Virus record (IMG/VR): IMGVR_UViG_3300023179_004149
Span: 1-64,000 of that record
Reading direction: 5' to 3' (one strand)
Length of the DNA: 64,000 nucleotides
Shown here: one piece after another, positions 1 through 64,000 of the stretch
How the letters are laid out: each line of letters opens with the position of its first letter
How positions within the stretch are numbered: the stretch's first letter is position 1
Program-made: the position numbers and the translations under genes
Notes under the pieces: generated by a model
Databases searched by the model: none
What the model saw: the letters and a program-made list of their open reading frames with translations, nothing else
Told to the model about the DNA's origin: nothing

Positions 1-308
1 CCGATCAGTTTGCACTGAATCTTGATTTTGGCATAATTTGGTAGATCAACCATACGATAGTGCGTCATCCAGGGAAACATATCACTGGACATACGGTAAA
101 CCATAATACCATTATATAGGTTATACTTCAAAATACGCAAACAATCCGTGAGATTTTGTTGTATCAGTTCAGATACATAAGGTAACCCCTTACTTTCAAA
201 GGTTTTTTTAACCATACCACGATTAACGGTAACGTGATTTTGTTTGGTAACACCCTCGTTTATACCCATTGATATACAGCAATACCCAATATTCTGACTC
301 ATTTGCAT
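1..308 (-). CDS. uvsE: UV damage repair endonuclease (UvsE/UvdE family), 5' part only; runs off the window start
   Basis: Manual translation gives MQMSQNIGYCCISMG...NRGMVKKTFESKGLPYVSELIQQNLTDCLRILKYN...YRMSSDMFPW, matching the UvdE N-terminal motifs. Not in the ORF track. Confidence 0.85.
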   Translation of the reverse strand, partial: MQMSQNIGYCCISMGINEGVTKQNHVTVNRGMVKKTFESKGLPYVSELIQQNLTDCLRILKYNLYNGIMVYRMSSDMFPWMTHYRMVDLPNYAKIKIQCKLI

Positions 309-385
309 TTTTTGACAAAAGTAGATAAAATAACGACACCAACAAAATTTTTTTCGGGTTTTGACTATTTATAATAAAAAAGACT

Positions 386-856
386 ATGGAAAACATTAAA
401 TTCTCACAAGGGGCTGTTGATTTAATAGCGAAATTTGAAGGTTTTAGGTCAAAACCTTATCTTGACTCGGTAAATATCCCAACTATTGGGTACGGTACAA
501 CGTTTTATGAAAACGGTAAAAAAGTAACAATGAACGATGCTCCGATCACAGAACCAAGAGCTAAAGAAATCTTGTTAAATTATTTAAATAATCATATGTT
601 ACCTGAATTTAAAAAAAGTATTAAGGTTCAACTTGAACAACATCAGATTGATGCTCTCGCTTGTTTGGTTTATAATATAGGTAACGGCGCTTTCAAAAAT
701 TCAAGCGTGTTAAAAAACATAAATGAAAACATTAAATCGGGTGAGATGTTCGAGAAAAACTGGAAAGCCTGGAATAAAGGGGGTGGTAAAGTTCTTCAAG
801 GTTTAGTGAACCGTAGAGAAGGCGAGTATAAGTATTTTACAAAAGGTGTTTTATAA
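386..856 (+). CDS. Phage lysozyme/endolysin (GH24)
   Basis: FEG-x8-D-x5-TIGYG catalytic motif, YNIG, and C-terminal GLVNRREGE. Confidence 0.92.
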   Translation: MENIKFSQGAVDLIAKFEGFRSKPYLDSVNIPTIGYGTTFYENGKKVTMNDAPITEPRAKEILLNYLNNHMLPEFKKSIKVQLEQHQIDALACLVYNIGNGAFKNSSVLKNINENIKSGEMFEKNWKAWNKGGGKVLQGLVNRREGEYKYFTKGVL

Positions 857-858
857 TG

Positions 859-886
859 AATAAGCCAGGTTTAAACCTGGCTTATT
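859..886. terminator. Bidirectional intrinsic terminator between convergent genes
   Basis: Inverted repeat AATAAGCCAGGTTT/AAACCTGGCTTATT with A/T-rich flanks. Confidence 0.75.
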
Positions 887-1410
887 TTATTTTGTATCTT
901 ACCTTGATACACATGATATAACGTAAACTTATATTCGGGTTCGTCTTCGAAAATTTGTTTTGCGTTGTACAGGTGTTTCAGATCATCATCATAAAATTCA
1001 AAAATCTTATAATCGGGAAACTGGTTGTGTAAAATATCCCAAATTCTTTCACCCTTTTCCTTATGGTCTTTCTTATAAGAATAGGCATCAAATGTGATAT
1101 TGTGCTTAACCAGCACGTTTTTAATTGCCTCTGAGTTCTGAGGTATTCGGTTTGTCAGGAGAACAACCTTTGTATCGGGATCAGCGGCACACTTTTGGTA
1201 TTCGGCATAAATTTCCTGGTTTGGGTGAATATCGAACACATTCAAATCCAAACTCTCATTCCTACCCCACCAACCTTTATGTGGATATGGTTTACCCATT
1301 TTTTCGGTCCAAATTTGCTTTCCTGGGTCTGGATGAGGCGAATCCATTAAACAGCCATCAAAATCAAAAAAGATAATTTTTTTGGCACCTTTCTGTGTAT
1401 TTTCTGTCAT
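871..1410 (-). CDS. HAD-superfamily phosphatase, Swiss Army Knife RNA-repair-like type
   Basis: FFDFDGCL motif I, GWW..NESL, LLTNR motif II, FYDDD motif IV. Confidence 0.75.
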   Translation of the reverse strand: MTENTQKGAKKIIFFDFDGCLMDSPHPDPGKQIWTEKMGKPYPHKGWWGRNESLDLNVFDIHPNQEIYAEYQKCAADPDTKVVLLTNRIPQNSEAIKNVLVKHNITFDAYSYKKDHKEKGERIWDILHNQFPDYKIFEFYDDDLKHLYNAKQIFEDEPEYKFTLYHVYQGKIQNKISQV

Positions 1411-2579
1411 TGTGTTTCCCCTTTTAAATATTTAATAATCTCAGCCTTATTGTTGCTGATTTCGTCACTATAGATGGCGCCGATGATACTCATCAAGGCT
1501 TTACCCACTTCCTGACCCTTATAACCCATTTCCATCAAATCGTTACCGTTAACAGTAAGTTTAGAGATTGATGCTGGATATTTGTTGGTCATGAAGTCAT
1601 CCATAACATCATTTAGGTGACTTTGCACAAACTTACTAAAAAATATTGAGGGGGCCAACTTATTTAGTTGAAAATATATCCATCTTTGTTTTATTACATC
1701 ATCGCCTGGTAAATTAGCGTACAAATAAGACAAAGCCCCTATTTCTTTCGTAACCTTATCTTCGCCCTTCATTATATTCTTAAAGTACTGGTCTGGTTGG
1801 TCAACGATACCTTTAATCAGCCAGAATATAAATTCACTCATCCTGGTAACGTAATCAAAGGGCTCAAAATCACCCACAAACCCAGTACCAAAAATACCTC
1901 TGAATAAACCACTCTTATCCAACAAAACAGCACCAACATGTGGGTTACCTTTGTTTACTATCTTATCAAATTCGATCAAAATCCTTTCTTTTGATATTTC
2001 AGATATTTTATCTGCGTTTCTTTCGATCAATTCAAACGTTCTTGGTTCAATTGTAAAATCGAACCTTGAAGCTTGCGCCACACATCTTAACATTCGTAAT
2101 GGATCATCGATGAATGATCGAGTTGATGTTGCCGATATAATTTTATTTTTGATATCAGCTAATCCATTGAACGGGTCAATTAATTTATTATTAATCATAT
2201 CATAAGCCATTGAGTTTAATTTTGTATCACGCCGCTCCAGATCCCTTTCAATAGGTAGTGTGTGGTCAACATTAATATCAAACCCTTTATAACCACCAAG
2301 ACCATTAACGCTTTCTTTTCTTGGTAAGGCAATATCAATTTCTTCACTATTAACACTATCGGTAAATTTTATAATACCAAAAGATTCACCAACAACATCC
2401 ACCTTTCCGTATTTAGATAATATATTTTTTAATTCATTTACCTCAATGCCTGATATAACAATATCTAAATCTTTAGACGGTTTATTCAGATAAAAATCTC
2501 TAACCGCACCCCCAACGATATATATTTTACCTCCCCTATTTTGTATAGCATCGGTAAAAGGTAATTTAATGTTCACCAT
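1407..2579 (-). CDS. cca: tRNA nucleotidyltransferase (CCA-adding enzyme, class II)
   Basis: VGGAVRD, DLD, RRD..NSMAY, DPFNG..D, DDPLRMLR, ERI..EFDK. Confidence 0.9.
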   Translation of the reverse strand: MVNIKLPFTDAIQNRGGKIYIVGGAVRDFYLNKPSKDLDIVISGIEVNELKNILSKYGKVDVVGESFGIIKFTDSVNSEEIDIALPRKESVNGLGGYKGFDINVDHTLPIERDLERRDTKLNSMAYDMINNKLIDPFNGLADIKNKIISATSTRSFIDDPLRMLRCVAQASRFDFTIEPRTFELIERNADKISEISKERILIEFDKIVNKGNPHVGAVLLDKSGLFRGIFGTGFVGDFEPFDYVTRMSEFIFWLIKGIVDQPDQYFKNIMKGEDKVTKEIGALSYLYANLPGDDVIKQRWIYFQLNKLAPSIFFSKFVQSHLNDVMDDFMTNKYPASISKLTVNGNDLMEMGYKGQEVGKALMSIIGAIYSDEISNNKAEIIKYLKGETQ

Positions 2580-2648
2580 AAAATATATTATTTATTACGT
2601 TTAAAACTATTTCCCTATTTTTTAATAACACGAAAAATACGCAAAGGA

Positions 2649-3077
2649 TCATTTTTTTTGGTCTATCTGTTTTACTTCGGTTATAACCCCAGTCAAAACA
2701 AAATCGGTTTCATATGGTTTCCAATCAGTTATCAGGTTTGACATCTGTGGTTTACCACCCTCGGCCTTGTTTACGGCCAGGGTAATGTGTGGTTTACGCT
2801 TTTCAGAATAAGTACCCTTAACCCCAACAGCCAGAGCCATATTGCTCATCCCCAAATCAGTAATAACCAAACGAGCCGTTTTACCCACCAATTCAGAACG
2901 CATTGGTTCAGCCAACGCACCCATCTTTATGGTCATACGATGGGCGATCCATTCCCAACCCTCTGGTATCTCTCCACTCCAACTATAAAATTCTTGTCTT
3001 AGCTTTTCCCTTGATATTGAATCAAGTACAACCGCTGTGTATGAAACTTTCTGCATATTAAAATAAATATTTCTCAA
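2649..3077 (-). CDS. 2H phosphoesterase-like protein (tRNA-ligase CPDase-like)
   Basis: SYTAVVL, AHRMTI and PHITLAV; the second HxT motif is intact, the first reads R-M-T. Confidence 0.7.
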   Translation of the reverse strand: MRNIYFNMQKVSYTAVVLDSISREKLRQEFYSWSGEIPEGWEWIAHRMTIKMGALAEPMRSELVGKTARLVITDLGMSNMALAVGVKGTYSEKRKPHITLAVNKAEGGKPQMSNLITDWKPYETDFVLTGVITEVKQIDQKK

Positions 3078-3125
3078 AGGTATGGAATTTTTTCGAGAAA
3101 ATATTTATTTTTGTAAAAAAAACTT

Positions 3126-3425
3126 ATGGAAGCAGAAATAACAAACTTAATGGAGTGGTGTAAATACCAAAATTTAAGGATAAAACAGAATGATGAGGTT
3201 TTTTTCATCAACGAAAGAGTTTTGGTTAAACCTGGTTTTATAATCAATAACAAAATCTTTGTTGATATACCAGATGAGTTTGAAATGACCGAGAAATACC
3301 TTCAAATTCGTAAAGATTTCTCAAAATCATACGGAACCCTGATTATTCTACCAAAATCCGTATTGGCTAACATAATGGATATCTCAAAAATTGATATCCA
3401 AACTAAGTTTAACATTAGGTTTTAA
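3126..3425 (+). CDS. Hypothetical protein
   Basis: ORF in a tightly packed four-gene plus-strand run. Confidence 0.6.
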   Translation: MEAEITNLMEWCKYQNLRIKQNDEVFFINERVLVKPGFIINNKIFVDIPDEFEMTEKYLQIRKDFSKSYGTLIILPKSVLANIMDISKIDIQTKFNIRF

Positions 3426-3844
3426 TGGAAATATTATATTGCAATTATATTACATTAACCCCAAATTTAAGGAAATTGCTTTATTTTTCGGAAATAACCG
3501 ATTTTCCGACAGATTTTCGTTACTGTATGAATTACTATGAGTTTCATTACTTGGTTCATTTTACTAGAGATCAGAATCACTTATTTAGTAATTTGAATGA
3601 TGCTTTTTTCAATAAACTATCAACACATAAAGATAAACTATCCCTATGTGGGTTAATAAATGTGAACACAAACACATTTATCCCGACGGAACTAATATAC
3701 CAACTTGATAACGGTGAATTAGGGTTATATATTAGGAAGAGTATTCTATCCACATTCAACGACCATGGTGTTGAGTTAAGTTTGAACTACAAAGGTATTG
3801 AAAAGAAAGTAACCCCAAAGAAAGCCGTATTCAAAATCGGGTAA
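3425..3844 (+). CDS. Hypothetical protein
   Basis: Start overlaps the previous stop codon. Confidence 0.6.
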   Translation: MEILYCNYITLTPNLRKLLYFSEITDFPTDFRYCMNYYEFHYLVHFTRDQNHLFSNLNDAFFNKLSTHKDKLSLCGLINVNTNTFIPTELIYQLDNGELGLYIRKSILSTFNDHGVELSLNYKGIEKKVTPKKAVFKIG

Positions 3845-4091
3845 CTTGACTTTATTGGTTATTTTTCTTATAATTGTACCTTATGGAAAATTTAACTAAA
3901 CTATCGAAAATAAGTGATAACATTGACCGATTGCGTCAATACAACATAAGCCCAGATTTAATTGGGGAATATGAAAAGTTTTTACTGAATGCTAATCTCA
4001 CAGATAATGAGATTGGTGGACTTAATAAAATAATCGAACGTATGATATCACAACACTACGTTAACAAACTATTAATGCAAACATTATAGAT

Positions 4092-4481
4092 ATGACGCTA
4101 AAAGATGTAACCTTAATAACCGCAAACAATAATCACTATCTTACGGTAGACGAGATAACCGAACGTTGTTTGTATTGCGTTAACGGTGAACAATATGAAG
4201 ATTTGTATTCGAATACACTCGATCAAAAGGTTGATTGGGTTAAAGGCATTATAGCTGGTCCAAATCAAATTGGTTTGGTGTTTGAACGAGAATTATCTGG
4301 TGGTCTGTGTTTGCTCTCACCATTTAATGGCTATTATTTGGCTGAGATAGAAAAAAATAACGGTTCCTGTAAAATTGAACTACAGGAACCGTCACATCAC
4401 AATAAAAATGATATCCACCCCAAAGATATCAAAATTGAACCAGTATTGGTTGATAATAAAGTAGTCATTCACCTCGCTTAG
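4092..4481 (+). CDS. Hypothetical protein
   Basis: 129 aa ORF with AT-rich codon usage. Confidence 0.55.
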   Translation: MTLKDVTLITANNNHYLTVDEITERCLYCVNGEQYEDLYSNTLDQKVDWVKGIIAGPNQIGLVFERELSGGLCLLSPFNGYYLAEIEKNNGSCKIELQEPSHHNKNDIHPKDIKIEPVLVDNKVVIHLA

Positions 4482-4626
4482 AGAATTTGCGTAAGAAGTA
4501 ATAGCACAAAAAGAACGTGGCCGATATAAGATAAAATATAATGTCGGTTATCCAGTACGATCCTCTCCACTTCATGATTCGGGCAAACAATCCATCGTAA
4601 CCAAAAAGTAGAAATCTCGAGTAAAA
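4465..4626 (-). pseudogene. Start-less diverged copy of the 3' two-thirds of the 5575-5790 membrane gene
   Basis: Translates FGYDGLFARIMKWRGSYWITDIIFYLISATFFLCYYFLRK, versus FGYDGLFALIMQSTGSYWITDLIFYLISVLFFTLHYFLRK in the intact gene. Confidence 0.85.
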
Positions 4627-4628
4627 TT

Positions 4629-5525
4629 TTAAATACCATCTTCAATTATTTTTTCAATATTTTCATAATCAATATATGAAATACGTATTAATTTAGGTGA
4701 GCCAGGTTGTGAACAAAACTCATTTTTTATTTTATCCTTCAACATCATTTCTTCATAATTTTTACTATATATTGTGTTCGGTATAAAATGTTGTTTACCA
4801 TCATATTCTATGCAAATATTCTGTTCAATTAAGAAGAAATCAAATGGTAATGGTTTTTTATATCTACATTCGAGGAATCTTTTTTGTTGAGTGTAGATTA
4901 TTGAATTATTATCAAGAAATTTTTTGATTTTTTCTTCCCCTTTAGATAATTTACAATTAGGGCATCCGATACCTTTAACATGATCATTGGGCCGCTGTTC
5001 AAACGGGCCATGATCTTTACATATAATTTTTATTTTAGTCTTAGTGTTTATATAAACAACATCAGAATAATCATATTTACTACCATGTTTCAATACGGCT
5101 TTATTAATAAATGATTCGTTATTATCTAATTTGGATTTTTTAATGGTTAATAACCCACAATCGGGGCAACCACAACCATTTATATGAACGGCTGGCTTTT
5201 GAATGAAAATGCCATGAATAGGGCACTTTATAATAACGGGTGTTCTATTATTAACATAATTACAGTCGGTATAAGTATATTTATTCTGGTGTATGATGTT
5301 AGCCTTATCAATGAATGATTGTGTTGTTAATTTGACACCACCCTTACATGTCGGACAACCAGTTTTTAATCTAATGTGATTATCTGGGGTTACAAAAAAT
5401 GAACCATGTTCTGAGCACACCAACTCAACCTTAGTTCTTGCATTTTTGTAATCAATTTGCGAATAATTGTATTTATTACCATGTACATTATTTGCTTGAT
5501 GAATGAATTTTTCGGATTTGTTCAT
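4629..5525 (-). mobile_element. Free-standing homing-endonuclease-like gene (three Zn-ribbon repeats plus PD-(D/E)XK/Vsr-like nuclease domain)
   Basis: Repeated C..HG.F...P..H..G.GCP.C; C-terminal PFDFFL...ICIEYDGKQH; likely start MNKSEKF after a TATTTATA motif. Confidence 0.8.
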
Positions 5526-5574
5526 AAAACCATTTACTATAAATAGTATGGGAAATCGTAAAATCAGCACTTGG

Positions 5575-5790
5575 TTACGATTTTCGTAAGAAATAATGTA
5601 ATGTAAAGAAAAGTACCGAAATAAGGTAAAAAATTAAATCCGTAATCCAATAAGAACCTGTCGATTGCATTATTAGAGCGAATAGTCCGTCGTAACCAAA
5701 AGGTAAGAAAAAACTCCCGAAAAATAAAGATATTGTGGCTAACCGCTCCCTCGAACGAAGGATTGTTTTTATTCTGTTTATTAGGGTCAC
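5575..5790 (-). CDS. Small membrane protein
   Basis: Two hydrophobic segments; coding status supported by the diverged duplicate at 4465-4626. Confidence 0.75.
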   Translation of the reverse strand: MTLINRIKTILRSRERLATISLFFGSFFLPFGYDGLFALIMQSTGSYWITDLIFYLISVLFFTLHYFLRKS

Positions 5791-5912
5791 CGTCCATATT
5801 TTAAGTTTAAATAATTATGCTTCATAACCTGGGTTTAGGTTATTGCGTTCTATATAAATATCTTGCGGATAATCAAAATTATAAAAGGTCAGAAAATTCT
5901 GACCTTTCTTTT

Positions 5913-6530
5913 TTACTCTGTAAATAGCTTGCTGTTGAGATTATGAATCTTCTTAAAGAAACGATGTAATCTTTCAATCTCGGCTACATTAACTTCACCA
6001 TCGTTTTCGATAACAACATCACAATACATCATCTTCTCATCTTGCGGCATCTGGTTCTTTATCTTTGCCATGATTTGCGTTTCATCGTGGCCCAAGTCCC
6101 TGGCTCTGATCCTGGCCATTCTAACCTCAGAACCAGCATTAACACCAATCATGAAATCAACCAGGTCATCCATATTATATTCAAAGAATATGGCTGATTC
6201 AACAAGGACATATGATTTGTACCAGTACTTATCGTAAAAAGCAAGAATGTCATTCTTTAGATAAGGATCAAAGATTAAAGCGAGATCAACTTTTTTCACC
6301 TTATCATTGAATATAACATCAGCAACATATTTGCGATTGTATTCATTGTTTTCATCAAACACATTCGGCCCCAGAAACTCAATAAGTTTTACCCTCAGCT
6401 CTTTGTTTTCTTTGATGAGAGTTTTTAACCTATCATCCATGACATATGTCGGAACATCCAGTTTTTCAAACTCTTTCAATATGGTTGTTTTACCAACCCC
6501 CATGTTTCCCGTAACGCCAATCTTAATCAT
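5913..6530 (-). CDS. coaE: Dephospho-CoA kinase
   Basis: IGVTGNMGVGKTT P-loop, ESAIFFE, R...RD, Q......K..CD.VIENDG. Confidence 0.9.
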   Translation of the reverse strand: MIKIGVTGNMGVGKTTILKEFEKLDVPTYVMDDRLKTLIKENKELRVKLIEFLGPNVFDENNEYNRKYVADVIFNDKVKKVDLALIFDPYLKNDILAFYDKYWYKSYVLVESAIFFEYNMDDLVDFMIGVNAGSEVRMARIRARDLGHDETQIMAKIKNQMPQDEKMMYCDVVIENDGEVNVAEIERLHRFFKKIHNLNSKLFTE

Positions 6531-6553
6531 ATGTTAATTTTTATAAAAAAAAT

Positions 6554-6845
6554 TTAATCCAAATATTTAACAAAATCGGCATTCTCAAATCTTTCAACGC
6601 CACTGGCATCAAGAGCTTCAATATAAACCATAGGTGATGTACCCATTTCGAGCATACAGATGTTCTTATAACCATTTTCTTTGGTTATTTCGGTGTTTGA
6701 TTCATTGATTACTTCACTCATCTTGGAAGTCACCTTTTCGATCTTATTTTGGCCAGGGATTACATTACCCCATTGGACATGCGGATCACCAAATTCCTCA
6801 ACGCAGAACTTGCGCCCACTCTTCATGTAAACAAAATACCGTCTG
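6554..6845 (-). CDS. Hypothetical protein
   Basis: ORF from MSNRRYFV. Confidence 0.6.
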
Positions 6846-7339
6846 TTACTCATAACGTTTCTTTTTTTTCTTCTCCAGGCGATTATCAAAATCTTTTAAA
6901 AACGACTCTGGAATTATTATATTTCTATTCTTAAACTCATCAAGGATTTCTTCACGTGTGAAGCACCAATCAGCGATACCATCTGTCCACTGATCAAGCC
7001 ATAATCCCCAACTTTTTTTACCTATTATTACAGATCTTAAGATGTTCGGATGTCGTGATGTTATTACTTTACCACCTTTGAAGTGGCCATCATCATACAA
7101 CCTGAAACCCTCTTTACAATCAACGCCATTGGGGTCATATTTTACTTGTACGTCCTCACCACAAAATGTGAGTATCCCCGATCTGTTACTTCTTAAGAAG
7201 AAGCTGAATTTTTCATTGAAACCCTCAGAGAATTTTCTGAGTTTGCGCTGATGTCTTGTTCCTATACGACCAGATATTTCTTTTAATACCTGGTCTTTTG
7301 TGCGACCAGCGTGGTTTCTCCCTTACATGTGTTTTCCAT
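6846..7339 (-). pseudogene. Hypothetical gene with an apparent frameshift near its 5' end
   Basis: The frame of the 6846-7100 ORF stays open to about 7320, but the nearest ATG (7339, MENTCK) is in another frame. Confidence 0.45.
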
Positions 7340-7368
7340 CTTTTTGTTTTTTACTGGTTAAATAATAA

Positions 7369-7560
7369 AATTAACACCCGTAGCCTCGATTCTGTTCTAT
7401 CCTACCATCTATCTTTGCCTTAACCCATCCTCATAGGGAAACCGACACCCTCGGATTGTTTAAGTTGCAGCTTCTTTGGTATAACGATTGTTTAGATCTC
7501 CCAAATTAGGTTTTGCTGTCGAGAACTTCCTCTGTTTCCAGCGGTAGGTCGATGTTAATT
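7369..7560 (-). ncRNA. rnpB: Miniature RNase P RNA (about 192 nt)
   Basis: P1 AAUUAACAUC/GGUGUUAAUU; P2 CCUACC/GGUAGG; P3 CUG-GAAA-CAG; P4 GAGGAAGUUCUCGA with ACAGAAUCGAGGCUA; P5 CAGC/GCUG followed by CAA; P15 CUUAA/UUAAG with GGU; AGAUAGAUG before the P2 3' strand. Confidence 0.85.
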
Positions 7561-7649
7561 TTAGTAAAATCCAAATGATTGGTAAGTATTGGCGGAGCCC
7601 GTTGTATTACAAGTCGCTATTCTATTACCTTTCAAAATTAAATTAAGTG

Positions 7650-7669
7650 TGGAGCGTGTGGGTAACGAA
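7650..7669 (-). pseudogene. 3' remnant of a tRNA, probably tRNA-Ala
   Basis: TTCGTTA-CCCAC-ACGCTCC-A reads as T loop, T-stem 3' strand and acceptor 3' strand with U70 and A73; the rest is missing next to an endonuclease gene. Confidence 0.5.
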
Positions 7670-7707
7670 AAGTGAATTTTTAGTGAAAACCATACTATTT
7701 ATTAAAT

Positions 7708-8382
7708 ATGACACCACTTTATACACAAATTGAGTTTGATTCAGCCAAATCGCAGACCAAGTTACCTTGTAAATGCGAATATTGTACCAATACGTTCCAT
7801 AAACCAAAAAAAGAAATAGTCTACGAATTAAAAAATAATCGTGGTGCTATTCGTTTTTGTTCAATACGATGTTGTAATCATAATAGCAAGGGAATTAAAC
7901 AATTAGTATTATGTGATCAATGCAATACGCAATTTGAAAAACACACTTCTCAAATTAAAAAATCTAAGAACAATTTTTGTTCGAGATCATGTTCTGTTAC
8001 ATACAATAATAAACATAAAACCACTGGTAATAGGCGTTCTAAGCTCGAAATTTGGCTCGAAGAGCAACTAACAACACTTTATCCTAATCTTATTATAGAT
8101 TATAATAAAAAGGATGCCATTGGCTCTGAACTTGATATTTATATCCCATCACTTAACCTGGCTTTTGAATTGAATGGGATTTTTCATTATGAACCCATAT
8201 ACGGTTTAGATAAACTAAACCAAATTCAAAACAATGATAATAATAAATTCCAATACTGTTTAAAATATGGAATATCTTTATGCATTATTGATACATCAGA
8301 TCAAAAATATTTTAAAAAGATAACATCTAAAAAATATTTAGATATTATTATTGATATTATAAATCAAAGAACTTCTTATTAA
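7708..8382 (+). mobile_element. Free-standing endonuclease gene (Zn-finger repeats plus PD-(D/E)XK-like domain)
   Basis: CEYC/FCS.RC, CDQC/FCSRSC; ELDIYIPSLNLAFELNGIFHY; antisense to the tRNA cluster. Confidence 0.75.
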
Positions 8383-8444
8383 CCTCTTATCCAGTATTAC
8401 CTGTTTCCAATAACAACCAAGTGGGGTGGGTTAACTTTATTATC

Positions 8445-8516
8445 TATTGATGAAGGGAATCGAACCCTCGTTTTCAGATCGAAAATCTGACGTGCTAACC
8501 GTTGCACCACACCGAC
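8445..8516 (-). tRNA. tRNA-Glu(TTC), imperfect acceptor stem
   Basis: TCAGA-TTTTCGA-TCTGA anticodon arm; GAGGG-TTCGATT-CCCTT T arm. Confidence 0.8.
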
Positions 8517-8580
8517 ATTTGCTGTCTTTTCCAGCCGTCACTAACGTTCTTATTTCCTTCGTTGGGCGTTATCACCAACC

Positions 8581-8671
8581 TGGCGGAGAGTTACGGGATC
8601 GAACCGTATCCAGTTTTCACCGAATGTCATACTTAGCAGGTAGACCCCATCACCGTTTGGGTAAACTCTCC
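8581..8671 (-). tRNA. tRNA-Ser(GCT)
   Basis: GGAGAGT acceptor, CTGCTAA loop, long variable arm, encoded CCA. Confidence 0.88.
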
Positions 8672-8677
8672 ATTTTT

Positions 8678-8893
8678 TTACATGATCCAACGTTGCATGA
8701 GCTTCGCTTCCATCTGTATTCCGAAATCAGCATCACCCATGTCTTCAACTGGTATCTCAAATTGTACAAACACCGAACCTAATTCAGCATCTTCAATTGT
8801 AGTGGAGTAATACGCCTTACCTTTTCTGATATACTGAAAATCAGCTGTTGGTTTTTGCTTATACAAAGCTTTCTTAATGTCGTTCTTTTCCAT
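8678..8893 (-). CDS. Small hypothetical protein inside the tRNA cluster
   Basis: MEKNDIKKALYKQKP...; fills the gap between two tRNA genes. Confidence 0.6.
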   Translation of the reverse strand: MEKNDIKKALYKQKPTADFQYIRKGKAYYSTTIEDAELGSVFVQFEIPVEDMGDADFGIQMEAKLMQRWIM

Positions 8894-8907
8894 GTTCACT
8901 TTTAGTT

Positions 8908-8982
8908 TGGCACGGGTAGAGGATCTCGAAACCCCATCTGCGGTTTTGGAGACCGCCATTCTTGCCTTTGAACTATACCCGT
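8908..8982 (-). tRNA. tRNA-Trp(CCA)
   Basis: GCGGT-CTCCAAA-ACCGC anticodon arm; encoded CCA. Confidence 0.9.
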
Positions 8983-8993
8983 ATGTTTTACTT

Positions 8994-9085
8994 TGGCGGA
9001 GAAGGGGGGACTCGAACCCACAAGCCGTCTTTCGACGACACGGCTGTTTTCAAGACAGCTGCATTACCAATTATGCTACCTCTCC
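8994..9085 (-). tRNA. tRNA-Ser(TGA)
   Basis: GCTGT-CTTGAAA-ACAGC; long variable arm; encoded CCA. Confidence 0.92.
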
Positions 9086-9162
9086 ATTGTTCGTTAATCA
9101 TTTAGCCAATGTCTCCATTGTTACCAGTCATCACTACGTGGAAGTAGATTAACATGATGACC

Positions 9163-9237
9163 TCGAGTGGACAGGATTCGAACCTGCAACCTCACCGCTC
9201 CAGACGGCGTATTCTGCTCTTATTGAAATACCACTCG
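9163..9237 (-). tRNA. tRNA-Pro(TGG) with atypical C33
   Basis: CGAGTGG/CCACTCG acceptor; CGCCG-TCTGGAG-CGGTG. Confidence 0.8.
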
Positions 9238-9350
9238 TTTTAAGTATCTCTGGTATTTAACGTTTTATAATTGAAACGTTCAAAATGAACCATAAGCTAT
9301 GGTAGCTTGATAGCGGTATCCAGAATAACCGTCAATTTTTTGATACTTTG

Positions 9351-9423
9351 TCGAAAATGTGCGATTCGAACGCCCCTACAGACTCCCAAAGTCCGTGTGC
9401 AACCTGGCTACACTTCATTCTCG
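9351..9423 (-). tRNA. tRNA-Pro(TGG), second copy
   Basis: CGGAC-TTTGGGA-GTCTG; TTCGAAT T loop. Confidence 0.82.
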
Positions 9424-9515
9424 TATTTTCTTATTGTGTTATCACTAACACCTGAATTTCTACGCTTCGCTGGTTATACACCGCTTCTATGAAATTCTAA
9501 CAATCTGTCGCTGCG

Positions 9516-9597
9516 TGGGCGCAAGAGGACTCGAACCTCTGAACTCAAAAGAGGGGTGGGTTACAGCCACCTGCAATTGCCGCTATGCGATACACCC
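9516..9597 (-). tRNA. tRNA-Tyr(GTA)
   Basis: GGTGG-CTGTAAC-CCACC; long variable arm. Confidence 0.92.
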
Positions 9598-9602
9598 AAA
9601 TT

Positions 9603-9640
9603 AAAAAACCCCAGATACTTTCGTAACCTGGGGTTTCTAT
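9603..9640 (-). terminator. Attenuator terminator 1
   Basis: AAACCCCAG...CTGGGGTTTTTT directly before the first tRNA of cluster 1. Confidence 0.85.
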
Positions 9641-9653
9641 CTTTTTTACTCTT

Positions 9654-9773
9654 TTATGCTCCTGTATCTGATACATTAACATTTCGAGTATAGAAACCCC
9701 TTCCGTGTTCATACGCTGGGTATGACGGTTCATAACTTGATGCTGACCAGGATGTTAATACTGAGTTTCTCAT
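9654..9773 (-). CDS. Leader peptide 1 (39 aa, MRNSVLTSWSASSYEPSYPAYEHGRGFYTRNVNVSDTGA)
   Basis: Manual translation; S/W/Y/E/P-rich core; contains an 11-nt perfect complement of the terminator left arm. Confidence 0.8.
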   Translation of the reverse strand: MRNSVLTSWSASSYEPSYPAYEHGRGFYTRNVNVSDTGA

Positions 9774-9806
9774 TTTATTTTCTTTTTATTTTTTTTTATA
9801 AAAATC

Positions 9807-9855
9807 AGGATGTTTTTGTATTTCGTACCAGAAATTAAATTGCTGAACACATCCT
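9807..9855 (-). ncRNA. CAGCAA-box RNA, short form
   Basis: AGGATGT-GTTCAGCAA...ACATCCT terminal stem. Confidence 0.5.
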
Positions 9856-9873
9856 CTGTTTATATAATTATTG

Positions 9874-9905
9874 CAAAAGTAAGCAAAGTTCTCGAAACTA
9901 CCAAA
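9874..9905 (-). promoter_or_regulatory. Bacteroidota-type primary-sigma promoter (representative of at least 14 copies)
   Basis: TTTG (-33), 20 nt spacer, TACTTTTG (-7, consensus TAnnTTTG). Confidence 0.8.
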
Positions 9906-10059
9906 TTTTTTTGAACTTTTTTTATTTGGGTTATTTTGTTTCGTTTTCCTCTCAATTACAGTACAAAAGTAAGAAAGGTTTCTAAATAAAACAAGCGCTT
10001 TTTGAAATATTTTTTATTTTTATTCGTTTTCGACAATATTTATCAATAAATACATTACT

Positions 10060-10305
10060 ATGAAAAAGTTTTTTATGGATCTTATATCAGGTTCAAGTGA
10101 AACATCAAGCAAAAGGTTTGCTTCTTTATTTACTTTATTTAACATTATAGTTCTGGCTTATCTTGCTGCTTGGAAAAATAACTGGGTTACACCTGAACAT
10201 ATGTTTGATGGTCTTTGTCTTATCACTGGTGGTGGTTTAGGACTTACAGTTATCGAAAAAGTATTTTCTAAAAAGAATAAAGAAGAGGGAACGTCAGAAC
10301 AGTAA
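10060..10305 (+). CDS. Small two-TM membrane protein (possible holin)
   Basis: Two hydrophobic helices and a charged C-terminus. Confidence 0.5.
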   Translation: MKKFFMDLISGSSETSSKRFASLFTLFNIIVLAYLAAWKNNWVTPEHMFDGLCLITGGGLGLTVIEKVFSKKNKEEGTSEQ

Positions 10306-10976
10306 TGAAAGTTTTTAATTCCATACTAACAATAGCATTAAACGAAGGATTAATTCGCACAGAAGAAATTAATAATACCATTAAGATATTACGTAATTCT
10401 TATCCAGACGCTCAAATAACGAGGTATATGGAGAGCATTGAAATTAGTCTTTTAACTGATAATTTAGATCGTTCAAAAATTGAATCATTTTTGAAGTTGA
10501 TAAACAATTTGGGTTGGTATCCGTCAGGTTATTACGCTAAGTCAGAATGGCAAAAGTTCACAAGAGATGGTTTTATTCGAGACATACAAAATTTTAGAAG
10601 GGTAGATCTGATAATTGAAAAGAAATATGACCGAGAATTCAAGAAACAAGATATATTTTACCATGCCACTAAATTGAAGTACGCTCATAAAATAGAAAAG
10701 ATAGGATTAACACCAAGAGCAAAATCCAAAAAAGGCTATCATCCTGAAAGAATTTACCTCGCTATATCATACGATGCGGCATACGATATTCTTGGTTTGT
10801 TATACGATCATGATGAATATTCGGACCCGAATTGGGTTATTTATGAGATTGATGTAAGTAATATACCTAACTTTAAAACAATGGTCGACCCCAACTTTGA
10901 TGGGGGTGTTTATACAACACAAAACATACCACCATCAGCGATAAAACGATTTAAAATTTTAGATCTTTCAAAATAA
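10305..10976 (+). CDS. ADP-ribosyltransferase-fold protein (Tpt1/KptA-like C-terminal domain)
   Basis: FYHAT...IEKIGLTPR, RIYLA, IYEID, YTTQNIPP. Confidence 0.55.
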   Translation: MKVFNSILTIALNEGLIRTEEINNTIKILRNSYPDAQITRYMESIEISLLTDNLDRSKIESFLKLINNLGWYPSGYYAKSEWQKFTRDGFIRDIQNFRRVDLIIEKKYDREFKKQDIFYHATKLKYAHKIEKIGLTPRAKSKKGYHPERIYLAISYDAAYDILGLLYDHDEYSDPNWVIYEIDVSNIPNFKTMVDPNFDGGVYTTQNIPPSAIKRFKILDLSK

Positions 10977-11311
10977 TTAATCGAATATATCAAGTTTTTG
11001 ACCCTCGTAAGTGGTTATGCTGGATCCATCAACAAAGTATATCTTGGTTTCACTCCGATCCCTGGTAGCTGGCCACAAAATCTATTCGGTGCTGGTATTG
11101 ATTCGAGGTAAATATTTCTGTTCAGTGGAAATCTCATGTACAGTTTTTTTTATTAGGTTTTTAATTTTTGGTCTAGTTCTCAAATCATCATAATAATCCT
11201 GATAAGTCTTAGCTTCCGTGGATTTACCTTCATCTTTACAGTTTTTTATTAACTGTATAAGCCGATCTAAGTTAGACATAATATTGTATTCGTGTATGTT
11301 GTGTTCACAAC

Positions 11312-11593
11312 TCATTTCCAACTTATTTTATATTCCAGTGTGCTAAACTCAGCATCTGGTCTACATGGTTTGTGTTCAACCTTAAACCCATCTTCTATAA
11401 GAATACTCTTAACCTGATCGTTGACGGATGAGGTTGCTACCATTATGTAGAAGTGACCATCGTTTGCGGCTTGTTCTATTTTCTTATAAACCTTATTGGC
11501 GTGTGATTTCAACACTGTCTCGGCTATGTGTTTAGCTTCTTCTGCGTTCATATTATAAATATTAGTATTTTGAAAATTTGATAGTATCACCAA
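11312..11593 (-). CDS. Hypothetical protein
   Basis: ORF in a packed minus-strand run. Confidence 0.55.
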   Translation of the reverse strand: MVILSNFQNTNIYNMNAEEAKHIAETVLKSHANKVYKKIEQAANDGHFYIMVATSSVNDQVKSILIEDGFKVEHKPCRPDAEFSTLEYKISWK

Positions 11594-11834
11594 TTTCTTT
11601 GTTTTTGGTTGGTGATGTAATAGTTACATCACAATCCGTGTGGAAATGATATAACGGGTACGGTTCAGAAACCGAAGTTTGAGGTACTAACCATACACTA
11701 TCCACCACGCACCTAAAATAAGGTGCTTTTGTGTCATTGCATGATGTAAAAGAGAGCATCACCCACAGAGCAGCGGCCAGTACGAATAAACCGAATAAAT
11801 ACGGCCATAATCTTAAAATGGTTTTTAGTTTCAC
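11562..11834 (-). CDS. Hypothetical membrane/lipoprotein
   Basis: N-terminal hydrophobic stretch followed by FTSC. Confidence 0.55.
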   Translation of the reverse strand: MKLKTILRLWPYLFGLFVLAAALWVMLSFTSCNDTKAPYFRCVVDSVWLVPQTSVSEPYPLYHFHTDCDVTITSPTKNKEIGDTIKFSKY

Positions 11835-11838
11835 GGTC

Positions 11839-12315
11839 TTAGTTCATTATTTCGTTACGTACCAACATAAGGGCCGAACCAAGAAGATTGGTTCCTCTCC
11901 ATGCTGATGGGTCTAAACTGAGGGGATCATTCTCACCCCTTTCAATACCCCAGATAAAGTCAACTGGTGATGCTTCCACCAGTGTTCTGGTACCTGTGTT
12001 AATCAGCTGTTGTCCCAGGTCTTTATTCTGCGTGAATTTGGCGTAGTTACCCTTATAAACGATGGCAAGGCAATGACGCTTCCATATGGCATCATCATAA
12101 CCCTTAACCCTTCTTCCGAGAGCTTTATGATCAGCTGGGTTGGTGACCAACATAACCTCAGCGGCTATTTCTTTATCGCCGAATAACAATGCTTTCTGAT
12201 GCATCATATATTGTTCAGCCGACGAATAAGTTACACCATCAATTATAAAAACGGATGGTTCCCACTGACTAAAAACACCATCCCAAAATAGCACATATTT
12301 GTCTGTAATTTTCAT
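11839..12315 (-). CDS. NADAR (YbiA-like) family hydrolase
   Basis: FSQW, SAEQYMM.QKA.LFGD, KALGR.V, KFTQN, LVEASP.D.IWGI, G.NLLG.ALM.VR. Confidence 0.92.
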   Translation of the reverse strand: MKITDKYVLFWDGVFSQWEPSVFIIDGVTYSSAEQYMMHQKALLFGDKEIAAEVMLVTNPADHKALGRRVKGYDDAIWKRHCLAIVYKGNYAKFTQNKDLGQQLINTGTRTLVEASPVDFIWGIERGENDPLSLDPSAWRGTNLLGSALMLVRNEIMN

Positions 12316-12318
12316 ATC

Positions 12319-12720
12319 TTAGTTATTTTCTGATTTAATGTCTGCGATAATCATATCGATGAATAGCGGTGTGTTCCCAGCCAGGATGAAATTATTTAGT
12401 TTATCGAATGAAACCCAGAAATATTCTGAGTGTTCACGTTCTGATAAAATAACTGGCGGGATCGAATCTATTGTTGTGTAGTAACAACTAACCATAAATT
12501 CACCACTACCAGATAGACACTCGCCCACATATATTAGATCAGATACTTTTATTCCAGTTTCTTCAAACGTTTCTCTGATGGCACCTTCGAGTGTAGTTTC
12601 ATCTAGTTCGACTTTACCACCTGGTATACACCATCCGTTTGATTTACCCACTCGGTATTGTCTTTTCAGTAATAAGATCCTATCACCGACAACGATACCG
12701 CAAACAGCTGATTTTTTCAT
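12319..12720 (-). CDS. NUDIX hydrolase
   Basis: Nudix box PGGKVELDETTLEGAIRETFEETG; likely start MKKSAVCG just after a promoter. Confidence 0.88.
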   Translation of the reverse strand: MKKSAVCGIVVGDRILLLKRQYRVGKSNGWCIPGGKVELDETTLEGAIRETFEETGIKVSDLIYVGECLSGSGEFMVSCYYTTIDSIPPVILSEREHSEYFWVSFDKLNNFILAGNTPLFIDMIIADIKSENN

Positions 12721-12803
12721 TTCTTTTTGTTTAGGATACAAAAGTAAGAATTTTTTTTGACATAACCAAATAAAAATGGGATAACTTTCGTTATCCCATT
12801 GCG

Positions 12804-12877
12804 TTGTCCTGGTGAGAGTTGAACTCACTACCTTCACCTTATCAGGGTGACAATCTAAACCGTTGATATACAGGACA
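12804..12877 (-). tRNA. tRNA-Ile(GAT)
   Basis: TCACC-CTGATAA-GGTGA. Confidence 0.9.
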
Positions 12878-13000
12878 AAATAAGGTCATTGTTACAACAT
12901 CTCTCACCCACTTTCTTGGCAGGGTATCCATCATGCGTTCCGTTAACCGATGTATAATTTTATAGCCCTTGACGGAACAAGCTGGGCAACCAATTTTTTG

Positions 13001-13072
13001 GGGTCAAGCACGGTATCGATCCGAGTTCTCCTGATTCACAGTCAGGCACATCACCTTAATGCTTCAAGACCC
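13001..13072 (-). tRNA. tRNA-His(GTG)
   Basis: CCTGA-CTGTGAA-TCAGG; G-1:C73 possible; A54-type T loop. Confidence 0.85.
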
Positions 13073-13080
13073 ATGTGTTG

Positions 13081-13153
13081 TAGCCTTATGGTGAATCGAA
13101 CACCAGTTGTCGTCTTGTAAGGACGATGCACTAAACCACTGTGCTATAAGGCT
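13081..13153 (-). tRNA. tRNA-Val(TAC)
   Basis: TCGTC-CTTACAA-GACGA. Confidence 0.9.
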
Positions 13154-13160
13154 ATTAATG

Positions 13161-13232
13161 TTGTGAGTACGAGGTTCGAACTCGTATGACGAATGTATAA
13201 GATTCGCAGCCTAACCATTAGCTGAACTCACA
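13161..13232 (-). tRNA. tRNA-Ile(TAT)
   Basis: CGAAT-CTTATAC-ATTCG; TGTGAGT/ACTCACA acceptor. Confidence 0.82.
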
Positions 13233-13315
13233 ATAATTCTGTCTTTCCAGATGTCAAATATACTATTGACTTGTCAATACTTTAATATTGACGCTTACCG
13301 CATATTAGGGTTAGG

Positions 13316-13387
13316 TGCGCCTTGCTGGTATCGATCCAGCCCCCGCAGCTTAAAAGGCTGCTGCCTACACCTGTTTGCCAAAAGCGC
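13316..13387 (-). tRNA. tRNA-Lys(TTT)
   Basis: GCAGC-CTTTTAA-GCTGC. Confidence 0.88.
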
Positions 13388-13390
13388 ATT

Positions 13391-13840
13391 TTATTGTTCC
13401 AACCATTTATACCAACCTTGTTGTTTAGCTGTTCGCCTATGGTGACAGTTAGCACATCTGGTTTCGCATTTTTTTAATTCTTTCTCTATGGTACCCCAAA
13501 CAGTGGAATATACCATATTTGAAATCACACCCTTTTTATCAACACCATCCATATGATCCGACTGGAGAACTATGGGGTCAGTTTCACCACAAACAACACA
13601 AGGATGATCTAAATAATGCTGATACAATTTTCTCCTATTCTCTTCAATTTCAGCTTTCCTTCGTTTTCTAATCACCGCTTTATGGTGGTTGGTATTTTCT
13701 GAATAATATTGTTTTGATCGTTCATTACTACATTTTCTACAAATATTATTATATCCGTCTTTTTTACCCTTATTTTTATTAAATTCGGATATTTTTTTCT
13801 CGTCTTTGCACTTAGTGCATATTTTCTTATTTTCTTCCAT
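13391..13840 (-). mobile_element. HNH endonuclease gene inserted in the tRNA cluster
   Basis: CTKC...CRKC Zn motif; CVVCGE...LQSDH...CANCHHRRT HNH core. Confidence 0.85.
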
Positions 13841-13881
13841 AATAATAAATATAAGGAAAAAACTTTTAAAATAAACACTGG

Positions 13882-13919
13882 TTAAAAGTGTGGTGCTCTA
13901 CCGATTAAGCTACGAGACC
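13882..13919 (-). pseudogene. 5' half of a tRNA-Lys(TTT), cut just after the anticodon loop
   Basis: GGTCTCG-TA-GCTTAATCGGTAGAGC-A-CCACA-CTTTTAA, then unrelated sequence leading into the HNH gene. Confidence 0.8.
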
Positions 13920-13926
13920 ATTAAAG

Positions 13927-13999
13927 TAGCTCCGAAGGGACTTGAACCCCCAACCCGCTGAGTAAGAATCAGCTGCTCTGCCAATTAAGCTACGAAGCT
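13927..13999 (-). tRNA. tRNA-Lys(CTT)
   Basis: GCTGA-TTCTTAC-TCAGC. Confidence 0.88.
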
Positions 14000-14003
14000 A
14001 TGT

Positions 14004-14041
14004 AAAACTAAAAATGCTCCAGGGTTCACCTGGAGCATTTG
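14004..14041 (-). terminator. Attenuator terminator 2
   Basis: AAATGCTCCAGG/CCTGGAGCATTT 12-bp stem plus T-tract directly before tRNA-Lys(CTT). Confidence 0.85.
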
Positions 14042-14064
14042 CTAAATTTTATTCTTAAACCCTG

Positions 14065-14145
14065 TTAAGAATTAGACAAATAGTCACCAGGCATAGTTTT
14101 AGCTATGACGTGTTTAATATGCTTTATAATGACTAACTGTTTCAT
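14065..14145 (-). CDS. Leader peptide 2 (26 aa, MKQLVIIKHIKHVIAKTMPGDYLSNS)
   Basis: Manual translation; V/I/K/H core; 3' part complementary to the terminator left arm. Confidence 0.8.
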   Translation of the reverse strand: MKQLVIIKHIKHVIAKTMPGDYLSNS

Positions 14146-14247
14146 CTTATTGATTGTTTATGTTGTTTTAAAATTGTTCTCTTTAATAATTATTACAAAA
14201 GTACGAAAAGTTCTTGATTTTGCAAAGTTTTTTTCAAATATTTTTTT

Positions 14248-14907
14248 TTAATATCCGTAATATATCATTACGTTCTTTTTCCAGTTAAATGTCTTATAAA
14301 TGTTTATAAGCCCAAATATACCGTACTCATACTTCCAACTGGTTGTAATGGTATCACCATGTTCTAAACTAAACGGTGGTAATCCACACCACTCCATATT
14401 CATTGACTTAACATGATTTATCATTTCAATAATAGCTGTCTGTTCTTCGCCAGTTAATTTGGTTCCATCAAAAGTATATTTTGTAAACGGCTCCGAACTC
14501 CAATGGTATTCACTCTCAATTGACTTAAGAAATTCAGACGATCTTTCTTTTTCTCGAGAAAACGGTGCCACCATCACTTGATAGTACTTCTTTATTCTTT
14601 CCTGATAGGTCGAAATCACATAAGCCAGAAACTCTTTAGTCACAATATAAAAATCATATTCATCGTAACGAGCCATTAACTCCTTATTCTTAAAAAATCT
14701 TTTTAATGATTTTTTTGGTGGTTCAAACCCATCGTATTTACCAAATTCATACAACTCAGTACCATACTCATATACGCCTTTATACCAATCATCGTCAGAA
14801 ACATGTTCCTTATTAGGATAATGGTCTTTAAGTTGTTCAAAAGACATTGACTTGATTTTATTGTACTCTCGTTTAGGCATCGAGCCTATGTATGTTCTAT
14901 AACCCAT
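14248..14907 (-). CDS. Hypothetical protein
   Basis: 219 aa ORF. Confidence 0.7.
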   Translation of the reverse strand: MGYRTYIGSMPKREYNKIKSMSFEQLKDHYPNKEHVSDDDWYKGVYEYGTELYEFGKYDGFEPPKKSLKRFFKNKELMARYDEYDFYIVTKEFLAYVISTYQERIKKYYQVMVAPFSREKERSSEFLKSIESEYHWSSEPFTKYTFDGTKLTGEEQTAIIEMINHVKSMNMEWCGLPPFSLEHGDTITTSWKYEYGIFGLINIYKTFNWKKNVMIYYGY

Positions 14908-14954
14908 TAAATATTACAGCTTTAAACCGACTCACTTTTTTTGTAAAAATATTT

Positions 14955-15539
14955 TTAGTAAGCTAATAGCTCATCAGCGGAGAGTATTTCAGCGTAAAAA
15001 TCTATAGCTACGGTACCCTTACTATGGGGTTCTATTTCAGAACCTCTGTATTTAACACCAGTAAAAAATACCTCACCCCTTATTTCTTTTGTGATAAACT
15101 CAAAATCGTTGATGTTGAACTTATCATTTTCGTCAACATCCAGTTCGACATTGATAAAGTTACCCTTTTCTTCTTGGAAGCAAACCAAATAATCACCAGG
15201 TTCTATTTTACTCTCATCAACAACAACCGTCTCTGATTTTCTTAGTTCGCTGAGTGAGTAATCTTTGGTTTTGTATGTGTGTTCTTCATCACCGAACTTT
15301 ATTACGACTTCAATATTGTAATAAGCACCGTATGTATGATCAATATTATCATTTTCATACCATGGGCCAATGAATTGGTCATCGGTTAATTCTTGGTTAT
15401 CGTCATAGAATCCAACATGATCTATTAACTCAGCGTCGTATTTTTGTTTCCAAAAAGTCGCTTGTTCATTAGTTAGTTTACCTATGGTGTGTTCACGACC
15501 GTAACCATCAATAATAACTGATACCTTTTTCGTAGCCAT
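14955..15539 (-). CDS. Hypothetical acidic protein
   Basis: 194 aa ORF. Confidence 0.7.
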   Translation of the reverse strand: MATKKVSVIIDGYGREHTIGKLTNEQATFWKQKYDAELIDHVGFYDDNQELTDDQFIGPWYENDNIDHTYGAYYNIEVVIKFGDEEHTYKTKDYSLSELRKSETVVVDESKIEPGDYLVCFQEEKGNFINVELDVDENDKFNINDFEFITKEIRGEVFFTGVKYRGSEIEPHSKGTVAIDFYAEILSADELLAY

Positions 15540-15871
15540 TACATTAAGGTTGAGCCAGATAAACCATCTAATTCGATCTTATCGCCCCTCATTGGTGGCA
15601 TAATCATTGCTGATGATTCAACACCCATGATCCTAACGGGTTCCAGGTTGGTTATGAATGGTAATGTAATAAACATTAAATCATTCACATTTTCTAGTCT
15701 GTTGCCGATATTTGTCATAACGGTTCTTTCGTCACCCTCGCTGAAGAATACGGTAAGTTTAAGCATCTTATCGCTATTTGGCATCCTTTCAACTGATTGG
15801 ATTGTACCCAACTTTATCTCTAGTTGTTTTTCTAATTGGAGATACGTCTCTATATTAATTTTCTTTTTCAT
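15539..15871 (-). CDS. Stand-alone tRNA-binding OB-fold protein (Trbp111/CsaA/MetRS C-terminal-like)
   Basis: LEIKLGTIQSVERMPNSDKMLKLTV...ERTVMTNI...ITNLEP..IMGVESSAMI. Confidence 0.85.
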   Translation of the reverse strand: MKKKINIETYLQLEKQLEIKLGTIQSVERMPNSDKMLKLTVFFSEGDERTVMTNIGNRLENVNDLMFITLPFITNLEPVRIMGVESSAMIMPPMRGDKIELDGLSGSTLM

Positions 15872-16062
15872 CTTTCTCGTTAAAATACTGTTTTAATTCG
15901 TCAATGGTACAGTCCAATCGATATGATATCATATCTTTGGACATGGATAAAAGATAATTTTTAACATCTGTTAAAAAAGATATCATCTCTTCTTTCCACT
16001 CTTCAGTACCGACAATATGTTTTGTCTTCATCTTTATAGTTTTATATCTATAAATATCAGAG

Positions 16063-16135
16063 TGATTCCAGTGGGGATCGAACCCACACCTAATTGATTT
16101 AGAGTCAACTATACTGCCGATTATACTATGGAACC
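16063..16135 (-). tRNA. Amber suppressor tRNA (CTA)
   Basis: GTTGA-CTCTAAA-TCAAT anticodon arm; complete cloverleaf, short variable loop, A73. Confidence 0.85.
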
Positions 16136-16260
16136 GTTAAAACGCGCACTATGGGTTAAATGCGCACTCACCCAAAAATGATATATAGTTCACGGACATA
16201 ATTCCGCTGGGTTTTCACCGTTAGAACTGGATATCAACCATTCTTATTGTGACGTTTTAG

Positions 16261-16334
16261 AGGACAAGGATAGGATCGAACTACCGTTTGAGACTTTGCA
16301 GGTCCCCGCCTAATAACCACTCGGCCACTTGTCC
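16261..16334 (-). tRNA. tRNA-Cys(GCA)
   Basis: GGGAC-CTGCAAA-GTCTC; U73. Confidence 0.88.
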
Positions 16335-16705
16335 AGTTATTGGTACCAACTTACGGGTCGGCAACCAATGTCTTTACTTTGTTTTATTCCAATTTTTCCA
16401 GTGGGTTGGCGGCTCCCATAATTCCTCTGGTTTATAATTGTAAGGTGTCACCGATGGGTTCAAAAAACGATCTACTTTTTTACTATTAATAAGTAAGTAA
16501 AAACCCTCAAAAAAGTAACGTACCATAAACATTCTACAACCCATTAGTACCGCTAAACCGATAATTTTTAATAGTATCATTTTCTCTGTTTTTAAATTAG
16601 AATACAAAAGTAAGAAAGGTTTTTGAATTAAACAAGTTTTAATGATCCATCTGGAAACCGTCTTTGGTTCATATGGTTCAAACATTTTTTTATCCATAGG
16701 TATTT

Positions 16706-17149
16706 TTACCTATAAATAGCGATGGAATTAGAAATTAAACCATAACATTGACTAAAATCAAAATCTGAATGCAATTCGGGATTAATATAAACACAACCTT
16801 TAATAGGTTTTTGTCCCCAAATGACATTATACCATTTGCTTGTCCTGGCTATCGGATCTTTGTCGATAAAGAAATAATTCAATTTAGTACCCATAGGATC
16901 CAAATCGTAAAACCTGTCAATGATTGTTAGATCATGACATTGCAACCATAACTTATGGTGGTGTTTCTCTAACCAATCGATATCCAACTTGTATTCAGGT
17001 TTGTAGGTACCCAAATAGAGTTGATTGTCCTGGAGCCAAAGGTCGACTTTAACATCAAACCCTTGGTTGATTGCTTGTTCAATATGTTCTGGTTTATTGT
17101 CATTATCGGTTAATCCAAAAAGATTACCAGCGTTTGATATTAGTTTCAT
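16706..17149 (-). CDS. Glycerophosphodiester phosphodiesterase-like protein, catalytic motifs degenerate
   Basis: ISNAGN, GFDVKVDLW and LYLGTY align to the usual IAHRGN, GYDVEIDV and LYLGHD. Confidence 0.55.
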   Translation of the reverse strand: MKLISNAGNLFGLTDNDNKPEHIEQAINQGFDVKVDLWLQDNQLYLGTYKPEYKLDIDWLEKHHHKLWLQCHDLTIIDRFYDLDPMGTKLNYFFIDKDPIARTSKWYNVIWGQKPIKGCVYINPELHSDFDFSQCYGLISNSIAIYR

Positions 17150-17601
17150 TATTTATTTCTTTTTTCGTTTTCAGTTTCGTCTGGTGTTAATAACCCACGA
17201 CCATATTTTTCAATCCTATCTTTATACCTGTTTTTCACACGTTCACCGATAGGTACTGGGTTACCTTCTTCATCGATACGCACAAACTTAATATTTGTCT
17301 GAGTTACGACTTCCTGAATACCAGTATATACGTTATGTTTACGTACCTCAATATAAAGTGTTAGTGATGTGGTACCAAACTCTTTAACCTCACCATAAAC
17401 TTTGATCAGGTTACCGACTTTTACTGGTTTTTTAAACAAGAGTTCATCAATTTTTAATGTTACAACTCTTGGATTGTCACATATTTGCATGGCGTATGCC
17501 GCTGATGCGTCGTCAATGAGGGACATAATATCACCACCGAACATGTTGTCGTGTATGCCGATATTTTTTCCTTTGCTGATATAGGTAGTTATGAGTTCCA
17601 T
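17149..17601 (-). CDS. Acyl-CoA thioesterase (hotdog fold, YciA-like)
   Basis: NMFGGDIMSLIDDAS, VVTLKID.L.FKKPVKVG, G.TS, FVRIDEEGNPVP. Confidence 0.88.
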   Translation of the reverse strand: MELITTYISKGKNIGIHDNMFGGDIMSLIDDASAAYAMQICDNPRVVTLKIDELLFKKPVKVGNLIKVYGEVKEFGTTSLTLYIEVRKHNVYTGIQEVVTQTNIKFVRIDEEGNPVPIGERVKNRYKDRIEKYGRGLLTPDETENEKRNK

Positions 17602-17971
17602 GTTAACTATGTTGTTTTACAAAACGATCAGCCATTTCATATGTAAGATCACCATATAATCCAGCTATGTGAAGTGGATTTGTATTCGCTTCCCTATTAC
17701 TATTTACGTGATTGATAACGGGTTCGGGTAGTTTAGCTAACACCCTTTCAGCCACAACCAACTCACCGTTCTTTACTTTGATGATTTTTTTCAGTCCTTT
17801 ATACGTAGATACTAATTCTACGTCAGTGAACTTTTTAAAATTGATTCTCCTTTTCATACCGCAAAAGTAAGAAAAGTTTTTGATCACACCAAATAAAAAA
17901 TGGGATTCTTTTGGAATCCCATTCTGGTCAAACGCTTTTCAGCGTCGATCTCAAGATACTATCTTGAGAGA

Positions 17972-18385
17972 TGGTGGAGGTAGGGGCATCGAAGCCCCGT
18001 GTCAAGTAATAGCAAATTAACTTTCATTCACATGTTTATCAACTTTTTCTAAAGGTGAAAAATAAATGGAACTCTATTTGTCGGGGTAACATACCGTGGT
18101 ATGTTGCGCTGTCGTCAATACCGAATCCATTGTCCTGGGTATTGCAACATTTAAACCCCCTCACGCTTTGCAGATTTTAGCGACTGTTGTCGATAACCCC
18201 GAAGGATTAAGCGAATGCAGGTTCTGCAACCTCAACAGGCTGACCGTTGAGAACGATGTCTCCGTCAGCGGTAATATAGCTTGCGCCATTTAACTGTTCA
18301 CATAGGTTATTTAAGTGTTTCCAATGCTAACACTACATGCATCAAATTAAAGAACTAATTTACCGATCAAAACCTGGTTACCCCC
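17972..18385 (-). ncRNA. ssrA: tmRNA with a 26-aa tag (GASYITADGDIVLNGQPVEVAEPAFA*, 18287-18207)
   Basis: 5' GGGGGTAACCAGGTTTTGAT; 3' GACACGGGGCTTCGATGCCCCTACCTCCACCA with G3:U70; UUAAAU just before the GGC resume codon. Confidence 0.9.
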
Positions 18386-18469
18386 AAATTAAAATTATTT
18401 GTTAATTTCTTAGTCACCATCACTGGTGTGCAGTAGCCACTACGTGCAAGTGAATTAACTTCGGCTACT

Positions 18470-18554
18470 TACCTCAGATGGGAGTCGAACCCACACGACC
18501 CTTACGGGTCACAGGTTTTTAAGACCTGCATGTCTACCATTCCATCACCGAGGC
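18470..18554 (-). tRNA. tRNA-Leu(TAA)
   Basis: CAGGT-CTTAAAA-ACCTG; long variable arm. Confidence 0.9.
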
Positions 18555-18614
18555 AGGTGTTTTATAAATAGAGTACAAAAGTAGTAAAACTTTTTGAATC
18601 CTCCAAATGTTTTT

Positions 18615-19202
18615 TTAAGAAAACTTCAAACTTTCTTTTAGGTGGTTTGCAAACTCTCTATTATACAAAGGCGCATTTTCTTTTTTAACATAGTATGTTT
18701 TAAAGTTAACCACACCCTCAGCACATTCTTCACCAGGGATACACAATTGATATTTTATAGCATACAATATCGGTTCGTGTGTATCATATTCCATAACCCT
18801 ATAATTAAGGTTATTTGACTTTATGAGATCATCAACGATTTCTCGTGTTGCCAAAAAATAATAATCCGAATATATTTTATTGTCAACGAACTCAACGCCT
18901 TTTAAAATAATGTCGCCATTATTTGCGATGTGTTCTGTATGATCCATAAAGATCTTTACAGCTCGTATCTTACCGTTAGCGTCACGTTTAACAGAATACT
19001 GCTTATAAGGCTCAATATCGACGTTAAAACCTGGATTGATCTCTTTTACAGCTGACTTAATTTCATCCAAATTTTGGGCTATTATGTACTCGCTATTAAG
19101 TTTATCGGTCTCGGTTATAAAATTCGCCGTTTTGTCCGTAACGCTGGCTTTTATATCACCATCAAGGTCAATATAAAAATCGTTTAACTCATTAATTTCC
19201 AT
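18615..19202 (-). CDS. Hypothetical protein
   Basis: 195 aa ORF. Confidence 0.65.
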   Translation of the reverse strand: MEINELNDFYIDLDGDIKASVTDKTANFITETDKLNSEYIIAQNLDEIKSAVKEINPGFNVDIEPYKQYSVKRDANGKIRAVKIFMDHTEHIANNGDIILKGVEFVDNKIYSDYYFLATREIVDDLIKSNNLNYRVMEYDTHEPILYAIKYQLCIPGEECAEGVVNFKTYYVKKENAPLYNREFANHLKESLKFS

Positions 19203-19413
19203 TATTCAAATCTTTAAATGAGGCCCAGGTTATCCACCCTGTACCGTTACCAAAGTTATGTGTTCTGTTATTATAGAACAGAACTTTACACATTTCGGTC
19301 TTTTCATCAACCTCAAGCACTTTACAACTTGTATTCAATTTTGATGAATTATATTCTTTAGGTGTTTCTGGTTTCATTTTACAAAAATAATAAAAGAACT
19401 TCAAAAAAACAAG

Positions 19414-19484
19414 TACTCCTATTCCGTAACGATCAGAATTCTCATGAGTCAAAGTCATGCGCATCACCTTAATGCTTTAGGAGT
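19414..19484 (-). tRNA. tRNA-Gln(TTG)
   Basis: ACTCCTA/TAGGAGT acceptor; CATGA-CTTTGAC-TCATG; A54-type T loop. Confidence 0.85.
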
Positions 19485-19490
19485 ATATAG

Positions 19491-19561
19491 TAGTGCCTAA
19501 TGGATTCGAACCATTGATACAACTTTCAGAGAGTTGAGTGTTACCGCTACACTAAAGCACT
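19491..19561 (-). tRNA. tRNA-Gln(CTG)
   Basis: CAACT-CTCTGAA-AGTTG. Confidence 0.88.
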
Positions 19562-19567
19562 ATTTTG

Positions 19568-19624
19568 TAGTCCCCGAAGGATTCGAACCCTCACCAAGTA
19601 TGCTTACCGTTACACCAGAGAACC
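19568..19624 (-). ncRNA. Anticodon-armless tRNA-like RNA (57 nt)
   Basis: Acceptor, D arm and T arm intact; D and T arms joined by only ACTTGGT. Confidence 0.65.
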
Positions 19625-19724
19625 ATAGCCACGTAAATCGGATTCCATACCGATATCTTATACCCTCCGTAGGTAGTGTGCAATTTACTCACGTCTGAGT
19701 ATGGATCTTACACTTTTACGCTTG

Positions 19725-19798
19725 TACCCCTAACGGGATTCGAACCCGTAAACTTCTGGGTCTAAACCAGACGACTTTCCCATTTTGCCCACAGGGGT
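19725..19798 (-). tRNA. tRNA with TAG anticodon (Leu) and short variable loop
   Basis: TCTGG-TTTAGAC-CCAGA; 5-nt variable region. Confidence 0.78.
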
Positions 19799-19805
19799 GT
19801 GTTTG

Positions 19806-19887
19806 TGATCGAAGAGAGACTCGAACTCTCAAACCCGAAGGTATGGGTTTCTTAGACCCACGTGTATACCAATTCCACCATTCGACC
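19806..19887 (-). tRNA. tRNA-Leu(AAG)
   Basis: TGGGT-CTAAGAA-ACCCA; long variable arm. Confidence 0.85.
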
Positions 19888-19893
19888 TTATTG

Positions 19894-19967
19894 TGACTTC
19901 TTTTGGATTCGAACCAAAAATCTGAACTTTCGTAGAGTCCTATGCTTATCCGTTGCACCAAGAAGCC
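19894..19967 (-). tRNA. tRNA-Arg(ACG)
   Basis: GGACT-CTACGAA-AGTTC. Confidence 0.88.
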
Positions 19968-20009
19968 AAAAAAAGAAAAAACCCCCAGTCGCTTTGCGTC
20001 CAGGGGCTA
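19968..20009 (-). terminator. Attenuator terminator 3
   Basis: GCCCCTGG...CTGGGGGT plus a long T-tract abutting tRNA-Arg. Confidence 0.85.
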
Positions 20010-20036
20010 AATATTTTTGCTTATCTCTTTTAATTG

Positions 20037-20138
20037 TTAATAACAATCATCATCTTCATAACAAGCAATACTCGCCCCTTCTCTTAGTTGTAAGAGTTGT
20101 AACTGGCGTTGACGTAATATGTTAGTTATGTTTTTCAT
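20037..20138 (-). CDS. Leader peptide 3 (33 aa, MKNITNILRQRQLQLLQLREGASIACYEDDDCY)
   Basis: Manual translation; 12 consecutive L/R/Q codons; AGGGGCGAGTATT pairs with the terminator left arm. Confidence 0.82.
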   Translation of the reverse strand: MKNITNILRQRQLQLLQLREGASIACYEDDDCY

Positions 20139-20172
20139 TTTATATAAATAGTTTAGTTTTTTACAAAAGTTA

Positions 20173-20273
20173 CAATTCATCGGATTATTTTAGAAAATCC
20201 CCGTGGGGACTTTTGGAGTTGAACCAAATTTACAAATTTAACCAAAGTAGTTGCTGGAAATAATCCCGAATTG
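20173..20273 (-). ncRNA. CAGCAA-box RNA with an internal T-loop-like hairpin
   Basis: CAATTCGGGATTATT-TCCAGCAA...TTGG-TTCAACT-CCAA...AATAATCCGATGAATTG. Confidence 0.6.
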
Positions 20274-20340
20274 TTTTACAAAAGTAAGAAGAGTTTTTGA
20301 ATTAAACAAGTCTTTTTAAAAGTTTTTTCAGATATTTTTT

Positions 20341-20961
20341 TTACCACATGCGATTTCTCATTGCGGCCCTATCTTGTATATCAAATAAAGTAAGGTTCCC
20401 ACTTTTATCGTAGCCCAGGTTTCCGTAATTAACATCTGGTGTTCTTATACCCAATTGGGTACATGATCTATAAATTGTTGCGAGATCATCCATGAATTTT
20501 ATTGTTTCTGGTGTCAAAGGCCCTTCTGAACCATCATATTCGTCCTCATCAAATGAGCCCGTTTGTGATATATCGAGTCCTTGGGTTGTTAATATCATCT
20601 CAACGGTTTGAAAAATATCTTCTATCGATGAATCGGTATCGAGTTCTTCCATCACAATATAATAAAGTTTAGGTTTTTCATCACGATACCAACCTCGTGT
20701 ATATATTTTTACTAAACCAGGTAATTGGTGATTTTTAACTTGACTGGCGAGATAGAATTCATTTTCGGAATTTGTAATCTTAAGGACCGTGCCATTGCCG
20801 AGTGAATAAGCATTACCGTATTCACCTTGACCAATCCAATCAACCGAATTGAATTCTATACCTTCATCTCTTAAAAACGTTATTAAATCGTCTTGATCAA
20901 CACTTTCGATCAAAGCAATCATGGTTTTTATTTTTTTGAGTGCCTCGTTTAACTTATTCAT
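20341..20961 (-). CDS. Protein-kinase-like (PKL fold) protein
   Basis: IGQGEYG Gly loop, VLK, YYIVMEEL, D..YGN, LFD. Confidence 0.7.
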   Translation of the reverse strand: MNKLNEALKKIKTMIALIESVDQDDLITFLRDEGIEFNSVDWIGQGEYGNAYSLGNGTVLKITNSENEFYLASQVKNHQLPGLVKIYTRGWYRDEKPKLYYIVMEELDTDSSIEDIFQTVEMILTTQGLDISQTGSFDEDEYDGSEGPLTPETIKFMDDLATIYRSCTQLGIRTPDVNYGNLGYDKSGNLTLFDIQDRAAMRNRMW

Positions 20962-20981
20962 ACTAATAAATATTTATAGTT

Positions 20982-21410
20982 ATGCAAGAATTACTTAACG
21001 AAATAAATAATATTAAAAAATGGATGGTTATATTAGGTGAAAATCTAATAACGGAAGACACTATTATTTTGATGCACAATACCGATAAGTCACCTTATTT
21101 CGGATCAAGATTTGGACAAGATGTTGAACCCGCAGGTTATTACGCCACAAAATATGAGGGGTTTTTAAATGATGGTTGGGAAATTGTTGAGTTGACTTAC
21201 AATAATCCATTAATTGTACCCGTCACGGATGATACGTTGGTTTCATGGAAATATGATTTATCGAATAAATATAAAGCCAAAAAACAAAACCTAAGTAAAA
21301 AATTACTTAGGTTAGGTTATGACGTTATTATAACTCGTTACCCCAATAACGAGACGGGAGAAATTATCGTTTTGGACACAAGTAAACTTAAAAAATTAAA
21401 AACCAGGTAA
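20982..21410 (+). CDS. Hypothetical protein (possible ART-like fold)
   Basis: LMHNT, GYYAT, NPLI and GYD.II motifs; weak. Confidence 0.5.
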   Translation: MQELLNEINNIKKWMVILGENLITEDTIILMHNTDKSPYFGSRFGQDVEPAGYYATKYEGFLNDGWEIVELTYNNPLIVPVTDDTLVSWKYDLSNKYKAKKQNLSKKLLRLGYDVIITRYPNNETGEIIVLDTSKLKKLKTR

Positions 21411-21420
21411 ATTACCTGGT

Positions 21421-21903
21421 TTATTTGTTTTTGTTGTTTATAAACTGTAGAATATCTTTTTTGGTTATTGTTGTTGCCTCTTTAGGGGTTTCTTTTTTAA
21501 CCGCCTCTTTCACTGGTTCCTTTTTTTCAGGTACTTTAGTTGCCTCGGTTAACGTAATTGTATTCATACTTATCGTTGGCTTTTTAAATTCCTGTTCCTG
21601 GATGGTTGCCACAACCTTTTTATCGGCACCAACCACAAAATCAGATGTCCATGGTTCAAAATGCATGTCATCGGCAATAACTTCAAGTCTTAACATTCCG
21701 ATGGAACCCTCATTCAAAACACCTTTTAATTTCGGTAATTCAAATTCGCATAATCCATCCTCATATATTTTCCCTTTGAACAAATAATTCATTTCATTTG
21801 TTTCAAGGATCACACGAGCTTGTGATTTAAGCAATGATGTACCTTCAACCTGGAGATTGCACTGAAATTTGTTGATTTTATCGGTGAATAATTTATAACT
21901 CAT
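21421..21903 (-). CDS. Hypothetical protein
   Basis: 160 aa ORF. Confidence 0.65.
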   Translation of the reverse strand: MSYKLFTDKINKFQCNLQVEGTSLLKSQARVILETNEMNYLFKGKIYEDGLCEFELPKLKGVLNEGSIGMLRLEVIADDMHFEPWTSDFVVGADKKVVATIQEQEFKKPTISMNTITLTEATKVPEKKEPVKEAVKKETPKEATTITKKDILQFINNKNK

Positions 21904-22220
21904 ATTTTAGCAATTACTTTTATTTGTCTTAATTCTTTAATAAATAGTTTAATGTCACGCATTGTTACATCTATTTCCTCTTTTTTTACTTTTTTTTCGT
22001 CTGTTGTATATAAATATCCGTTTTCTTTAATTCTTACCATTAATTTTATTACGGTTTCCTTTTCGTCTTTATTTAAGACCTCCCAAACGTTTCTTCTTAG
22101 TTTACCTCGACCACGGGTTTTGAGAATTTTGGCAATGACACACCCTTCCTTCCATGTTATTTCTAACTCGCTCCATTTATAATTTCCCCCGCTCCAGGAG
22201 ATGCATTCATATTGTGCCAT
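21900..22220 (-). CDS. Hypothetical protein
   Basis: 106 aa ORF, 4-bp overlap with the next gene. Confidence 0.6.
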   Translation of the reverse strand: MAQYECISWSGGNYKWSELEITWKEGCVIAKILKTRGRGKLRRNVWEVLNKDEKETVIKLMVRIKENGYLYTTDEKKVKKEEIDVTMRDIKLFIKELRQIKVIAKI

Positions 22221-22275
22221 ATTTATAATAAATATTCCTTTATTTTAGAAAGGAAATACTTAAATTTTATACGCA

Positions 22276-23871
22276 ATGAATATTTCAGATTTTCTAATAA
22301 AAGACTCATATGATTATGTCTTACAATCGGATTTAACCACGGGTGTTGTTTACCGAATTGGTGGTGATGTTCCAGTAAACCCAACATTTGCGTCTGGTTT
22401 AACGGTTAATGAAAATTTTACATATAAAGATGGTTCGGAACAAAATGGTTATGTATTAACTTCTGACGCTGACGGTAAAGCTTCCTGGAAATCAGTTAGT
22501 GGTGCGGTTAGTGGTAGTAACGGTACATCTGGTAGCTCTGGTGAAAGTGGTTCATCTGGTAGCTCAGGATCTTCTGGTAGTAATGGTGAAAGTGGTTCAT
22601 CTGGTTCATCGGGGTCATCAGGGTCATCAGGTACTTCAGGAACAAGTGGTATAAATGGTATTTCGGGTGGGGCGATTTATTACTTCAATCAATCCGTAAC
22701 CCAAACCCCATATAATGAATTTTCAACATTATCAACCACCGCATCTCAACAAACATCTACAGTCACTATTGCAAAGGGTGCAACATCAACAATTAATTCA
22801 TATTTAACCCCATCAAATATACCAAACGTATCGGTTATTCCGCCAGGTATTTGGTCATTTTATCTGCACACATATAAAGAAGACAGTAACTCATCATTTG
22901 AAATTTTTTGTCGGGTTTATTCAAAAGCTATAGATGGAACTGAAACTTTATTATTTGAAACAGATCCCGCACCAGTAACGAGTATTTCACCAAATCCATC
23001 AATGGTATTAACCGATGTGTATCAGCCAGGGTATTCTATCAATACAACTGATAGAATCATAGTTAAAGTAAGTGCAACCAATACATCTAATCAATCACAC
23101 TCAATTACATTTGTAACAGAAGGTACTGTTCATTATTCTTATGGACAAACAACATTAGGTATTTTTGGTAACTCTGGTTCATCTGGTTCATCTGGTTCAT
23201 CGGGATCATCTGGTTCATCTGGTTCATCGGGATTATCGGGATCATCTGGTTCATCTGGTTCATCGGGATTATCGGGTTCATCTGGTTCATCGGGATTATC
23301 GGGTTCATCTGGTTCATCGGGATTATCGGGATCATCTGGTTCATCTGGTTCATCGGGATTATCGGGATTATCGGGATCATCTGGTTCATCGGGATTATCG
23401 GGATCATCTGGTTCATCGGGATTATCGGGATCATCTGGTTCATCGGGATTATCGGGATCATCTGGCTTAAGTGGTACATCTGGTAGCTCAGGCACATCAC
23501 CAGATATAACGAACGCTAAAATAGGTACTATAACATTTATAGCTGATGGAAGTGGTGGTGTTATTACCACTGGTAGTAAAGGGTATATAACAATACCATA
23601 TAATGGAACACTTTTATCTTGGTATTTATTTGCTGACCAGTCTGGTTCTATATCAATAGATATTAAAAAATGCAATTATAGTACGTTTCCAACCACTACA
23701 AGTATTGTAGCTGGAAATTATCCAAATTTAACGAATCAACAAAAAAACACGGATTCAACATTAACTGGATGGGATACATCATTAAACAGTGGGGATATTC
23801 TTGAATTTGTTATAAATTCAACAATTAGTGTTAGCCACACAACATTACAATTAACAATACAAAAAGCATAA
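22276..23871 (+). CDS. Ser/Gly-repeat virion fibre-like protein
   Basis: Two (SGS/SGL)n tracts separating beta-rich domains. Confidence 0.7.
   Translation: MNISDFLIKDSYDYVLQSDLTTGVVYRIGGDVPVNPTFASGLTVNENFTYKDGSEQNGYVLTSDADGKASWKSVSGAVSGSNGTSGSSGESGSSGSSGSSGSNGESGSSGSSGSSGSSGTSGTSGINGISGGAIYYFNQSVTQTPYNEFSTLSTTASQQTSTVTIAKGATSTINSYLTPSNIPNVSVIPPGIWSFYLHTYKEDSNSSFEIFCRVYSKAIDGTETLLFETDPAPVTSISPNPSMVLTDVYQPGYSINTTDRIIVKVSATNTSNQSHSITFVTEGTVHYSYGQTTLGIFGNSGSSGSSGSSGSSGSSGSSGLSGSSGSSGSSGLSGSSGSSGLSGSSGSSGLSGSSGSSGSSGLSGLSGSSGSSGLSGSSGSSGLSGSSGSSGLSGSSGLSGTSGSSGTSPDITNAKIGTITFIADGSGGVITTGSKGYITIPYNGTLLSWYLFADQSGSISIDIKKCNYSTFPTTTSIVAGNYPNLTNQQKNTDSTLTGWDTSLNSGDILEFVINSTISVSHTTLQLTIQKA
23173..23490 (+). 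repeat. Tandem 9-nt coding repeat (TCTGGTTCA / TCGGGATTA / TCGGGATCA)
   Basis: Directly visible; encodes SGS/SGL units. Confidence 0.9.
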
Positions 23872-23875
23872 AATT

Positions 23876-24115
23876 ATGACTTACAAAATTATTAACGCAA
23901 CACAATATGGTGATTCAATTAATACAGTCGTTGAATTAACAATTGATAATCAGACATCTCAAGTTACGATTGCGCATTTTCGACCAAACTCAGTAACTGA
24001 AATTTATCAAAATATTGAAAACAGAATGATGAGTGAACAGGCCGCATTACTAGCAACGGCAACATGTGGTAACATAATAAATAATATAAAAATTGGTGAA
24101 ATCGTAACAGTATAA
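23876..24115 (+). CDS. Small protein, possible fibre assembly chaperone
   Basis: Sits between two structural genes. Confidence 0.5.
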   Translation: MTYKIINATQYGDSINTVVELTIDNQTSQVTIAHFRPNSVTEIYQNIENRMMSEQAALLATATCGNIINNIKIGEIVTV

Positions 24116-25698
24116 TGGCCACAAAGTACTTTGTAAATGGTGGCGGTGGAGCGTGGAATAACACGTTATCTTGGTCATTAAGTAGTGGTGGTGGTGGTGG
24201 TGCTGGCGTACCAACAGCATCGGATGATGTGATTTTAAATGCGAATAGCCCCGCTTGTACTGTATCAACAACGGCGGGTGTTTGTTTATCGTTTACCGCA
24301 ACCAATTACACATCATTATTAACCGCCAATGTTAACATTACGGTTTCGGGAAATTTAACATTTGGATCGGCAATGACGTTCGCTGGTACTGGTACTATAA
24401 TTGTTAATGCAACAGCTACGTTAACAAGTAACGGTGTTACTGTGGGGTTACCATTAACATTAATTTCGGGTGTATCTACGACCTGGACTTTGGGTGATAA
24501 TTTTACAATGAATAAATTATTCCAGACACAAGGTTCAACAGGTGGTTTAACATACACTATTAACGGTAACATATTAACCTTATTAGCTGGCGCTTCATTT
24601 AATGGTGGTAGCGGATCATCCGCCACCATCACAAATGGTACAACAAATATTGTTATTGCGGGTACTGGTACGTATACTATTGGTAATGGCTCATTGCGAA
24701 ATAATGTAACTATCAACGCCCCAGGACAGATTTTAACCTTTCCAACATGGGTATATAATACAGGAACGCTAACATATACGGCTGGTACTATTAACGGCAC
24801 ACCGACTTGGACTTTTAATGGTTCAGTAACATTAGATACGAGTTCAACGACTATATATGATATGCCTGTTTTAGTTAATATTAGTGCGGCAACGGTCGTT
24901 CTTACGTTACTTAGTGATTTTCGCACATCACGTGGCCTTACATTAGCGGCTGGTGGTAACCTTACAATTAATAATTTTTCTTTTTATATTAGTGGTGGTG
25001 TATTTACACCAAACTCATCAGTATCTGGTACGGCAACAATTATTTTAGGTGGTGTCAATGGTGCCAGCACCGTAACTTGGTCTGGTTCGTCAAGCGTTAG
25101 AACAAATATTACAATTAATACACCTGGTACGGTTACGATATCGGGCACTATTTTATATAGTACGGGTACCTTTACTTATACAGCTGGGGTAGTCAATACG
25201 GTTGGTTCAACAATTAATATTGGTGCAGCAACAACATTTAATACGGTGGGTATGTCGTTTAATAATATTACATTAACTGCGGCCATTACATTAACACTTA
25301 ATTCAACCTTATCAGTAAGCGGCACATTAACTTGGGGTGCTTTATCACAAACATTTACAGGAACAGCGGGATTTAATGTTGGGTCGTTAGTCGTATCAGC
25401 CGTTAACGGTAATTCAGTAACACTTTTAAGTGGTGTTGAATACATCGTTAATAATAATTTTTCAATAGCGTCCACATCAACAAATAGATGGACATTAAAA
25501 TCAAGTAACTCTGGTGTACAAACTATATTTACATTAAAACCTGCGGCATCACAATTAAGTTCATTTGTTACCACCACTGATATTAACAGTAGTAACGGAC
25601 AAACAATTTGGTGCTGGAATATATCGCAAACTAACACAACTAATTGGTATAGTTTGGTACCATCCGCAATGCAAAATTCAGCGATTTATATAACTTAA
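24115..25698 (+). CDS. Thr/Gly-rich beta-solenoid virion or adhesin-like protein
   Basis: GGGAWNN..SWS..SGG..GA.VPT..DDV start and recurring TLTYTAG/GTFTYTAG units. Confidence 0.65.
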   Translation: MATKYFVNGGGGAWNNTLSWSLSSGGGGGAGVPTASDDVILNANSPACTVSTTAGVCLSFTATNYTSLLTANVNITVSGNLTFGSAMTFAGTGTIIVNATATLTSNGVTVGLPLTLISGVSTTWTLGDNFTMNKLFQTQGSTGGLTYTINGNILTLLAGASFNGGSGSSATITNGTTNIVIAGTGTYTIGNGSLRNNVTINAPGQILTFPTWVYNTGTLTYTAGTINGTPTWTFNGSVTLDTSSTTIYDMPVLVNISAATVVLTLLSDFRTSRGLTLAAGGNLTINNFSFYISGGVFTPNSSVSGTATIILGGVNGASTVTWSGSSSVRTNITINTPGTVTISGTILYSTGTFTYTAGVVNTVGSTINIGAATTFNTVGMSFNNITLTAAITLTLNSTLSVSGTLTWGALSQTFTGTAGFNVGSLVVSAVNGNSVTLLSGVEYIVNNNFSIASTSTNRWTLKSSNSGVQTIFTLKPAASQLSSFVTTTDINSSNGQTIWCWNISQTNTTNWYSLVPSAMQNSAIYIT

Positions 25699-25725
25699 AA
25701 AGACCCCAATTTTGGGGTCTTTATT

Positions 25726-26763
25726 TTATTTATTAAATCTATTTAAGGCGTTTGTGCTAATTTGTATTGTTTTTACACACCCAATAAAATCACAAAGTGT
25801 TTTAGAATTTGTATAACTCATAGCAGAACAAAGATAATGTTGAAAATTCTCACACCAGCCTGGTATAGTGTATTCAACTTTTTGATATTTTACAATACCT
25901 TCCGAAGTTTTTATTTTTTTATTTCCCCAGAATTTTTGTACCTCCTTGGTACTCATACCACGATACTTTTTATAAAGAACACCTTGATTCATAAGGTGTA
26001 TCATCGATTCGGTATTATATTCACTTACTGGTAAATAATTATTATTATCTAATACATAATTTTCACCAGCGCTTTCTAATGCTTTATTAAAAATAGAACC
26101 AAGCATAACATAATCAGCACCCAGTGCCAGAGCCTTAATTATGTCAGAATATTTTTTCATACCACCATCAGCAACAATCTTAGCTGGGTTCGTCAAGTTT
26201 AATGATTTGTCATAACATTCTTTGATCAATGAAGCCATCGGATAACCAACACCTGTTTGTTGTGTTGTTAAACAACAACCACCATTACCAATACCCACGC
26301 GAATATAATCAGCACCAGCTTGTGATAAAATGGTATATGTGTCTGGGTTAGCAATATTACCGACCATTAATTGTAGTCTTTCCCCATATATTTTTTTGGA
26401 TTCCAATACCGCATCACGTACAGCTGGCATATGGCCATTTGCAACGTCAATTAAGGCGTAAAACTTTTCACCCTTAATATGATCTTCACCCAGGAATATA
26501 GACCGAAAATCGGTCAGAGAATAGGAGTAAAAGATATCCTCATTCAAAGAGTAATGATGCGGCGTGATAGTACTTTCTCTCGGTAGACAAGCCTTTACAC
26601 CAGCATCAACAAATGATTGGATATTACTCCTGTTAACAACGGTATCCATTGGTGCGGCAAATAATGGTAATTTACTACCATAGTATGGATTTACCTCAGA
26701 ACGAGAATTAATATTGGTTATATCAGCTGGTACTATTAAAATATCATCAAAATCGTATGTCAT
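25726..26763 (-). CDS. IMP dehydrogenase / GMP reductase family enzyme
   Basis: APMDTV, IDVANGH, MVGNIA, RVGIGNGGCCLT, IVADGG, KALALGADYVMLG, YRGMST, SEG; no CBS domains. Confidence 0.88.
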   Translation of the reverse strand: MTYDFDDILIVPADITNINSRSEVNPYYGSKLPLFAAPMDTVVNRSNIQSFVDAGVKACLPRESTITPHHYSLNEDIFYSYSLTDFRSIFLGEDHIKGEKFYALIDVANGHMPAVRDAVLESKKIYGERLQLMVGNIANPDTYTILSQAGADYIRVGIGNGGCCLTTQQTGVGYPMASLIKECYDKSLNLTNPAKIVADGGMKKYSDIIKALALGADYVMLGSIFNKALESAGENYVLDNNNYLPVSEYNTESMIHLMNQGVLYKKYRGMSTKEVQKFWGNKKIKTSEGIVKYQKVEYTIPGWCENFQHYLCSAMSYTNSKTLCDFIGCVKTIQISTNALNRFNK

Positions 26764-27329
26764 TCGTATTTAATATTTAAAAAATCAAAAGTTTTTTTGT
26801 TAAATTCTCCAAATGTTCCTTCGGTAAGTGTTTTAGGTGTTACCCATTTAACAACATGTGGTTCGTCATAATTGATCTCACCGTCAACAAATGCCGTATA
26901 TACGGCACAGGGTTTCATACCACTCTTATCAATACAATCGTGTATCATTTGGAATTTAAGATTAACCAAATCGAGTCCTGTTTCTTCCTTTACTTCGCGC
27001 ACAATAGCCTCAACCGTTGTTTCACCTGGTTCTATTTTACCACCAGGTAGACCGAAGTCTTCATGGTTATGCTTTCGAGATACACCAAGTAATGTACCAT
27101 CATCACCTGGTATTATTGCACATACTGAAAAAGGTATATCCGTATAACCTGGTAAGTCAATAAACCTCTCGAAGTTTTCAGAAAAATCATTTTTTTCCCT
27201 AACCCATATTCTGCCGTCGATAACAGATTCGTACACGACACAATCGATCCAGATTTGACCGATCTTCATTTTGGATTCGTGTAATACTTTGTATTCACCT
27301 TTTGTCTTTAGGTGTCTATATCTTTCCAT
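26760..27329 (-). CDS. DUF1653-like N-terminal domain fused to a NUDIX hydrolase
   Basis: YRHLK...Y.V...VVYES...IWVR; GLPGGKIEPGETTVEAIVREVKEETG. Confidence 0.8.
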   Translation of the reverse strand: MERYRHLKTKGEYKVLHESKMKIGQIWIDCVVYESVIDGRIWVREKNDFSENFERFIDLPGYTDIPFSVCAIIPGDDGTLLGVSRKHNHEDFGLPGGKIEPGETTVEAIVREVKEETGLDLVNLKFQMIHDCIDKSGMKPCAVYTAFVDGEINYDEPHVVKWVTPKTLTEGTFGEFNKKTFDFLNIKYE

Positions 27330-27698
27330 AAGAATACAAAACTAATAAATTGTTTTGGTATAAACAAATATTGGTGAATAAATATGTTTGTGTCCAGCCA
27401 CATCTGAATAGCCGCACTTTCAGCGTAGTTTAATGGATCCAGTAACAGCCTTAACCCACTGGTTTCACAAACAAATAGAGTACCAACAGAGGGTTCCAAG
27501 ATCTTAACCCCAAAGTTATGTTGGTATTTCAACGGTTAATTACTCCGCTTACTTTAAGAGTTCGTGATTAGCTCACGCATTAAATTAAAAGGAATAGAGG
27601 CTGTTTGGTGCGCATTAGTGGTGTCTCTTCAAACTGTATAAGTCTGTCAACCAAACCTTAGACATTTCACCTATCTATCGCTTTTACGCATATTCCTA

Positions 27699-27773
27699 TG
27701 GAGCGGTGGGGAGAAATTGAATCTCCGTCCTTGCGTTGGAAGCGCAATATAATAGCCACTATACGACCACCGC
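27699..27773 (-). tRNA. tRNA-Gly(TCC)
   Basis: TTGCG-CTTCCAA-CGCAA; U73; encoded CCA. Confidence 0.88.
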
Positions 27774-28213
27774 ATTAAGTTCCTGGGCAACCATATGATA
27801 CAAGCGCTTGTACTGATTGGGAACGCCGTTACGTTATAACATCCTAAGATTTATAAGAGGCTTGACGGCCCACCTTATTTTTAATCCCCACGAACATACA
27901 TCCATTCACATAGATGACCCAGGATTTGAACCTGCAAAGTCCGTTTATGTATTCCTACCACACCTTCCGCTGGGACAGGGATAATTTTAAAAGTAAAGAA
28001 CTTTACCCATTCTTCATGAGCGGTTTGGCATAACCGCAGGGGAATCCTTAAACCATCCATTCATTTTTTAAAAGGGAATGGAACCTTTCAGGGTAACCCC
28101 TATCCTCACTACCATCCATTTTTAGGAAAATGGAAAACCAATATTCAACTCGATTGCGATAATACCAGGAATTGCCTCCATTATCAATATTAACCAATTC
28201 GAGTTTTTTATCT

Positions 28214-28564
28214 TTAACCCACAGAAATTTGTAAACGATAAAGCTGTGACTCATTTCTATCATTAAGAACACGTAATCTTACTACGAGTTCTTCAAGAAG
28301 ATTAATATAACTTATCATCTCCTTATTGTTATTATCAGCGTTATCTGGACGACTTTTATCAAGCAAATCAGGTTCATAACCAATTATACGATTAAGCTGA
28401 TTTTTAACAGAATAATGTAAATCATACCCGCGTTCTACTTCTTCCTGAAGTCTAGCAAGTAACCCATAAAGTGTTGGCATTTCATCTACCGCGTTTACCT
28501 TGTTACAAGGTAAGTGTGGTTCGTTCTTAGCGAATCCAGAATTTGTATGTGTTTTTGTATTCAT
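28214..28564 (-). CDS. Hypothetical protein
   Basis: 116 aa ORF. Confidence 0.55.
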   Translation of the reverse strand: MNTKTHTNSGFAKNEPHLPCNKVNAVDEMPTLYGLLARLQEEVERGYDLHYSVKNQLNRIIGYEPDLLDKSRPDNADNNNKEMISYINLLEELVVRLRVLNDRNESQLYRLQISVG

Positions 28565-28580
28565 ATTAATAAATTAATTG

Positions 28581-28651
28581 AGTAGATAATGAGAATCGAA
28601 CTCACCTCTCCGCCATGGCAAGGCGGTATAATACCGATATACTATATCTAC
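28581..28651 (-). tRNA. tRNA-Gly(GCC)
   Basis: CCGCC-TTGCCAT-GGCGG; U73. Confidence 0.85.
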
Positions 28652-28889
28652 AAATGAGGCGATTATTCGGTACGCCTCGATTCCCTATCCACCCATTTGC
28701 GGTGGCTCCAGCGGCATCTGTTTTTTTTAAACCTTTCTACTAATCGTTTGTCTATACGACCAGGTTCATTCAGACACGGTAGTGTCAACTCTGACGAGAA
28801 CGCCATGTGCAGCGTTAATAATTGATTGATTTTTCATTTTGCTCAACCAAGAAAACACGGTGACTTTTAGTGAGTTTCCCCTCTCATTG

Positions 28890-29010
28890 TTGGGCACGAG
28901 GGAATTGAACCCCCACCTCTCGCTTATGATGCAAATTGTCGTTAAATGTGCTGAATTAAATCCCTACGGATTGTCCGATGTTTAACGTGCTACCATTACA
29001 CTAATGCCCA
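28890..29010 (-). ncRNA. tRNA-like RNA with a large insertion carrying a CAGCA box
   Basis: TGGGCAT/GTGCCCA acceptor, D arm and T arm intact; insertion with AATCC-GTAG-GGATT hairpin then TTCAGCA; residual CAT loop. Confidence 0.7.
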
Positions 29011-29021
29011 ATATTTTTTCG

Positions 29022-29093
29022 AGGACACACTCAGAACCGACCTGAGAACTCATGCTTACAAGGCAAGTATTTTTCCAGCTAAACTATGCGTCC
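29022..29093 (-). tRNA. tRNA-Thr(TGT), atypical T loop
   Basis: CTTGC-CTTGTAA-GCATG; CTCAG-GTCGGTT-CTGAG. Confidence 0.7.
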
Positions 29094-29235
29094 AATTCAA
29101 CTTTTAAATTATCCCCAGAGTTGCAACTGTGCTGGAATACGATCCAGAGGTTTAGTGGCTGGTAACGTAATATACCTTAACCAGACTTTCCTATCTTCGA
29201 TCCATGATGGTCGACCATCAGAGGGCTTTTGTTAG

Positions 29236-29309
29236 TTGCGAAAGGAGGATTCGAACCTCCGACCTCACAGGTTATGAGCCTGGCGAGCTGGCCTCTGCTC
29301 TATTTCGCA
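29236..29309 (-). tRNA. tRNA-Met(CAT), initiator-like
   Basis: CCAGG-CTCATAA-CCTG; fMet-like D arm. Confidence 0.85.
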
Positions 29310-29338
29310 ATGTTTACCTTTAGGAACAAAAAGTTCCA

Positions 29339-29414
29339 TGGTTGCGGGTAATGGATTCGAACCATTGATCTCCTGGTTATGAGCCAGACGGGATGACCAC
29401 TTCCCTAACCCGCA
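29339..29414 (-). tRNA. tRNA-Met(CAT), initiator-like, second copy
   Basis: TCTGG-CTCATAA-CCAGG; encoded CCA. Confidence 0.87.
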
Positions 29415-29514
29415 ATGTATATCTTTTAACAAAAACTTTTTTGTATCAGTAAAGCTCATCGCTTTAATGTTAAAAATTAAGTTTACTGTTTGCATATATA
29501 ATATGCATCCGCTT

Positions 29515-29599
29515 TGGCGGTCTCGATGGGATTCGAACCCATGATCTTCGCCGTGACGCGTTACAGGGCGACAGGGACGACCAACTCCCCTACAAGACC
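29515..29599 (-). tRNA. tRNA-Asp-like gene with a 7-nt insertion in the anticodon loop
   Basis: TCGCC-CTGTAACGCGTCAC-GGCGA; G73; encoded CCA. Confidence 0.75.
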
Positions 29600-29737
29600 A
29601 TTTTAGTTAATACATAGAACTCTTGTTGGTATTTCTGTTATTTAACCAACTTACCCCAAGCTAACAGTTGCTATTGAGTTCCGCCAGAGGCTACGGCATA
29701 TGTATTAACCGTGAGTAGGGTACCAAGTTACTCACTT

Positions 29738-29813
29738 TGGTAGCGCTGGATGGATTCAAACCATCGGCCTTCCCTTTAGAAGAGGGACGCTCTTTTCACT
29801 GAGCTACAGCGCC
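29738..29813 (-). tRNA. tRNA-Arg(TCT)
   Basis: TCCCT-CTTCTAA-AGGGA; encoded CCA. Confidence 0.9.
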
Positions 29814-30045
29814 ATATGGTTATTTAATTCTAACCCTTTCAACCGATTCAATCTCAGCATCTCCTTTAATGAGTGCTTCGAGTGTACCTTTTCTGTAGGA
29901 TAAAGAATTGTTATTCATTATCTGGTAAGAATCGCAGATGATTGTATCTCCGTTCATCAATGTGATTTTGTATTTCATATCGTTTTTGTTTTTTACAAAG
30001 ATAAATCAAGTTTTTGAAACCACCAAATTTTTGTTTAAAAGTTTC

Positions 30046-30151
30046 AGGATGTTTTTTGTTTTTTGTTTTTATTTCAGACGGGGCTCGAACCCGTGACCCA
30101 AGGCTCTAACCAACTGAGCTACCAAAATGGATTAATTGCGGAACACATCCT
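30046..30151 (-). ncRNA. CAGCAA-box RNA variant (CCGCAA) enclosing tRNA D and T arms with no anticodon arm
   Basis: AGGATGT-GTTCCGCAA...GCTCAGTTGGTTAGAGC-CTTGGGTC-ACGGG-TTCGAGC-CCCGT...ACATCCT. Confidence 0.7.
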
Positions 30152-30167
30152 CCAAACTTTTAAATTG

Positions 30168-30238
30168 CGGTCTATCTCGGTTACGATCCGAGCACTTCTG
30201 TTAGACAGACAGATATGATACCAATTCACCAATAGACC
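30168..30238 (-). tRNA. tRNA-Asp(GTC)
   Basis: TCTGT-CTGTCTA-ACAGA; G73. Confidence 0.85.
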
Positions 30239-30253
30239 AAATACTTTAATAAG

Positions 30254-30378
30254 TCCCGACAAGAGGACTCGAACCTCTACCTTTTTCGTTTAAAGAAATT
30301 GTTTTTAGATAATGACTTGCTGTAACCATCCACTCTGGATGACTCTGTTTTTTAATGCTACCATTACACCATGTCGGA
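30254..30378 (-). ncRNA. tRNA-like RNA with a large insertion carrying a CAGCAA box
   Basis: TCCGACA/TGTCGGG acceptor, D arm and T arm intact; insertion CATCCA-GAG-TGGATG-GTTACAGCAA. Confidence 0.72.
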
Positions 30379-30479
30379 ATTTTTAAAATGAAAAACGAGT
30401 AATTGACTCTATGCCTCAAACGTCAATGTTCCGACCATTGTACCGTGTTCACCCATGAGTGGGTCGTTTTTCAAATTAG

Positions 30480-30550
30480 CGGGGCTGCCTGGGAACGATC
30501 CAAGTTCTGCAAGTTAACAGCTTGCTGCATCACCTTAATGCTTCAGCCCC
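30480..30550 (-). tRNA. tRNA-Asn(GTT)
   Basis: GCAAG-CTGTTAA-CTTGC; G73. Confidence 0.87.
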
Positions 30551-30581
30551 GTATTCACCAATATGTCAAAGATCACTTAAG

Positions 30582-30654
30582 TGGTGCCCCTCGGTTTCGA
30601 TCCGACCCCCCAAGATTTTCAGTCTTGTGCTTCCACCAGGTTAGCTTGGGCACC
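30582..30654 (-). tRNA. tRNA-Phe(GAA), divergent copy
   Basis: CAAGA-CTGAAAA-TCTTG. Confidence 0.82.
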
Positions 30655-30758
30655 ATAAAACCACTCTATTTGTACTGTTATACCATCATCTAAGCCAACC
30701 TCAGTGTGGATTTCATACATAACCTCTGTTCAGTGATTCATTTCTGAATTAGAGTGGT

Positions 30759-30834
30759 TGGTGGCACGGCCACGAGTTGAACGTGGGACACCCAGATTTT
30801 CAGTCTGGTGCTCTACCAACTGAGCTACCGCGCC
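30759..30834 (-). tRNA. tRNA-Phe(GAA)
   Basis: CCAGA-CTGAAAA-TCTGG; encoded CCA. Confidence 0.92.
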
Positions 30835-30849
30835 ATTTTATTTGTATTA

Positions 30850-30930
30850 CAATTCATCGGAATGGGTCTTTTAGCTTGAATCATTAAGAGTGAATTGCTT
30901 GTAGAGTTTGCTGTAATCATTCCCGAATTG
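30850..30930 (-). ncRNA. CAGCAA-box RNA
   Basis: CAATTCGGGAATG-ATTACAGCAA...CATTCCGATGAATTG; same terminal stem as 20173-20273. Confidence 0.6.
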
Positions 30931-31237
30931 TTTTACAAAAGTAAGAAGAGTTTTTCAATTTTCCAAATCTTTTTTGAGATTTTTTTATTTGTAAACTACT
31001 CCGTTTTTTTCTTCTTGTTTAAGAGCTTCAATCTCAGATACCAGGTAATTGAATTCTGTCTCTGACATTTGTTTTTTTTCTTTGGTTGATAAGCGACTGT
31101 ATTTATACTCAATCCCTTTCCAGTTTTCTTCAAGCATCTTTAGCAAAGCTAACCAGACATGCCAATTTAGTTTTTTCATTTGTTTCAGTGTTGTGTTTGC
31201 AAAAGTAAGAATTATTTTTGAAACCACCAAATTTATT

Positions 31238-32245
31238 TTAAATGAAACCAATTTCCTCAATATCTTTAGTCAATTGCAGAACTTTAGCTTTTTGTCCGTT
31301 TCTGTATTTATTCCATGCGGTCATTACCAGTAACACAATTTCTTTTTGAGAAAGGATATTACCCTTTTTCATATCTTTGTTATGTTTATTTAACGCCAAT
31401 CTTCTTCTAAGAGCGTATATTGGTGAGTCATCTTCTAAGTTAGAACCGCACGCTAACTTATTCATGAAGTAAACAGCATCCTCAGACGATATTTCGGCCA
31501 TTACATAATGTAATGCACTAAATAAAGCTGGCGGCATAAATTTACAAATTTTATAGTTACGAACACCATAAGTAGCCGCCTCTTGAAGTTTTTCGATGTC
31601 GTTAGAAACTTGCTCAGTTCCTTCTGTATTGGTCATTACTCGTTTTGATGATCCGATGTCCGAATACCTACCCTTTTTAAAACAATTCAAAAGTTTGGTC
31701 ATACCAATTACTGCGGTATGGTTTTTAAGACCTCTTAAAGATTCGTTAGTGTTACTTGCGATAATAATCGCATCACTTAACGTTCTCGTTTTACCCTGAT
31801 CCATTTTTGTGAAATCTTTATCTTCCACACCTTGAACAATCACAGTATCAAAATATTCAGCACCGCTTTGCAAAAAAGCATAAATTCTATTACGACCATC
31901 AACAAGTTTATAATCGAGACTGAATTTAAGGGCTTCACCAGTTAAACCCCAATCACCATTATTAAATGATGTAACATAGTTTTTTATCGATGTTTCGTAT
32001 AATCTCCTATTAACAAAACCAGTTCGTAACATTAGTTTAGCCATACTACGATCAACCCTTAAAACCCCAGTACGCAATTTTTGATCGACACCAGTGGTTG
32101 GTAATCCAGATATAAAACTAACTAAAGTTAGTTTTTCATCTGGGAGTAATTCCTCGTATATTTCTTCACCGAGTTTAGGTTTTTTTGCTTTCTTGTTTTT
32201 TGCTTCGACTTCCTGAATTGTTGCTTCTGTAAAATTACTTACCAT
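31238..32245 (-). CDS. ParB/Srx-like N-terminal domain protein
   Basis: NRRL......Y......G.W...GE...F.....LVDGRNRI.A. Confidence 0.6.
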   Translation of the reverse strand: MVSNFTEATIQEVEAKNKKAKKPKLGEEIYEELLPDEKLTLVSFISGLPTTGVDQKLRTGVLRVDRSMAKLMLRTGFVNRRLYETSIKNYVTSFNNGDWGLTGEALKFSLDYKLVDGRNRIYAFLQSGAEYFDTVIVQGVEDKDFTKMDQGKTRTLSDAIIIASNTNESLRGLKNHTAVIGMTKLLNCFKKGRYSDIGSSKRVMTNTEGTEQVSNDIEKLQEAATYGVRNYKICKFMPPALFSALHYVMAEISSEDAVYFMNKLACGSNLEDDSPIYALRRRLALNKHNKDMKKGNILSQKEIVLLVMTAWNKYRNGQKAKVLQLTKDIEEIGFI

Positions 32246-32303
32246 GGGATTATTTATTTTTTAACAAAAGTAAGAATTATTTTCGAAACCACCAAATATT
32301 TTA

Positions 32304-32335
32304 ATAAAAAAACCTGAACTTTTTGGGTTCAGGCT
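32304..32335 (-). terminator. Attenuator terminator 4
   Basis: GCCTGAAC/GTTCAGGT stem plus T7. Confidence 0.8.
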
Positions 32336-32366
32336 CTTTTTGATATTGTTATTTGGTATTGACAAC

Positions 32367-32441
32367 TTAACAAAGAAAGCCCTGGCCGAAATCTCTATTT
32401 CTGCCGAAGAATCTGTCCATCGTATTTATTATCTGTTTCAT
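32367..32441 (-). CDS. Leader peptide 4 (24 aa, MKQIINTMDRFFGRNRDFGQGFLC)
   Basis: Manual translation; N/T/M/D/R/F/G core; CAGGGCTTTCTTTG pairs with the terminator left arm. Confidence 0.75.
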   Translation of the reverse strand: MKQIINTMDRFFGRNRDFGQGFLC

Positions 32442-32558
32442 TGAATTTGTGTGATTTTATATAAATATACGCAATTTTTGAAAAAACCAAGTCTTTCTAA
32501 AAAATTTTTTATTTTGTACTGTTGAAAGATAGTATGTGGATAATCGTAAACAATAATC

Positions 32559-33041
32559 TTAACGAGCTTCACGGTCAGCCGCATACGTGCTGGCCCATGC
32601 GAATGGTTTACCAACCGCAGCGTAGCCTTTACTCATCGCATAACCAATACTAGAATCGTATAATTGGTTTGATACTTCTTCTGGTTTTGAGTTATAGTCG
32701 ACATGAATTGAGATGTTAATACCTAGATCTTTCAATTCATCAGCTACTTCAACTGAGTATTCAATTTCTTCCCACAATCTACGGCTGTTTGACCCATCTT
32801 GTAAAGCTCTTTTACCTTTAGATGTGGCTTTGTTGTCAATATTAATCTTTTTCGATATAACATGAGCTCCTTTACCTTGTTCATACAAACAAACGGTAAC
32901 AGCATATACTATGACAGCACCATGTACCTGAGAATCACAACCGATCCATATTTGGGTTTCAGACTTATCTACAAGCCATTTTTCCACATAATCCTTTAAG
33001 TCGTCAATTATTACACCTTGATGGGTTTTGAACTTTGCCAT
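32559..33041 (-). CDS. RNase H-like YkuK/DUF458 family protein
   Basis: IWIGCDSQ, G.GAH, RL.EE...S, IHVDYN, KP.AWAST.AAD. Confidence 0.8.
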   Translation of the reverse strand: MAKFKTHQGVIIDDLKDYVEKWLVDKSETQIWIGCDSQVHGAVIVYAVTVCLYEQGKGAHVISKKINIDNKATSKGKRALQDGSNSRRLWEEIEYSVEVADELKDLGINISIHVDYNSKPEEVSNQLYDSSIGYAMSKGYAAVGKPFAWASTYAADREAR

Positions 33042-33240
33042 ACAATTTTTTTGCAAAAGTAATTAATTAATGCGAGAAAACCAAATGTTTTTAATAATTT
33101 ATCTCCACATATTATTTTTATTTTTTATAAGATATTCACCATTAACAATTAATTCGGTTTTTTTATTTTGATATTTAAAACGTTCGATGGTTTCTAACGC
33201 TTTTAAATACTGCTTATTAGTTATTATTTTTGACATATAT

Positions 33241-34839
33241 TTACTCTATTTTAAATGTAGTAAAACCTATATTATTATTTACATCCCTGACGAAAGTAAT
33301 ATGTTGGGCGCGTCCATCATTATGAATGATAACGTGTGATTGTAACCAGGAGCTTGCACCTTTGTTATAACCCATTCTCAATTTTGTTGATGTTCCAACA
33401 GCTAAAGCACCATCTTTTCTACCTGGTGTGTGATAGTGACCGACAATAATCTTTGTATTCAATGTTCTAAACTGTTGTAATGAACCTTTTGAACCGTTAG
33501 TTCCCATATCGCCGTGCTGACCGAGTTCCCAGTTTTTAACCCTATACGATTCATCACGACCTAATGTTTTATATGCTGGATATTTTTGATTAATGATTTC
33601 AGGTATTACACCTTTAATATTTTCTGGGTCTTTCTCGTATTGTTCGAGTAACATGGCACTATAATTCATATATAGTTTTGAATTCTTACTAGTGGGTTGT
33701 TTTTTCCAGTCTTCATTTTTTAACCACCTATCTAGGAAATCATCGTGATTACTTCTAACAATCACAACGTTTTTAAATTTACTAAAAACAGCTAAACCAG
33801 CAATCATCGTATCTATTTCACGTTGAAGTGAATTCTGGTTGTGTACTTCTTTTGAATATTGTACAAACGGATCTTTCATCTCATGATGGTTGATTGAAAA
33901 CCCATCAAAGACATCATGTAATACGACGTGTTCTGGTTCTATCTTATCCAACAAATTAAGTGTTGTGTCGATCACATCCTGGTCGTGATTACCATAGTGT
34001 AAATCACCTAGCACAATAGCAGCAACAGAATCAATTTTTTTAACCACACCATCTTGAACGTTATAACAAAGATCCGTAAAAGAACCGTGTTTATCATCAG
34101 CCGTCACCTGGCGAACATAGAACGTTTCTTTATCTTTAATTTCAACGATGACGAAACCATATGTGTGATGGAATTCACCTTTTTTACCCGATTTCGAATC
34201 GGTATAATTCATTTTAGTTACCGCACCAGTGGTCAACATCATCTTTGGTTTATTACCTTTAAGTACGGGTATCATTTCCATTTGAACTTTCGGTGATCCA
34301 AATATTGATGAATTAATACCGCTCATACCTTGTAAACCAGACATTGGGTTTGTTGCTGTTGGTTGTATCTTAACGTCAGACATTATAGACAAATATTTGT
34401 GAATATTATGTCTTCCAGCATCCATATATTTTTCAACCTCTTCCACCCAATAATCCTGATCAGAATCTTCAAATACCGAGGTCGGATTTTTATATCTACC
34501 AAGCATTATATGAATATCAGCATCGATATGTTTAGCATAAGCTTCAATATTTTTATAAAATCCTGAGTGTACGGGTGTTGCGTTTTGGGCCCATGTGACA
34601 ATAAAACGAGATTTTGTTTTATCGTGTTCCCTTAATTTAGCCGCTTCATATTGTTCTGAAATGACTTCCATTTTTTCTTTAAAACCGAGTTTTTCGGAAC
34701 ACCATTTCCTTACTGTTCTTTCCGAACGACCAAAGAACGTCATCAGAGTTTTCATTCTCTCATCCCATGATAAATCTTTATTCCAATAGATCTCTTTGGC
34801 TTTGACTATTTGATCTTGTGTTAGCTCATTAAACTTCAT
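33241..34839 (-). CDS. Calcineurin-like metallophosphoesterase with an N-terminal HTH-like region
   Basis: LGDLHYG, LHDVFDG, SNHDD, QHGD, GHYHTP. Confidence 0.7.
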   Translation of the reverse strand: MKFNELTQDQIVKAKEIYWNKDLSWDERMKTLMTFFGRSERTVRKWCSEKLGFKEKMEVISEQYEAAKLREHDKTKSRFIVTWAQNATPVHSGFYKNIEAYAKHIDADIHIMLGRYKNPTSVFEDSDQDYWVEEVEKYMDAGRHNIHKYLSIMSDVKIQPTATNPMSGLQGMSGINSSIFGSPKVQMEMIPVLKGNKPKMMLTTGAVTKMNYTDSKSGKKGEFHHTYGFVIVEIKDKETFYVRQVTADDKHGSFTDLCYNVQDGVVKKIDSVAAIVLGDLHYGNHDQDVIDTTLNLLDKIEPEHVVLHDVFDGFSINHHEMKDPFVQYSKEVHNQNSLQREIDTMIAGLAVFSKFKNVVIVRSNHDDFLDRWLKNEDWKKQPTSKNSKLYMNYSAMLLEQYEKDPENIKGVIPEIINQKYPAYKTLGRDESYRVKNWELGQHGDMGTNGSKGSLQQFRTLNTKIIVGHYHTPGRKDGALAVGTSTKLRMGYNKGASSWLQSHVIIHNDGRAQHITFVRDVNNNIGFTTFKIE

Positions 34840-35228
34840 ATCAATTTGTTTGTTTTTTTAAATTCGTTTAGCGTTTCGATTGATTGGTCGAATGCATCAA
34901 TGGCCAATTGATGATCATCAATTTTCCCGTTTATGATAGCCAATTGTTCTTCAAAATCACGTATCATTAGATTACGATCTTCGATATTAGTCATGGTTTT
35001 TAAATGTTCTATAATAGGCTCTTTTGTCGATTTAATAAAATCGTTCTGCATACGCATTATATCCGCGCGGATCATCGACATAGTTGTGTGATTTACGTAT
35101 ACTTTTTGTTCCAAAAAACGTCTTTTTCTATCCAAATCTGTTTCTGGAACCAACTTAGAAACATCAACCATTCTTTTTTTTAATATCTCTAATAAGTATC
35201 TGGTGATTTCGTATAGTATCTTATTCAT
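34836..35228 (-). CDS. Hypothetical coiled-coil protein
   Basis: ORF overlapping the next start. Confidence 0.55.
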   Translation of the reverse strand: MNKILYEITRYLLEILKKRMVDVSKLVPETDLDRKRRFLEQKVYVNHTTMSMIRADIMRMQNDFIKSTKEPIIEHLKTMTNIEDRNLMIRDFEEQLAIINGKIDDHQLAIDAFDQSIETLNEFKKTNKLI

Positions 35229-35708
35229 ATACCACAATAGTAGTCAAATAATTTCATAGTGTCAAGATATGAAAAAACCCCAGGACAACCTGGGGTTTTA
35301 CTTTCAAATTTTCTTAACTTCATAGACCGATCCGTGAGTTGAATTCTTCTCAAAGATTAATCTCATTCTGTTAGCCTCATCCTCAGATGAGAACTCCATA
35401 ATTTCTGAGTGGTTATCTACTAAGATAACTGGGCGGATAATATCAACACCCTGGGCATCTTCGCCCATTTTGATTTGTTTTACGATAACGTACATATATT
35501 CTAATTTTTAAATTTTCTTAATACAACTGATATAACTTCAGATTCTTCTAATGAAAATACACCTTTTGCTTGAGCATACCTTAATGCCGAATGAATGGTC
35601 AATAACATGTCTTGTGATGATTTTTCATTCAACCTATTAATGTAGGTTTCATATTCATCAATATCATTATAAGCCAATATACCGAATAATACACCCAATG
35701 GTTGATTA

Positions 35709-36428
35709 TTAGTCTCCGATTTGTTCTGCTCCATATTCATAATATTGATTTATTGATAACAAGTTAAATTGCGTGATATCATGTACCATATGTTTTTCAG
35801 CATGGAAATGACCGTAAAACCAATTCTGAATGTAATTACCGTTCTTTATGAGTATATCGTACATCCTGGCAATGGATTCACGTTCATGCCTTAGCTCATC
35901 AAGTAATGTTGGGTCGTTAGCCGCGAATGAATAAACCAATTTGTTGAATTCTGTTGGGTAACAGAATATTGGCGAACTATGCGTTGCCACAACATCAATA
36001 CCATACATAGTCATCAACTTTTTTTCATCCAGAACAAAAATTTCGTCGGGCCACCAGCTTTTACCTTCAGGTCTATGCAATCTATCAATAGATACGGCAC
36101 CACCCACAAGTAAGACTCGTTTACCTTCAATCTCAATAACACTATAGTCTGGCATCAACTTGATGTTGCTCCAGTAATTCTCATATGTGCCAGTGAAATA
36201 CTGAGGGTCATCGTGATTACCGCGTAACACATACAACGTAATGTTGGATTCGGCCAGAATTGTATTAAGATAATCCATGTTTTGGATGAATTGCCCTGGT
36301 ATACCGAAGTCAAATCCCGCACCGAAATCACCTATCTGTATGAGATTAATTTTCTTTTTTCCCTCATTTTTGCGGCAAAACTTCTCGACACTATAAAAAT
36401 CTCCGTGAATATCCCCTAAGAAATGCAT
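35709..36428 (-). CDS. Calcineurin-like metallophosphoesterase
   Basis: GDIHG, GDFG, RGNHD, THSSP, GHFH. Confidence 0.9.
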   Translation of the reverse strand: MHFLGDIHGDFYSVEKFCRKNEGKKKINLIQIGDFGAGFDFGIPGQFIQNMDYLNTILAESNITLYVLRGNHDDPQYFTGTYENYWSNIKLMPDYSVIEIEGKRVLLVGGAVSIDRLHRPEGKSWWPDEIFVLDEKKLMTMYGIDVVATHSSPIFCYPTEFNKLVYSFAANDPTLLDELRHERESIARMYDILIKNGNYIQNWFYGHFHAEKHMVHDITQFNLLSINQYYEYGAEQIGD

Positions 36429-36482
36429 AGTTATTTATTTTGTACAAAAGTACGAAACTTTTCCGAATAAACAAATATTTTT

Positions 36483-37667
36483 TTACCAAACAACCCTACG
36501 AACTCTACCATCCAAAAAAGCTTTATAGTTAGGGCCTCTTAATATTAAGATTTCATTACCTTCTCTCTTAAATTTAAAGATACCAGCCGCCTCCGCAGAG
36601 TCCAATAACGTCTGTAAATATCCTTGTTTGTGCTTAAGATTGTTCTGTTCAAAGAAGTCATCCAAAATAGGTTTTTTTGCTGTAGAAATAAAGCTAATAA
36701 GGTCAAGAATGATTTTGTTTTTGTTTGGTGTGCTGAATGAATACGAAAATGATGGGTTATCTGTTTTCCAGAACACAAAGCGCTCTCTGAATGGGTCTAA
36801 CTGAATTACGTTTGTATCCACATATTTCTTCAATAATGAGAACATTGTCTTCCTAAAGAACTTTTCAGCGGAGTGATAGTCCGTTGGGATTCTATAAATT
36901 TCAAAGAACGTTTCAAGAAACTTTTTACCACCCCTGTCTTTAACTTCAACAATAATTTTATTGGTATCTTTTGGAAAGATAATTGTTTCAATTAGTATTC
37001 TTTCTTCTTCTATACTTTCCCAAATTATTGACAACTTATCATCTTTCTTGAGTGTTTTTACAGCTTTCCATTTACCAATATCAGTGGTTAATTTATAACC
37101 GTTAAATTTACTTTCAAATATGGATTTTAGAACCATATCAACCTTTCTTGGGTTTTGTGTTTTTTCTTTTTTTGCAACAGTGGGTAAGTGTGGGGTCTTA
37201 TGTCGCCCTGGTTCTTGGTTGATTGGTGTTTGTGATGCTACGTTGTTTAGTGATGGGGTAACTGATGATTGTGCTGGTACTGATGGTTTAGGTTGTCGAC
37301 CTATTTCCTGGTCGATTTCATTGAATAATTCTTCCAATGAAACATAAGGTTTTCTTTTAAGCGGGACATTCACTTCATAACCGTCATACACATCTGTGGA
37401 GGTTATATCAGTATTCTCATTGACGGTATAACCGAAATCGTTCACAATTTCGTCAATTCGTTCAAAAACGAATTCATTTAAGTATTCGTTTATTGTTGGA
37501 TATGTTGTGAATTCATCAGTCACATCAACTATTTCATCTAACGTTAATATTTCCGTATACATACCAGTATCACCGTCTAATTTTAGATTTAGACGGTTAT
37601 TAACCCGAACACCTTCTGAGATAATGTTACTTATTAGTTTTTTTCTATATAAATCCGCTTTAGTCAT
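36483..37667 (-). CDS. Hypothetical protein
   Basis: 394 aa ORF after a TATTTATA motif. Confidence 0.7.
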   Translation of the reverse strand: MTKADLYRKKLISNIISEGVRVNNRLNLKLDGDTGMYTEILTLDEIVDVTDEFTTYPTINEYLNEFVFERIDEIVNDFGYTVNENTDITSTDVYDGYEVNVPLKRKPYVSLEELFNEIDQEIGRQPKPSVPAQSSVTPSLNNVASQTPINQEPGRHKTPHLPTVAKKEKTQNPRKVDMVLKSIFESKFNGYKLTTDIGKWKAVKTLKKDDKLSIIWESIEEERILIETIIFPKDTNKIIVEVKDRGGKKFLETFFEIYRIPTDYHSAEKFFRKTMFSLLKKYVDTNVIQLDPFRERFVFWKTDNPSFSYSFSTPNKNKIILDLISFISTAKKPILDDFFEQNNLKHKQGYLQTLLDSAEAAGIFKFKREGNEILILRGPNYKAFLDGRVRRVVW

Positions 37668-37925
37668 GAAAAAACTTTATTATAAATAGTTACAAAATCA
37701 GCTTTATACTATCGTTTTAAACTTTTAATATTGTATTATGAAAATAGTAATTAAAGAAAGAAAACAAGCCAACCTCATCTACTTGATGGATGAGGTTGGT
37801 TTATCACCTTTATCGGCTAATATCGTATCTAAGGAAGAGACAAAAGTATTTGTTACCAAGCTCCTTAATTCCAACACAAAGATTAACAAAGTTGAGACTA
37901 TGAAAATGACAGATTTAGATCTGTT

Positions 37926-39605
37926 TTAACCATATTTAATTATACACACATGGCCGTTACTATTCTGGTTCATCTCATTTATCAACGACGCAGGTATTGA
38001 TGTGTCATCAATACAAATCGCCTCAATTGTTGGAATCTTACTCAGTTTAGCTGGTATAGATATGAGATTTTTATTTGAATGTATATCAAATAAAAATAAC
38101 GGACAATCAGCAATATCATCTGCAACAGATCGAATATCACATGACGATGCTGTCAATCTGTCTAATTTTTTCAGTTTACCCAGGTTTTTCGGTAATACTT
38201 TAAGGTTTTTGTTAAAATCAATCACCAATTCTTGCAAGTTTTCGTTACCCGATAAATCACCAATTTGAGTTATATCACAACCAGCACAATCAAGGCTTAG
38301 TAGATTTTTAAGTTCGGAAATCCAAGATGGTATTTCTTTTATTTCTGGGTTATTTCTAAACTTGAGGTATTTTAGGTTTGTAAGGTTCTTAATTGACTCA
38401 GGTAGATAGGTCAATTTACATTCGGTTAGATCCAATTTTTCCAATGAAGTTATTTGACCAATATCTTTGAGATATTCCGTCTCAACGATATGACCGCTGA
38501 AATCCATTGAAGTGGGTTTAGATTCTTTAAAAATTTTGATAATTTCATCACCGAAACCGAGCACCAAAAGATACTTAATTTCATCTATTTGACGTAACGA
38601 CTTTTGTCTTCTTTTTGGTAATGCGGTCTTAACAAGATATGACTTAAAGAAACTCTTAACATCAATATTATCATGTAAAAACTTATTAATGTTAATTCTT
38701 TTATCGTTAGCATCCATAAACTGATCATCCTCAAAATGGAACTGTAGTCTGTATTCTGGATGTGTCTTAATTGATTTCTTTGAACCATACCCTTTACGTA
38801 TCAGTACGAACAACTCGCCACGGCCATGATAACTGTCAAACATATTACCCCAACGAGTACCCGACGTACACCAGGTGGTGTATTTACCAAACTCAACGTT
38901 TGCTTCCTTGTTATGAGTTATTACTATAACCCACTTATCATTTTCATAAACGAGTTCAGCTGAACCCTCATCGTTCGGCGGGTTTTTACCGTATTCAACA
39001 AAGTTATGAACACACTTCAATTCCTTATGATCAAGAGTATGTACCGAATCATCACCCACATCATTAATCATATATGGTTTAACCATATCAAGGAATTTTG
39101 TTAGGGTTTTGTATTGGTTAATGTCACGTCTATCAACGTGAAGTACGTTTGTTTTCTTAAGAAATGAGAATACCTCGAGCGCTTCTTTACCTTTAGTAAT
39201 AAGGTCTTCATAGAAGTTGTTTATTTCAGATGAACTAAACACGTTATCACTATAACCATCACGAATTGAAACCCTATCTTTTAAATGTTGGCTGAACATA
39301 TTCAATAACCAACTAACATATTCTTTGTTATCGGTTGGGTCACAATCAACCAAGAAATAAAATAATTTTTCATATTGTTTTTTGTATTTAAGTGAGTCTG
39401 GTTGAAACGAAAGAGTAAAACCCATGAAGTTATTATCATAGAACATATCCAACATATCAGGTTCTCCCGTTTCTCGGTTATCTGATTTTATCGGAGATTT
39501 CTGTGGTAACGGTAGTAATATTCGTTTTTCAATACCTTTTTGATAATCAAGTTTAAATTTATCAAAAAGAAACTCAAGCCTGGTCTTTTTGGTTGAAGTA
39601 TTCAT
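37926..39605 (-). CDS. Protein with a central T-W-C-T domain and C-terminal leucine-rich repeats
   Basis: LxxLxLxxNxLxxLP repeats (LEKLDLTECKLTYLPESIKNLTNLKYL and following). Confidence 0.8.
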   Translation of the reverse strand: MNTSTKKTRLEFLFDKFKLDYQKGIEKRILLPLPQKSPIKSDNRETGEPDMLDMFYDNNFMGFTLSFQPDSLKYKKQYEKLFYFLVDCDPTDNKEYVSWLLNMFSQHLKDRVSIRDGYSDNVFSSSEINNFYEDLITKGKEALEVFSFLKKTNVLHVDRRDINQYKTLTKFLDMVKPYMINDVGDDSVHTLDHKELKCVHNFVEYGKNPPNDEGSAELVYENDKWVIVITHNKEANVEFGKYTTWCTSGTRWGNMFDSYHGRGELFVLIRKGYGSKKSIKTHPEYRLQFHFEDDQFMDANDKRININKFLHDNIDVKSFFKSYLVKTALPKRRQKSLRQIDEIKYLLVLGFGDEIIKIFKESKPTSMDFSGHIVETEYLKDIGQITSLEKLDLTECKLTYLPESIKNLTNLKYLKFRNNPEIKEIPSWISELKNLLSLDCAGCDITQIGDLSGNENLQELVIDFNKNLKVLPKNLGKLKKLDRLTASSCDIRSVADDIADCPLFLFDIHSNKNLISIPAKLSKIPTIEAICIDDTSIPASLINEMNQNSNGHVCIIKYG

Positions 39606-39647
39606 ATAATTTACCTTTTATAGCAAAAGTAAGAAATAAAAACGAAA

Positions 39648-40091
39648 TTACAAAATAGATGACTCAAATAAATTTTTTCCAGCTGGTTGTGTCTTAATAA
39701 ACTTTTTTACTATAGCGCCCGCCTTAGCGTTTGCCTCATCCTCAATTTCGCCACCAACATCTTGAACGGGGTATTCAATTCTATCTTCCTCATGTTGTAA
39801 CTGGTGCACTAATTCATGAGCCACACTTCTTAATATATCACCAAGCATCCGACCTTTACCGTAAACCATAACCACCTTACCATCATCCAAGTAATAAGCT
39901 GTCGTTTTTATACCATTCTTTTCTCTGTCTGATACTATGTGACAATGAAATTTTTCATGCAAACCCAATTCGTCAATACAAAAGTTTAAAAATTGTTTTG
40001 TGGTTGCTATTTTATTGTTATCAAAATTTAAATCATCACCGTCGATAGTGAGATCAAATTTAGACTTGGTTAATACTTCAAATAATTTCAT
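39648..40091 (-). CDS. Putative zincin metallopeptidase
   Basis: AHELVH (HExxH) and downstream EDEANA. Confidence 0.65.
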   Translation of the reverse strand: MKLFEVLTKSKFDLTIDGDDLNFDNNKIATTKQFLNFCIDELGLHEKFHCHIVSDREKNGIKTTAYYLDDGKVVMVYGKGRMLGDILRSVAHELVHQLQHEEDRIEYPVQDVGGEIEDEANAKAGAIVKKFIKTQPAGKNLFESSIL

Positions 40092-40337
40092 ATTTTTTTC
40101 AAGTTTTTTAAACCTAATATATAATCAATAATGATATCATTATCTGTGTTTAAATTATCTAATATGTCATTATCAACGTTTATATATTCATCTAATATAT
40201 GTTTATCGTCTTTTGTAAGCAACGATAGCTCAAATGCCGCTGATTTGGTGTCTAAACCATAAGCTATTAATTTAAGCTCAGCTTTAGTTACATCATAACC
40301 ATTAATATTAACCGTAATTATATCTACAACCATCTTA

Positions 40338-41921
40338 TTAAGTTTTATTTATTATTATATAGTTTACCAAACTAGTTTCACCCGTGTCTTGTGATAATAT
40401 ATTAAATGATGTATTACCAACTGAAATCTTATATGTTAAATCAGATATGGTTGGTAACGGAGTTGTTGTGCTATAATTAACTCTAGTTAAAAACACCAAA
40501 TTACCACTTATCATAGTCTTAGTAACCGTTGCCGTACCACCACTTAAATATATTTGCCCCTGATTAGCTGGTGATATTGTTGTACCAGTGTTAATTACCG
40601 TGTTTGATTTTATTTTAATTGTGTTACCGTTAGATGTTAGTTCCAAATTACCAGTTATTTGTACCTTTGAACCGCTACCAGTGTCACCACTAGAGCCAAC
40701 TAATACCACGCCATTAAAATAATTCTTTGTTAGTGAACCTGTTTGGTAATAACTATAAGCATTTATATTATTTGTTTGATCTTCAATAGATCGATAACTA
40801 CTTAATAAACTAGTTAATGTTGGTTCAATTAATATTGAACGTTTTGAACCAGTTGGCGAACCAGATTCATCTATAATTATATTTAATTTAGTTAATGTCC
40901 AATCAGCTGTTCCTCCAGATGGATTAATTGGTGTCTCATTAAACGTTGAAAATTTAGCAAGAACATATCTTGTTGTTGCCGTTGTTGTTACTGAAGAGCC
41001 GTTTTGTATTAATATTCTTAATGACCCATTTGACGATGATGTTGTTCTAATATACCTTAAATTATCAAAACCATATATATAATTAAAATTAATAAAATTG
41101 ACATGGTTTTGATTATTTCTAATACTTATATAGTTTAGTGTTGACCTAATACCAAATGAAATATTATCATACGCACCAGGTGCGGTACCATCATATGAAT
41201 CAACAATAAACCCTCTAGTACTACCGCCAATATAAGTATTTAAAAATGCTATGGCTGGACTAGTAATGCCAGATGTCACACCTGTTAAACCATAACCATT
41301 CATTCTGGTCGTTCCTCTGTAATTATCCGTTAAATCAAACGAAATCTTTTTGTTAGGGTTGTTACTATCATATGCCACCAATTTAACATCATAATTATCC
41401 AAAGTACCTCCTGTCATAGTATATCCGAAAGTATTACCAGACGATAACCACAATGTGTTTGGTGTAAAACCATTTGAACCGTAAATACCCGTTAAACCCA
41501 CCGACCCAGAACGTCCTGAGGTCCCTGATGTCCCTGACGTTCCTGATGTTGACGACCAACCCGAAGATCCATTAACACCATAAAAACCCGATGACCCAGA
41601 TGTTCCAGCTAAACCAGCACTACCAGCTGTACCGCTCGAACTAAACCCATAAAAATTCTCGGTTGAACTAACCGTTTCCCATAAGACAATATTACCATTA
41701 GTTCGGGTAAATTCGTTATTATTTAAAGCGTATGCTAATTTATCGTGTGTTGTAACACATCTATATAATTCAAACTCACCCCCAGATTCTTTATATATAA
41801 CAAATTGACCCGCCACATAATCACCGAGAGCCCACTTGTTCTTGGTTAAATAACGAAAATTACCATCCAAATCCTCAAACGATAATGGTTTTGATGTGTC
41901 TGACCTTAATATTATACTCAT
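40338..41921 (-). CDS. Tail-fibre-like virion protein with SGTSG linker (paralogue A)
   Basis: N-terminal LRSDTSKPLSFEDLDGNF, SGT repeats, beta-rich body. Confidence 0.7.
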   Translation of the reverse strand: MSIILRSDTSKPLSFEDLDGNFRYLTKNKWALGDYVAGQFVIYKESGGEFELYRCVTTHDKLAYALNNNEFTRTNGNIVLWETVSSTENFYGFSSSGTAGSAGLAGTSGSSGFYGVNGSSGWSSTSGTSGTSGTSGRSGSVGLTGIYGSNGFTPNTLWLSSGNTFGYTMTGGTLDNYDVKLVAYDSNNPNKKISFDLTDNYRGTTRMNGYGLTGVTSGITSPAIAFLNTYIGGSTRGFIVDSYDGTAPGAYDNISFGIRSTLNYISIRNNQNHVNFINFNYIYGFDNLRYIRTTSSSNGSLRILIQNGSSVTTTATTRYVLAKFSTFNETPINPSGGTADWTLTKLNIIIDESGSPTGSKRSILIEPTLTSLLSSYRSIEDQTNNINAYSYYQTGSLTKNYFNGVVLVGSSGDTGSGSKVQITGNLELTSNGNTIKIKSNTVINTGTTISPANQGQIYLSGGTATVTKTMISGNLVFLTRVNYSTTTPLPTISDLTYKISVGNTSFNILSQDTGETSLVNYIIINKT

Positions 41922-41923
41922 TT

Positions 41924-43450
41924 TTATATCTTATCTATTATTAAGTAATTAACATTATTATTATCAGAAGGATCTGTTGAGTTAATAGTAATACTCACAC
42001 CAGGTACATATGTATATGTTAAAATACCCATCGGTGGTATAGCATCATTATATGTTAAATATATTAATGGATTAGTTAAATTTGGGTTATTAAAAGTAAT
42101 AGTGGCTGTACCTGATGTTAATATTACCGTACCAATAGTTGATAACGTGGGGTCACTCCCCTTTATTTTAATTGTGTTACCGTTAGATGTTAGTTCCAAA
42201 TTACCAGTTATTTGTACCTTTGAACCGCTACCAGTGTCACCACTAGAGCCAATTAACACTGTACCATTAAAATAATTCTTTGTTAATGAACCTGTTTGAT
42301 AATAACTATAAGCATTTATATTATTTGTTCGATCTTCAATTGATCGATAACTACTTAATAAACTGGTTAATGTTGGTTCGATTAATATTGAACGTTTTGT
42401 TCCTGTTGGTGGATTACCAAAAACATCATTACTTTCATTTATGGGTAATGCAAACCTTAATAAGGACCAATTGGCAGTTCCACCTGTGGGTGAAATAGTA
42501 CTAATAGAACCAAATTCAGTCAATACTGCTTGCATTGACGTACTATTATAGGAAGTACCTGATGCGAAGGATATTGTTAACCCCGTGTTAACAGTACCAT
42601 TAATTAAGTATTGTAAATTATCGAAACCAAATATAGCGCCCGATCCAGTTAGTGAACCGCTTGGGTTATACTCAAGATTTAAATTACCATTTTCTCTAAA
42701 TCTTAAATACCTACTAGTGCCTGTTAATATACCGATACAAAAAGAATCACTTGACCCAGGTAATGAAGTTTGATAATTATCTAGTAAAAAACCTCGCGGT
42801 TCATCGTTCTCAGTTCTTGCAAAAACAACACCAGGGCTCGTATAGCCCGAACCACTACTATTACCATATAATGTAACTGTACCTTTATTAAGATCACTAA
42901 GTAACAACCTTGGTAAACCATTACGTACTAATAAGACATCTCTATTATCCAAAGTACCACCTGTCATTATCGTACCGTAAGTATTACCACTCGATTCCCA
43001 CGGTCTTAGTGGTGTTGAACCTGATGTACCTGAGCTACCCGAGGATCCAGAAGATCCCGATGAACCCGATGTACCCGATGTACCATTACCACCCGATGAA
43101 CCCGATGTACCCGATGTACCAGATGAACCAGATGTCCCAGAAGATCCAGAAAGACCAGAAGATCCGTCTATACCAGAAGACCCCGAAGTTCCCGAATTTG
43201 GGTTAGCACCTATTTTTAACCACAAAACAGTATTGTTATATGTTGTAGCAAACACACCATAAGGGTATACTTCTCGTTCATGTGTTGTCTCACAACGATA
43301 TAAAAATATACCATTATTTTCATTATTAATGATATATTGACCCCTTTCATAGGAACCTAATGACCAATATTTAATATCTAAATAAGTAAAATTGTTATCT
43401 AATTCTTTATGTGTTAAAGGTCTATCAATATCACTTCTTAATGTTATAGA
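41924..43450 (-). CDS. Tail-fibre-like virion protein with SGSSG linker (paralogue B)
   Basis: N-terminal LRSDIDRPLTHKELDNNF; shares a near-identical block with paralogue A. Confidence 0.7.
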   Translation of the reverse strand, partial: SITLRSDIDRPLTHKELDNNFTYLDIKYWSLGSYERGQYIINNENNGIFLYRCETTHEREVYPYGVFATTYNNTVLWLKIGANPNSGTSGSSGIDGSSGLSGSSGTSGSSGTSGTSGSSGGNGTSGTSGSSGSSGSSGSSGTSGSTPLRPWESSGNTYGTIMTGGTLDNRDVLLVRNGLPRLLLSDLNKGTVTLYGNSSGSGYTSPGVVFARTENDEPRGFLLDNYQTSLPGSSDSFCIGILTGTSRYLRFRENGNLNLEYNPSGSLTGSGAIFGFDNLQYLINGTVNTGLTISFASGTSYNSTSMQAVLTEFGSISTISPTGGTANWSLLRFALPINESNDVFGNPPTGTKRSILIEPTLTSLLSSYRSIEDRTNNINAYSYYQTGSLTKNYFNGTVLIGSSGDTGSGSKVQITGNLELTSNGNTIKIKGSDPTLSTIGTVILTSGTATITFNNPNLTNPLIYLTYNDAIPPMGILTYTYVPGVSITINSTDPSDNNNVNYLIIDKI

Positions 43451-43539
43451 CATAATTTCTTTTAGTATAAATATCACCCATAAAAAATAAAAACCACTAT
43501 ATAGTGGTTTTTATTTTTAAAAAGAAATAGCATAAATAA

Positions 43540-44205
43540 CTACCTTTTCTTTCTTTCAAGAACGGCATCAATCATTCCGTAATCTTTTGCTTCTGCCGCA
43601 ACCATCCAGTAATCTCTTTCTGAATCTTTGTATACTTTGTCGTATTCTTGACCAGAATGTTTTGAAATAATCTGATAAAGTTCGGTTTTCAATTTACCAA
43701 TTTCTCTCGCTGTAATTTCAATATCTGTCGCTTGACCCTCAGCACCCCCTAATGGTTGGTGAATCATAACTCTTGAGTGCGGTAAAGCGTATCTTTTGTT
43801 TTTTGCACCAGCGCAAAGTAATACCGCAGCCATTGAAGCGGCTAAACCTGTGCACAGTGTTGATACTTCTGGTTTAATGTACTGCATGGTATCATAAATA
43901 CCCAAACCAGCGTAAACGCTACCACCTGGTGAGTTAACATAGATTTGAATACCTTTGTCAGCTTCAACCGATTCCAAATACAACAATTGCGCCTCAATTA
44001 TGTTTGAAACACGATCATCTATTTGGGTTCCGAGGAAGATAATCCTTTCCATCATTAAACGCGAAAATACGTCCATTGAGGCCACATTCAATTCACGTTC
44101 TTCAATAATGTAAGGTGTTAATGAGCTCGTGTAGTTATGTAGGGTCATGCTATTAATGCCCATGTGTTTCGTTGCGTAGTTCTTAAAATCTTTTCCGATA
44201 TTCAT
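43540..44205 (-). CDS. clpP: ATP-dependent Clp protease proteolytic subunit
   Basis: DVFSRL..ERIIFLG, YVNSPGG, GLAASMAA (Ser), RVMIHQP (His), RDYWM (Asp). Confidence 0.96.
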   Translation of the reverse strand: MNIGKDFKNYATKHMGINSMTLHNYTSSLTPYIIEERELNVASMDVFSRLMMERIIFLGTQIDDRVSNIIEAQLLYLESVEADKGIQIYVNSPGGSVYAGLGIYDTMQYIKPEVSTLCTGLAASMAAVLLCAGAKNKRYALPHSRVMIHQPLGGAEGQATDIEITAREIGKLKTELYQIISKHSGQEYDKVYKDSERDYWMVAAEAKDYGMIDAVLERKKR

Positions 44206-44236
44206 TAGTGATTAATTTTGTACAAAAATAATCATT

Positions 44237-45937
44237 TTAATTGGTATAAACAAGAAAATCCTCAGCTTTTAATTTAAAATTATCGAATAAATACTTTTCA
44301 AAGTACGCCTTAGAATAGATCTGTTCCAGAAAAATCCGATTATTGTCTATTTCATTTGTCATAAACGCCTTAATATTTTTTATTATATGTGAGTTGTCAA
44401 TCCGCCCAGGTTCAGAATGTTCATAGGGGTTTCTAACACCCCATTCAATTCCAGATGTCCAGAATTTAAATATAATCTGATTTTGATTATCTCTTATAGC
44501 AAATAAAGCTGATGGACTATTTAAAGCGTATGCTTTTTCGTAGGTTTGTACTTCATAAGATGAAGTACAAACTATGTTAGTTGATTTTTTAGGTTGACTA
44601 TTTTGCAAAATTAGTAAATTATACCCTTCTGGTAATATTTTTCTTAATCTGACAACAAATAAATTATTAAGTTTAAATGTACCAGTTTCACTCCTGGCGA
44701 CACATAAAGCGTCATAAATTCGTTGATAATCATAGAGATTATCCCAATATTCAGCTGGATGTGTTATTTTGAGTTTTATACTAAACATCTCAAAATACGA
44801 CAAGGCTTTAAAAACCCTAAAACATTTGTTCAGATTTGTTATGTGATTATAATATGCTAAAACCTCACTTATGTTAAAACCATAATAATCAATCATCCGA
44901 TGAACAAACATAGGTACTTTACCATTACCAAATTCACGTTTAAAATCATGGTAATGGTTCGGTGTTATTAACTCGAGCTCTTTATATTTTGATGCTGGTA
45001 TGTTGTATCGTTTTATGAAATCCAATAAACCGACGCGGATACCTGGTAAATTAAAACAATATGAAAGCCCCCTTCCCGTTTTCACGTATTCAGCATGGTG
45101 ATTATTAAATGCTTTAATGGTGTGTAATGTCAGTTCATCTTTAATAATCATTAAAAGATCATTATCCTTAATATCGTAATGATGTTTTATGTAATCATAT
45201 ACTGATCGATTATAGAAACATTTCTTATTACATTTGTAAATAAACTCAAATATTGGTAAGTTTTCGTAATTTAAATCCTTGATACCAGATTTGAAAAGGT
45301 AATTCAAGAACGGAAATGATGGTAAGGAATGCACTAATTTTGGGTCGTAAAAAGACTGAGAAAGAGGTGGTAAATATTCATTGAAAAAATCTTTATACCC
45401 CATCAGCGGTTTATAACCAAGTAACTCATATAGTTTTTCAACAGCTTTAACTGAGTTATTATTAACAATGAAATACTTAGTAATTAACCCTTTTAAGTCT
45501 TCGGTTATTATGTTTTTTCTAATCGTATAATAGTACTTGCGCTTTTTATATATTTTTCTGTAAATTGAAAATTCGCCTGTGGTTTTATTAATTGTTAGGG
45601 AAAAATGTTCGTGCTGTGTAATCTTGAATTTAAGACGTACAAGGTTTTTAACTGGTACCGTTCGTTTAGCCATAATAAAGGCTTTGAGTGATACTGTATT
45701 TTTGGTTATGTTTTCTGATACCACATAAGTAGAACGATAAAAGGAAGCGGGATTGTTTTCACTCATCGCTTTCTTAAATTCGATTTCATCAGTCGGTAAC
45801 CAATACATTTGATCTGTCGCCGATTTAACCTCAAAACCATCAAAAGGTGATAAATCACTTTTAGATTCTTTCGGCTTAATAAGTTTGTAGTTATAATATT
45901 CTTCATCCACATGTATGTAATGTACGATATGCTCCAT
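44237..45937 (-). CDS. Hypothetical protein
   Basis: Large ORF with no recognised motif. Confidence 0.7.
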   Translation of the reverse strand: MEHIVHYIHVDEEYYNYKLIKPKESKSDLSPFDGFEVKSATDQMYWLPTDEIEFKKAMSENNPASFYRSTYVVSENITKNTVSLKAFIMAKRTVPVKNLVRLKFKITQHEHFSLTINKTTGEFSIYRKIYKKRKYYYTIRKNIITEDLKGLITKYFIVNNNSVKAVEKLYELLGYKPLMGYKDFFNEYLPPLSQSFYDPKLVHSLPSFPFLNYLFKSGIKDLNYENLPIFEFIYKCNKKCFYNRSVYDYIKHHYDIKDNDLLMIIKDELTLHTIKAFNNHHAEYVKTGRGLSYCFNLPGIRVGLLDFIKRYNIPASKYKELELITPNHYHDFKREFGNGKVPMFVHRMIDYYGFNISEVLAYYNHITNLNKCFRVFKALSYFEMFSIKLKITHPAEYWDNLYDYQRIYDALCVARSETGTFKLNNLFVVRLRKILPEGYNLLILQNSQPKKSTNIVCTSSYEVQTYEKAYALNSPSALFAIRDNQNQIIFKFWTSGIEWGVRNPYEHSEPGRIDNSHIIKNIKAFMTNEIDNNRIFLEQIYSKAYFEKYLFDNFKLKAEDFLVYTN

Positions 45938-46012
45938 AATCAGAAAAATTGATTCGCACAAAACTATGAAATAAAAACCATAAAAACAAAAATCGGGAGA
46001 ATATTCTCCCGA

Positions 46013-46384
46013 TTATTTTACATCAATTTTTAAGCTTTCCGTTTTCTGTTCCTTTAGGGGTACTTTTATTCTTAATAAACCATTTGTCATCGCCGCTTCA
46101 ACCTTACCCAGATCATATTTGTCTGTTAATTGGTATGAGTAGCGATAATCCTGGTATCGTTTAAGATACCCATCTGGCTTATTTAATTTGGTTTTGATGG
46201 TAAGTGTTTTACCCATAACTTCCAATTCGATTTCGTTTTTACTTAATCCAGGTAAAGGGATCTCCACAGAAAAGTCTTGATCTTTAGTAGTGTATGATTC
46301 CATATCATACGAATTCAGTAATTCATCAACCATCTTGATGAAGTCCATTGTGTTTGTTCTGAATGGTGTTCTAATCATGTTCAT
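46013..46384 (-). CDS. Small heat-shock protein (Hsp20)
   Basis: VEIPLPGLSKNEIELEV, A.MTNGLLRIKVP, C-terminal I-x-V. Confidence 0.88.
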   Translation of the reverse strand: MNMIRTPFRTNTMDFIKMVDELLNSYDMESYTTKDQDFSVEIPLPGLSKNEIELEVMGKTLTIKTKLNKPDGYLKRYQDYRYSYQLTDKYDLGKVEAAMTNGLLRIKVPLKEQKTESLKIDVK

Positions 46385-46495
46385 AATATTTAGTTTTATT
46401 CTGAATAAAGCACATTATGTGCCAAACGATATTTATGTTATTATGACATGACATAAATAAAAAAGGCTGACATCATGTCAGCCTTAAATGTTAAC

Positions 46496-46554
46496 TGAGT
46501 GGCTTTTTTATTTTAAATCAATTTAAATAAGTAGAAGATTGCTGTAACCACTCA
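46496..46554 (-). ncRNA. CAGCAA-box RNA, short form
   Basis: TGAGTGGTT-ACAGCAA...AGCCACTCA. Confidence 0.55.
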
Positions 46555-46580
46555 CATTATTTTGTAAAATAAGAAAAGAA

Positions 46581-46781
46581 ACCAGGTATCATCGGAATCG
46601 TATGTCTTTTGGTTACCCAGGCGACAAACCCTGACGATTTTCTTAGAAACCCACGTCACCGAGAATCAGCGCCTACCCAGACGGAGCATAACGCATAACA
46701 GTTTATTGGGGTCGATGGCTTTCCTGTTGCATAATTGAATTTTTAAGTTTCAGTTTGCTGCAAGTATTCCCGATACCTGGT
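46581..46781 (-). ncRNA. CAGCAA-box RNA, long form, 15 nt downstream of the Ro60-like gene
   Basis: ACCAGGTATCGGGAAT-ACTTGCAGCAA...ATTCCGATGATACCTGGT terminal stem. Confidence 0.65.
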
Positions 46782-46795
46782 ATCTTACTTCTATT

Positions 46796-47839
46796 TTAGA
46801 TAGTAACAGCTTCGTAACGAGCGCTATGTACTGTTTTGTTCATGATAGTCACGGGTGACATGTCTTCGCCTGTCAAAAGCGACTTTAAAATTGTCACACT
46901 AAATCCACTGATTAACGCCGTACCATTATCAGTTACTTGAACTGGGTAGTTACCCACATTACGGCTCTGGATGTTCCAGAACACAATTTTTGGTATTGCG
47001 TAACCAGCGTTTTCATACTCTTTCTTAATCATCTCAAGAGCTGTGCCATTACCACTGCGACAAGCCTTGTTGAACTCCATATCCGACATGATAAGGATTG
47101 TGGTTGGCATTTCTGATTCTGGCAAGTTATTAGACTTAGCTTTGTTCAGAACCACACTGAATACCGACTCTAGGTTTGTTGACATACCCCATTCGGCACT
47201 AGAGAGTTGGTTGTATCTGTCAGATAAGTTACCGTTAAGGTACTGTAACTGCGGTCTTTCAGAGAAGGTGATAAACGCGTTCTTGAACGGGCCTTCGTTC
47301 TTTTCAGAGATGTAAAGACCAAGCGAGATACATACATCCATACATGTAACGTTCGCATTTTTACCAGCTGGTGAACTCATTGAGCCCGATACGTCACATA
47401 CTGGAAGTAAACGCTCATTACTATTTTCCATATAGTTTGGAATGGCAGACCATTGCTTGTTAGCCATGGCCTGATCACCAAATCTCAATGTCTTTATTAC
47501 ATCGTATGGGTACACAGCACTCACGTTCACCTTAGTGTCACCAGTCTTGTACTTTGTGAAACGGTCAGAATCATGCTTACCGAAAGCTTTTGTGTAACGT
47601 GACATCGCTACCGATGGTACGTGTTCATAGGTGATTGAACCCCACTCGTTCTGACACATAGCGGTTTCAACAACCTTTGTGTTTTCCACAAGCATCTTAC
47701 GATACTGTTTTGGTGTCAACTTCATAAAGCGTTCTAGGGCAATAGCTTCCTTACCCTTACGTGGCATCCACTTAGAACACGTCTGTGATTTGAATTTAAT
47801 ACCCTCAAGTAATACTTTTAATGTGTTTTTTGCTGTCAT
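46796..47839 (-). CDS. DUF2828/TROVE-like vWA protein, C-terminal part of a split gene
   Basis: KWMPR, YRK, VET.MC...W, VPS.AM..Y..AF..HD, MIDAS DVSGSM, LILSDMEF-like IMSDMEF, IVFWN. Confidence 0.82.
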   Translation of the reverse strand: MTAKNTLKVLLEGIKFKSQTCSKWMPRKGKEAIALERFMKLTPKQYRKMLVENTKVVETAMCQNEWGSITYEHVPSVAMSRYTKAFGKHDSDRFTKYKTGDTKVNVSAVYPYDVIKTLRFGDQAMANKQWSAIPNYMENSNERLLPVCDVSGSMSSPAGKNANVTCMDVCISLGLYISEKNEGPFKNAFITFSERPQLQYLNGNLSDRYNQLSSAEWGMSTNLESVFSVVLNKAKSNNLPESEMPTTILIMSDMEFNKACRSGNGTALEMIKKEYENAGYAIPKIVFWNIQSRNVGNYPVQVTDNGTALISGFSVTILKSLLTGEDMSPVTIMNKTVHSARYEAVTI

Positions 47840-47954
47840 AACTCTTATTTTTTTACAGAATTACTAATATTTTTTCAATTTTCCAGGACTTTTAAGAAAA
47901 GTCTTACTATTTATTATTGCAAGGCATCCACTTAATGTGGATTATTTTTTTTTT

Positions 47955-48782
47955 ATGGAAACCATACCCTTTACTTACAAACTTATTTTTAAACCAACTG
48001 GTCAATATTATTACGGTGTTAGATTCGCCAAAGGTTGTCAACCATCTGATTTATGGAATAAATATTTTTCATCATCAAAACACATCCATAAACTAATCAA
48101 AGAATATGGTTTAACCGCTTTTGATTATAAAATAATGAAAACATTTACTAATAAACAAGACGCTATTAATCACGAACATAATGTTTTAGTTAGGGTTAAA
48201 GCCGATAAAAACGGTAAATTCATTAATAAATCGATATTAAAATGTTCATTTTCAAATGAAGGTTTAATTGCTATTCATCATAATGAATTAGATTTTGAGT
48301 GTTTTCATTCGCCAATGTTACCTATACCGATTGGTTGGTCAGCTGGTATATCCTCCAAACACAAAAGAACACAATCAATTATCCGTAAGGGTAAACCCGC
48401 ACATAACAAAGGTAAAAAATGTAAACCAACTGGTACATGTTCAACTCAACGTAAACAAAACATTTCAAAATCCAGATTAGAAACACCTAAAATTATTTGT
48501 GAACATTGTGGTAAAACCACTGACCCAGGTAATTTCAAACGTTTTCATGGTGAGAATTGCAAATTAAATCCAAATGTTGACCAAAATAAAATAAAAGAAC
48601 TATCAATTAAAAATAAATTATCTTACGAAAAACAAATTAAAAATGGTACTTTTAATAAACCAAAACCAAAAACAGGTTTATTTATTTGCCCATATTGTGA
48701 AAAATCTGGTACTAACTATGGTGCTATGCAACGACATCACTTTTATAAGTGTCCAAAATTTTTTGACAATCTTCCTCACTAA
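47955..48782 (+). mobile_element. GIY-YIG-like homing endonuclease with NUMOD3-like and Zn-ribbon tail
   Basis: FTYKL...YYYGVR...YFSSS; KGKPAHNKGK; CEHCGK...KRFHGENC; CPYC. Confidence 0.8.
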
Positions 48783-49227
48783 GAGTGTCTAAACTATCAA
48801 GAATAATTCTGGCTTTCTCACCAGCCCTTAAGGCATCAGCAATAAGCTGCTTAGCTTCGGTATCGAAACGAGTACCGAAAAGTACCAAAAGGTCATCCCA
48901 ACGACCATATTCTGGAATAAGGGAAAGGTTCTTACCAAGAGCATCTGCGTGGTTGTCCACCAAATACCGCATGATATCACGGAAGATCTGGCGTTCACCA
49001 GCACCACCACGAACGTCACGAACCCAGAATAAGGTTCTCATGGCCGTAAGCGCATCCTCATTAAAGGCTTTTGAGAAGCTGCTTATCAACCTCTGCTTAT
49101 CCAAACCCCTCATAGCGCCGATTGTGAAGAATAAATCGACACATGCTTTTAATGTTGACGAATTTGTCATCATACCATTTTCGGTACGGTTGTCCTTTGT
49201 GCGCAACGCATTTACAAGTGTGTTCAT
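48724..49227 (-). CDS. DUF2828/TROVE-like protein, N-terminal part of a split gene
   Basis: TENG, CVDLFF, RDVRGGAGER, IPEYGRWDDL. Confidence 0.82.
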   Translation of the reverse strand: MNTLVNALRTKDNRTENGMMTNSSTLKACVDLFFTIGAMRGLDKQRLISSFSKAFNEDALTAMRTLFWVRDVRGGAGERQIFRDIMRYLVDNHADALGKNLSLIPEYGRWDDLLVLFGTRFDTEAKQLIADALRAGEKARIILDSLDTLSEEDCQKILDTYKSDVVA

Positions 49228-50173
49228 AAAAAATGTTATTTTACCGTTTTTTAAATTTCGATTACAAAAGTAAAAAGAAGTTCTCAAACCACCAAATTTT
49301 TTTTTGGTTTTATCGTTTTACTGATTCATTTTGCTAAAAGTCGTACAAAAGTACGCACAAACTTTGGTTTTGTCAAGCCCCAGGATTACTTTTTTTCATA
49401 TTTTTTATATTATCGTGTAATCCTAGTAGAATATCATCATGTTCGTTCATCGCTGTTGGCACCACAATTCCTTTTTGAATAAGGGAATCCAACGCTTCTT
49501 CTTTTGATTTGCGTCTAGATTCGGTAATTGCGTCTTCAAACTCCTCGTCTGTCAACATAAACTCACCGTATGTATTTAAATTATTTTCAATTTTAGGTAA
49601 TAATTCCTCATAAAGGAATTCTTTCTCAAGAAAAGGATCCCCTTGAGAGAAAAGACCATCATTTTCTAATTCAGTTATTAATTCGTTTGTTAGTGCAATT
49701 GCTTCATTTCTCATAAAACAATAGTAAACAAAAAGAATCAATTAACCAAATCTAATTTGTCTGTAATCTTCATAATATCCCTGATCAGGTGGTTAGTCCA
49801 TGTTGGGGTTTTATCATAAAACTTTTTTATAATACCGTATTGTATTTTATTAAAGTAAGCTATTTCATTTGGTGTATCTTCGAATATTTTGTTGTTGGCA
49901 TAGTCGAAGAATAACTCACCTATTTCACAATGGAATAGCCCCTCTTTGTTGGGTACACTGTCGATGCTTAAATATAGGTGTCTATTATCTGGTGATATAA
50001 AGTAGATTTTAAGTTTTATTGTTTCATAATCATACTGTTTAAACCTGTACATGTGCAGGTCAAAAAGGTATTTTACCCTTTTATCAAAATTTTGCATCTT
50101 TTTACCATTTAGAAACTATTTATATTAGACTTATATAACAATAAAAGGTAACAATTATAAATATAGAGCAACT

Positions 50174-50605
50174 ATGGAAAGGAAAAAAATAATACTAACA
50201 CAAAGACAGATTGAACTCCTTGCTGAGAACGAGTTAGAACGTATGAAAGATGGTGACGATAGTGGAGATAGGATAACACCACATATCGAAAAAATGATTG
50301 GTGATGACCCTTCTGATAGAGAAATAGAATACCCCTCGGCTGGCGACATTGAAGCAATAAAAACTGGCCAAAACACCGACGATGATGAAGATAGTGAAGA
50401 GAATAAAATCGATCCTGTTGATATGGTGTCGCCACCACAAGAATTGTTAGAATATTTAGATAAGATTGACGAAGCTAAGTCAATTTTGAGTAAAGTGGCA
50501 GCTAAAGAAGAAAACGAAAACATTAAAAATAGAATTTATGCCCACTATGAGAAAGCCCAGAAACTAGCGTTCGAGTTGATAAAAGAATTTGGTATTGTTC
50601 ATTAA
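50174..50605 (+). CDS. Hypothetical acidic protein
   Basis: ORF after a TATTTATA motif. Confidence 0.65.
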   Translation: MERKKIILTQRQIELLAENELERMKDGDDSGDRITPHIEKMIGDDPSDREIEYPSAGDIEAIKTGQNTDDDEDSEENKIDPVDMVSPPQELLEYLDKIDEAKSILSKVAAKEENENIKNRIYAHYEKAQKLAFELIKEFGIVH

Positions 50606-50685
50606 AGTTATATTATTGTTATTTTTATTCATTTAAGGGGCGGTAAAAACCGCCCTTTATTTATTTCAGGTATTTACTAAACTTA

Positions 50686-51321
50686 ATGAATATGTACGAG
50701 ATTATTTTATACAACAATGGTAAACGTGTTCGTAAAATCAACAGTTATGTAAAATACAGTAACGCTATCAAAAAATACGATTTTTTGCTTAAATCTAACA
50801 ACGTATTCTTCCCCAAAGAAAAATTATGGGACGGTAGCAAAACTGATTATGAATTGGTTTTAACCGCCCCAGCAAAAAATCGTGGGAAAGAATATATAAG
50901 GAATGAATTCGGTGCAATGGTAAAAATTAAAACCAAAGGTGATTTTGTTATCAAAAAAATAAATAAGTATGCTATTGAGGACGCTTTCAAAGATCGAATT
51001 TCGGGTAAAAAATACACCTTTAAAACACTTATAAAGGAGCTTCTCAAGAATCAAAGTTTAACCTATGTTATATTAGTAATTAGTAATAAAGTCGTGATTG
51101 AAAGGTTTGAAAATGACGATGTAAATGTATTAATCCTAAAAAACCAGGAAGCCTCATATCTTTTATCTGAAACCATTAAATCGTTTAATCTCACTAACGG
51201 GGTAATTAATTTTATCTATTTCCAGGATCCCTCTCTAGATACTAAACTAAGAATTTATGATAGATTAGAAGAAGAATTCAAAATCAGCAGAGATTACATG
51301 CAGAAAGTTAGTACGCATTAA
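50686..51321 (+). CDS. Hypothetical protein
   Basis: 211 aa ORF. Confidence 0.65.
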   Translation: MNMYEIILYNNGKRVRKINSYVKYSNAIKKYDFLLKSNNVFFPKEKLWDGSKTDYELVLTAPAKNRGKEYIRNEFGAMVKIKTKGDFVIKKINKYAIEDAFKDRISGKKYTFKTLIKELLKNQSLTYVILVISNKVVIERFENDDVNVLILKNQEASYLLSETIKSFNLTNGVINFIYFQDPSLDTKLRIYDRLEEEFKISRDYMQKVSTH

Positions 51322-51744
51322 ACTGAGCGCAAAATGAATAAAACCTTATCGAGCTCCACTTGAAACACAGGTTGTGGTTTATACGATGATAATGTCGGGT
51401 CTTTCATTTTGTAAACCTCTTCTTGTAATTTATTATGGTCTGGTTTAGTGAGATATAAAATTATTTCGGCTTTCGGTACACCCCTATCGATTCCTTTAGT
51501 AATTTTAAATAACTTCTCTACTGTCATAGCGCACCTAATATTTTTCTTATTTTGGTTGTTAATTTGACGAAAAAAGACGGTTCTGGTTTTTTATAACTTT
51601 CAATGTTATTGACCATTTCACCCAACCCTGATTTCATTTCCTTAATAAACTTTTCTTTATGTGTTTTAATTTCAATCATATCTCTACTGATCTCACGATC
51701 ATACAATGATTTGACCTTTAAATAATTTCTCTCTTTATTATCCA

Positions 51745-52350
51745 TTACTTATAAATATAAATTGTGAAATCCTGATTACCGTAGTAATCAGTTATTAATT
51801 TTGTCTTTGTGTATATTGAAGATATTTCAGAATAAAATTCATCGGGATTAAAACTACTCACCCAAATTAGATCCAGAAATTCTTTTGTTAAGAAATTAAT
51901 AGCAACACCTTTATTGCATAACTCATACGCCTTAGCAATAGCCTCTAAAATCTCGTTTTTAGGCATCATAACAGTAAATACGCCAGAACCTAAGACATAG
52001 TCAAAAGACTCGCTTAAATCGAATATTTCACCACATATAAAGCGTAAACTTCTCCTAATTTGGTTGCAACTATCAACGTATCGTTCATTTATATCTAACC
52101 CAGTGTAGTTCCTAAGATTATAATCAGGAATCTCAGTAAATAAATAATCGGTTAGGTGACCCAACCCACACCCGAAGTCAAGAATGGTACTGTCTTTATC
52201 AACACCAATATCACATAATACTTTGAACCTGGTGTATTGCGCTTCTTTCGTTGACCAAGCCACGTTTTGTGACTCAAAAAAATTATTCTGATGTAGTTGA
52301 TAATGTTCAGTATAAAAGTTATTAATGTAAGTTTTAAAGCTCGTCTTTGA
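51745..52350 (-). CDS. Class I SAM-dependent methyltransferase
   Basis: ILDFGCGLG, YTGLDI, FDYVLGSGVF. Confidence 0.85.
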   Translation of the reverse strand, partial: SKTSFKTYINNFYTEHYQLHQNNFFESQNVAWSTKEAQYTRFKVLCDIGVDKDSTILDFGCGLGHLTDYLFTEIPDYNLRNYTGLDINERYVDSCNQIRRSLRFICGEIFDLSESFDYVLGSGVFTVMMPKNEILEAIAKAYELCNKGVAINFLTKEFLDLIWVSSFNPDEFYSEISSIYTKTKLITDYYGNQDFTIYIYK

Positions 52351-52660
52351 CATTTTTCTCAAGATTTAACTGTACAAGATAAAGTAACCATATAACACCT
52401 GAAATTAAAGAGGCGTCAAATAAACGAAACCATATTAAATTGGTATTACCACCTATTATATCATAGGTAATTGAGTAATCAAAAAAGATGCTGGATAATA
52501 AACCAACCCAAAAACCAGAACACATCATACAATGTATGAGATTATATACGAACTCAACTCGACCTTTAAAAAATTCCCTAACGGGTTTCATTATTTTGCT
52601 TTGAACTATAAGCATAGTTACCCCGTAACAAGCAAAAATATACAATACAACGTTACTCAT
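52334..52660 (-). CDS. DUF1360-like membrane protein
   Basis: P.R......LI.CMMC.GFWV and hydrophobic helices. Confidence 0.6.
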   Translation of the reverse strand: MSNVVLYIFACYGVTMLIVQSKIMKPVREFFKGRVEFVYNLIHCMMCSGFWVGLLSSIFFDYSITYDIIGGNTNLIWFRLFDASLISGVIWLLYLVQLNLEKNVKDEL

Positions 52661-53311
52661 CTTCTACCTCTTGTTGTTCTTGTGGTTTTGTTAATGACAG
52701 TGGTGTTTCAAACCCAATTTCTTTTAATTGATCATACGACATGGTTACGAACATTCTCTTCAAATCATTTACTTTCTGGTTGAATAACTTTTGCTTCTTT
52801 TCGATTTCTAGATTGTATTCAATTATCCTAACCAACGCCTGGTATAGTTCCTCAAACGACATAGTATCGCTAAAGATGATATAATAACTCGGACCATTAC
52901 CAGGGTCTTCTTTTTGTTTCTTTAATTTATATTGTGTGATCTCGGTTTCACCGAGATCAGGGAAAACCCAATCTTTATTAAACCAAAAGTCTATTATTTT
53001 GGTTTCCTTACTTACACGTAAACCAAATACATTTTCTGGGTATTTTTCAAATGCGTCGTTTATATTCATATATTAATACCTTTAAATATTGTCATTAATA
53101 AAAATGAAAGAGCTAAACCAAGATAGATTAGCTCTTTCCTAGTTATGGTGTATTTTTCCACTTCTGGTTTATTTAGATGTCTGCTAAATAAAAACATATG
53201 TCTACCCGTTATAAAGAGAGACATAAAAAATAGAATGAACATCGATTTATCGATGATTGATGTAATTATATTCATAACTTTTATACAAAAGTAAAAAAAA
53301 AACTAACAATA

Positions 53312-53785
53312 TCAAGAACCTTTCATGAAATATTTGTTCATTATCTTGTATATCTCAACAAAAAGATCATATTCTGATTTGGTTTTATTTTTCACCAGCG
53401 AAAAAGTATTATACCAAAATTCAAATATTTTGTCAGGTAATAACTTACTTTTATCACCATTCCTATAGAATATATCATTAAAGTAATTTAAATAATAGTA
53501 ATAGTGTTCACCAGTACTCGCTATTAATATATTTTCTTTTTTAAAATTCTCTATGTTTTTATTCCAACACCAATTAAAATGTGCTTTTTGGTCATCACAT
53601 GTTATGATAACATCATCTCCAAGGTAGGTATCGTGAACCAAATACGATAATGAAATTATAAAATCACAATACAATTCGGCTCTTTCGGGCATCACTTTAT
53701 TAATGTTATTCAAATATATTATTTGTTCATTATTCATCGGTTTTGAAAAATACTCCACAAATCGCCCTATTGGTTCTCTTGCCAT
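53312..53785 (-). CDS. Hypothetical protein
   Basis: 157 aa ORF. Confidence 0.6.
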   Translation of the reverse strand: MAREPIGRFVEYFSKPMNNEQIIYLNNINKVMPERAELYCDFIISLSYLVHDTYLGDDVIITCDDQKAHFNWCWNKNIENFKKENILIASTGEHYYYYLNYFNDIFYRNGDKSKLLPDKIFEFWYNTFSLVKNKTKSEYDLFVEIYKIMNKYFMKGS

Positions 53786-53860
53786 ATCGTAAATTCATTT
53801 ATAATAAATAAGGGGCTCCTAGATAAGAGCCCCCAGTATATTATACCTAAATAAAAGAAA

Positions 53861-55345
53861 TTAAATAAATTTTTTCTTACTTATACTTTGATAAAGTATA
53901 TTATCTTCACTCAAAGTTGTTTTCTTATTTTCGTTTAATTGTATATCTTCATACACAAACATTTTTTTCATTCTTTCAATCTCTTTGTCAACATTTTCAT
54001 TGGTTAAATCACCGCCACCGCTTATTTTCTTTCCATCTTTTGGTTTACCTGAAATACTTGTTTGCTCATACGGTGTTTTAGTAACTCTAATTGGGTTTGC
54101 TTTGTAGAAGTCATCCCTTTCACCCTGGTTAGCCTGTGATGCGTTCCAAATAGCTTCACCAACACGCTTAGTTGATTCATGATCAACATTTGCCTCTTTA
54201 CCAAATTTTGCCTCATCACGCTTTCTTGAATGACCAGTTTTAACTTCCATCTCAACCCTATCTTTGTATGATTGTGGTACTTCGTTTTGGAAATCGAGAT
54301 TTAGACTATTAAACGCACCAAGACGCTTTTCTTCAACACCCTTTTGGAAATCGCTTTCCATATCTGGTGAGAATTTCACGTTTATCTTTTCTTCTGTTTT
54401 CTCTTCCTTGGTTTTCTGTGAATTCTTGGCATTTTTAACTTCGGTATTACCGTTCTTATTTGCGTTGTTCTTGTTGTCGATATCTATATTTTTACCTTTT
54501 ACTGGCTTGAATGTAGGTAACATATCTTCATTTATAGATTCGTCTTCGTCCGCACCTGGTTCCATACTATTATCGTCTTGAATTTCACCAGATAAGAAAT
54601 CAAATACCTGATCGATACTTTCTTTAGCTGTTGATATATGATCTTGTGCCCAATCATGACCCGCGTCCAATACTTGTTCAATTTCGTTATGATCCATTGA
54701 TAGTAATTGTTCACATTGAGCTTTGATTTGTTCTAAATCAGCAAAGAACATATAACGCCCGTTATGATCATCCTCATTACCCATAGTATCACCTTCGTCA
54801 TCTGTTTCTTCCATTTTTTCAAATGTTTCTGGGTCTCTACCTTGCTTATTAGCTGTGGCGTAATAGACATTAGTACCTCTTTTTTTTCCATACTGATCTT
54901 TCATCTTACCCATTACTTCTTTGTCGTACTCATCCATTTCAGATTTATGAGAACCTCTCAATATTTCAAAATCCTGAGCGTCAATAACACCATTATGGTT
55001 TCTATCGAGTTTCTTTTGACCACCATATAACTTTTCGTTAAGCCATTCTTGCATTGTGATACCGCATTCGCTCGTATTACCCGCACATGACTTATACATC
55101 TCTGATAGAACTTCGTCATCTTCCATCATCATTTCACACATTGATGAGTGGTCTTCACCCTCACTTAATTCGTTAGGTAAAAAACCCTCCAGTGCTAATA
55201 CTTCATAAAGACAAGATGACATATTGTCATCATGCATCATTTCGGTCATATAATTTCTCATTTCCGAAATATCGATGTTTTTTAATTCCCTCATTTCTGA
55301 TATATTTTGTTTGTTTATTAATTCGATTGATTCGTCTAGTTTCAT
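53861..55345 (-). CDS. Acidic Met/Glu-rich hypothetical protein with one EF-hand-like loop
   Basis: DRNHNGVIDAQD. Confidence 0.65.
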   Translation of the reverse strand: MKLDESIELINKQNISEMRELKNIDISEMRNYMTEMMHDDNMSSCLYEVLALEGFLPNELSEGEDHSSMCEMMMEDDEVLSEMYKSCAGNTSECGITMQEWLNEKLYGGQKKLDRNHNGVIDAQDFEILRGSHKSEMDEYDKEVMGKMKDQYGKKRGTNVYYATANKQGRDPETFEKMEETDDEGDTMGNEDDHNGRYMFFADLEQIKAQCEQLLSMDHNEIEQVLDAGHDWAQDHISTAKESIDQVFDFLSGEIQDDNSMEPGADEDESINEDMLPTFKPVKGKNIDIDNKNNANKNGNTEVKNAKNSQKTKEEKTEEKINVKFSPDMESDFQKGVEEKRLGAFNSLNLDFQNEVPQSYKDRVEMEVKTGHSRKRDEAKFGKEANVDHESTKRVGEAIWNASQANQGERDDFYKANPIRVTKTPYEQTSISGKPKDGKKISGGGDLTNENVDKEIERMKKMFVYEDIQLNENKKTTLSEDNILYQSISKKKFI

Positions 55346-55830
55346 TGGTATAAAAATTTTTCTCTTATTAATTTAGCGATATATTCAGGGTTTTTACCAG
55401 TTTCTTTTGCAACCTCTGAAACATATTGATAACAATGCTCACACATATGTTCTTTAGTCTCACCAATTAATTTAACTGGTTTATCAACTGAACCCTGAGA
55501 ACAATATGGGAACGCCAGGCACTTTGGTTCTATCTTAACCAATCTACCACCATTCCAAGATGGTTTTTTACTCATATCGTTACCAAACCACTCTTGTAGA
55601 TTTTGTTCGGTAACAGGTGAACCATCAATTGAATACAAATATTCGTTAGATTCACTTAAGGGCGTTTTAACAACTTTATAGCTTGGTGATACTCTACTAT
55701 AGAACTTTCTTTTTGACACCATACCTAAAGGCCCAACATAACCACCAGCGCTGCCAATAGTTGTTACTTCGTCAACGTTAGCTAATTTAAGTTTCTCAAT
55801 AACCTTATCTACCATGTGTTTATTATCCAT
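55342..55830 (-). CDS. Hypothetical protein
   Basis: 162 aa ORF. Confidence 0.6.
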   Translation of the reverse strand: MDNKHMVDKVIEKLKLANVDEVTTIGSAGGYVGPLGMVSKRKFYSRVSPSYKVVKTPLSESNEYLYSIDGSPVTEQNLQEWFGNDMSKKPSWNGGRLVKIEPKCLAFPYCSQGSVDKPVKLIGETKEHMCEHCYQYVSEVAKETGKNPEYIAKLIREKFLYQ

Positions 55831-56195
55831 TAGTTCGGGGAGTTTTTTAAATCACTTGACCAAAAATTTCTTCTCGTCCATAAGTTTTTATATAATTGAA
55901 TGAGTACATTCTTAGTTAAATCAACCAGGTACTTCTCATTCTCTTTATCATTTTTTAATTTTTTTCTAATGATATCAGAAACCTTAGTTTCAAATTCAGG
56001 AGAACGATTATTCTCCAAAAAGTCTTTAATTTCTTTCTTAACCATAGATTTAATGTCACTCCTATCAGTCGGCGTTAACGATTCGTTTATAAGACCAGCA
56101 TCCATTTCGGTAATAACCTCACCAAAATAACCCTTTAATTGCGACTCTGTAACCTTTACTTTCATAATGTTATTCCTCTATATAAATATTATATT

Positions 56196-57002
56196 TTATC
56201 TCAGTGTTATATAATAACCAAAACTAATATTTGGTGTAACTATTATTTTTCCGTTATTTATTCCAACACCGACAGGATTTAAATTAAGACTCCAACCAGT
56301 TTTAAATTTGCTTTTTTTAACAAAAGGTTCTGGGTCTTTATTAGGTGTAAATGGCTTATCCAATATCTCAGCGTTTCTAAAATTTATTTTTAATAAAGAT
56401 TCTGGTATTGGGTCACCCAATGACCCATCACTTTTGACATAGAAAGGAACAATTTTAGTTCTTGTATATTTTGTTACCTGGTCTTCATATTGCGATATTA
56501 CCATGCTAAAATTAAGTTTAAAATCCTTTATATCTGTGTTTTCGGGTATAACCATAATTCGATTATTGGTTGTATCAAATTTAAACCAAGAAACGCCGTT
56601 AATAGTTCTAACTGGGTCTTCGCTGGTGAATTGTAACCCGTAAGATTGTCTTGGTGTATCAATCAATAGGTTATTTGGAACTACAACGTCTTTTCCCACA
56701 TATACTGGTCTGGTAACCGTGATCATTTTAGATTTAATATTGTTTAAAGAATCAATTTTTACCAGGGCTTGATGCATATGACTATCTACGTTAGCCAATT
56801 GTTCCTTGGTAACTCTTAATTGAATCGCGCTATCAGACATTGCCGCCATATTTTGTTCGGCGATATGTTGAGTTGTCGCAAGTTGATCTTTAATGTTTCT
56901 TGTTACCGAACACTGCTGTAACCACATACATAGAAATAATATCATTAAGGCTCCGCTTATGAATTGTATGTTTTTCTTAATTGTTTGAAATATTGCTAAC
57001 AT
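56196..57002 (-). CDS. Membrane-anchored coiled-coil protein
   Basis: N-terminal TM, coiled coil, beta-rich C-terminus. Confidence 0.6.
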   Translation of the reverse strand: MLAIFQTIKKNIQFISGALMILFLCMWLQQCSVTRNIKDQLATTQHIAEQNMAAMSDSAIQLRVTKEQLANVDSHMHQALVKIDSLNNIKSKMITVTRPVYVGKDVVVPNNLLIDTPRQSYGLQFTSEDPVRTINGVSWFKFDTTNNRIMVIPENTDIKDFKLNFSMVISQYEDQVTKYTRTKIVPFYVKSDGSLGDPIPESLLKINFRNAEILDKPFTPNKDPEPFVKKSKFKTGWSLNLNPVGVGINNGKIIVTPNISFGYYITLR

Positions 57003-57505
57003 ATTATATATTTCCTTGTGTTGATGTAATTAATGCTGTTTTCCCGACCTGTGGATCGTTAAATGTGCGTGATATTGTTTGAATTAAATTAGAGAAATCA
57101 GGTGTGATATCTAATCTACCCGCCACCATTTCAAAATATGGGCTCTCTTCATCCGTGTCAAAAGTAATTGATTTTATAGCATTCATAGCTGGGTTTTTCA
57201 AAGTATCACTCGTGATGTTAATCTTTTCATCTTCAATGGTTATATTAACAGTATCCATCAACAACCCAGTTGATTTGATAAAAACACCAACAGCCGCTTT
57301 TACATTATTTTTAATTTCATCACGAACATTTCCATTTATAAAACCAACAGTTGTTATGTCATCAAATTGTATTTTTTCACCTGATGGTGTTTGGCGAGTT
57401 TGTTGCTGATTTGGTTGTTCCATTGACATAGATTGCTGATATCTCGTCGTATCTTCCTTGATGGTTCTTATCTTTCCGAGCATGTTCCTTATTTGATCAT
57501 ACTCA

Positions 57506-58114
57506 TTAATTAATTTTTTCATTTTCTTTGTTTAATACTTTTGTTAATCTTTCAAAATCAAAAGCGGGTGTTAGATCGAAGTGTAGTTTACTAAAGTTAC
57601 TTCGGTTTATTATACCTTTATAATTCTTAATTGCACTTATAACATTATTTCCAATGAATTTTTTATTAATAGAGTGCTCTTTACATAAATAGTCTATTAA
57701 TTCAATTAAAGACAAAAATTGTTTATCTGAATACTCAGCCCAGAACCTTTTACCGCGCCAGGGCATTTCCATAACCGAATCATCATACCTAACACCCCTC
57801 CAATCTTTAAAAAACTTATCAAAATCAACCCACCCCACATTCTCTAACGAAATAACAATAGCCTGGCGATCTAAACTATCGTTATCCAATATTTTTGATG
57901 TGTATCTCGAATCAAAATGTTGATACATCAACCCCGACCTATTTATTGTAAAAGCTGGCACTTTGTCGTATTTGCCACCATACCTTAATTTTAATTTATT
58001 AAAATGATCTTCTGCTGGTAATGACGTATTAATTAGTACGATTTTTTCTTTAACGGTATCATATAATCTAATATTATCGTTCTCAATAATATAATCATTA
58101 TTTAACCTCACCAT
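57506..58114 (-). CDS. N-acetylmuramoyl-L-alanine amidase (Amidase_2)-like protein lacking the Zn-binding His residues
   Basis: KIVLINT, FTINRSG..YQ.FD, AIVISLEN, IINRSN...DLTP. Confidence 0.55.
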   Translation of the reverse strand: MVRLNNDYIIENDNIRLYDTVKEKIVLINTSLPAEDHFNKLKLRYGGKYDKVPAFTINRSGLMYQHFDSRYTSKILDNDSLDRQAIVISLENVGWVDFDKFFKDWRGVRYDDSVMEMPWRGKRFWAEYSDKQFLSLIELIDYLCKEHSINKKFIGNNVISAIKNYKGIINRSNFSKLHFDLTPAFDFERLTKVLNKENEKIN

Positions 58115-58826
58115 TTACAAAAACCTTTATGTTGTCGAGGATCTTCATTTTTGGATCGTCCTCTTTATTTTTTTCAACAATTTGCTCTTGTTCTTTATCA
58201 TCAACCATATCTAGATGTTTTACGGTATTCGGATAGGCTAACGCTGTTGGCCCATCCTCATCTTGCTCCGCTTTAATAATTTCATCGTGATTCTGTTTGG
58301 TTTCTTTAAGTTCAATGATGTCAACCACTTCTTCCTTAGTTTTATTTACCTGGGTGATTTCGGTGGGTGTTGCGGTTATTGAGACCACTTCCTCTGGTTT
58401 AATATAATCAACCAGGGATTTAATAAAACCAAGTGCCACAAGTGGTAATATAGCACCAGAAACAAGCGATAAAATACGTTTTTGTTCAATCACATCACTA
58501 TCAACCAAACCAAATAATTCAATCCAACTCTGATAGTTGATCAAGTGAGTATACGCATAATATGTGTTACCCATAGCTTGCATAAGTGTTAAAATAAAGA
58601 ATAAACCCCATACAATACCCTTATTCATCTTCTTAAGGGCTATGATAGAAGCTAACGATGCGGCGGCGCCAACTTCAAAAGCTATCGCCAGGGTTGTGGC
58701 CAACCAATCTGGATTAGATAGTTTAAAGAAATCAATTACGTGTATCGTGGATATTAATGAAACTAAAATATATAATGTAACAAACGTACCAATTATAAAA
58801 TTCTTAGTTATGTTCTCTTTATTCAT
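58098..58826 (-). CDS. Multi-pass membrane protein
   Basis: Four hydrophobic helices and an acidic tail. Confidence 0.65.
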   Translation of the reverse strand: MNKENITKNFIIGTFVTLYILVSLISTIHVIDFFKLSNPDWLATTLAIAFEVGAAASLASIIALKKMNKGIVWGLFFILTLMQAMGNTYYAYTHLINYQSWIELFGLVDSDVIEQKRILSLVSGAILPLVALGFIKSLVDYIKPEEVVSITATPTEITQVNKTKEEVVDIIELKETKQNHDEIIKAEQDEDGPTALAYPNTVKHLDMVDDKEQEQIVEKNKEDDPKMKILDNIKVFVNGEVK

Positions 58827-59166
58827 AAATTAATTAATGTAACAATTCAACTCATAACGACCATTACCCATACCGTAGATTTGGATATGTAACATTTTAC
58901 GTTGTTCAATGTTGTTTTTATATAATGTGATATCAAATTTATTTGTTTTACCCTCATCAGGTTTACTTGGCCCCAAACCAATTTTACTACCAACTTCTTC
59001 TTCATTTGTTTCATAACCTCTTTTGAGTGCATAGGTTAGTGCTGTATTTACGGCGGAAGTGTAACTACCATGGTACACTTCGTAATCAGTTTTCAAATTA
59101 GCCATTTCATTCATTTCAGTACCAGCGGATAAATTTTTAATACGCTCATCTGCTTGTGCAATGAGA

Positions 59167-60693
59167 TTATTTAGTTTTTGTAAATGTTCCATTATATGTT
59201 GTTTTGAAGTCCACAATTATGTTTTTAATAGAGGTAAGTGATTCACTTAATTCATCTGGGGTTTTTGTCACATCGGGCGCATATTTTTCAATTTGCCTAA
59301 TAATGAACATGGATACATCCCTAATGATATTTTGATATTTCTTTAATTTTTCTTTGTTTTGTTTCCAGAGTGCCAGATAATTAATGGAGTGTTGTATCGG
59401 GAAATCATATGTTTTCAATACCGTATACGCTACCGATTCAGCGTGTAATTCTCTTTCGTCACTACTGTTTTGCCTACCAACATATAACTTACCATCAGCT
59501 ACACGTTTATTTTTTTCATGGTGCATTAATTCGTGAGCCATTTCATGAATAAATGTTGCTAATAAAGAAACACCCGCCGAATTTGTTAGTAACTGAATAT
59601 GCCCACCTTTACTTACACCCCTCGCACCCCCAAGATCATCTGTTTGTGAAATAGTTATATTATTATCTTCAGCAAATCGTTTTAATGCTTCGATCATAAT
59701 TGATGACTTTTCATCCTCAGTATCGTCAGTGCTAAACCATTGTGGTGGCTCTGGTGCGTTTATTTGTTCCATTCCAGGTATCGGCTCAACATTCGTATTG
59801 TCGTATATTGGAACCTCATTAAATACCTTTGTTACCTGATATTCGACATATCCTTTGCTATTGGCCCAGTTCCAGAAAGCATTATATTTTTGAGGTGGTA
59901 TTGGGTTTTTCATGTCTTGAATAACAAAACCAACTTCTTTTGCAAATTCTTTTGGTGAATTAGGGTGTGATGTTATGATTTTTTTAACATTAGCCGCTAA
60001 TGAACCCGTGTTACCTGGTTTCAAAATGAATATTTTTCTCGCATTTTCTTTTGGTTTGTAACCCCTACCATACCAATAAGGCTGGGATCCAAATTCATTA
60101 GCCCCCTTTATCAATCGACTTTGTAACCATATTAAGAATACATTACCGAAACTATAAGGATATTTACCCGTTTCGAGTATATATGCCTTAGCCGCCCTAT
60201 TAAATGATGCAATATCTTCTAATAACTTATCATTATCTAAACTATCACCAAGTTGATCGAGATAATCGTCAACAATATCTTTTGTTATTTTACCAGAACG
60301 ATTCTTGATAAACTCATAAGCACCTTTTACATCTTCAAGATATTCTTTGATCTTTTCATATAGTTCAATATCGCCAAATGATTTAATCTCTGGGGTTTCG
60401 GAGTCTCGTTCAAAACCGAGATGTTTATTTGCAGCGGCAACCGCATCAGTAGCTAATTTGAATATCTGGTCTTCGGTCTTAAATCGATCATTCCAGTACC
60501 AATACCCGTTAGCACTATCCCATATACCACCATGTTGCTTTAGTATAGCCTTAGTATGATAAGTTTCATCGGAAGCTTTTTTAGGATCGGGATTAGTAGA
60601 TACAACAATTATTCTCTTTTGCCCATATTGGTCTTTGTCTACTCTCCTAAGATCCAAATCCTCATTGGTTGGTAAATTTTTAACTTCAAGCAT
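59167..60693 (-). CDS. ArdC-like ssDNA-binding domain plus zincin metallopeptidase domain
   Basis: YSFGN..LI..Q...W...G; HEMAHELMH; ELHAESVAY; YL..W. Confidence 0.72.
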   Translation of the reverse strand: MLEVKNLPTNEDLDLRRVDKDQYGQKRIIVVSTNPDPKKASDETYHTKAILKQHGGIWDSANGYWYWNDRFKTEDQIFKLATDAVAAANKHLGFERDSETPEIKSFGDIELYEKIKEYLEDVKGAYEFIKNRSGKITKDIVDDYLDQLGDSLDNDKLLEDIASFNRAAKAYILETGKYPYSFGNVFLIWLQSRLIKGANEFGSQPYWYGRGYKPKENARKIFILKPGNTGSLAANVKKIITSHPNSPKEFAKEVGFVIQDMKNPIPPQKYNAFWNWANSKGYVEYQVTKVFNEVPIYDNTNVEPIPGMEQINAPEPPQWFSTDDTEDEKSSIMIEALKRFAEDNNITISQTDDLGGARGVSKGGHIQLLTNSAGVSLLATFIHEMAHELMHHEKNKRVADGKLYVGRQNSSDERELHAESVAYTVLKTYDFPIQHSINYLALWKQNKEKLKKYQNIIRDVSMFIIRQIEKYAPDVTKTPDELSESLTSIKNIIVDFKTTYNGTFTKTK

Positions 60694-61022
60694 GTTATTT
60701 GGTATTTTGGATACTCTTTATTTCAGCCTCGATCTGGTTTTGTCTTTGTACATCGAGAATTTTTCTATCTGTGGCCTGGATCATCCTAAGCTCAGATCTT
60801 AAACCTTCTATCTTGATCTCGTTCTTTAATTGTGTGGACATACTATCATTAGCCCGTCTAACACTAATGATTTCTTTCTTAATTGATTTCATGTTACTGC
60901 TCTGGTTACAATTCTGCACGGTCAGTAAAAACATGAAAGCGACCACCAAAAGGTAGCCACTTTCATTAAAAAAAATTTTTATTTTTTTCATAGGTTTTCT
61001 TTAACAATAAATATAGCTGAAA

Positions 61023-61814
61023 TTACAATAATTCGAATAACCCAGCGCAATTATACCTTAGCTTTTTGATAGCTTTTTCTTTGATTTGTCTAACCCTTTC
61101 TTTGGTTAACTCTAAATCATCTGAGATATCTTGAAGCGTTAGCGGTTCACCGTCTAAACCAAAATACTTGATAATAACATATTTTTCAGACTCATTTAAC
61201 TTGTTTAACAAAGCTTTTAATTTCAATATGAGCTTTGTTCTGTCGTCTGGGAACAATAAGTCAACCCTCTCACAACTTTCATCTTGGATGATGTCATAGA
61301 ATGAGCTACCCTCATCATCAATTGGTTGGTCAAGTTGGCCAACAGTTGGCAACATAAGTGCCGCATGTGGGTCTATATCGGTAGTTTCTGGTTGCATGGC
61401 TTTCTTGAACTCGTTTAATTCGTTAATTTTATTAACTGGTAAACGAATAGCTCTTGAATTTTCATGTAACGACTGGAGGATGCTCTGTCTTACCCACCAT
61501 ACAGCGTATGATAGGAACCTAACATCTGTTTGGTTATAATCGTACCTTTCTGCGGCTTTTATAAGGCCATAATTACCCTCGGAGATAAGGTCAGTTAAAT
61601 CTAAACCCTGGCCAATGTATTGTTTTGCCATGGTTATTACAAATCTAAGATTAGAATAAATCAGTCTATCTTTTGACTTCTGACAACCTGATTTGATCAG
61701 CTGAATCAAATTAAACTCCTCTTCTCTGGTTAATGTTGAGTACTTCCTAACATCTTGTAAGTATGTAATAATTTCTCTCTGGTCAATCCAGTGCGCTGTG
61801 TTTTGTTTAGTCAT
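61023..61814 (-). CDS. RNA polymerase sigma-70 family factor (RpoD/RpoS-like)
   Basis: LI.SNLRFVI..AKQY, DLISEGN.GLIKAAERYD, FLSYAVWW.RQSI, TKERVRQIKEKAIKKLR. Confidence 0.93.
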   Translation of the reverse strand: MTKQNTAHWIDQREIITYLQDVRKYSTLTREEEFNLIQLIKSGCQKSKDRLIYSNLRFVITMAKQYIGQGLDLTDLISEGNYGLIKAAERYDYNQTDVRFLSYAVWWVRQSILQSLHENSRAIRLPVNKINELNEFKKAMQPETTDIDPHAALMLPTVGQLDQPIDDEGSSFYDIIQDESCERVDLLFPDDRTKLILKLKALLNKLNESEKYVIIKYFGLDGEPLTLQDISDDLELTKERVRQIKEKAIKKLRYNCAGLFELL

Positions 61815-62436
61815 TTTTTGCGTATTTTTTTAGTATCTGTTTTTCCCTATCTGTAAGACTTTCCATACCATGGTCTTTAATTTTATCCAGTATCGGATTG
61901 ATATCATCCATGCTTATTTTATATTCTTCGTCTTGGTGAGTTGGGTTATTATCTAATAGTCCTTTCTCTTCCTGAATTAAAGCCATCTGTTGGTTTACAA
62001 ACTCTAACATCTCAGACCTCATCTGGTTCACAGATATGATAAAGTTTTGTACTTTCTCCAGTACTTCATTGGTTGTAAACTTAAAATAGTTTAAATCATA
62101 CAGGTGATTATAATGAGTACTTGATAATCCCTTAGCGAAATTATTGTCATTCACGTCGAATAACATGTAGCTATCAACATAGCCAACATACACACGGTTA
62201 AATATGTCTCTGATTTCTTTGATCTTTTTTGTGCTGGTAAAGCGTACTATTATTACAGACTGACCCATGCTAAATCTAACAAGGGAATCGGAATTAATAA
62301 CAGCGGATATACCGTGCCTAAAATTCTCTGGGTATCTACCCAAAAAGAATAACATATACTCTCGCTTACGGGACTTAGTAAGTTTCATCATATTTTCCCA
62401 AATATGATACTTTAATTTAAAAAGTAGAAAATCCAT
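61807..62436 (-). CDS. Hypothetical protein with a DUF6576-like C-terminus
   Basis: INPILDKI...GMESLTDREKQIL. Confidence 0.6.
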   Translation of the reverse strand: MDFLLFKLKYHIWENMMKLTKSRKREYMLFFLGRYPENFRHGISAVINSDSLVRFSMGQSVIIVRFTSTKKIKEIRDIFNRVYVGYVDSYMLFDVNDNNFAKGLSSTHYNHLYDLNYFKFTTNEVLEKVQNFIISVNQMRSEMLEFVNQQMALIQEEKGLLDNNPTHQDEEYKISMDDINPILDKIKDHGMESLTDREKQILKKYAKND

Positions 62437-64000
62437 TATATCGTGTCTATTAATGTTGAGATGTTATTTTCCTTTTTAACAAGAATTCTGTGGTCGGCCC
62501 AATCTTGAATCAATGGATTATGACTGATAATCCAAATGTGTTCAAAGAACTGTTTGAGTTTTTCAAAAAACAGACCGACTTTTTCAAGGTTCTGGTTGGA
62601 TACTTTTCCAGTAACTTCATCAAACACTATGATATTAGGTTTTGGTAATGAACATACTTTACTCAACACACATCTTAGTGCTAGAGAACTTACAGTTTTT
62701 TCATACCCCGATCCCGCATTAATTGGTTTTTCAACACCTGTTTCGCTATCTACCATCCAGAACTCAACCTCACCCTTTTCATTCATGCGCATCTCAAGAA
62801 CAAACTCACAACTATCAGCAAGAAGTATTTTAAGATGGCTATTAATGAGTGGTATCATAGTACTTAACACCATTTTAGAAATACCATTCTTACCGTAAAT
62901 ATCCAAGTAAACCTTAAAAATGTGGTCTATCATTTCTTCGTTCTTCAACTCTTTGAGTAGTGCGTTATAACCCTCTATTTTACCATTAGCGGTCAGAATA
63001 TCTCTATCTGTTCCGTTTATTTGTAAAGATACGGTTTCTTTTTCTTCGTTCAAAGAATTCAAAGAGAATTTTATTTTTTGAATATCAGTATCTATTAACT
63101 GGTTCTTCTCAACCCTACTCTTTATATCTCTATAGTTCTTTAACTTCTCATTACCACGGATTAAGCTATCCTGATACGCTTTCAACTCTAAACGGCTTTT
63201 CTCAATTAATAAATTGTTCCTGTTATATAAATCCCAGGCTACTTTTGCTTTATCAAGACCCTCTATCTTAGTATTGGCTATTTTTATAATCTCTTGTGTT
63301 GTTTCAAGAGATTCGTTTTTCTCTTTGAGTGACGTTTCGTTTTTCTCGATTTCATCACTATGATCAACGTTGTCCAGTGCCCTTTTACAAGTCTGGCAAA
63401 TCTCACTATTCTTCAACATATCGATAGTGGCTTCAATCGTATGTATTTCCAGTTTGGTTTTTATCTCTCGTTCTGTATAATCTCGAAGCTCTCCTTTGAG
63501 AGTACCGTATAAATCAATATCATACTCAATTTTAGGTTCTGGCATAGCGTCGATAAGGTTTCTGATACTCTCTTCCTTATCTTTGATAAGAGATTCGAGT
63601 TTCTGTATACCAGTGATGATGTTTTCTTCGCTCGATTTGTATAATTCGGTATCGATATCGTTATATCGAGTTTTATATAATTTTTCTGATTCATCTGTCA
63701 ATTCGGTTATTTTGGTTTTTAGTTCGTTAAGTTTTGAGTTTAAACCAACTAACATACCTTGGTATTGTTTAATATGATCTTCTTCAAGCGTAATTTTAGC
63801 CATAATTTCTTGGCTATTGTTATAGTAAAGCTTTGATTTCTCTTTCCATTCTGTATATTTTTTCTTGGCTATCTTTTCTTTCTCACGGAAAAATTCAAGA
63901 CCTATAAACCTGGTTAATATCCTACCGCGCTCAGTTGGTTTGGTTTTAATTAAATCATCCAGATTATCACCCGTTGTTAAGATCGTAATCAAGAAATCAT
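62436..64000 (-). CDS. SbcC/Rad50-like recombination ATPase (gp46-like), 3' part; starts outside the window
   Basis: Zn hook CQTC, signature GSGYEK, Walker B IVFDE, H-loop ISH. Confidence 0.9.
   Translation of the reverse strand, partial: DFLITILTTGDNLDDLIKTKPTERGRILTRFIGLEFFREKEKIAKKKYTEWKEKSKLYYNNSQEIMAKITLEEDHIKQYQGMLVGLNSKLNELKTKITELTDESEKLYKTRYNDIDTELYKSSEENIITGIQKLESLIKDKEESIRNLIDAMPEPKIEYDIDLYGTLKGELRDYTEREIKTKLEIHTIEATIDMLKNSEICQTCKRALDNVDHSDEIEKNETSLKEKNESLETTQEIIKIANTKIEGLDKAKVAWDLYNRNNLLIEKSRLELKAYQDSLIRGNEKLKNYRDIKSRVEKNQLIDTDIQKIKFSLNSLNEEKETVSLQINGTDRDILTANGKIEGYNALLKELKNEEMIDHIFKVYLDIYGKNGISKMVLSTMIPLINSHLKILLADSCEFVLEMRMNEKGEVEFWMVDSETGVEKPINAGSGYEKTVSSLALRCVLSKVCSLPKPNIIVFDEVTGKVSNQNLEKVGLFFEKLKQFFEHIWIISHNPLIQDWADHRILVKKENNISTLIDTI

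What the first reader, a model, noticed from the sequence alone, without database searches (positions are those of the whole stretch)
9603..9773. Attenuator 1: SWSASSYEPSYPAYE leader before Tyr, Pro, Pro, Ser, Trp, Ser, Glu tRNAs
13 of 15 codons at residues 8-22 are Ser/Trp/Tyr/Glu/Pro, including both TCN and AGT Ser codons, matching Ser(TGA) and Ser(GCT). The other two are Ala. GGGGTTTCTAT (9700-9690) is an 11-nt perfect complement of the terminator arm ATAGAAACCCC (9640-9630). AGAAACTC at codons 2-4 can pair with the same segment, giving the full 1:2/2:3/3:4 set. No further promoter was seen between this terminator and the RNase P RNA, so that RNA may be co-regulated.
Basis: partly seen in the sequence, partly recalled or inferred. 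Interest (0 to 1): 0.9.

Follow-up and report, generated by a model that had tools for sequence, protein, structure and literature searches.

The report
Leader-peptide attenuator gating phage tRNA genes
A giant phage of Bacteroidota-type hosts puts a short "test" reading frame and a terminator/antiterminator switch in front of a block of its own tRNA genes. The frame is written almost entirely in the codons those tRNAs read, so the tRNA genes are probably transcribed only when those tRNAs run short, a use of attenuation I could not find described.

Summary
On the minus strand, a Bacteroidota-type promoter (9905-9874) drives a 39-codon ORF (9773-9654). An intrinsic terminator (9636-9603) follows, then seven tRNA genes with no promoter of their own.

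- **Codon match:** 13 of 15 codons at residues 8-22 are Ser/Trp/Tyr/Glu/Pro, matching the tRNAs downstream.
- **Antiterminator:** GGGGTTTCTATACTC (9700-9686) pairs with the terminator's 5' arm at -19 kcal/mol; 0 of 1000 shuffles reach this.
- **Repeats in the window:** two more units of the same design exist. KxxVIIKHIKHVIxK precedes Lys/Ile/Val/His tRNAs, and LRQRQLQLLQLR precedes Arg/Leu/Gln tRNAs.
- **Relatives:** seven metagenomic relatives keep unit 1. In two of them the cluster also carries tRNA-Ala(TGC), which explains the "odd" Ala codons.
- **Covariation:** relatives whose third cluster gained tRNA-Ile(GAT) have ATT codons inside the run. Every amino-acid change inside a run stays within the tRNA set.

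Best reading: ribosome-mediated attenuation giving feedback control of phage tRNA supply. The mechanism is known; the target, and a multi-amino-acid leader that mirrors a tRNA cluster, appear new. The RNase P RNA side claim is not supported. Nothing has been tested experimentally.

The parts
9874..9905 (-). Bacteroidota-type promoter (TTTG, 20 nt, TACTTTTG) driving the leader. A second, tandem -7 box lies at 9971-9964.
   Evidence: Pattern TTTG-N17-23-TAnnTTTG gives 18 hits on the minus strand against 1 on the plus strand. -7 boxes are listed. The promoter is conserved in relatives.
9807..9857 (-). Conserved 5'-UTR hairpin (AGAGGAUGU ... ACAUCCU) followed by a U-run; role unknown.
   Evidence: The stem is invariant in 8 relatives with one compensatory U-A/A-U pair. 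A second copy lies at 30150-30046.
9654..9773 (-). Leader ORF: 39 codons plus TAA, with an A-rich, unstructured region before the ATG.
   Evidence: Homologous small ORFs at 68-90% identity were found by phmmer. Indels in the regulatory run are multiples of three.
9763..9770 (-). Region 1 (AGAAACTC, codons 2-4), a candidate anti-antiterminator that pairs with region 2.
   Evidence: It pairs with region 2 in the MFE fold and is kept in 8 of 8 relatives. It is not above chance in the single sequence (313/1000).
9708..9752 (-). Regulatory codon run, residues 8-22: SWSASSYEPSYPAYE.
   Evidence: 13 of 15 residues match the downstream tRNA identities, P = 3e-7. In relatives the run is 17 of 17 from {S,W,A,P,Y,E}.
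9703..9728 (-). Inner hairpin within the regulatory codons (CCGUCAUAC-CCAGC-GUAUGA..CGG); possibly a pause or timing element.
   Evidence: RNAalifold consensus. The TAC->TAT and GCG->GCA changes in L035/L037 are compensatory, C-G to U-A.
9686..9700 (-). Region 2, the antiterminator 5' arm (GGGGTTTCTATACTC, codons 25-30).
   Evidence: Duplex with region 3 is -19.1 to -20.9 kcal/mol; 0 of 1000 shuffles. The GGGGTTTCT core is invariant in 8 relatives, third codon positions included.
9630..9651 (-). Region 3, the antiterminator 3' arm (GAGTA ... AGATAGAAACCCC). It overlaps the terminator's 5' arm.
9603..9636 (-). Intrinsic terminator: AAACCCCAGGUUAC-GAAA-GUAUCUGGGGUUU stem with a T6 run. It ends 5 nt before tRNA-Tyr.
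   Evidence: -16.9 kcal/mol; conserved, with G-C/G-U changes in relatives.
8444..9597 (-). Regulated block: tRNA-Tyr(GTA) 9597-9515, Pro(TGG) 9423-9350, Pro(TGG) 9237-9163, Ser(TGA) 9085-8994, Trp(CCA) 8982-8908, Ser(GCT) 8671-8581, Glu(TTC) 8517-8444. It has no internal promoter.
   Evidence: ARAGORN and Rfam; no -7 box between 9874 and 8444.
14012..14226 (-). Sister unit 2: promoter 14226-14196, leader 14145-14065 (MKQLVIIKHIKHVIAKTMPGDYLSNS) and terminator 14040-14012. It precedes Lys(CTT), Lys(TTT), Ile(TAT), Val(TAC), His(GTG), Ile(GAT).
   Evidence: tRNA-His at 13072-13001. Conserved in L031 and L036.
19979..20310 (-). Sister unit 3: promoter (-7 box 20286-20279), leader 20138-20037 (MKNITNILRQRQLQLLQLREGAS...), antiterminator arms about 20080-20059 and 20026-20001, and terminator 20008-19979 plus T-run. 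It precedes Arg(ACG), Leu(AAG), Leu(TAG), Gln(CTG), Gln(TTG).
   Evidence: -23.7 kcal/mol, 0/1000. Conserved in six relatives.

Best explanation
This is a ribosome-mediated (leader-peptide) transcription attenuator that gates a seven-gene tRNA operon of a jumbo phage (321 kb contig).

Proposed sequence of events:
1. Host RNA polymerase starts at the Bacteroidota-type promoter and transcribes a 39-codon leader.
2. Residues 8-22 of the leader are written in the codons read by the tRNAs encoded just downstream (Tyr, Pro, Ser-UGA, Trp, Ser-GCU, Glu, and ancestrally Ala-UGC).
3. If charged tRNAs for these codons are plentiful, the ribosome runs through the run, over region 2 (9700-9686), to the stop codon 10 nt before region 3. 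The 2:3 antiterminator cannot close, the 3:4 terminator forms, and transcription stops 5 nt before tRNA-Tyr.
4. If any of these tRNAs is scarce, the ribosome stalls in the run. Region 2 stays free and pairs with region 3 as soon as it emerges (a -21 to -30 kcal/mol stem-loop against -17 for the terminator). The polymerase then reads into the tRNA genes.

The result is negative feedback on the supply of exactly the tRNAs in the operon.

**Shown:** the ORF, the codon/tRNA match, the terminator, the competing helix, their conservation, and their triplication.
**Inferred:** translation of the leader, the direction of the switch, and the physiological signal.
For: - **Codon/tRNA match:** 13 of 15 here, P = 3e-7, top of 373 small ORFs. 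Each of the six distinct anticodons in the cluster has at least one cognate codon in the run, including both TCN and AGT for the two Ser tRNAs.
- **Three independent units in one window:** best 15-residue window counts are 13/3/2, 4/12/2 and 5/3/12 against clusters 1, 2 and 3.
- **Competing helix:** the antiterminator is significant in all three units at -19.1, -14.1 and -23.7 kcal/mol, reached by 0, 17 and 0 of 1000 shuffles. In every unit it starts 0-2 codons after the run. The region folds with z = -4.3.
- **No other promoter:** none lies between the terminator and the tRNAs.
- **Relatives:** phmmer with the 39-aa peptide and a degenerate DNA pattern recovered seven other loci with DNA (L030-L033, L035-L037), plus a fourth peptide homolog (P0128) whose contig had no DNA available. 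All seven loci have the leader, both arms, the terminator and tRNA-Tyr followed by Pro; those whose contig reaches further continue with Ser, Trp, Ser and Glu.
- **Pattern of conservation:** the run and both arms are conserved, while the peptide's C-terminus and the spacer diverge. The antiterminator extension is kept by different sequences.
- **Ala explained:** L033 and L037 carry tRNA-Ala(TGC) in the cluster, so their 17-residue runs are 17 of 17 in-set.
- **Unit 2:** its His codons match a tRNA-His that default ARAGORN missed.
- **Unit 3:** relatives with tRNA-Ile(GAT) in the cluster have ATT codons inside the run; the others have only ATA outside it.
- **Substitutions:** all amino-acid substitutions inside runs stay within the tRNA set.
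- **Weak family echo:** a full-length but sub-threshold Rfam His_leader match spans the element.
Against: - There is no experimental data of any kind, and the phage is uncultured.
- The 1:2 helix is weak, not above chance in a single sequence, and lies 5' of the regulatory codons, unlike the trp attenuator.
- In equilibrium folds the antiterminator already wins on untranslated RNA. The off state therefore depends on ribosome position and kinetics that I could not model.
- The leader stop codon lies beyond region 2, so a ribosome parked at the stop does not cover region 2 itself.
- Codon-level matching is imperfect:
  - TCC and GTC need extended wobble;
  - this genome has no tRNA-Ala in 64 kb, yet keeps two Ala codons;
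  - AGA in unit 3 is read by a tRNA in another cluster;
  - L044 keeps TTG without Leu(CAA) in the visible cluster.
- Other tRNA transcription units in the window (30834, 29813, 18555, 16334) have plain promoters and no such leader.
- The Ile covariation probably reflects one evolutionary event.
Confidence: 0.8

Rival explanations
1. The switch responds to general translation capacity rather than to specific tRNAs. Any slowing of ribosomes, for example from host shut-off, ribosome shortage or stringent conditions, would open all three units. On this view the codon choice only reflects phage-preferred codons.
For: The architecture only requires a slow or absent ribosome. Untranslated RNA already favours the antiterminator at equilibrium. 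Codon-level matching is imperfect.
Against: The three leaders have disjoint compositions, each matched to its own cluster. Substitutions in relatives stay within the set, and new set members (Ala, Ile) track the tRNA content. A generic sensor would not need any of this.
Confidence: 0.1
2. The terminator/antiterminator switch is set by a trans-acting factor that binds the leader RNA directly (a protein, a small RNA or a tRNA, T-box-like). The ORF would then be incidental or a by-product of RNA constraints.
For: Several conserved RNA features are not explained by the ribosome model: the 5'-UTR hairpin and the inner hairpin, both with compensatory changes. Nucleotide-level invariance of AGTTATGAACCGTCATACCCAGCGTATGAA could reflect RNA rather than codon constraints.
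Against: No T-box or other riboswitch family is detected. The frame, start codon and in-frame indels are conserved. Amino-acid sets are kept through synonymous and set-preserving changes in three unrelated leader sequences. One binding factor cannot explain three different codon compositions.
Confidence: 0.06
3. The ORF is an ordinary small protein gene followed by its own terminator, the tRNAs are expressed by leaky readthrough, and the composition match and complementarity are coincidence.
For: Small ORFs are common in phage genomes, and the peptide is conserved in relatives.
Against: The joint probability is very low: 3e-7, 9e-6 and 3e-8 for three units, each top-ranked. The 2:3 duplexes beat shuffles. 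The C-terminal third of the 'protein' is not conserved in sequence or length, whereas the RNA arms are.
Confidence: 0.03

Closest known systems
Multivalent leader-peptide attenuators of amino-acid operons (E. coli thr, ilvGMEDA, ilvBN; also trp, his, leu, pheA)
   Same: Both have a short leader ORF with a run of regulatory codons, an intrinsic terminator, and a mutually exclusive antiterminator whose 5' arm follows the run. The thr and ilv leaders also sense several amino acids at once. (Description of these systems is from established knowledge; the features were tested here.)
   Different: The regulated genes here are tRNA genes, not biosynthetic enzymes. The leader mixes five to six amino acids that together equal the tRNA content of the operon. 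The host is of Bacteroidota type and the element is phage-borne. Region 1 lies upstream of the regulatory codons rather than over them, and the stop codon lies beyond region 2. There is no sequence or family-level similarity: Rfam His_leader scores 24.9 bits against a gathering score of 49.
pheST (pheM leader) and hisS leader-peptide attenuators controlling aminoacyl-tRNA synthetase genes
   Same: In both, leader-peptide attenuation adjusts a component of the decoding machinery in response to the charged-tRNA level. hisS leaders are described in PMC2965389; pheM is from my own knowledge.
   Different: Those systems sense a single amino acid and control the synthetase. Here the product under control is the tRNA itself, giving a direct feedback loop on the sensed molecule, and several tRNAs are sensed at once.
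T-box riboswitches
   Same: Both use a terminator/antiterminator decision that reports on the state of a specific tRNA.
   Different: A T-box binds uncharged tRNA directly through a specifier codon and the T-box motif, with no translation. No T-box match is found here, and the element contains a conserved translatable frame.
tRNA gene arrays of large phages (T4, T5, jumbo phages)
   Same: Both are clustered phage tRNA genes with associated RNA-processing and mobile elements. Here these include a CCA-adding enzyme, a candidate HDV-like ribozyme and endonuclease-like ORFs inside the clusters.
   Different: I found no report of codon-matched leader ORFs or attenuators in front of such arrays in seven full-text searches.

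Membership tests
Ribosome-mediated (leader-peptide) transcription attenuator | Short translatable ORF between the promoter and the regulated genes | tested here: met
   A 39-codon ATG ORF at 9773-9654 sits behind promoter 9905-9874. Its frame, start codon and in-frame indels are conserved in 8 loci.
Ribosome-mediated (leader-peptide) transcription attenuator | Run of codons for the amino acid(s) or tRNA(s) being sensed | tested here: met
   13 of 15 in-set here and 17 of 17 in L033/L037, P = 3e-7. The cross-matrix is diagonal for three units.
Ribosome-mediated (leader-peptide) transcription attenuator | Intrinsic terminator between the leader and the regulated genes, with no promoter after it | tested here: met
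   A hairpin of -17 kcal/mol plus T6 lies at 9636-9603, 5 nt before tRNA-Tyr. No -7 box occurs down to 8444.
Ribosome-mediated (leader-peptide) transcription attenuator | Antiterminator mutually exclusive with the terminator, with its 5' arm just downstream of the regulatory codons | tested here: met
   9700-9686 pairs with 9651-9630 at -19 to -21 kcal/mol, reached by 0 of 1000 shuffles. It forms in transcripts truncated before region 4, and is kept in 8 relatives with different extension sequences.
Ribosome-mediated (leader-peptide) transcription attenuator | Anti-antiterminator / pause hairpin (1:2) | tested here: inconclusive
   AGAAACUC:GGGUUUCU appears in the MFE fold and is conserved in 8 of 8 loci. 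It is only -10 kcal/mol, matched by 313 of 1000 shuffles, and is not overlapped by the regulatory codons.
Ribosome-mediated (leader-peptide) transcription attenuator | Regulated genes are amino-acid biosynthesis or aminoacyl-tRNA synthetase genes | tested here: not met
   The regulated genes are seven tRNA genes. This is the respect in which the element departs from the described class.
Ribosome-mediated (leader-peptide) transcription attenuator | Readthrough rises when the cognate charged tRNA is limiting and depends on leader translation | not testable with these tools
   This needs reporter, in-vitro transcription-translation or Term-seq data.
Rfam His_leader (RF00514) | Covariance-model score at or above the gathering score (49 bits) | tested here: not met
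   24.9 bits, E = 0.56, over 9600-9767 with a full-length model match. This is an architectural echo only.
T-box riboswitch | Match to the T-box covariance model (specifier loop and T-box motif) | tested here: not met
   No T-box hit at the gathering threshold or at E<=1 / E<=0.05.
   No hit in the whole window at gathering scores, in 5500-10100 at E<=1, or in 7100-7720 at E<=10. Relatives L030-L033 also have none.

The most novel reading that the evidence does not exclude
These leaders may be tRNA-depletion sensors. The phage would keep its replacement tRNAs off until specific host tRNAs disappear, for example through host anticodon-nuclease defences or phage-induced host shut-off. It would then switch on exactly the matching tRNA block, one block per threatened group of tRNAs. 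That would make this an inducible, self-limiting counter-defence and decoding-homeostasis circuit built from three codon-addressed attenuators.
Probability: 0.3. Interest if true: 0.95.

Novelty: new variant of a known kind. Interest (0 to 1): 0.88.

Why it matters
How phages control their own tRNA genes is largely unknown; the arrays are usually treated as constitutive cargo. These elements suggest demand-driven, self-correcting expression, in which the sensed molecule (charged tRNA) is the product of the regulated genes.

The codon composition of a 15-residue leader predicts the tRNA content of the operon. Here it pointed to an unannotated tRNA-His and to a tRNA-Ala that this genome has lost.

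The elements extend leader-peptide attenuation to a new target class and to phages of Bacteroidota-type hosts. They also give a compact, testable system of three orthogonal sensors for tRNA supply during infection, codon-usage adaptation and tRNA-targeting host defences. Finally, they suggest a simple genome-wide screen: look for small ORFs upstream of tRNA arrays whose composition equals the array.

Tried and rejected
- **Protein anchor, 219-aa ORF (14248-14907).** It has 336 homologs, but 28 IMG/VR relatives at 56% identity or less have almost no tRNAs nearby, so the loci were uninformative.
- **GenBank phages.** DNA and protein searches found only generic tRNA similarity or nothing.
- **tRNA sequences as search patterns.** tRNAs of relatives at that distance are too diverged.
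- **Equilibrium folding with a ribosome mask on the full transcript.** The terminator always wins, so this is the wrong model for a kinetic switch. I replaced it with folds truncated before region 4.
- **Other tRNA units.** Those at 30834, 29813, 28651, 27773, 18555 and 16334 have no codon-matched leader.
- **Extra pattern scans.** The unit-3 core in IMG/VR and the unit-1 arms in GTDB genomes returned only chance hits in coding sequence, with no tRNAs.
- **RNase P RNA.** Not found.
- **Hairpin-arm repeat.** ACATCCT recurs at 9755-9749, but the repeat is not conserved in relatives (TCC becomes TCG), so I dropped it.
- **The count of structure pairs.** I did not use it, to avoid typing long dot-bracket strings. 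Pair counts come from RNAalifold and my own scripts instead.

Full report
**Context**

The window is the first 64 kb of a 320,934-bp IMG/VR contig, a jumbo phage. It carries 31 tRNA genes by ARAGORN and a few more by Rfam, all on the minus strand. It also encodes a CCA-adding enzyme and a tRNA-binding-domain protein.

Promoters are of the Bacteroidota type (TTTG, about 20 nt, TAnnTTTG). The pattern hits 18 times on the minus strand and once on the plus strand. This points to use of a host RNA polymerase of that kind.

**The observation**

- The minus-strand ORF 9773-9654 encodes MRNSVLTSWSASSYEPSYPAYEHGRGFYTRNVNVSDTGA.
- Codons 8-22 are TCC TGG TCA GCA TCA AGT TAT GAA CCG TCA TAC CCA GCG TAT GAA.
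- Downstream lie tRNA-Tyr(GTA), two Pro(TGG), Ser(TGA), Trp(CCA), Ser(GCT) and Glu(TTC).
- Thirteen of the 15 residues belong to that set. The binomial probability is 3e-7, the ORF ranks first of 373 small ORFs in the window, and no 15-residue window in 37 long ORFs exceeds 10.
- GGGGTTTCTAT (9700-9690) is the exact complement of ATAGAAACCCC (9640-9630).
- The terminator is AAACCCCAGGUUAC-GAAA-GUAUCUGGGGUUU plus T6 (9636-9603) and ends 5 nt before tRNA-Tyr.
- The best duplex between the ORF and the terminator's 5' arm is -19.1 kcal/mol; none of 1000 dinucleotide shuffles reaches it.
- The region folds with z = -4.3.
- No -7 promoter box lies between 9874 and 8444, so the seven tRNAs depend on readthrough.

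**The design is repeated in the window**

Two more units have the same order of parts: promoter, A-rich start region, a few N-terminal codons, a codon run, a GG-rich antiterminator arm, a variable tail, a stop codon, the antiterminator 3' arm overlapping the terminator 5' arm, a T-run and then the first tRNA.

| Unit | Leader (coordinates) | Peptide | tRNAs that follow |
|---|---|---|---|
| 1 | 9773-9654 | MRNSVLTSWSASSYEPSYPAYE... | Tyr, Pro, Pro, Ser(TGA), Trp, Ser(GCT), Glu |
| 2 | 14145-14065 | MKQLVIIKHIKHVIAKTMPGDYLSNS | Lys(CTT), Lys(TTT), Ile(TAT), Val(TAC), His(GTG), Ile(GAT) |
| 3 | 20138-20037 | MKNITNILRQRQLQLLQLREGAS... | Arg(ACG), Leu(AAG), Leu(TAG), Gln(CTG), Gln(TTG) |

- The tRNA-His at 13072-13001 was missed by default ARAGORN. 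Rfam and relaxed ARAGORN find it, and its anticodon loop reads CU-GUG-AA. It accounts for the two His codons in leader 2.
- Best 15-residue window counts of leaders 1, 2 and 3 against clusters 1, 2 and 3 are 13/3/2, 4/12/2 and 5/3/12.
- At codon level every anticodon in each cluster has a cognate codon in its leader. Isoacceptor-specific examples are ATA and ATT, AAA and AAG, CAA and CAG, and AGT and TCA.
- The 2:3 helices score -19.1, -14.1 and -23.7 kcal/mol, reached by 0, 17 and 0 of 1000 shuffles.
- Other tRNA units in the window have plain promoters and no such leader.

**Relatives of unit 1**

A phmmer search with the 39-residue peptive against 1.84 billion representative proteins found four small ORFs at 68-90% identity. 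Their contigs, plus a degenerate DNA pattern for YEPSYPAYE in JGI metagenomes, gave seven further loci: L030-L033 and L035-L037.

- All have the promoter, a conserved 5'-UTR hairpin, the leader, GGGGTTTCT, AGAAACCCCAGG, the terminator and tRNA-Tyr then Pro. The contigs that extend further continue with Ser(TGA), Trp, Ser(GCT) and Glu.
- In the alignment the run and both arms are invariant. The C-terminal third of the peptide and the spacer differ in sequence and length.
- The antiterminator stem-loop is -22 to -30 kcal/mol in every relative, against about -17 for the terminator. Its outer extension is maintained by different sequences.
- L033 and L037 carry tRNA-Ala(TGC) at the end of the cluster. 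Their runs, SSWSSPASYEPSYPAYE and ASWASPASYEPSYPAYE, are 17 of 17 from the six amino acids of the cluster.
- In the window, the place where relatives have tRNA-Ala holds a 1.1-kb segment with a plus-strand 224-aa ORF (7708-8382). Copies at 65% and 61% identity sit inside tRNA clusters of L031 and L041. Homology to L033 resumes at 7339. This genome has therefore probably lost that tRNA from the cluster.

**Relatives of units 2 and 3**

- Unit 2 is conserved in L031 and L036.
- Unit 3 was followed through homologs of the adjacent 206-aa protein.
- Leaders read ..ILRQQQLQLLQLR.. where the cluster holds Arg, Leu and Gln tRNAs.
- In L040 and L032 the cluster also holds tRNA-Ile(GAT). There the runs are IIRLQQLQLLILR and IIIRLQQLQLLQR, with ATT codons. 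The other loci have only ATA codons outside the run.
- Within all runs, amino-acid substitutions between relatives (R/Q/L, Q/I, S/A/T-to-A) stay inside the local tRNA set, alongside synonymous changes.
- RNAalifold recovers the terminators with a few compensatory pairs. The antiterminator is kept in all six unit-3 loci at -14 to -28 kcal/mol.

**Mechanism**

*Shown:* the parts and their conservation.

*Inferred:*
1. The leader is translated.
2. A ribosome that runs through region 2 to the stop codon, 10 nt before region 3, prevents 2:3, so the terminator forms.
3. A ribosome stalled in the run leaves region 2 free. In transcripts truncated before region 4, region 2 then pairs with region 3.

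Stalls at the last two or three codons of the run would cover the start of region 2, as in classical attenuators.

*Uncertain points:*
- The 1:2 helix (AGAAACUC:GGGUUUCU) is conserved in 8 of 8 loci. It is weak, not above chance on its own, and lies upstream of the run. Its role as an anti-antiterminator is therefore uncertain.
- At equilibrium, untranslated RNA already favours 2:3, so the state without translation may be "on".
- An inner hairpin within the run (9728-9703) shows a compensatory C-G to U-A change, made by the two "synonymous" changes TAC->TAT and GCG->GCA in L035/L037. It may time the polymerase, but this is a guess.
- The conserved 5'-UTR hairpin is unexplained.

**Comparison with known systems**

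The logic is that of leader-peptide attenuators, closest to the multivalent thr and ilv leaders and to the pheST and hisS leaders that control synthetases (PMC2965389; otherwise my own knowledge). It is not a member of any Rfam family:
- His_leader scores 24.9 bits against a gathering score of 49.
- No T-box is found.

The regulated genes are tRNAs, which fails the usual definition of the class, and that is the new feature. Seven full-text searches found no report of leader-peptide control of tRNA genes in phages or bacteria. The library is incomplete, so absence is not proof.

**Side claim**

No RNase P RNA is detected in the window or in L030-L033, so the suggestion of co-regulation is unsupported.

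**Verdict**

I rate it a new variant of a known kind, of high interest, with confidence about 0.8 pending experiment.

Noticed in passing
window 14226-14012 and 20310-19979 (minus strand): Two further leader/terminator units of the same design sit in front of Lys/Ile/Val/His and Arg/Leu/Gln tRNA clusters. Each leader is matched to its own cluster.
   Followed up: yes
window 13072-13001 (minus): A tRNA-His(GTG) was missed by default ARAGORN but found by Rfam and relaxed ARAGORN. It matches the two His codons of leader 2.
   Followed up: yes
window 9162-9094 (minus): Sub-threshold match to the HDV-like ribozyme family RF02682 (32.7 bits, gathering score 44, E = 0.002-0.01), starting immediately 3' of the second tRNA-Pro. 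It may be a self-cleaving element that trims the tRNA's 3' end.
   Followed up: partly
window 7708-8382 (plus) and 8443-7340: A 224-aa ORF on the opposite strand lies inside a 1.1-kb segment at the spot where relatives carry tRNA-Ala(TGC). Copies at 65% and 61% identity sit inside tRNA clusters of L031 and L041. It looks like a mobile (homing-endonuclease-like) gene that replaced the tRNA; it has no Pfam hit.
   Followed up: partly
window 9857-9807 and 30150-30046 (minus): The conserved 5'-UTR hairpin of unit 1 (GGATGTGTTCAGCAAT ... ACATCCT) has a second copy downstream of tRNA-Asp. The loop of that copy encloses a truncated tRNA-like sequence (Rfam tRNA, 30128-30070, 39.6 bits). Its role is unknown.
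   Followed up: partly
window 18385-17972 (minus): Full-length but sub-threshold tmRNA match (RF00023, 41.6 bits, gathering score 47, E = 1e-13), suggesting a phage-encoded tmRNA-like RNA.
   Followed up: no
window 16135-16062 (minus): A tRNA with anticodon CTA (amber suppressor; ARAGORN labels it Pyl) lies next to tRNA-Cys and is also present in L036 and L041. It hints at TAG reassignment in part of the genome.
   Followed up: no
window 29599-29515, 30378-30253 and 19624-19568 (minus): Three odd tRNA-like genes. The first is called with a 4-base anticodon (tgta), or as Tyr with a 7-nt insert. The second is read by relaxed ARAGORN as Phe(GAA) with a 43-nt insert in the anticodon loop. The third is a 57-nt partial tRNA between Leu(TAG) and Gln(CTG).
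   Followed up: no
window 28142-28046 (minus): Near-threshold match to wcaG RNA (RF01761, 39 bits, gathering score 42).
   Followed up: no
window 9237-9163 (minus); L035 3369-3444: The second 'Pro' tRNA has an unusual anticodon loop (UCUGGAG, with C at position 33). In L035, ARAGORN reads the homolog as Gln(CTG) in another register, so its decoding identity is uncertain.
   Followed up: partly
window 2579-1407, 15871-15539, 12315-11839, 12837-12319; L032 7897-8841: Genes related to the translation apparatus and NAD/ADP-ribose surround the tRNA clusters: a CCA-adding enzyme, a tRNA_bind domain protein, NADAR and NUDIX. The relative L032 also encodes a Thg1-like tRNA-His guanylyltransferase.
   Followed up: no
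window 7339-7200 (minus); L033 1882-1960: The segment just downstream of the tRNA cluster is 78% conserved with L033. No Rfam family matches it, and it may simply be the start of the next gene.
   Followed up: partly

Follow-up and report, generated by a model that had tools for sequence, protein, structure and literature searches.

CNGCAA-handle RNAs, a widespread family of small phage RNAs and putative partners of a divergent Ro60 clade

The structured elements described here form one family of small non-coding phage RNAs, which we named CNGCAA-handle RNAs. The family is widespread and was previously uncatalogued. Y RNAs dock on Ro60 via a GNCGAA/GGUCCGA motif and a terminal stem, and it is likely that the CNGCAA-handle RNAs are the Y-RNA-like partners of a divergent clade of Ro60 proteins. 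The window analysed is a 64,000-nucleotide stretch of the IMG/VR record IMGVR_UViG_3300023179_004149.

The first-pass annotation had described six elements of one design, at 9807-9855, 20173-20273, 30046-30151, 30850-30930, 46496-46554 and 46581-46781. All six are present at these positions, and their strand is corrected to minus (CAGCAA reads TTGCTG on the plus strand). Each element is ordered as the 5' strand of a closing stem, a spacer of 1-5 nt, the box, a cargo, the 3' strand and a G. The proposed CAGCAA box holds for five of them but is CCGCAA at 30046-30151, and the consensus across the wider family is C-N-G-C-A-A. The G immediately 3' of the stem is also conserved in the wider family, and the basal stem of the handle covaries, usually with GG at its start and CC at its end. 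Cargo length varies as widely as had been claimed, from ~25 to ~170 nt, and four window elements additionally have an outer helix. An internal-loop stem had been assigned to three elements, and TCGGGAWT and AWTCCGATGA do co-occur in non-coding sequence at only three sites of the window, 20173-20273, 30850-30930 and 46581-46781. Other near-matches to these strings belong to a collagen-like coding repeat (23197-23460). The elements at 9807-9855 and 30046-30151 make up a second subclass with a common 5' GGATGTGTTCMGCAAT and a common 3' ACATCCTG; the 5' string shared by the two copies is 16 nt long.

Table 1. Features of the Ro-like gene, the RNAs and their promoters in the window, with the matches of covariance model R2 (E-values are rough because the calibration was short)
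Feature	Position	Strand	Basis
Orphan CAGCAA-box RNA	9796..9867	-	R2 match; promoter before, tRNA array after
R2 match	9805-9855	-	30.9 bits, E 7e-5
Bacteroidota-type promoter (TTTG, 20 nt, TACTTTTG), 9855 element	9874..9905	-	Pattern match
Orphan CAGCAA-box RNA	20173..20273	-	R2 match; fold z = -3.1
R2 match	20180-20266	-	22.7 bits, E 8e-3
CCGCAA-box RNA within tRNA array	30035..30163	-	R2 match; 5' string as in 9855 copy
R2 match	30044-30151	-	14.4 bits, E 0.93
Candidate seventh, circularly permuted member	30250..30381	-	Sequence and fold; single example
Orphan CAGCAA-box RNA	30850..30931	-	Fold; R2 match; directly 3' of promoter
R2 match	30857-30923	-	27.5 bits, E 5e-4
Bacteroidota-type promoter, 30931 element and tRNA array behind	30936..30967	-	Pattern match
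Intrinsic-terminator-like hairpin and T run	46456..46485	-	Sequence, hairpin alignment; ends gene-plus-two-RNA unit
Short single-stem CAGCAA-box RNA	46494..46554	-	Second tandem copy after gene; R2 match
R2 match	46494-46554	-	46.2 bits, E 1e-8
Long-cargo CAGCAA-box RNA	46581..46786	-	Fold; start ~10-15 nt after Ro-like gene stop
Ro60-like protein, C-terminal piece, 347 aa	46796..47839	-	Pfam, PHROG 850, alignment to unsplit orthologues
GIY-YIG (segE-like) homing-endonuclease ORF	47937..48782	+	Pfam PF19835; alignment
Ro60-like protein, N-terminal piece	48724..49287	-	Pfam DUF2828 positions 1-114; alignment
Promoter match, N-terminal piece	49265-49296	-	Pattern match

Two copies stand in tandem just after the DUF2828 vWA gene, as had been noted: behind its stop codon (46796-46798) come first the long element, starting at 46781-46786, and then the short one, from 46554 to 46494. 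The long element has an outer stem (ACCAGGUAUC/GAUACCUGGU), a 1x3 internal loop, an inner stem (GGAAU/AUUCC), the spacer ACUUG and the box CAGCAA before its cargo of ~170 nt, and it contains the exact strings TCGGGAAT and ATTCCGATGA. Its orthologues in metagenomic loci L001 and L006-L013 adjoin the gene and carry compensatory stem changes. The short element reads UGAGUGG, spacer UUA, CAGCAA, cargo, CCACUCA and then G, and is conserved in L001, L006, L007 and L010. Terminators equivalent to the one behind it lie downstream of elements in L001, L006 and L009.

The other four copies are separated from the Ro-like gene by 16-37 kb. The element at 30850..30931 (outer stem ACAAUUC/GAAUUGU, inner stem GGAAUG/CAUUCC) precedes a tRNA array, ending 16 nt before its first tRNA (Phe). 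The element at 20173..20273 heads a tRNA array behind a near-consensus promoter; its outer stem is identical to that of the 30931 copy and its inner stem is GGAUUAUU/AAUAAUCC. The inner stem AGGAUGU/ACAUCCU occurs both at 9805-9855, where the outer helix is weak, and in the element at 30035..30163, where the outer stem is AAAGUUU/AAACUUU. The cargo of the latter is a 59-nt tRNA-like domain (30070-30128, Rfam tRNA 39.6 bits). The tRNA mimicry that the first-pass annotation mentioned for the variable domain of Y RNAs has a counterpart in the window, but one that is unpermuted and lacks the anticodon arm. A further structure at 30250..30381 has a tRNA-like body (acceptor, D and T arms) in which the hairpin CAUCCA-GAG-UGGAUG followed by GUUA-CAGCAA replaces the anticodon arm. 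A search nearby found no alternative partner strands, and in other contigs the same string is the junction between tandem elements. On the basis of its sequence and fold, it might tentatively be regarded as a seventh, circularly permuted member.

A covariance model and a survey of co-occurrence with DUF2828 had been proposed as checks, and both gave results in favor of the family. The model, R2, was trained on 24 elements from other phages, two of which are orthologues of the top window match (46494-46554). In 128 kb searched at E<=10, R2 returned exactly five matches, all among the six elements. It missed 46581-46781 because of the 170-nt cargo; the stem and loop strings of this element are identical to those of two R2 matches. 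The stems covary. In 37 gene-adjacent elements, five of the six inner-stem pairs showed compensatory changes and almost none were broken, and all seven pairs were compensatory in a set of 24 short elements drawn from phages that infect seven host groups. The outer stems paired at -9.4 kcal/mol between cognate 5' and 3' flanks, versus -3.0 kcal/mol between non-cognate ones (p = 6e-17). Among the 52 model matches, 98.3% of cells were paired, as against 59% after shuffling and 29-49% with the partner slid; the covariation score was 1.00 versus 0.245 and was reached in none of 500 shuffles.

The protein encoded beside the tandem RNAs had been called Ro60-like, and structure prediction bears this out. 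The protein modelled was an unsplit orthologue, 87% identical to the pieces in the window. Its AlphaFold2 model (pLDDT 95.1, pTM 0.93) had full-length PDB matches in Foldseek only among Ro60/TROVE proteins, at moderate TM-scores of 0.52-0.61. The best was phiRo60 of phage phiLo (9kop, E 4.6e-9), and the others were Xenopus Ro60 (1yvp/1yvr/2i91) and human Ro60 (9nf8); the remaining matches covered the vWA domain only, at E>0.01. The phage protein is thus predicted to have the Ro60/TROVE fold over its full length. Profile matches extend to the vWA domain of Ro60, and hhalign aligned the vWA part only (64.6% probability). The helical domain, named DUF2828 in Pfam, showed no detectable sequence similarity to TROVE. 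PHROG 850 is labelled 'RNA-binding protein', and homologues in cluster-L phages are listed in GenBank as 'Ro-like RNA binding protein'.

In the window this gene is interrupted, between ...ADAL and TAKN..., by the homing-endonuclease ORF. The C-terminal piece comprises the end of the helical DUF2828 domain and the DUF7788 vWA domain, whose MIDAS motif is DVSGSMS. The N-terminal piece is homologous to residues 1-133 of unsplit orthologues, and its true start is likely the ATG at 49227. Because the gene is split, the protein may function as two separate polypeptides or may be non-functional. Despite the split, all six RNAs are intact.

The same RNA design adjoins homologues of the DUF2828/DUF7788 gene in ~60 metagenomic phage loci, and occurs in cultured Felixounavirus, Listeria, Bacillus, Campylobacter, Synechococcus, Cronobacter and Mycobacterium phages. 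In nearly all of ~60 distinct related loci, a C-N-GCAA element lies ~20-75 nt after the stop codon; no element was found within 2.5 kb of the gene in Vibrio phage F86, L035, L045 and L066. All 52 R2 matches in 401 kb of loci were on the strand of the gene. In 63 kb of cultured-phage loci, a strict descriptor gave 19 sense matches and one antisense match, versus 2.15 in shuffled sequence. In the complete genome of Felixounavirus CL1, the sole significant matches were less than 1 kb from the gene. Listeria phage CKA15 has an abundant Ro-like protein, and non-coding regions <=2 kb upstream of its gene are transcribed at very high levels (PMC12282133).

The window also indicates how the RNAs might be produced. 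The Bacteroidota-type promoter pattern TTTG-N17-23-TAnnTTTG was expected 5.85 times but found 19 times in the window, in 18 cases on the minus strand. Host-type promoters had been reported at three elements; those at 30930 and 9855 are preceded by exact matches that end 6-20 nt before them, and the 20273 element shares the -7 box and has CTTG at -33. Two RNA copies would derive from the 3' end of the Ro-like gene transcript and four from tRNA-operon transcripts, three as promoter-proximal leaders and one between tRNAs; the latter four would probably be released by tRNA-processing nucleases.

Such positions could also suit cis-acting processing or stability hairpins that direct or block host RNases without a specific link to the Ro-like protein: three copies lead tRNA arrays, two are in a 3' UTR ahead of a terminator, and copies in Felixounavirus and Bacillus phage Thrax4 lie between tRNA genes. 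We consider this unlikely. One single-stranded box recurs in phages of Bacteroidota, Proteobacteria, Firmicutes, Actinobacteria, Cyanobacteria and Campylobacterota, groups with different RNases. Most metagenomic loci have the RNA beside the gene and no tRNA within 2.5 kb. A search of T5, which has 25 tRNAs and no Ro-like gene, found no such RNA, and some cargos are elaborate tRNA mimics. The Ro-like protein might instead regulate its own mRNA and the tRNA operons in cis, the elements being operators and not free trans-acting partner RNAs. All of the linkage evidence fits this equally well, as do copies at the 3' end of the gene transcript and the 5' ends of tRNA operons. However, tandem arrays of 3-4 copies and tRNA-mimicking cargos are hard to explain in this manner, terminal stems between tRNA genes favor excision as discrete RNAs, and the adjacent RNAs of known Ro60 systems are free Y RNAs (PMC4201824, PMC12135203), which makes operators quite unlikely.

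It is just as improbable that the RNAs serve another partner, such as a host protein or a phage CCA-adding enzyme, RtcB or chaperone, and share only an 'RNA module' with the Ro-like gene. A CCA-adding-enzyme-like protein is encoded in the window, RtcB and ROOL RNA are nearby in Listeria phage LMTA-94, and the window has intact RNAs beside a split gene. Against this, the Ro-like gene is the sole constant neighbor across all loci while the others vary, and box type tracks the clade of the Ro-like protein in two phages of the same host genus. Mycobacteriophage MiniMac encodes a DUF2828-type protein and a tandem of three CAGCAA-box RNAs, whereas Bxz1, with canonical TROVE and vWA_Ro60, has GNCGAA-type YrlA-like RNAs with GCCGAGAG/GCCGAAGG after the 5' strand and gave no R2 match in 50 kb. 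Chance look-alikes or selfish DNA repeats without RNA-level function are exceedingly improbable and already contradicted, since for all the shortness of the box in an AT-rich genome (34 bare CAGCAA in the window), pairing is kept where stem sequences differ between copies, strand bias is complete (52 to 0), and a model trained elsewhere gave no false positive in the window.

With partner RNAs of a Ro60-like protein as the preferred explanation, the CNGCAA handle would dock on the ring protein (DUF2828 helical domain and DUF7788 vWA domain), as in Y RNA/Ro60. The cargo (a short AU-rich loop, a long structured insert or a tRNA-like domain) would be exchangeable and may gate the ring or serve as an effector or a tether. 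The RNP would act on structured RNA or tRNA during infection, most likely in quality control, decay or repair.

Y RNAs are encoded beside Ro60 genes, have GNCGAAN0-1G close to the 5' end and can mimic tRNA (PMC4201824). A comparison with YrlA, the RNA partner of Rsr/Ro60 (RF02553; Chen et al. 2014, PMC4201824), had been suggested, and the two agree in architecture. Both are same-strand neighbors of a Ro60-like gene, often in 2-4 tandem copies, with pairing 5' and 3' ends, a short conserved motif right after the 5' strand and a variable second domain. Relatives among cluster-L mycobacteriophages and Felixounavirus join the CAGCAA box to the permuted domain of T-arm, closed acceptor stem and D-arm, which one MiniMac RNA and one copy in Felixounavirus CL1 carry. 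The resemblance does not extend to the motif, GNCGAAN0-1G in YrlA and C-N-G-C-A-A here, or to the partner, TROVE/vWA_Ro60 in YrlA and DUF2828/DUF7788 here. Unlike YrlA, many copies are minimal hairpins without a tRNA-like part, the tRNA-like cargo of the window differs as described, and copies are scattered in tRNA operons far from the gene. Rfam 15 contains no such family, and no Rfam model reaches threshold. Because neither the Ro-binding motif nor the Rfam models match, the elements lie outside the described Y RNA and YrlA families.

The phage-encoded Ro60-type ring protein phiRo60 of Thermus phage phiLo (9KOP, 9L5Y) binds two adjacent Y-like RNAs, Yrl1 and Yrl2, in which a terminal stem is combined with a short conserved motif (PMC12135203). 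However, it is a canonical TROVE protein with ~18% sequence identity to the present family in structural alignment, and the motif of its RNAs, which are encoded upstream of the gene, is CGAA. The stable small RNAs of T5 (RNAI, RNAIII and RNA1-3, among others; NC_005859) are likewise non-coding RNAs among phage tRNA genes, some tRNA-like and presumably freed by tRNA processing. They differ in being unmatched by R2 and in coming from a phage without a Ro-like gene. TROVE-module RNPs include vertebrate Ro60 with Y RNA and TEP1 with vault or telomerase RNA. These are eukaryotic, use other RNA motifs and have no sequence-level relation to the present helical domain, but they too pair a helical-repeat ring and a vWA domain with small structured non-coding RNAs.

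The six elements noted by the first-pass annotation are all present in the window, all on the minus strand, and they constitute a structured RNA family that is tightly linked to a protein with a Ro60-like fold. They share one design from 5' to 3': a closing stem, a spacer of 1-5 nt, a CAGCAA box, a cargo of about 25-170 nt, the 3' strand of the stem and a G. We call the stem, spacer, box and trailing G the handle, and the enclosed sequence the cargo. In element 30046-30151 the box is CCGCAA, and the general form is C-N-G-C-A-A. The closing stems show covariation in all six elements and in relatives and, as in Y RNAs, are formed from the 5' and 3' ends of the RNA. The internal-loop subclass holds as described: 46581-46781, 30850-30930 and 20173-20273 carry exact TCGGGAWT and AWTCCGATGA strings, which fold into an outer stem and an inner stem GGAAU/AUUCC separated by a small internal loop. 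A reading of CCGAUGA as a K-turn or C/D box was rejected on inspection of the sequences, since tandem sheared pairs would require GA where the opposite strand has CG, and relatives differ in the loop. A second subclass, 9807-9855 and 30046-30151, has a common 16-nt 5' string, the 3' string ACAUCCUG and additional outer helices, and the short tandem copy 46496-46554 has a single stem. The tandem pair adjoins the vWA gene piece: the long element starts 10-15 nt past the stop codon, the short element comes next, and a terminator hairpin follows. The other four copies lie 16-37 kb from the Ro-like gene, on the same strand. A relaxed scan of the window gave no convincing further copies. The sole other near-matches to the subclass strings come from a collagen-like coding tandem repeat with many TCGGGATT/ATCCCGATGA strings, which raises simple motif counts for the internal-loop (class I) element.

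Positions of the RNA elements and associated features in the window, and places of the RNAs in cultured phages
Feature	Position or place	Strand	Remarks
ORF with poly(A) polymerase/CCA-adding-enzyme head and RNA-binding domains	1407-2579	-	from domain matches
RNA element	9807-9855	-	R2 match 9805-9855, E 7e-5
tRNAs with CTA anticodon and with 8-nt anticodon loop	16062-16135, 29515-29599	-	
tRNA-like gene in tRNA array	19568-19624	-	57 nt
RNA element	20173-20273	-	R2 match 20180-20266, E 8e-3
Collagen-like coding tandem repeat	23197-23460	+	ORF 22276-23871
RNA element	30046-30151	-	R2 match 30044-30151, E 0.93
tRNA-like domain in cargo	30070-30128	-	59 nt
Candidate permuted handle	30250-30381	-	
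RNA element	30850-30930	-	R2 match 30857-30923, E 5e-4
Phage promoter sites (examples)	31200-31231, 32265-32296, 49265-49296	-	
RNA element, short tandem copy	46496-46554	-	R2 match 46494-46554, E 1e-8
RNA element, long tandem copy	46581-46781	-	
Ro-like gene, C piece	46796-47839	-	347 aa; end of DUF2828 and DUF7788 vWA domain
GIY-YIG segE-like homing-endonuclease ORF	47937-48782	+	between the two Ro-like pieces
Ro-like gene, N piece	48724-49287	-	Pfam DUF2828 positions 1-114; likely true start ATG 49227
Sigma-70 family ORF	61023-61814		
Listeria phage LMTA-94	directly upstream of gene		three tandem copies
Felixounavirus CL1	interspersed in tRNA array 3' of gene		four copies
Mycobacteriophage MiniMac	downstream of gene		three tandem copies
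Cronobacter phage S13	4654-4788, downstream of gene, past tRNAs		one copy
Synechococcus phage BUCT-ZZ01	gaps immediately up- and downstream of gene		copies in both gaps
Campylobacter phage F357	between tRNA-Met and gene		two copies
Bacillus phage Thrax4	in and after 20-tRNA array, ahead of gene		four copies

The family was recovered by a covariance model, R2, seeded with 24 short elements from other phages and none from the window; two seeds are orthologues of the top window match. All seven stem pairs of the seed alignment carry compensatory changes. At E<=10 the model gave exactly five matches in the window, all of them among the six elements; because its calibration was short, the E-values are rough. 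The sixth element (46581-46781) is unseen by R2 because of its long cargo and is tied to the family by orthology and shared strings. When R2 was run on 67 loci (401 kb, both strands), 52 of 52 matches at E<=0.05 fell on the strand of the Ro-like gene. In the alignment of these matches, which is fitted to the R2 model, paired cells amount to 98.3%, compared with 59% in shuffles and 29-49% with the partner slid, and the covariation score of 1.00 (against 0.245) was reached by none of 500 shuffles. Two other constructions were set aside. Model R1, from 12 long-cargo elements, was dominated by AU-rich cargo, gave the window elements only at E of about 0.2 and produced spurious matches; the mixed seed alignment A6, of one-stem and two-stem short elements, had misaligned 3' strands.

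Outside the window, we fetched 84 viral loci encoding homologues of the Ro-like protein at 52-100% identity. Almost every distinct locus has a C-N-GCAA box (N, any base) 20-75 nt past the stop codon; in a few loci a single small ORF is inserted ahead of it, and the box is absent within 700 nt only in L035, L045 and L066. The stems are wholly different in sequence between lineages and pairing is always kept. RNAalifold on 37 elements recovered the inner stem unguided, with compensatory changes in five of six pairs and almost no broken pairs. A single register for the outer stems of this 37-sequence alignment was dropped (registers ran from 265 to 273). Since these registers differ because the internal loops differ in size, a flank-pairing test was used instead, in which cognate 5' and 3' flanks gave a mean of -9.4 kcal/mol and non-cognate flanks -3.0 kcal/mol (Mann-Whitney p = 6e-17). 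In 63 kb of cultured-phage loci, a strict descriptor found 19 sense and 1 antisense matches, against 2.15 +/- 1.6 in shuffles. tRNA genes lie within 3 kb on the same strand in 8 of 11 cultured loci, but in only one clade of the metagenomic loci; adjacency to tRNAs was therefore rejected as a general rule and is frequent, not defining. In LMTA-94, the Ro-like gene is preceded at 1 kb by a ROOL RNA match (L085 1467-2018; NC_047872 105011-105562; 84.4 bits, E 5.5e-16, short of the gathering score of 99.1) and followed at 1.3 kb by the gene for a tRNA-splicing ligase (RtcB). Two unrelated phages have, about 1 kb past the Ro-like gene, a gene for a calcineurin-like metallophosphatase, which may be an RNA-end-healing partner (L003 4961-5701, a metagenomic contig, and L094 4539-5780, Bacillus phage Thrax4).

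The predicted co-occurrence with DUF2828 was borne out in the material covered (the loci that were fetched, the genomes of two phages in full and a 50-kb region of another): R2 matches in relatives keep to the gene's strand and vicinity, those of CL1 cluster at the gene, and phage T5 has neither partner. In the complete CL1 genome (87.8 kb) matches at E<1e-5 are confined to the first 1 kb downstream of the gene, where they mark three elements; a fourth element, with a long cargo, is matched partially. Phage T5 encodes no Ro-like homologue (tblastn at E<=1, 120 kb). T5 carries 25 tRNAs, and the annotation of its tRNA cluster (L098, NC_005859 28-42 kb) includes eight stable RNAs without a known function, some resembling tRNA; R2 matched none of the eight and gave nothing below E 0.1. 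Two mycobacteriophages were compared. Bxz1 encodes a canonical TROVE + vWA_Ro60 protein (gp220), with YrlA-like RNAs upstream of the gene; directly past their 5' strand these have GCCGAGAG or GCCGAAGG, that is, the published GNCGAAN0-1G motif. R2 has zero matches in 50 kb of Bxz1. MiniMac, a phage of the same host genus, instead encodes a DUF2828-type protein and has CAGCAA boxes at the equivalent place. One MiniMac copy has, after the box, a permuted tRNA domain resembling that of YrlA (Rfam YrlA 37.7 bits, E 3e-5, below the threshold of 69). The motif type thus follows the type of Ro-like protein. This match is the best indirect argument that the box may be the recognition element of the Ro-like protein.

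The Ro-like gene beside the tandem pair is split into two pieces, which were searched separately, unjoined. The split, between ...ADAL and TAKN..., is clean, with zero residues lost and each half having its own stop or start codon; unsplit orthologues measure 466-486 aa. Since the 347-aa C piece also forms separate protein clusters from other contigs (P0059, P0065), the split form seems persistent. The DUF2828/DUF7788 family comprises 8,309 clusters at 50% identity, with more than 7,900 matches among 90% clusters, and occurs in 710 cultured phage records. PHROG 850 is labelled 'RNA-binding protein', and in records of cluster-L mycobacteriophages the homologue is called 'Ro-like RNA binding protein'. 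No functional papers on DUF2828 were found in a literature search.

An AlphaFold2 model (pLDDT 95.1, pTM 0.93) was made from 128 aligned sequences for an orthologue 87% identical to the window pieces. The resemblance to Ro60 that had been put forward is evident in this model, as the best seven matches in the PDB are all full-length Ro60/TROVE proteins (E 4.6e-9 to 3.4e-6, TM 0.52-0.61, 506-566 aligned columns). The best is phiRo60 of phiLo (9kop, E 4.6e-9); Xenopus Ro60 (1yvp, 1yvr, 2i91) is matched at E of about 1e-6, and human Ro60 (9nf8) is also matched. Past these seven, matches cover the vWA domain only, at E>0.01. In the model, an alpha-helical repeat domain is followed by a vWA domain and the whole superposes on Ro60 over its full length; the vWA domain has a MIDAS, with D268, S270 and S272 invariant in the 128 sequences. 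Pfam gives DUF2828 and DUF7788 only, with no match to the TROVE domain model of Ro60/TROVE proteins (PF05731 + PF25045); the control, Bxz1 gp220, gives TROVE and vWA_Ro60. Profile matches to Xenopus and human Ro60 and phiRo60 concern the MIDAS region (E 0.02-0.05), and hhalign against Bxz1 gp220 aligned the vWA part only (E 6e-5, probability 64.6%). At the level of sequence, kinship to Ro60 is thus demonstrable for the vWA part alone. Given a full-length fold match and sequence kinship only in the vWA part, we describe the protein as having a predicted Ro60-like fold and as belonging to a family other than Pfam TROVE.

The claim that one handle encloses unrelated cargos was right, since the cargos of the window and of its relatives differ in kind. 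The cargo of 30044-30151 is a tRNA-like domain with acceptor, D and T arms (Rfam tRNA 39.6 bits); it has no anticodon arm, hence no complete cloverleaf, and is not called by ARAGORN. The other window cargos match no known family. The permuted domain typical of YrlA (T arm, closed acceptor stem, D arm) occurs in one CL1 copy (L086 4429-4554) and one MiniMac copy (L087 3544-3672), and the window has the one unpermuted cargo and a single permuted candidate. In a large metagenomic subgroup (loci L015-L083, e.g. L037 3160-3310), a candidate H-type pseudoknot, in the form of a conserved interleaved CUUC...GGG...GAAG...CCC, lies just ahead of the handle's 3' strand. A tRNA array of the window also contains a second tRNA-like gene without an anticodon arm, 19568-19624 (Rfam tRNA 32.9 bits, no ARAGORN call), around which there is no CNGCAA handle. 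The permuted candidate, 30250-30381, is a tRNA-like body whose anticodon arm is exchanged for the hairpin CAUCCA-GAG-UGGAUG followed by GUUA-CAGCAA (GUUACAGCAA). It is possible, and we give this low weight, that it represents a seventh member with a circularly permuted handle (3' strand and trailing G, loop, 5' strand, spacer, box), which would put the handle at the position of the Ro-binding stem of YrlA. No more copies with a hairpin followed by the box were found: five other contigs contain this string, but there it marks where tandem elements meet, which leaves one sequence in support of a permuted handle.

The window belongs to a 321-kb contig (IMGVR_UViG_3300023179_004149) of an uncultured phage, with nearly all window genes on the minus strand, at least 31 tRNA genes and only faint DNA-level similarity, to huge uncultured phages. 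The Bacteroidota-type promoter pattern TTTG-N17-23-TAnnTTTG matches 19 times in the window against 5.85 expected, 18 of the 19 on the minus strand. Three elements follow an exact or a near-consensus promoter: exact matches stop just upstream of elements 9855 and 30930, and element 20273 has the same -7 box, with CTTG at -33. The 18 minus-strand promoter sites agree over more positions than the host-type boxes alone, with a consensus of about TTTGGTGGTTTCAAAAAC-N-TTACTTTTG, which suggests one strongly conserved promoter class. Among the tRNAs, one of amber-suppressor type with anticodon CTA (labelled Pyl by ARAGORN) and one with an 8-nt anticodon loop (tgta) are a hint of stop-codon recoding or frameshift suppression in this phage. 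The ORF at 1407-2579 is a candidate phage tRNA nucleotidyltransferase that could act also on tRNA-like cargos.

By analogy, we infer that the CNGCAA RNAs and the Ro-like protein work like the Ro60/Y RNA system. The RNAs would be excised from the 3' end of the Ro-like gene transcript and from tRNA-operon transcripts, the handle would attach to the ring protein in the way that Y RNAs attach to Ro60, and the cargo would tether or gate the particle. Ro60 with Y RNA tethers PNPase for structured-RNA decay, acts in rRNA maturation and is linked to RtcB repair operons (PMC4201824, PMC12135203, PMC7824862). This established biology points to a possible role of the phage particle in RNA or tRNA quality control, decay or repair. 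The genomic context is consistent with such a role, with a CCA-adding-enzyme-like protein in the window, RtcB nearby in the Listeria phage and tRNAs close to most cultured loci. The only experimental hints come from Listeria phage CKA15. Purified virions of this phage contained the homologous protein (57% sequence coverage), and the 2 kb upstream of its gene include three non-coding regions with very high transcription, for which the authors themselves raised Y RNAs as a speculation (PMC12282133). At least one of these regions, likely the most highly transcribed one, is probably ROOL RNA as in the related LMTA-94, and the CKA15 evidence is therefore unspecific to the CAGCAA elements.

A broader reading, which we regard as rather improbable, is that the CNGCAA stem serves as a universal RNA handle. 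One phage Ro-like ring would then bear interchangeable cargos (tRNA mimics, pseudoknots, bare hairpins) across thousands of phage lineages, as a modular toolkit mass-produced from tRNA operons by the tRNA-processing machinery. The particle might be delivered with the virion, given the CKA15 homologue in purified particles, and might take over or protect host tRNA and RNA-decay systems, for example against tRNA-cleaving defences. If this were true, 30250-30381 would show that a true tRNA body can also accept the handle at its anticodon position.

Ro60/Y RNA is a classic ribonucleoprotein, and understanding of its biology in bacteria and phages is still thin. The very large DUF2828/DUF7788 family includes proteins of model and biocontrol phages (Felix O1-like, P100-like Listeria, Campylobacter and cluster-L mycobacteriophages), and a putative RNA partner with a simple, mutable recognition box makes the function of the protein directly testable in tractable hosts. 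Many phage tRNA clusters have gaps in their annotation, which the RNA family also explains.

Ro60-type proteins encoded by phages, with Y-like RNAs beside them, are already known (Chen et al. 2014, PMC4201824; phiLo 2025, PMC12135203), and annotators already term the DUF2828 family 'Ro-like'. Within the resources searched, what appears to be new is a defined putative partner RNA family, without an entry in Rfam 15, for a much larger protein clade, together with the CNGCAA handle, its modular cargos, its spread through tRNA operons and the match between motif type and protein clade. The suggested comparison with Rfam YrlA gave no Y_RNA or YrlA match (RF00019, RF02553) in the window, even at E<=10 around 46300-46900; permissive thresholds brought only tRNA and the sub-threshold YrlA match in a relative. 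The Ro-binding motif on the 5' strand is GNCGAAN0-1G in bacteria and GGUCCGA in animals (PMC4201824); neither is found on the 5' strands in the window, where the conserved motif is C-N-G-C-A-A. Because the motif differs, the Rfam models stay below threshold and the protein has no Pfam TROVE match, the RNAs fall outside the described Y RNA families. They resemble Y RNA and YrlA in the end-formed stem and in a nearby gene on the same strand, the two gene-adjacent window copies lying within about 4 kb of the Ro-like gene as Y RNAs do of a Ro60 orthologue. The YrlA-type tRNA domain is seen in the CL1 and MiniMac relatives. They differ in the box, C-N-G-C-A-A instead of GNCGAAN0-1G, and in the protein, DUF2828 and DUF7788 instead of Pfam TROVE and vWA_Ro60. 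CNGCAA/DUF2828 and GNCGAA/TROVE offer a natural pair of specificities with which to study the reading of RNA by Ro-type rings.

What the first reader, a model, noticed from the sequence alone, without database searches (positions are those of the whole stretch)
13316..13919. HNH endonuclease inserted at the anticodon loop of tRNA-Lys(TTT) and followed by a different intact tRNA-Lys(TTT)
A canonical-looking tRNA-Lys 5' half stops exactly after CTTTTAA. The HNH gene follows, and 3 nt after its stop a sequence-unrelated tRNA-Lys(TTT) begins. Inference: a mobile unit that destroys the resident tRNA gene and brings its own resistant replacement, preserving the match to leader 2.
Basis: partly seen in the sequence, partly recalled or inferred. 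Interest (0 to 1): 0.65.

Follow-up and report, generated by a model that had tools for sequence, protein, structure and literature searches.

The report
Mobile HNH cassette splitting a tRNA-Lys gene
A selfish nuclease gene has landed inside a lysine tRNA gene of a 321-kb phage and carries a spare, very different lysine tRNA, so the phage keeps that tRNA; relatives of the nuclease do the same at other tRNA genes.

Summary
On the minus strand lie tRNA-Lys(CTT), an orphan 5' part of a tRNA-Lys(UUU), a 37-nt leader, a 149-aa HNH gene, 3 nt, and a complete, unrelated tRNA-Lys(UUU).

One correction: a relative shows that the remnant runs 4 nt past the loop (CCAG). The break is therefore in the 3' strand of the anticodon stem.

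An 11-kb metagenome contig (L070) from a related phage settles the question. Its flanking genes are 76-82% identical to the window. The 648 bp from the anticodon loop through the HNH gene and the intact tRNA, to 8 nt before tRNA-Ile(TAT), are 99.2% identical. The left edge of that block falls exactly at the loop.

Fourteen other contigs hold intact members of the broken tRNA's family.

I examined 86 loci of this HNH family. In 34 the ORF abuts an intact same-strand tRNA. Eleven have an orphan 5' tRNA half just upstream, broken at positions 38-42. In two, the remnants of one tRNA flank [HNH + intact tRNA]. The orphan and the intact tRNA always share the anticodon.

Best reading: a free-standing HNH homing-endonuclease cassette that invades tRNA genes and brings a replacement isoacceptor. 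Cleavage, and resistance of the spare tRNA, are untested. It is a new variant of a known kind (compare T4 SegB).

The parts
13927..13999 (-). tRNA-Lys(CTT). A resident neighbour directly upstream of the broken gene, separated by a 7-nt spacer (13926..13920).
   Evidence: ARAGORN; Rfam 62.4 bits. It is 82.2% identical to its L070 counterpart, with compensatory changes in the anticodon stem. It shares the divergence of the host phages, not the near-identity of the cassette.
13889..13919 (-). Resident-derived part of the orphan tRNA-Lys(UUU): tRNA positions 1-31 (acceptor 5' strand, D-arm, 5' strand of the anticodon stem, CCACA).
   Evidence: Truncated Infernal hit. It is 77.4% identical to L070, 7 of 31 differences. 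The family is intact in L074-L077 and L084-L094.
13878..13888 (-). Anticodon loop CTTTTAA plus CCAG (tRNA positions 32-42). This is the left end of the near-identical block.
   Evidence: 100% identical to L070. CCAG pairs with L070's stem CCTGG but not with the window's CCACA. These bases therefore arrived with the cassette from an L070-like donor.
13841..13877 (-). AT-rich cassette leader upstream of the HNH start. It has a promoter-like TTTAAA-17-TATTAT.
   Evidence: 100% identical to L070. A promoter-like site scores 9 of 12; the number of such sites in the region is no higher than in shuffled sequence. The motif TTAAAAG...TATATTTATT recurs upstream of homologous HNH genes in L082, L080, L096 and L078. 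Its function is inferred.
13391..13840 (-). HNH (His-Me finger) endonuclease ORF, 149 aa: an N-terminal Cys4 zinc ribbon and a C-terminal Cys4 HNH core.
   Evidence: PHROG 2255 at 5.6e-32. tblastn hits to annotated HNH / endonuclease VII genes. In 34 homologs C8, C11, C34, C37, C81, C84, H96, C129, N131, C132 and H133 are invariant and D95 is at least 90% conserved. The AF2 model has pLDDT 95, with weak Foldseek hits to beta-beta-alpha-Me nucleases. It differs from L070 at 3 nt and 1 aa.
13316..13387 (-). Intact tRNA-Lys(UUU), the cassette's own copy: GCGC-type acceptor, weak D-stem, T-loop AUCGAUA with A54. It is the only tRNA-Lys(UUU) in the genome.
   Evidence: ARAGORN; Rfam 42.9 bits with two non-standard D-stem pairs. 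It is 100% identical to L070. The cloverleaf evaluates to -23.4 kcal/mol against an MFE of -26.1. Homologous GCGC-type tRNA-Lys genes abut the HNH stop in L071 and L078.
13241..13315 (-). Cassette tail: non-coding, with short palindromes and a TTGACA box. The block ends 8 nt before tRNA-Ile(TAT).
   Evidence: 97.3% identical to L070. Identity collapses to 53% in the following tRNA-Ile(TAT). A promoter-like TTGACA-16-TATTGT spans the right edge.

Best explanation
Window 13241..13888 (minus strand) is a free-standing (intron-less) HNH homing-endonuclease cassette. It sits inside a phage tRNA-Lys(UUU) gene.

The cassette consists of a short leader, the HNH ORF, a complete tRNA-Lys(UUU) of unrelated sequence starting 3 nt after the stop codon, and a 75-nt tail. 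It replaced everything 3' of about position 42 of the resident gene. The orphan 5' part is what remains.

Proposed mechanism:
1. In a mixed infection the HNH enzyme cuts intact canonical tRNA-Lys(UUU) genes of cassette-free phages. The cut falls near the 3' strand of the anticodon stem or the variable loop.
2. The break is repaired from the cassette-bearing genome, with the conserved tRNA sequence serving as a homology arm.
3. The recipient loses its own gene and gains the nuclease together with a divergent isoacceptor. That isoacceptor keeps lysine decoding intact and is presumably not cut.
4. Because the ORF abuts the tRNA, RNase P processing of the tRNA should also trim the nuclease mRNA, as described for segB of T4.

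Shown: the anatomy, the edges of the unit, its recent transfer between diverged phages, the existence of intact targets, and the recurrence of the design across the HNH family.

Inferred: nuclease activity, the cut site, immunity of the spare tRNA gene, function of the spare tRNA, and the role of RNase P.
For: 1. Edges and recent transfer. L070 (NCBI metagenome contig) is 76.6%, 79.0% and 82.3% identical to the window in the flanking genes. It is 99.2% identical (5 mismatches in 648) from 13888 to 13241. The 111 nt on the left are about 80% identical (Fisher p = 2.7e-15) and the next tRNA on the right is 53%.
2. The left edge is the tRNA break. Positions 1-31 differ at 7 sites between the two phages, and from the loop onward they are identical. 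The CCAG after the loop fits L070's stem, not the window's.
3. The orphan is a remnant of a real family. Its first 29 nt in L070 match intact tRNA-Lys(UUU) genes in 4 IMG/VR contigs and 10 metagenome contigs.
4. The HNH gene looks functional. The catalytic and zinc residues are invariant or nearly so, and there is only 1 aa difference between the two copies.
5. HNH and tRNA-Lys(UUU) are linked over long periods. The eight closest HNH homologs form one clade (SH-aLRT 84), and all lie at tRNA-Lys(UUU) genes.
6. The design recurs across the family (86 loci).
   - 34 ORFs abut or overlap an intact same-strand tRNA.
   - 11 of about 16 unique orphan 5' halves found in 818 kb lie within 110 nt upstream of an HNH start, broken at positions 38-42.
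   - 8 loci have orphan 3' fragments beginning at positions 47-54.
   - In L098 and L163 a 5' half and a 3' fragment with complementary acceptor strands flank [HNH + intact tRNA-Lys].
7. The anticodon matches in all 7 independent cases where an orphan and an intact partner coexist: Lys UUU four times, Lys CUU, Gly UCC and Met CAU. Their 5' halves are only 63-80% alike.
8. Precedent. SegB of T4 is a homing endonuclease in a tRNA cluster that recognises tRNA gene sequence, and its ORF ends at tRNA-Arg (PMC2330249).
Against: - No cassette-free relative with the same synteny (tRNA-Lys(CTT) followed by an intact tRNA-Lys(UUU)) was found. An empty site is known only in more distant phages.
- To the right of the cassette the two phages share no detectable similarity for 350-1,150 bp. 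Simple two-armed homologous homing does not explain the present right junction in at least one of them.
- The window lacks the 3' fragment of the broken gene that L098 and L163 retain.
- The 250-nt intergenic stretch left of tRNA-Lys(CTT) is 93% identical. The region is therefore a patchwork with more than one exchange history.
- About two thirds of the abutting HNH-tRNA pairs in the family show no orphan fragments. Insertion next to a tRNA gene, rather than into one, may be the commoner mode.
- The spare tRNA has a weak D-stem and an A54 T-loop, and its function is unproven.
- Pfam HNH models do not match the protein. Structure searches gave only weak beta-beta-alpha-Me hits.
Confidence: 0.75

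Rival explanations
1. The HNH gene simply sits in front of 'its' tRNA, as most of its family does. The orphan half is debris from rearrangement of a tandem tRNA-Lys array, by deletion or unequal recombination between neighbouring tRNA genes, perhaps provoked by nuclease breaks. On this view there was no targeted insertion into a tRNA gene and no selected 'replacement' logic.
For: - In 34 of 86 family loci the ORF abuts an intact tRNA, and most of these have no orphan fragments.
- Several loci have two intact isoacceptors flanking the HNH: L096, L101 and Streptomyces phage Wofford.
- SegB is known to drive segmental rearrangement of tRNA regions (PMC13096335).
Against: - The break points cluster at positions 38-42 in tRNAs of five different identities.
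- In L098 and L163 the 3' remnant lies beyond the intact tRNA, so that tRNA is inside the interrupted gene.
- The left edge of the 99% block coincides with the break.
- The orphan and the intact tRNA belong to different sequence families.
Confidence: 0.15
2. The cassette is kept, and spreads, mainly because of its cargo. On this view the odd tRNA-Lys(UUU), with its altered anticodon stem and A54 T-loop, resists a host tRNA-Lys-cutting defence. The HNH gene acts as its vehicle or amplifier, and the broken canonical gene is collateral.
For: - Host tRNA-Lys is the target of PARIS AriB, cut between positions 40 and 41. A T5 tRNA-Lys variant with stem changes rescues infection (PMC11464382).
- SegB amplifies a tRNA-Tyr gene to beat Septu (PMC13096335).
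- The window holds six tRNAs with A54 T-loops next to canonical ones.
- The spare is the only tRNA-Lys(UUU) in the genome.
Against: - No defence system or host is known for this phage.
- The same HNH design occurs with Gly, Met and Lys(CUU) tRNAs, whose spares have canonical T-loops.
- The anticodon loop of the spare is identical to that of the broken gene.
- Nothing here tests resistance at the RNA level.
Confidence: 0.08
3. The two tRNA pieces and the HNH gene form an intron-containing or split tRNA gene that is spliced or assembled into a working tRNA. Group I introns with homing endonucleases in bacterial tRNA anticodon loops are the model.
For: The break is at the anticodon arm, the classical site of tRNA introns. 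The ORF is a homing-endonuclease type.
Against: - No Rfam intron family matches the region even at E <= 1, and none reaches its gathering score in the whole window.
- No 3' half that could pair with the acceptor strand GGTCTCG exists in the genome.
- What follows the ORF is a complete tRNA with its own acceptor stem.
- In relatives that keep a 3' fragment, positions about 41-50 are missing.
Confidence: 0.02

Closest known systems
SegB of phage T4 (GIY-YIG free-standing homing endonuclease in the tRNA gene cluster; PMC2330249, PMC13096335)
   Same: - It is a free-standing nuclease gene inside a phage tRNA array.
- It recognises tRNA gene sequence.
- It is inherited together with neighbouring tRNA genes.
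- Its ORF ends at the 5' end of a tRNA gene, so tRNA processing touches its mRNA.
- It is statistically associated with tRNAs across phages.
   Different: - SegB is GIY-YIG, not HNH.
- It lies between intact tRNA genes rather than inside one.
- It reads the T-loop consensus of many tRNAs, whereas the clade described here is tied to one isoacceptor.
- No orphan half plus spare isoacceptor design has been described for it.
[quoted passage not shown]
   Same: Their ORFs lie in a phage tRNA cluster. Control of their expression by tRNA processing has been proposed.
   Different: I compared no T5 sequence directly. I found no report that these genes interrupt a tRNA gene or carry a replacement.
Group I introns with homing endonucleases in bacterial tRNA anticodon loops (review PMC3984707)
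   Same: A mobile endonuclease element sits at the anticodon arm of a tRNA gene. The cost to the host is neutralised.
   Different: Introns neutralise the cost by RNA splicing. Here there is no ribozyme and no 3' exon, and the cost is neutralised by a second, complete gene.
Integrative elements that insert into tRNA genes and restore the gene from their own end (general knowledge)
   Same: Insertion into a tRNA gene is compensated by sequence that the element carries.
   Different: Those elements use integrases and duplicate only the 3' end of the same tRNA. This cassette has no integrase and carries a whole tRNA of different sequence.
Streptomyces phage Wofford gene 171 (annotated HNH endonuclease between two tRNA-Met genes; NC_048722.1)
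   Same: It is the same HNH family (36.8% identity). The ORF overlaps the downstream tRNA-Met by 38 nt, and an isoacceptor lies upstream. It is a cultured phage and so usable for experiments.
   Different: Both flanking tRNAs are annotated as intact. The host is an actinobacterium and the tRNA identity is different.

Membership tests
HNH / His-Me finger endonucleases | Sequence match to curated HNH family models | tested here: met
   PHROG 2255 'HNH endonuclease' at 5.6e-32, plus five other HNH / endonuclease VII PHROGs. tblastn hits to annotated HNH genes. Pfam-A gave no hit at E <= 0.01.
HNH / His-Me finger endonucleases | Conserved catalytic His with Asn/His metal ligands, and a Cys4 zinc site around the beta-beta-alpha core | tested here: met
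   H96, N131, H133 and C81, C84, C129, C132 are invariant in 34 homologs, and D95 is at least 90% conserved.
HNH / His-Me finger endonucleases | Beta-beta-alpha-metal fold | tested here: inconclusive
   The AF2 model has pLDDT 95.1. Foldseek lists Hpy99I, T4 endonuclease VII, Gme HNH, Cap5 and Cas9 HNH only at E 0.3-3. The best VIA-align hit is Hpy99I, Z 5.5, covering only the N-terminal zinc ribbon.
Free-standing homing endonuclease gene (intron-less homing) | The endonuclease gene plus a short flank is far more similar between two genomes than the rest of the genomes are | tested here: met
   99.2% over 648 bp against 76-82% in flanking genes, with sharp edges.
Free-standing homing endonuclease gene (intron-less homing) | Sporadic presence: homologous target sites exist without the gene | tested here: met
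   14 contigs carry intact tRNA-Lys(UUU) genes of the broken family without an HNH gene at that gene. No cassette-free relative with the same synteny was found.
Free-standing homing endonuclease gene (intron-less homing) | The enzyme cuts the allele that lacks it and spares its own genome | not testable with these tools
   This needs protein expression and cleavage assays.
Free-standing homing endonuclease gene (intron-less homing) | Biased inheritance in mixed infection | not testable with these tools
   The phage is uncultured. A cultured family member exists (phage Wofford).
Group I intron in a tRNA gene | Ribozyme core and a 3' exon that completes the tRNA | tested here: not met
   No intron family matched at E <= 1 over 12700-14300, and none reached its gathering score in the whole window. 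The genome holds no 3' half.
SegB-like (GIY-YIG) tRNA-cluster homing endonucleases | GIY-YIG catalytic domain | tested here: not met
   The family hits are HNH / endonuclease VII only. The element works like SegB but is not a member of that family.

The most novel reading that the evidence does not exclude
A whole family of phage HNH homing endonucleases has a third way of making insertion into an essential gene harmless. It uses neither splicing (introns, inteins) nor settling between genes. Instead it cuts a tRNA gene at the anticodon stem or variable loop and delivers, in the same cassette, a complete isoacceptor tRNA of divergent sequence that its own nuclease does not recognise.

Each clade is matched to one tRNA identity: Lys UUU, Lys CUU, Gly UCC, Met CAU. 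The conserved tRNA sequence serves as a portable homology arm, which would let the cassette move between phages that share little else. In doing so it would drive turnover of phage tRNA repertoires, including the spread of non-canonical tRNAs (A54 T-loop) that may resist nucleases.
Probability: 0.4. Interest if true: 0.8.

Novelty: new variant of a known kind. Interest (0 to 1): 0.62.

Why it matters
- Homing endonucleases in phage tRNA clusters are known (SegB, the T5 F-Tfl enzymes). A nuclease gene that lands inside a tRNA gene and pays for the damage with a spare isoacceptor has, as far as my literature searches reach, not been described.
- It would explain part of the rapid turnover and mosaicism of tRNA arrays in large phages. 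It would also explain why orphan tRNA halves lie next to HNH genes.
- It gives a concrete, testable pairing of enzyme and target: an HNH clade with a tRNA-Lys gene.
- It offers small, natural nucleases whose targets are short conserved tRNA gene sequences.
- It raises the question of whether the non-canonical tRNAs carried by such cassettes are selected for resistance to nucleases, whether those of rival elements or those of host defences.

Tried and rejected
- Near and distant DNA searches of the region in the GenBank phage collection found only generic tRNA similarity. The 219-aa neighbour gene had no tblastn hit there.
- Single-protein pattern scans of IMG/VR with the neighbour gene and with the HNH protein found nothing. 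Exact scans with the 38-nt half and with a 42-nt piece of the spare tRNA also found nothing.
- Relatives reached through the 219-aa neighbour gene (336 homologs, at most 64% identity) have no tRNAs next to that gene in the 15 loci scanned. They gave no empty site.
- A DNA search of five related jumbo-phage records at E <= 10 returned only AT-rich noise. Their tRNA-Lys genes are unrelated to either copy here.
- Intron or split-tRNA reading: rejected.
- Assembly artefact: rejected, because the same junction occurs in two independent assemblies.
- A profile of the HNH family against PDB sequences gave only a spurious zinc-ribbon hit, McsA at E 0.016. Foldseek and VIA-align gave weak or partial matches.
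- A bS21 gene, a marker of a described freshwater phage group, is absent from the genome.
I therefore made no read-level search for cassette-free alleles and did not use read laying.
- On the HNH tree, tRNA identity clusters clearly only in the closest clade. Deeper branches are unresolved: 23 label changes among 36 labelled rows.

Full report
**Setting**

The window is the first 64 kb of a 320,934-bp IMG/VR virus record that is estimated to be complete. It is a jumbo phage. All its tRNA genes lie on the minus strand between 8.4 and 30.9 kb. ARAGORN finds 31. Rfam adds a tRNA-His and a 57-nt tRNA-like sequence.

**Anatomy (minus strand)**

In order:
- A terminator-like hairpin at 14040..14012.
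- tRNA-Lys(CTT), 13999..13927, followed by a 7-nt spacer.
- A tRNA 5' half, 13919..13882: acceptor strand GGTCTCG, a good D-arm, stem strand CCACA and the loop CTTTTAA.
- Eleven bases later a 37-nt AT-rich leader begins.
- A 149-aa ORF, 13840..13391.
- Three nucleotides.
- tRNA-Lys(TTT), 13387..13316.
- Seventy-five non-coding nucleotides.
- tRNA-Ile(TAT).

The half scores 25.2 bits (E 4.5e-4) as RF00005 positions 1-37 when Infernal is allowed to treat it as truncated. Nothing in the genome can supply its 3' half. No intron family matches the region.

The ORF matches PHROG 2255 'HNH endonuclease' at 5.6e-32. It has an N-terminal Cys4 ribbon and a C-terminal Cys4 HNH core. The key residues are invariant, or in one case at least 90% conserved, in 34 homologs. 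Pfam does not match it. Structure searches give only weak or partial beta-beta-alpha-Me matches.

**The decisive comparison**

The word search with the HNH protein found a 99%-identical copy. It lies on an 11,139-bp NCBI metagenome contig (L070). That contig comes from a related but clearly different phage.
- The genes on either side are 76.6%, 79.0% and 82.3% identical to the window at the DNA level.
- L070 lacks the window's 219-aa gene.
- L070 has an extra tRNA-Lys(TTT), an extra tRNA-Val and a 173-aa ORF.

The alignment of the locus and the counts by segment give:

| Segment | Identity to L070 |
|---|---|
| tRNA-Lys(CTT) | 82.2% |
| Orphan half, positions 1-31 | 77.4% |
| 13888 to 13241 | 99.2% (5 differences in 648) |
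| Next tRNA, tRNA-Ile(TAT) | 53% |

The near-identical block begins exactly at the anticodon loop of the broken tRNA. It contains the leader, the HNH gene, the whole intact tRNA-Lys(TTT) and the tail. It differs from the 111 nt to its left with Fisher p = 2.7e-15.

This is the signature of a discrete unit that moved recently between two diverged phages, or into both.

**Where the break really is**

In L070 the remnant's stem strand is CCTGG. It pairs with the CCAG that follows the loop. The remnant thus reaches about position 42, and the break lies in the 3' strand of the anticodon stem.

The window's stem strand, CCACA, cannot pair with CCAG. The loop and CCAG in the window therefore came with the cassette from an L070-like donor. 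Positions 1-31 are the window lineage's own.

That is what repair of a break close to the insertion point would leave, with a very short conversion tract on the left. This last step is inference.

**The orphan comes from a real gene family**

A degenerate 36-nt pattern covering both versions of the half found intact tRNA-Lys(UUU) genes in 4 IMG/VR contigs and 10 metagenome contigs. All have a canonical 3' half. Only the window's own contig and L070 have the broken form.

**The family habit**

A profile of 34 HNH homologs retrieved 80 IMG/VR loci. With the six loci found otherwise, this makes 86.
- In 34, plus one seen by eye, the ORF's stop lies between 60 nt inside and 15 nt before an intact same-strand tRNA. 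The commonest overlaps are 10 or 15 nt.
- The eight closest homologs form one clade (SH-aLRT 84). All of them sit at tRNA-Lys(UUU) genes.
- Profiles of tRNA 5' halves and 3' parts were searched over 818 kb holding 691 tRNAs. They gave about 16 unique orphan 5' halves. Eleven of these lie within 110 nt upstream of an HNH start on the same strand.
- The breaks map to tRNA positions 38-42. The orphan 3' fragments begin at about positions 47-54.
- In L098 and L163 the 5' half and a 3' fragment with a complementary acceptor strand enclose [HNH + intact tRNA-Lys]. There the spare tRNA is demonstrably inside the interrupted gene.
- In L082, L099 and L111 the HNH gene alone sits between the two remnants.
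- Wherever an orphan half and an intact partner coexist, they share the anticodon. This holds in seven independent cases: Lys UUU four times, Lys CUU, Gly UCC and Met CAU. Their 5' halves are only 63-80% alike, so they are not recent duplicates.
- A cultured example of the family is Streptomyces phage Wofford: tRNA-Met, HNH, tRNA-Met, with a 38-nt overlap.

**How it most likely works**

Shown:
- a unit with defined edges;
- its recent transfer;
- an intact-looking nuclease gene;
- a target gene family;
- a recurrent insertion point;
- a linked isoacceptor.

Inferred:
- The HNH enzyme cuts canonical tRNA-Lys(UUU) genes near positions 39-50.
- The break is repaired from the cassette-bearing genome, using tRNA sequence as a homology arm.
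- The spare tRNA gene differs at every stem position around the loop, in the D-arm and in the T-loop, and so escapes cutting while keeping lysine decoding.
- RNase P processing of the abutting tRNA trims the nuclease mRNA, as reported for segB and tRNA-Arg (PMC2330249).

In this genome the spare is the only tRNA-Lys(UUU). Its loss would cost the phage that tRNA.

**What does not fit neatly**

- The right flank of the cassette shows no similarity between the two phages for several hundred bases.
- The window lacks the 3' fragment seen in L098 and L163.
- The 250-nt intergenic stretch upstream of tRNA-Lys(CTT) is 93% identical, so the locus has at least three exchange histories.
- Most family members show no orphan fragments.
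- No syntenic cassette-free relative is available.

**Comparison with what is known**

The nearest system is SegB of T4. It is a GIY-YIG homing endonuclease inside the tRNA cluster that reads the T-loop consensus of tRNA genes and carries neighbouring tRNA genes along (PMC2330249). It was recently shown to amplify a tRNA gene against a defence system (PMC13096335).

This element works like SegB but is not a member of that family. It has an HNH catalytic domain. It sits inside a tRNA gene. Its clade is tied to one isoacceptor.

It also differs from tRNA group I introns, because it has no ribozyme and no 3' exon. It differs from integrase-driven elements that restore a tRNA 3' end.

Five literature searches found no description of an HNH gene that interrupts a phage tRNA gene while carrying a spare isoacceptor. 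The library is not exhaustive.

**Verdict**

It is best filed as a new variant of a known kind. It has a family-wide pattern that deserves a proper census and a cleavage assay.

Noticed in passing
window 30581-30654, 30479-30550, 30167-30238, 19413-19484, 13316-13387, 13001-13071 (all minus strand): Six tRNAs (Phe, Asn, Asp, Gln-UUG, Lys-UUU, His) have A instead of T at T-loop position 54 (GGATCG... or TGATCG...). Three of them (Asn, Gln-UUG, His) share the D-arm GCATTAAGGTGATG. They sit beside canonical tRNAs, in places as pairs for one amino acid. The same loop occurs in relatives (L070 2663-2736; L049; the HNH-linked tRNA-Lys of L100). Such loops would break the GGTTCRANTCC site that SegB needs (PMC2330249). 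Resistance to nucleases that read the T-loop is an untested idea.
   Followed up: partly
window 13001-13071 (-): A tRNA-His(GTG) that ARAGORN misses and Rfam scores at 38.3 bits. It has mismatches in the acceptor and T stems and may be decaying.
   Followed up: no
window 19568-19624 (-): A 57-nt tRNA-like sequence (Rfam 32.9 bits) with an acceptor stem, D-arm and T-arm but no anticodon arm. It lies directly after tRNA-Gln(CTG). It could be a deletion scar at the same place where the HNH family inserts.
   Followed up: no
window 29515-29599 (-): An 85-nt tRNA with an irregular anticodon region (ARAGORN reports a 4-base anticodon, tgta) and an encoded CCA. Rfam scores it 50.9 bits.
   Followed up: no
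window 16062-16135 (-): A tRNA with anticodon CTA (an amber suppressor; ARAGORN labels it Pyl). I did not examine whether the phage recodes TAG.
   Followed up: no
window 14248-14907 (-) compared with L070 1568-1592: The 219-aa gene has 336 homologs in large phage contigs but is absent from this position in the close relative L070. The 250-nt intergenic stretch downstream of it is 93% conserved between the two.
   Followed up: partly
L010 5957-6079; L041 1870-2004; L056 2357-2488; L003, L004, L005 (related jumbo-phage contigs): ARAGORN in intron mode predicts tRNA genes with inserts in or near the anticodon arm, 12-91 nt apart from one spurious long call. Rfam also gave over-long tRNA matches of 105 and 131 nt in G004. 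They may be short intervening sequences or false calls.
   Followed up: no
L175 (Streptomyces phage Wofford, NC_048722.1 96236-96877): A cultured phage carries a family member between two tRNA-Met(CAT) genes, with the ORF overlapping the second by 38 nt. It is a ready experimental system for this HNH family.
   Followed up: partly
L070 2663-2736: The close relative has a third tRNA-Lys(TTT), with a GCGC-type acceptor and an A54 T-loop, between tRNA-Ile(TAT) and tRNA-Val. The window lacks it. The spare is therefore redundant in L070 but is the only tRNA-Lys(UUU) in the window's phage.
   Followed up: partly
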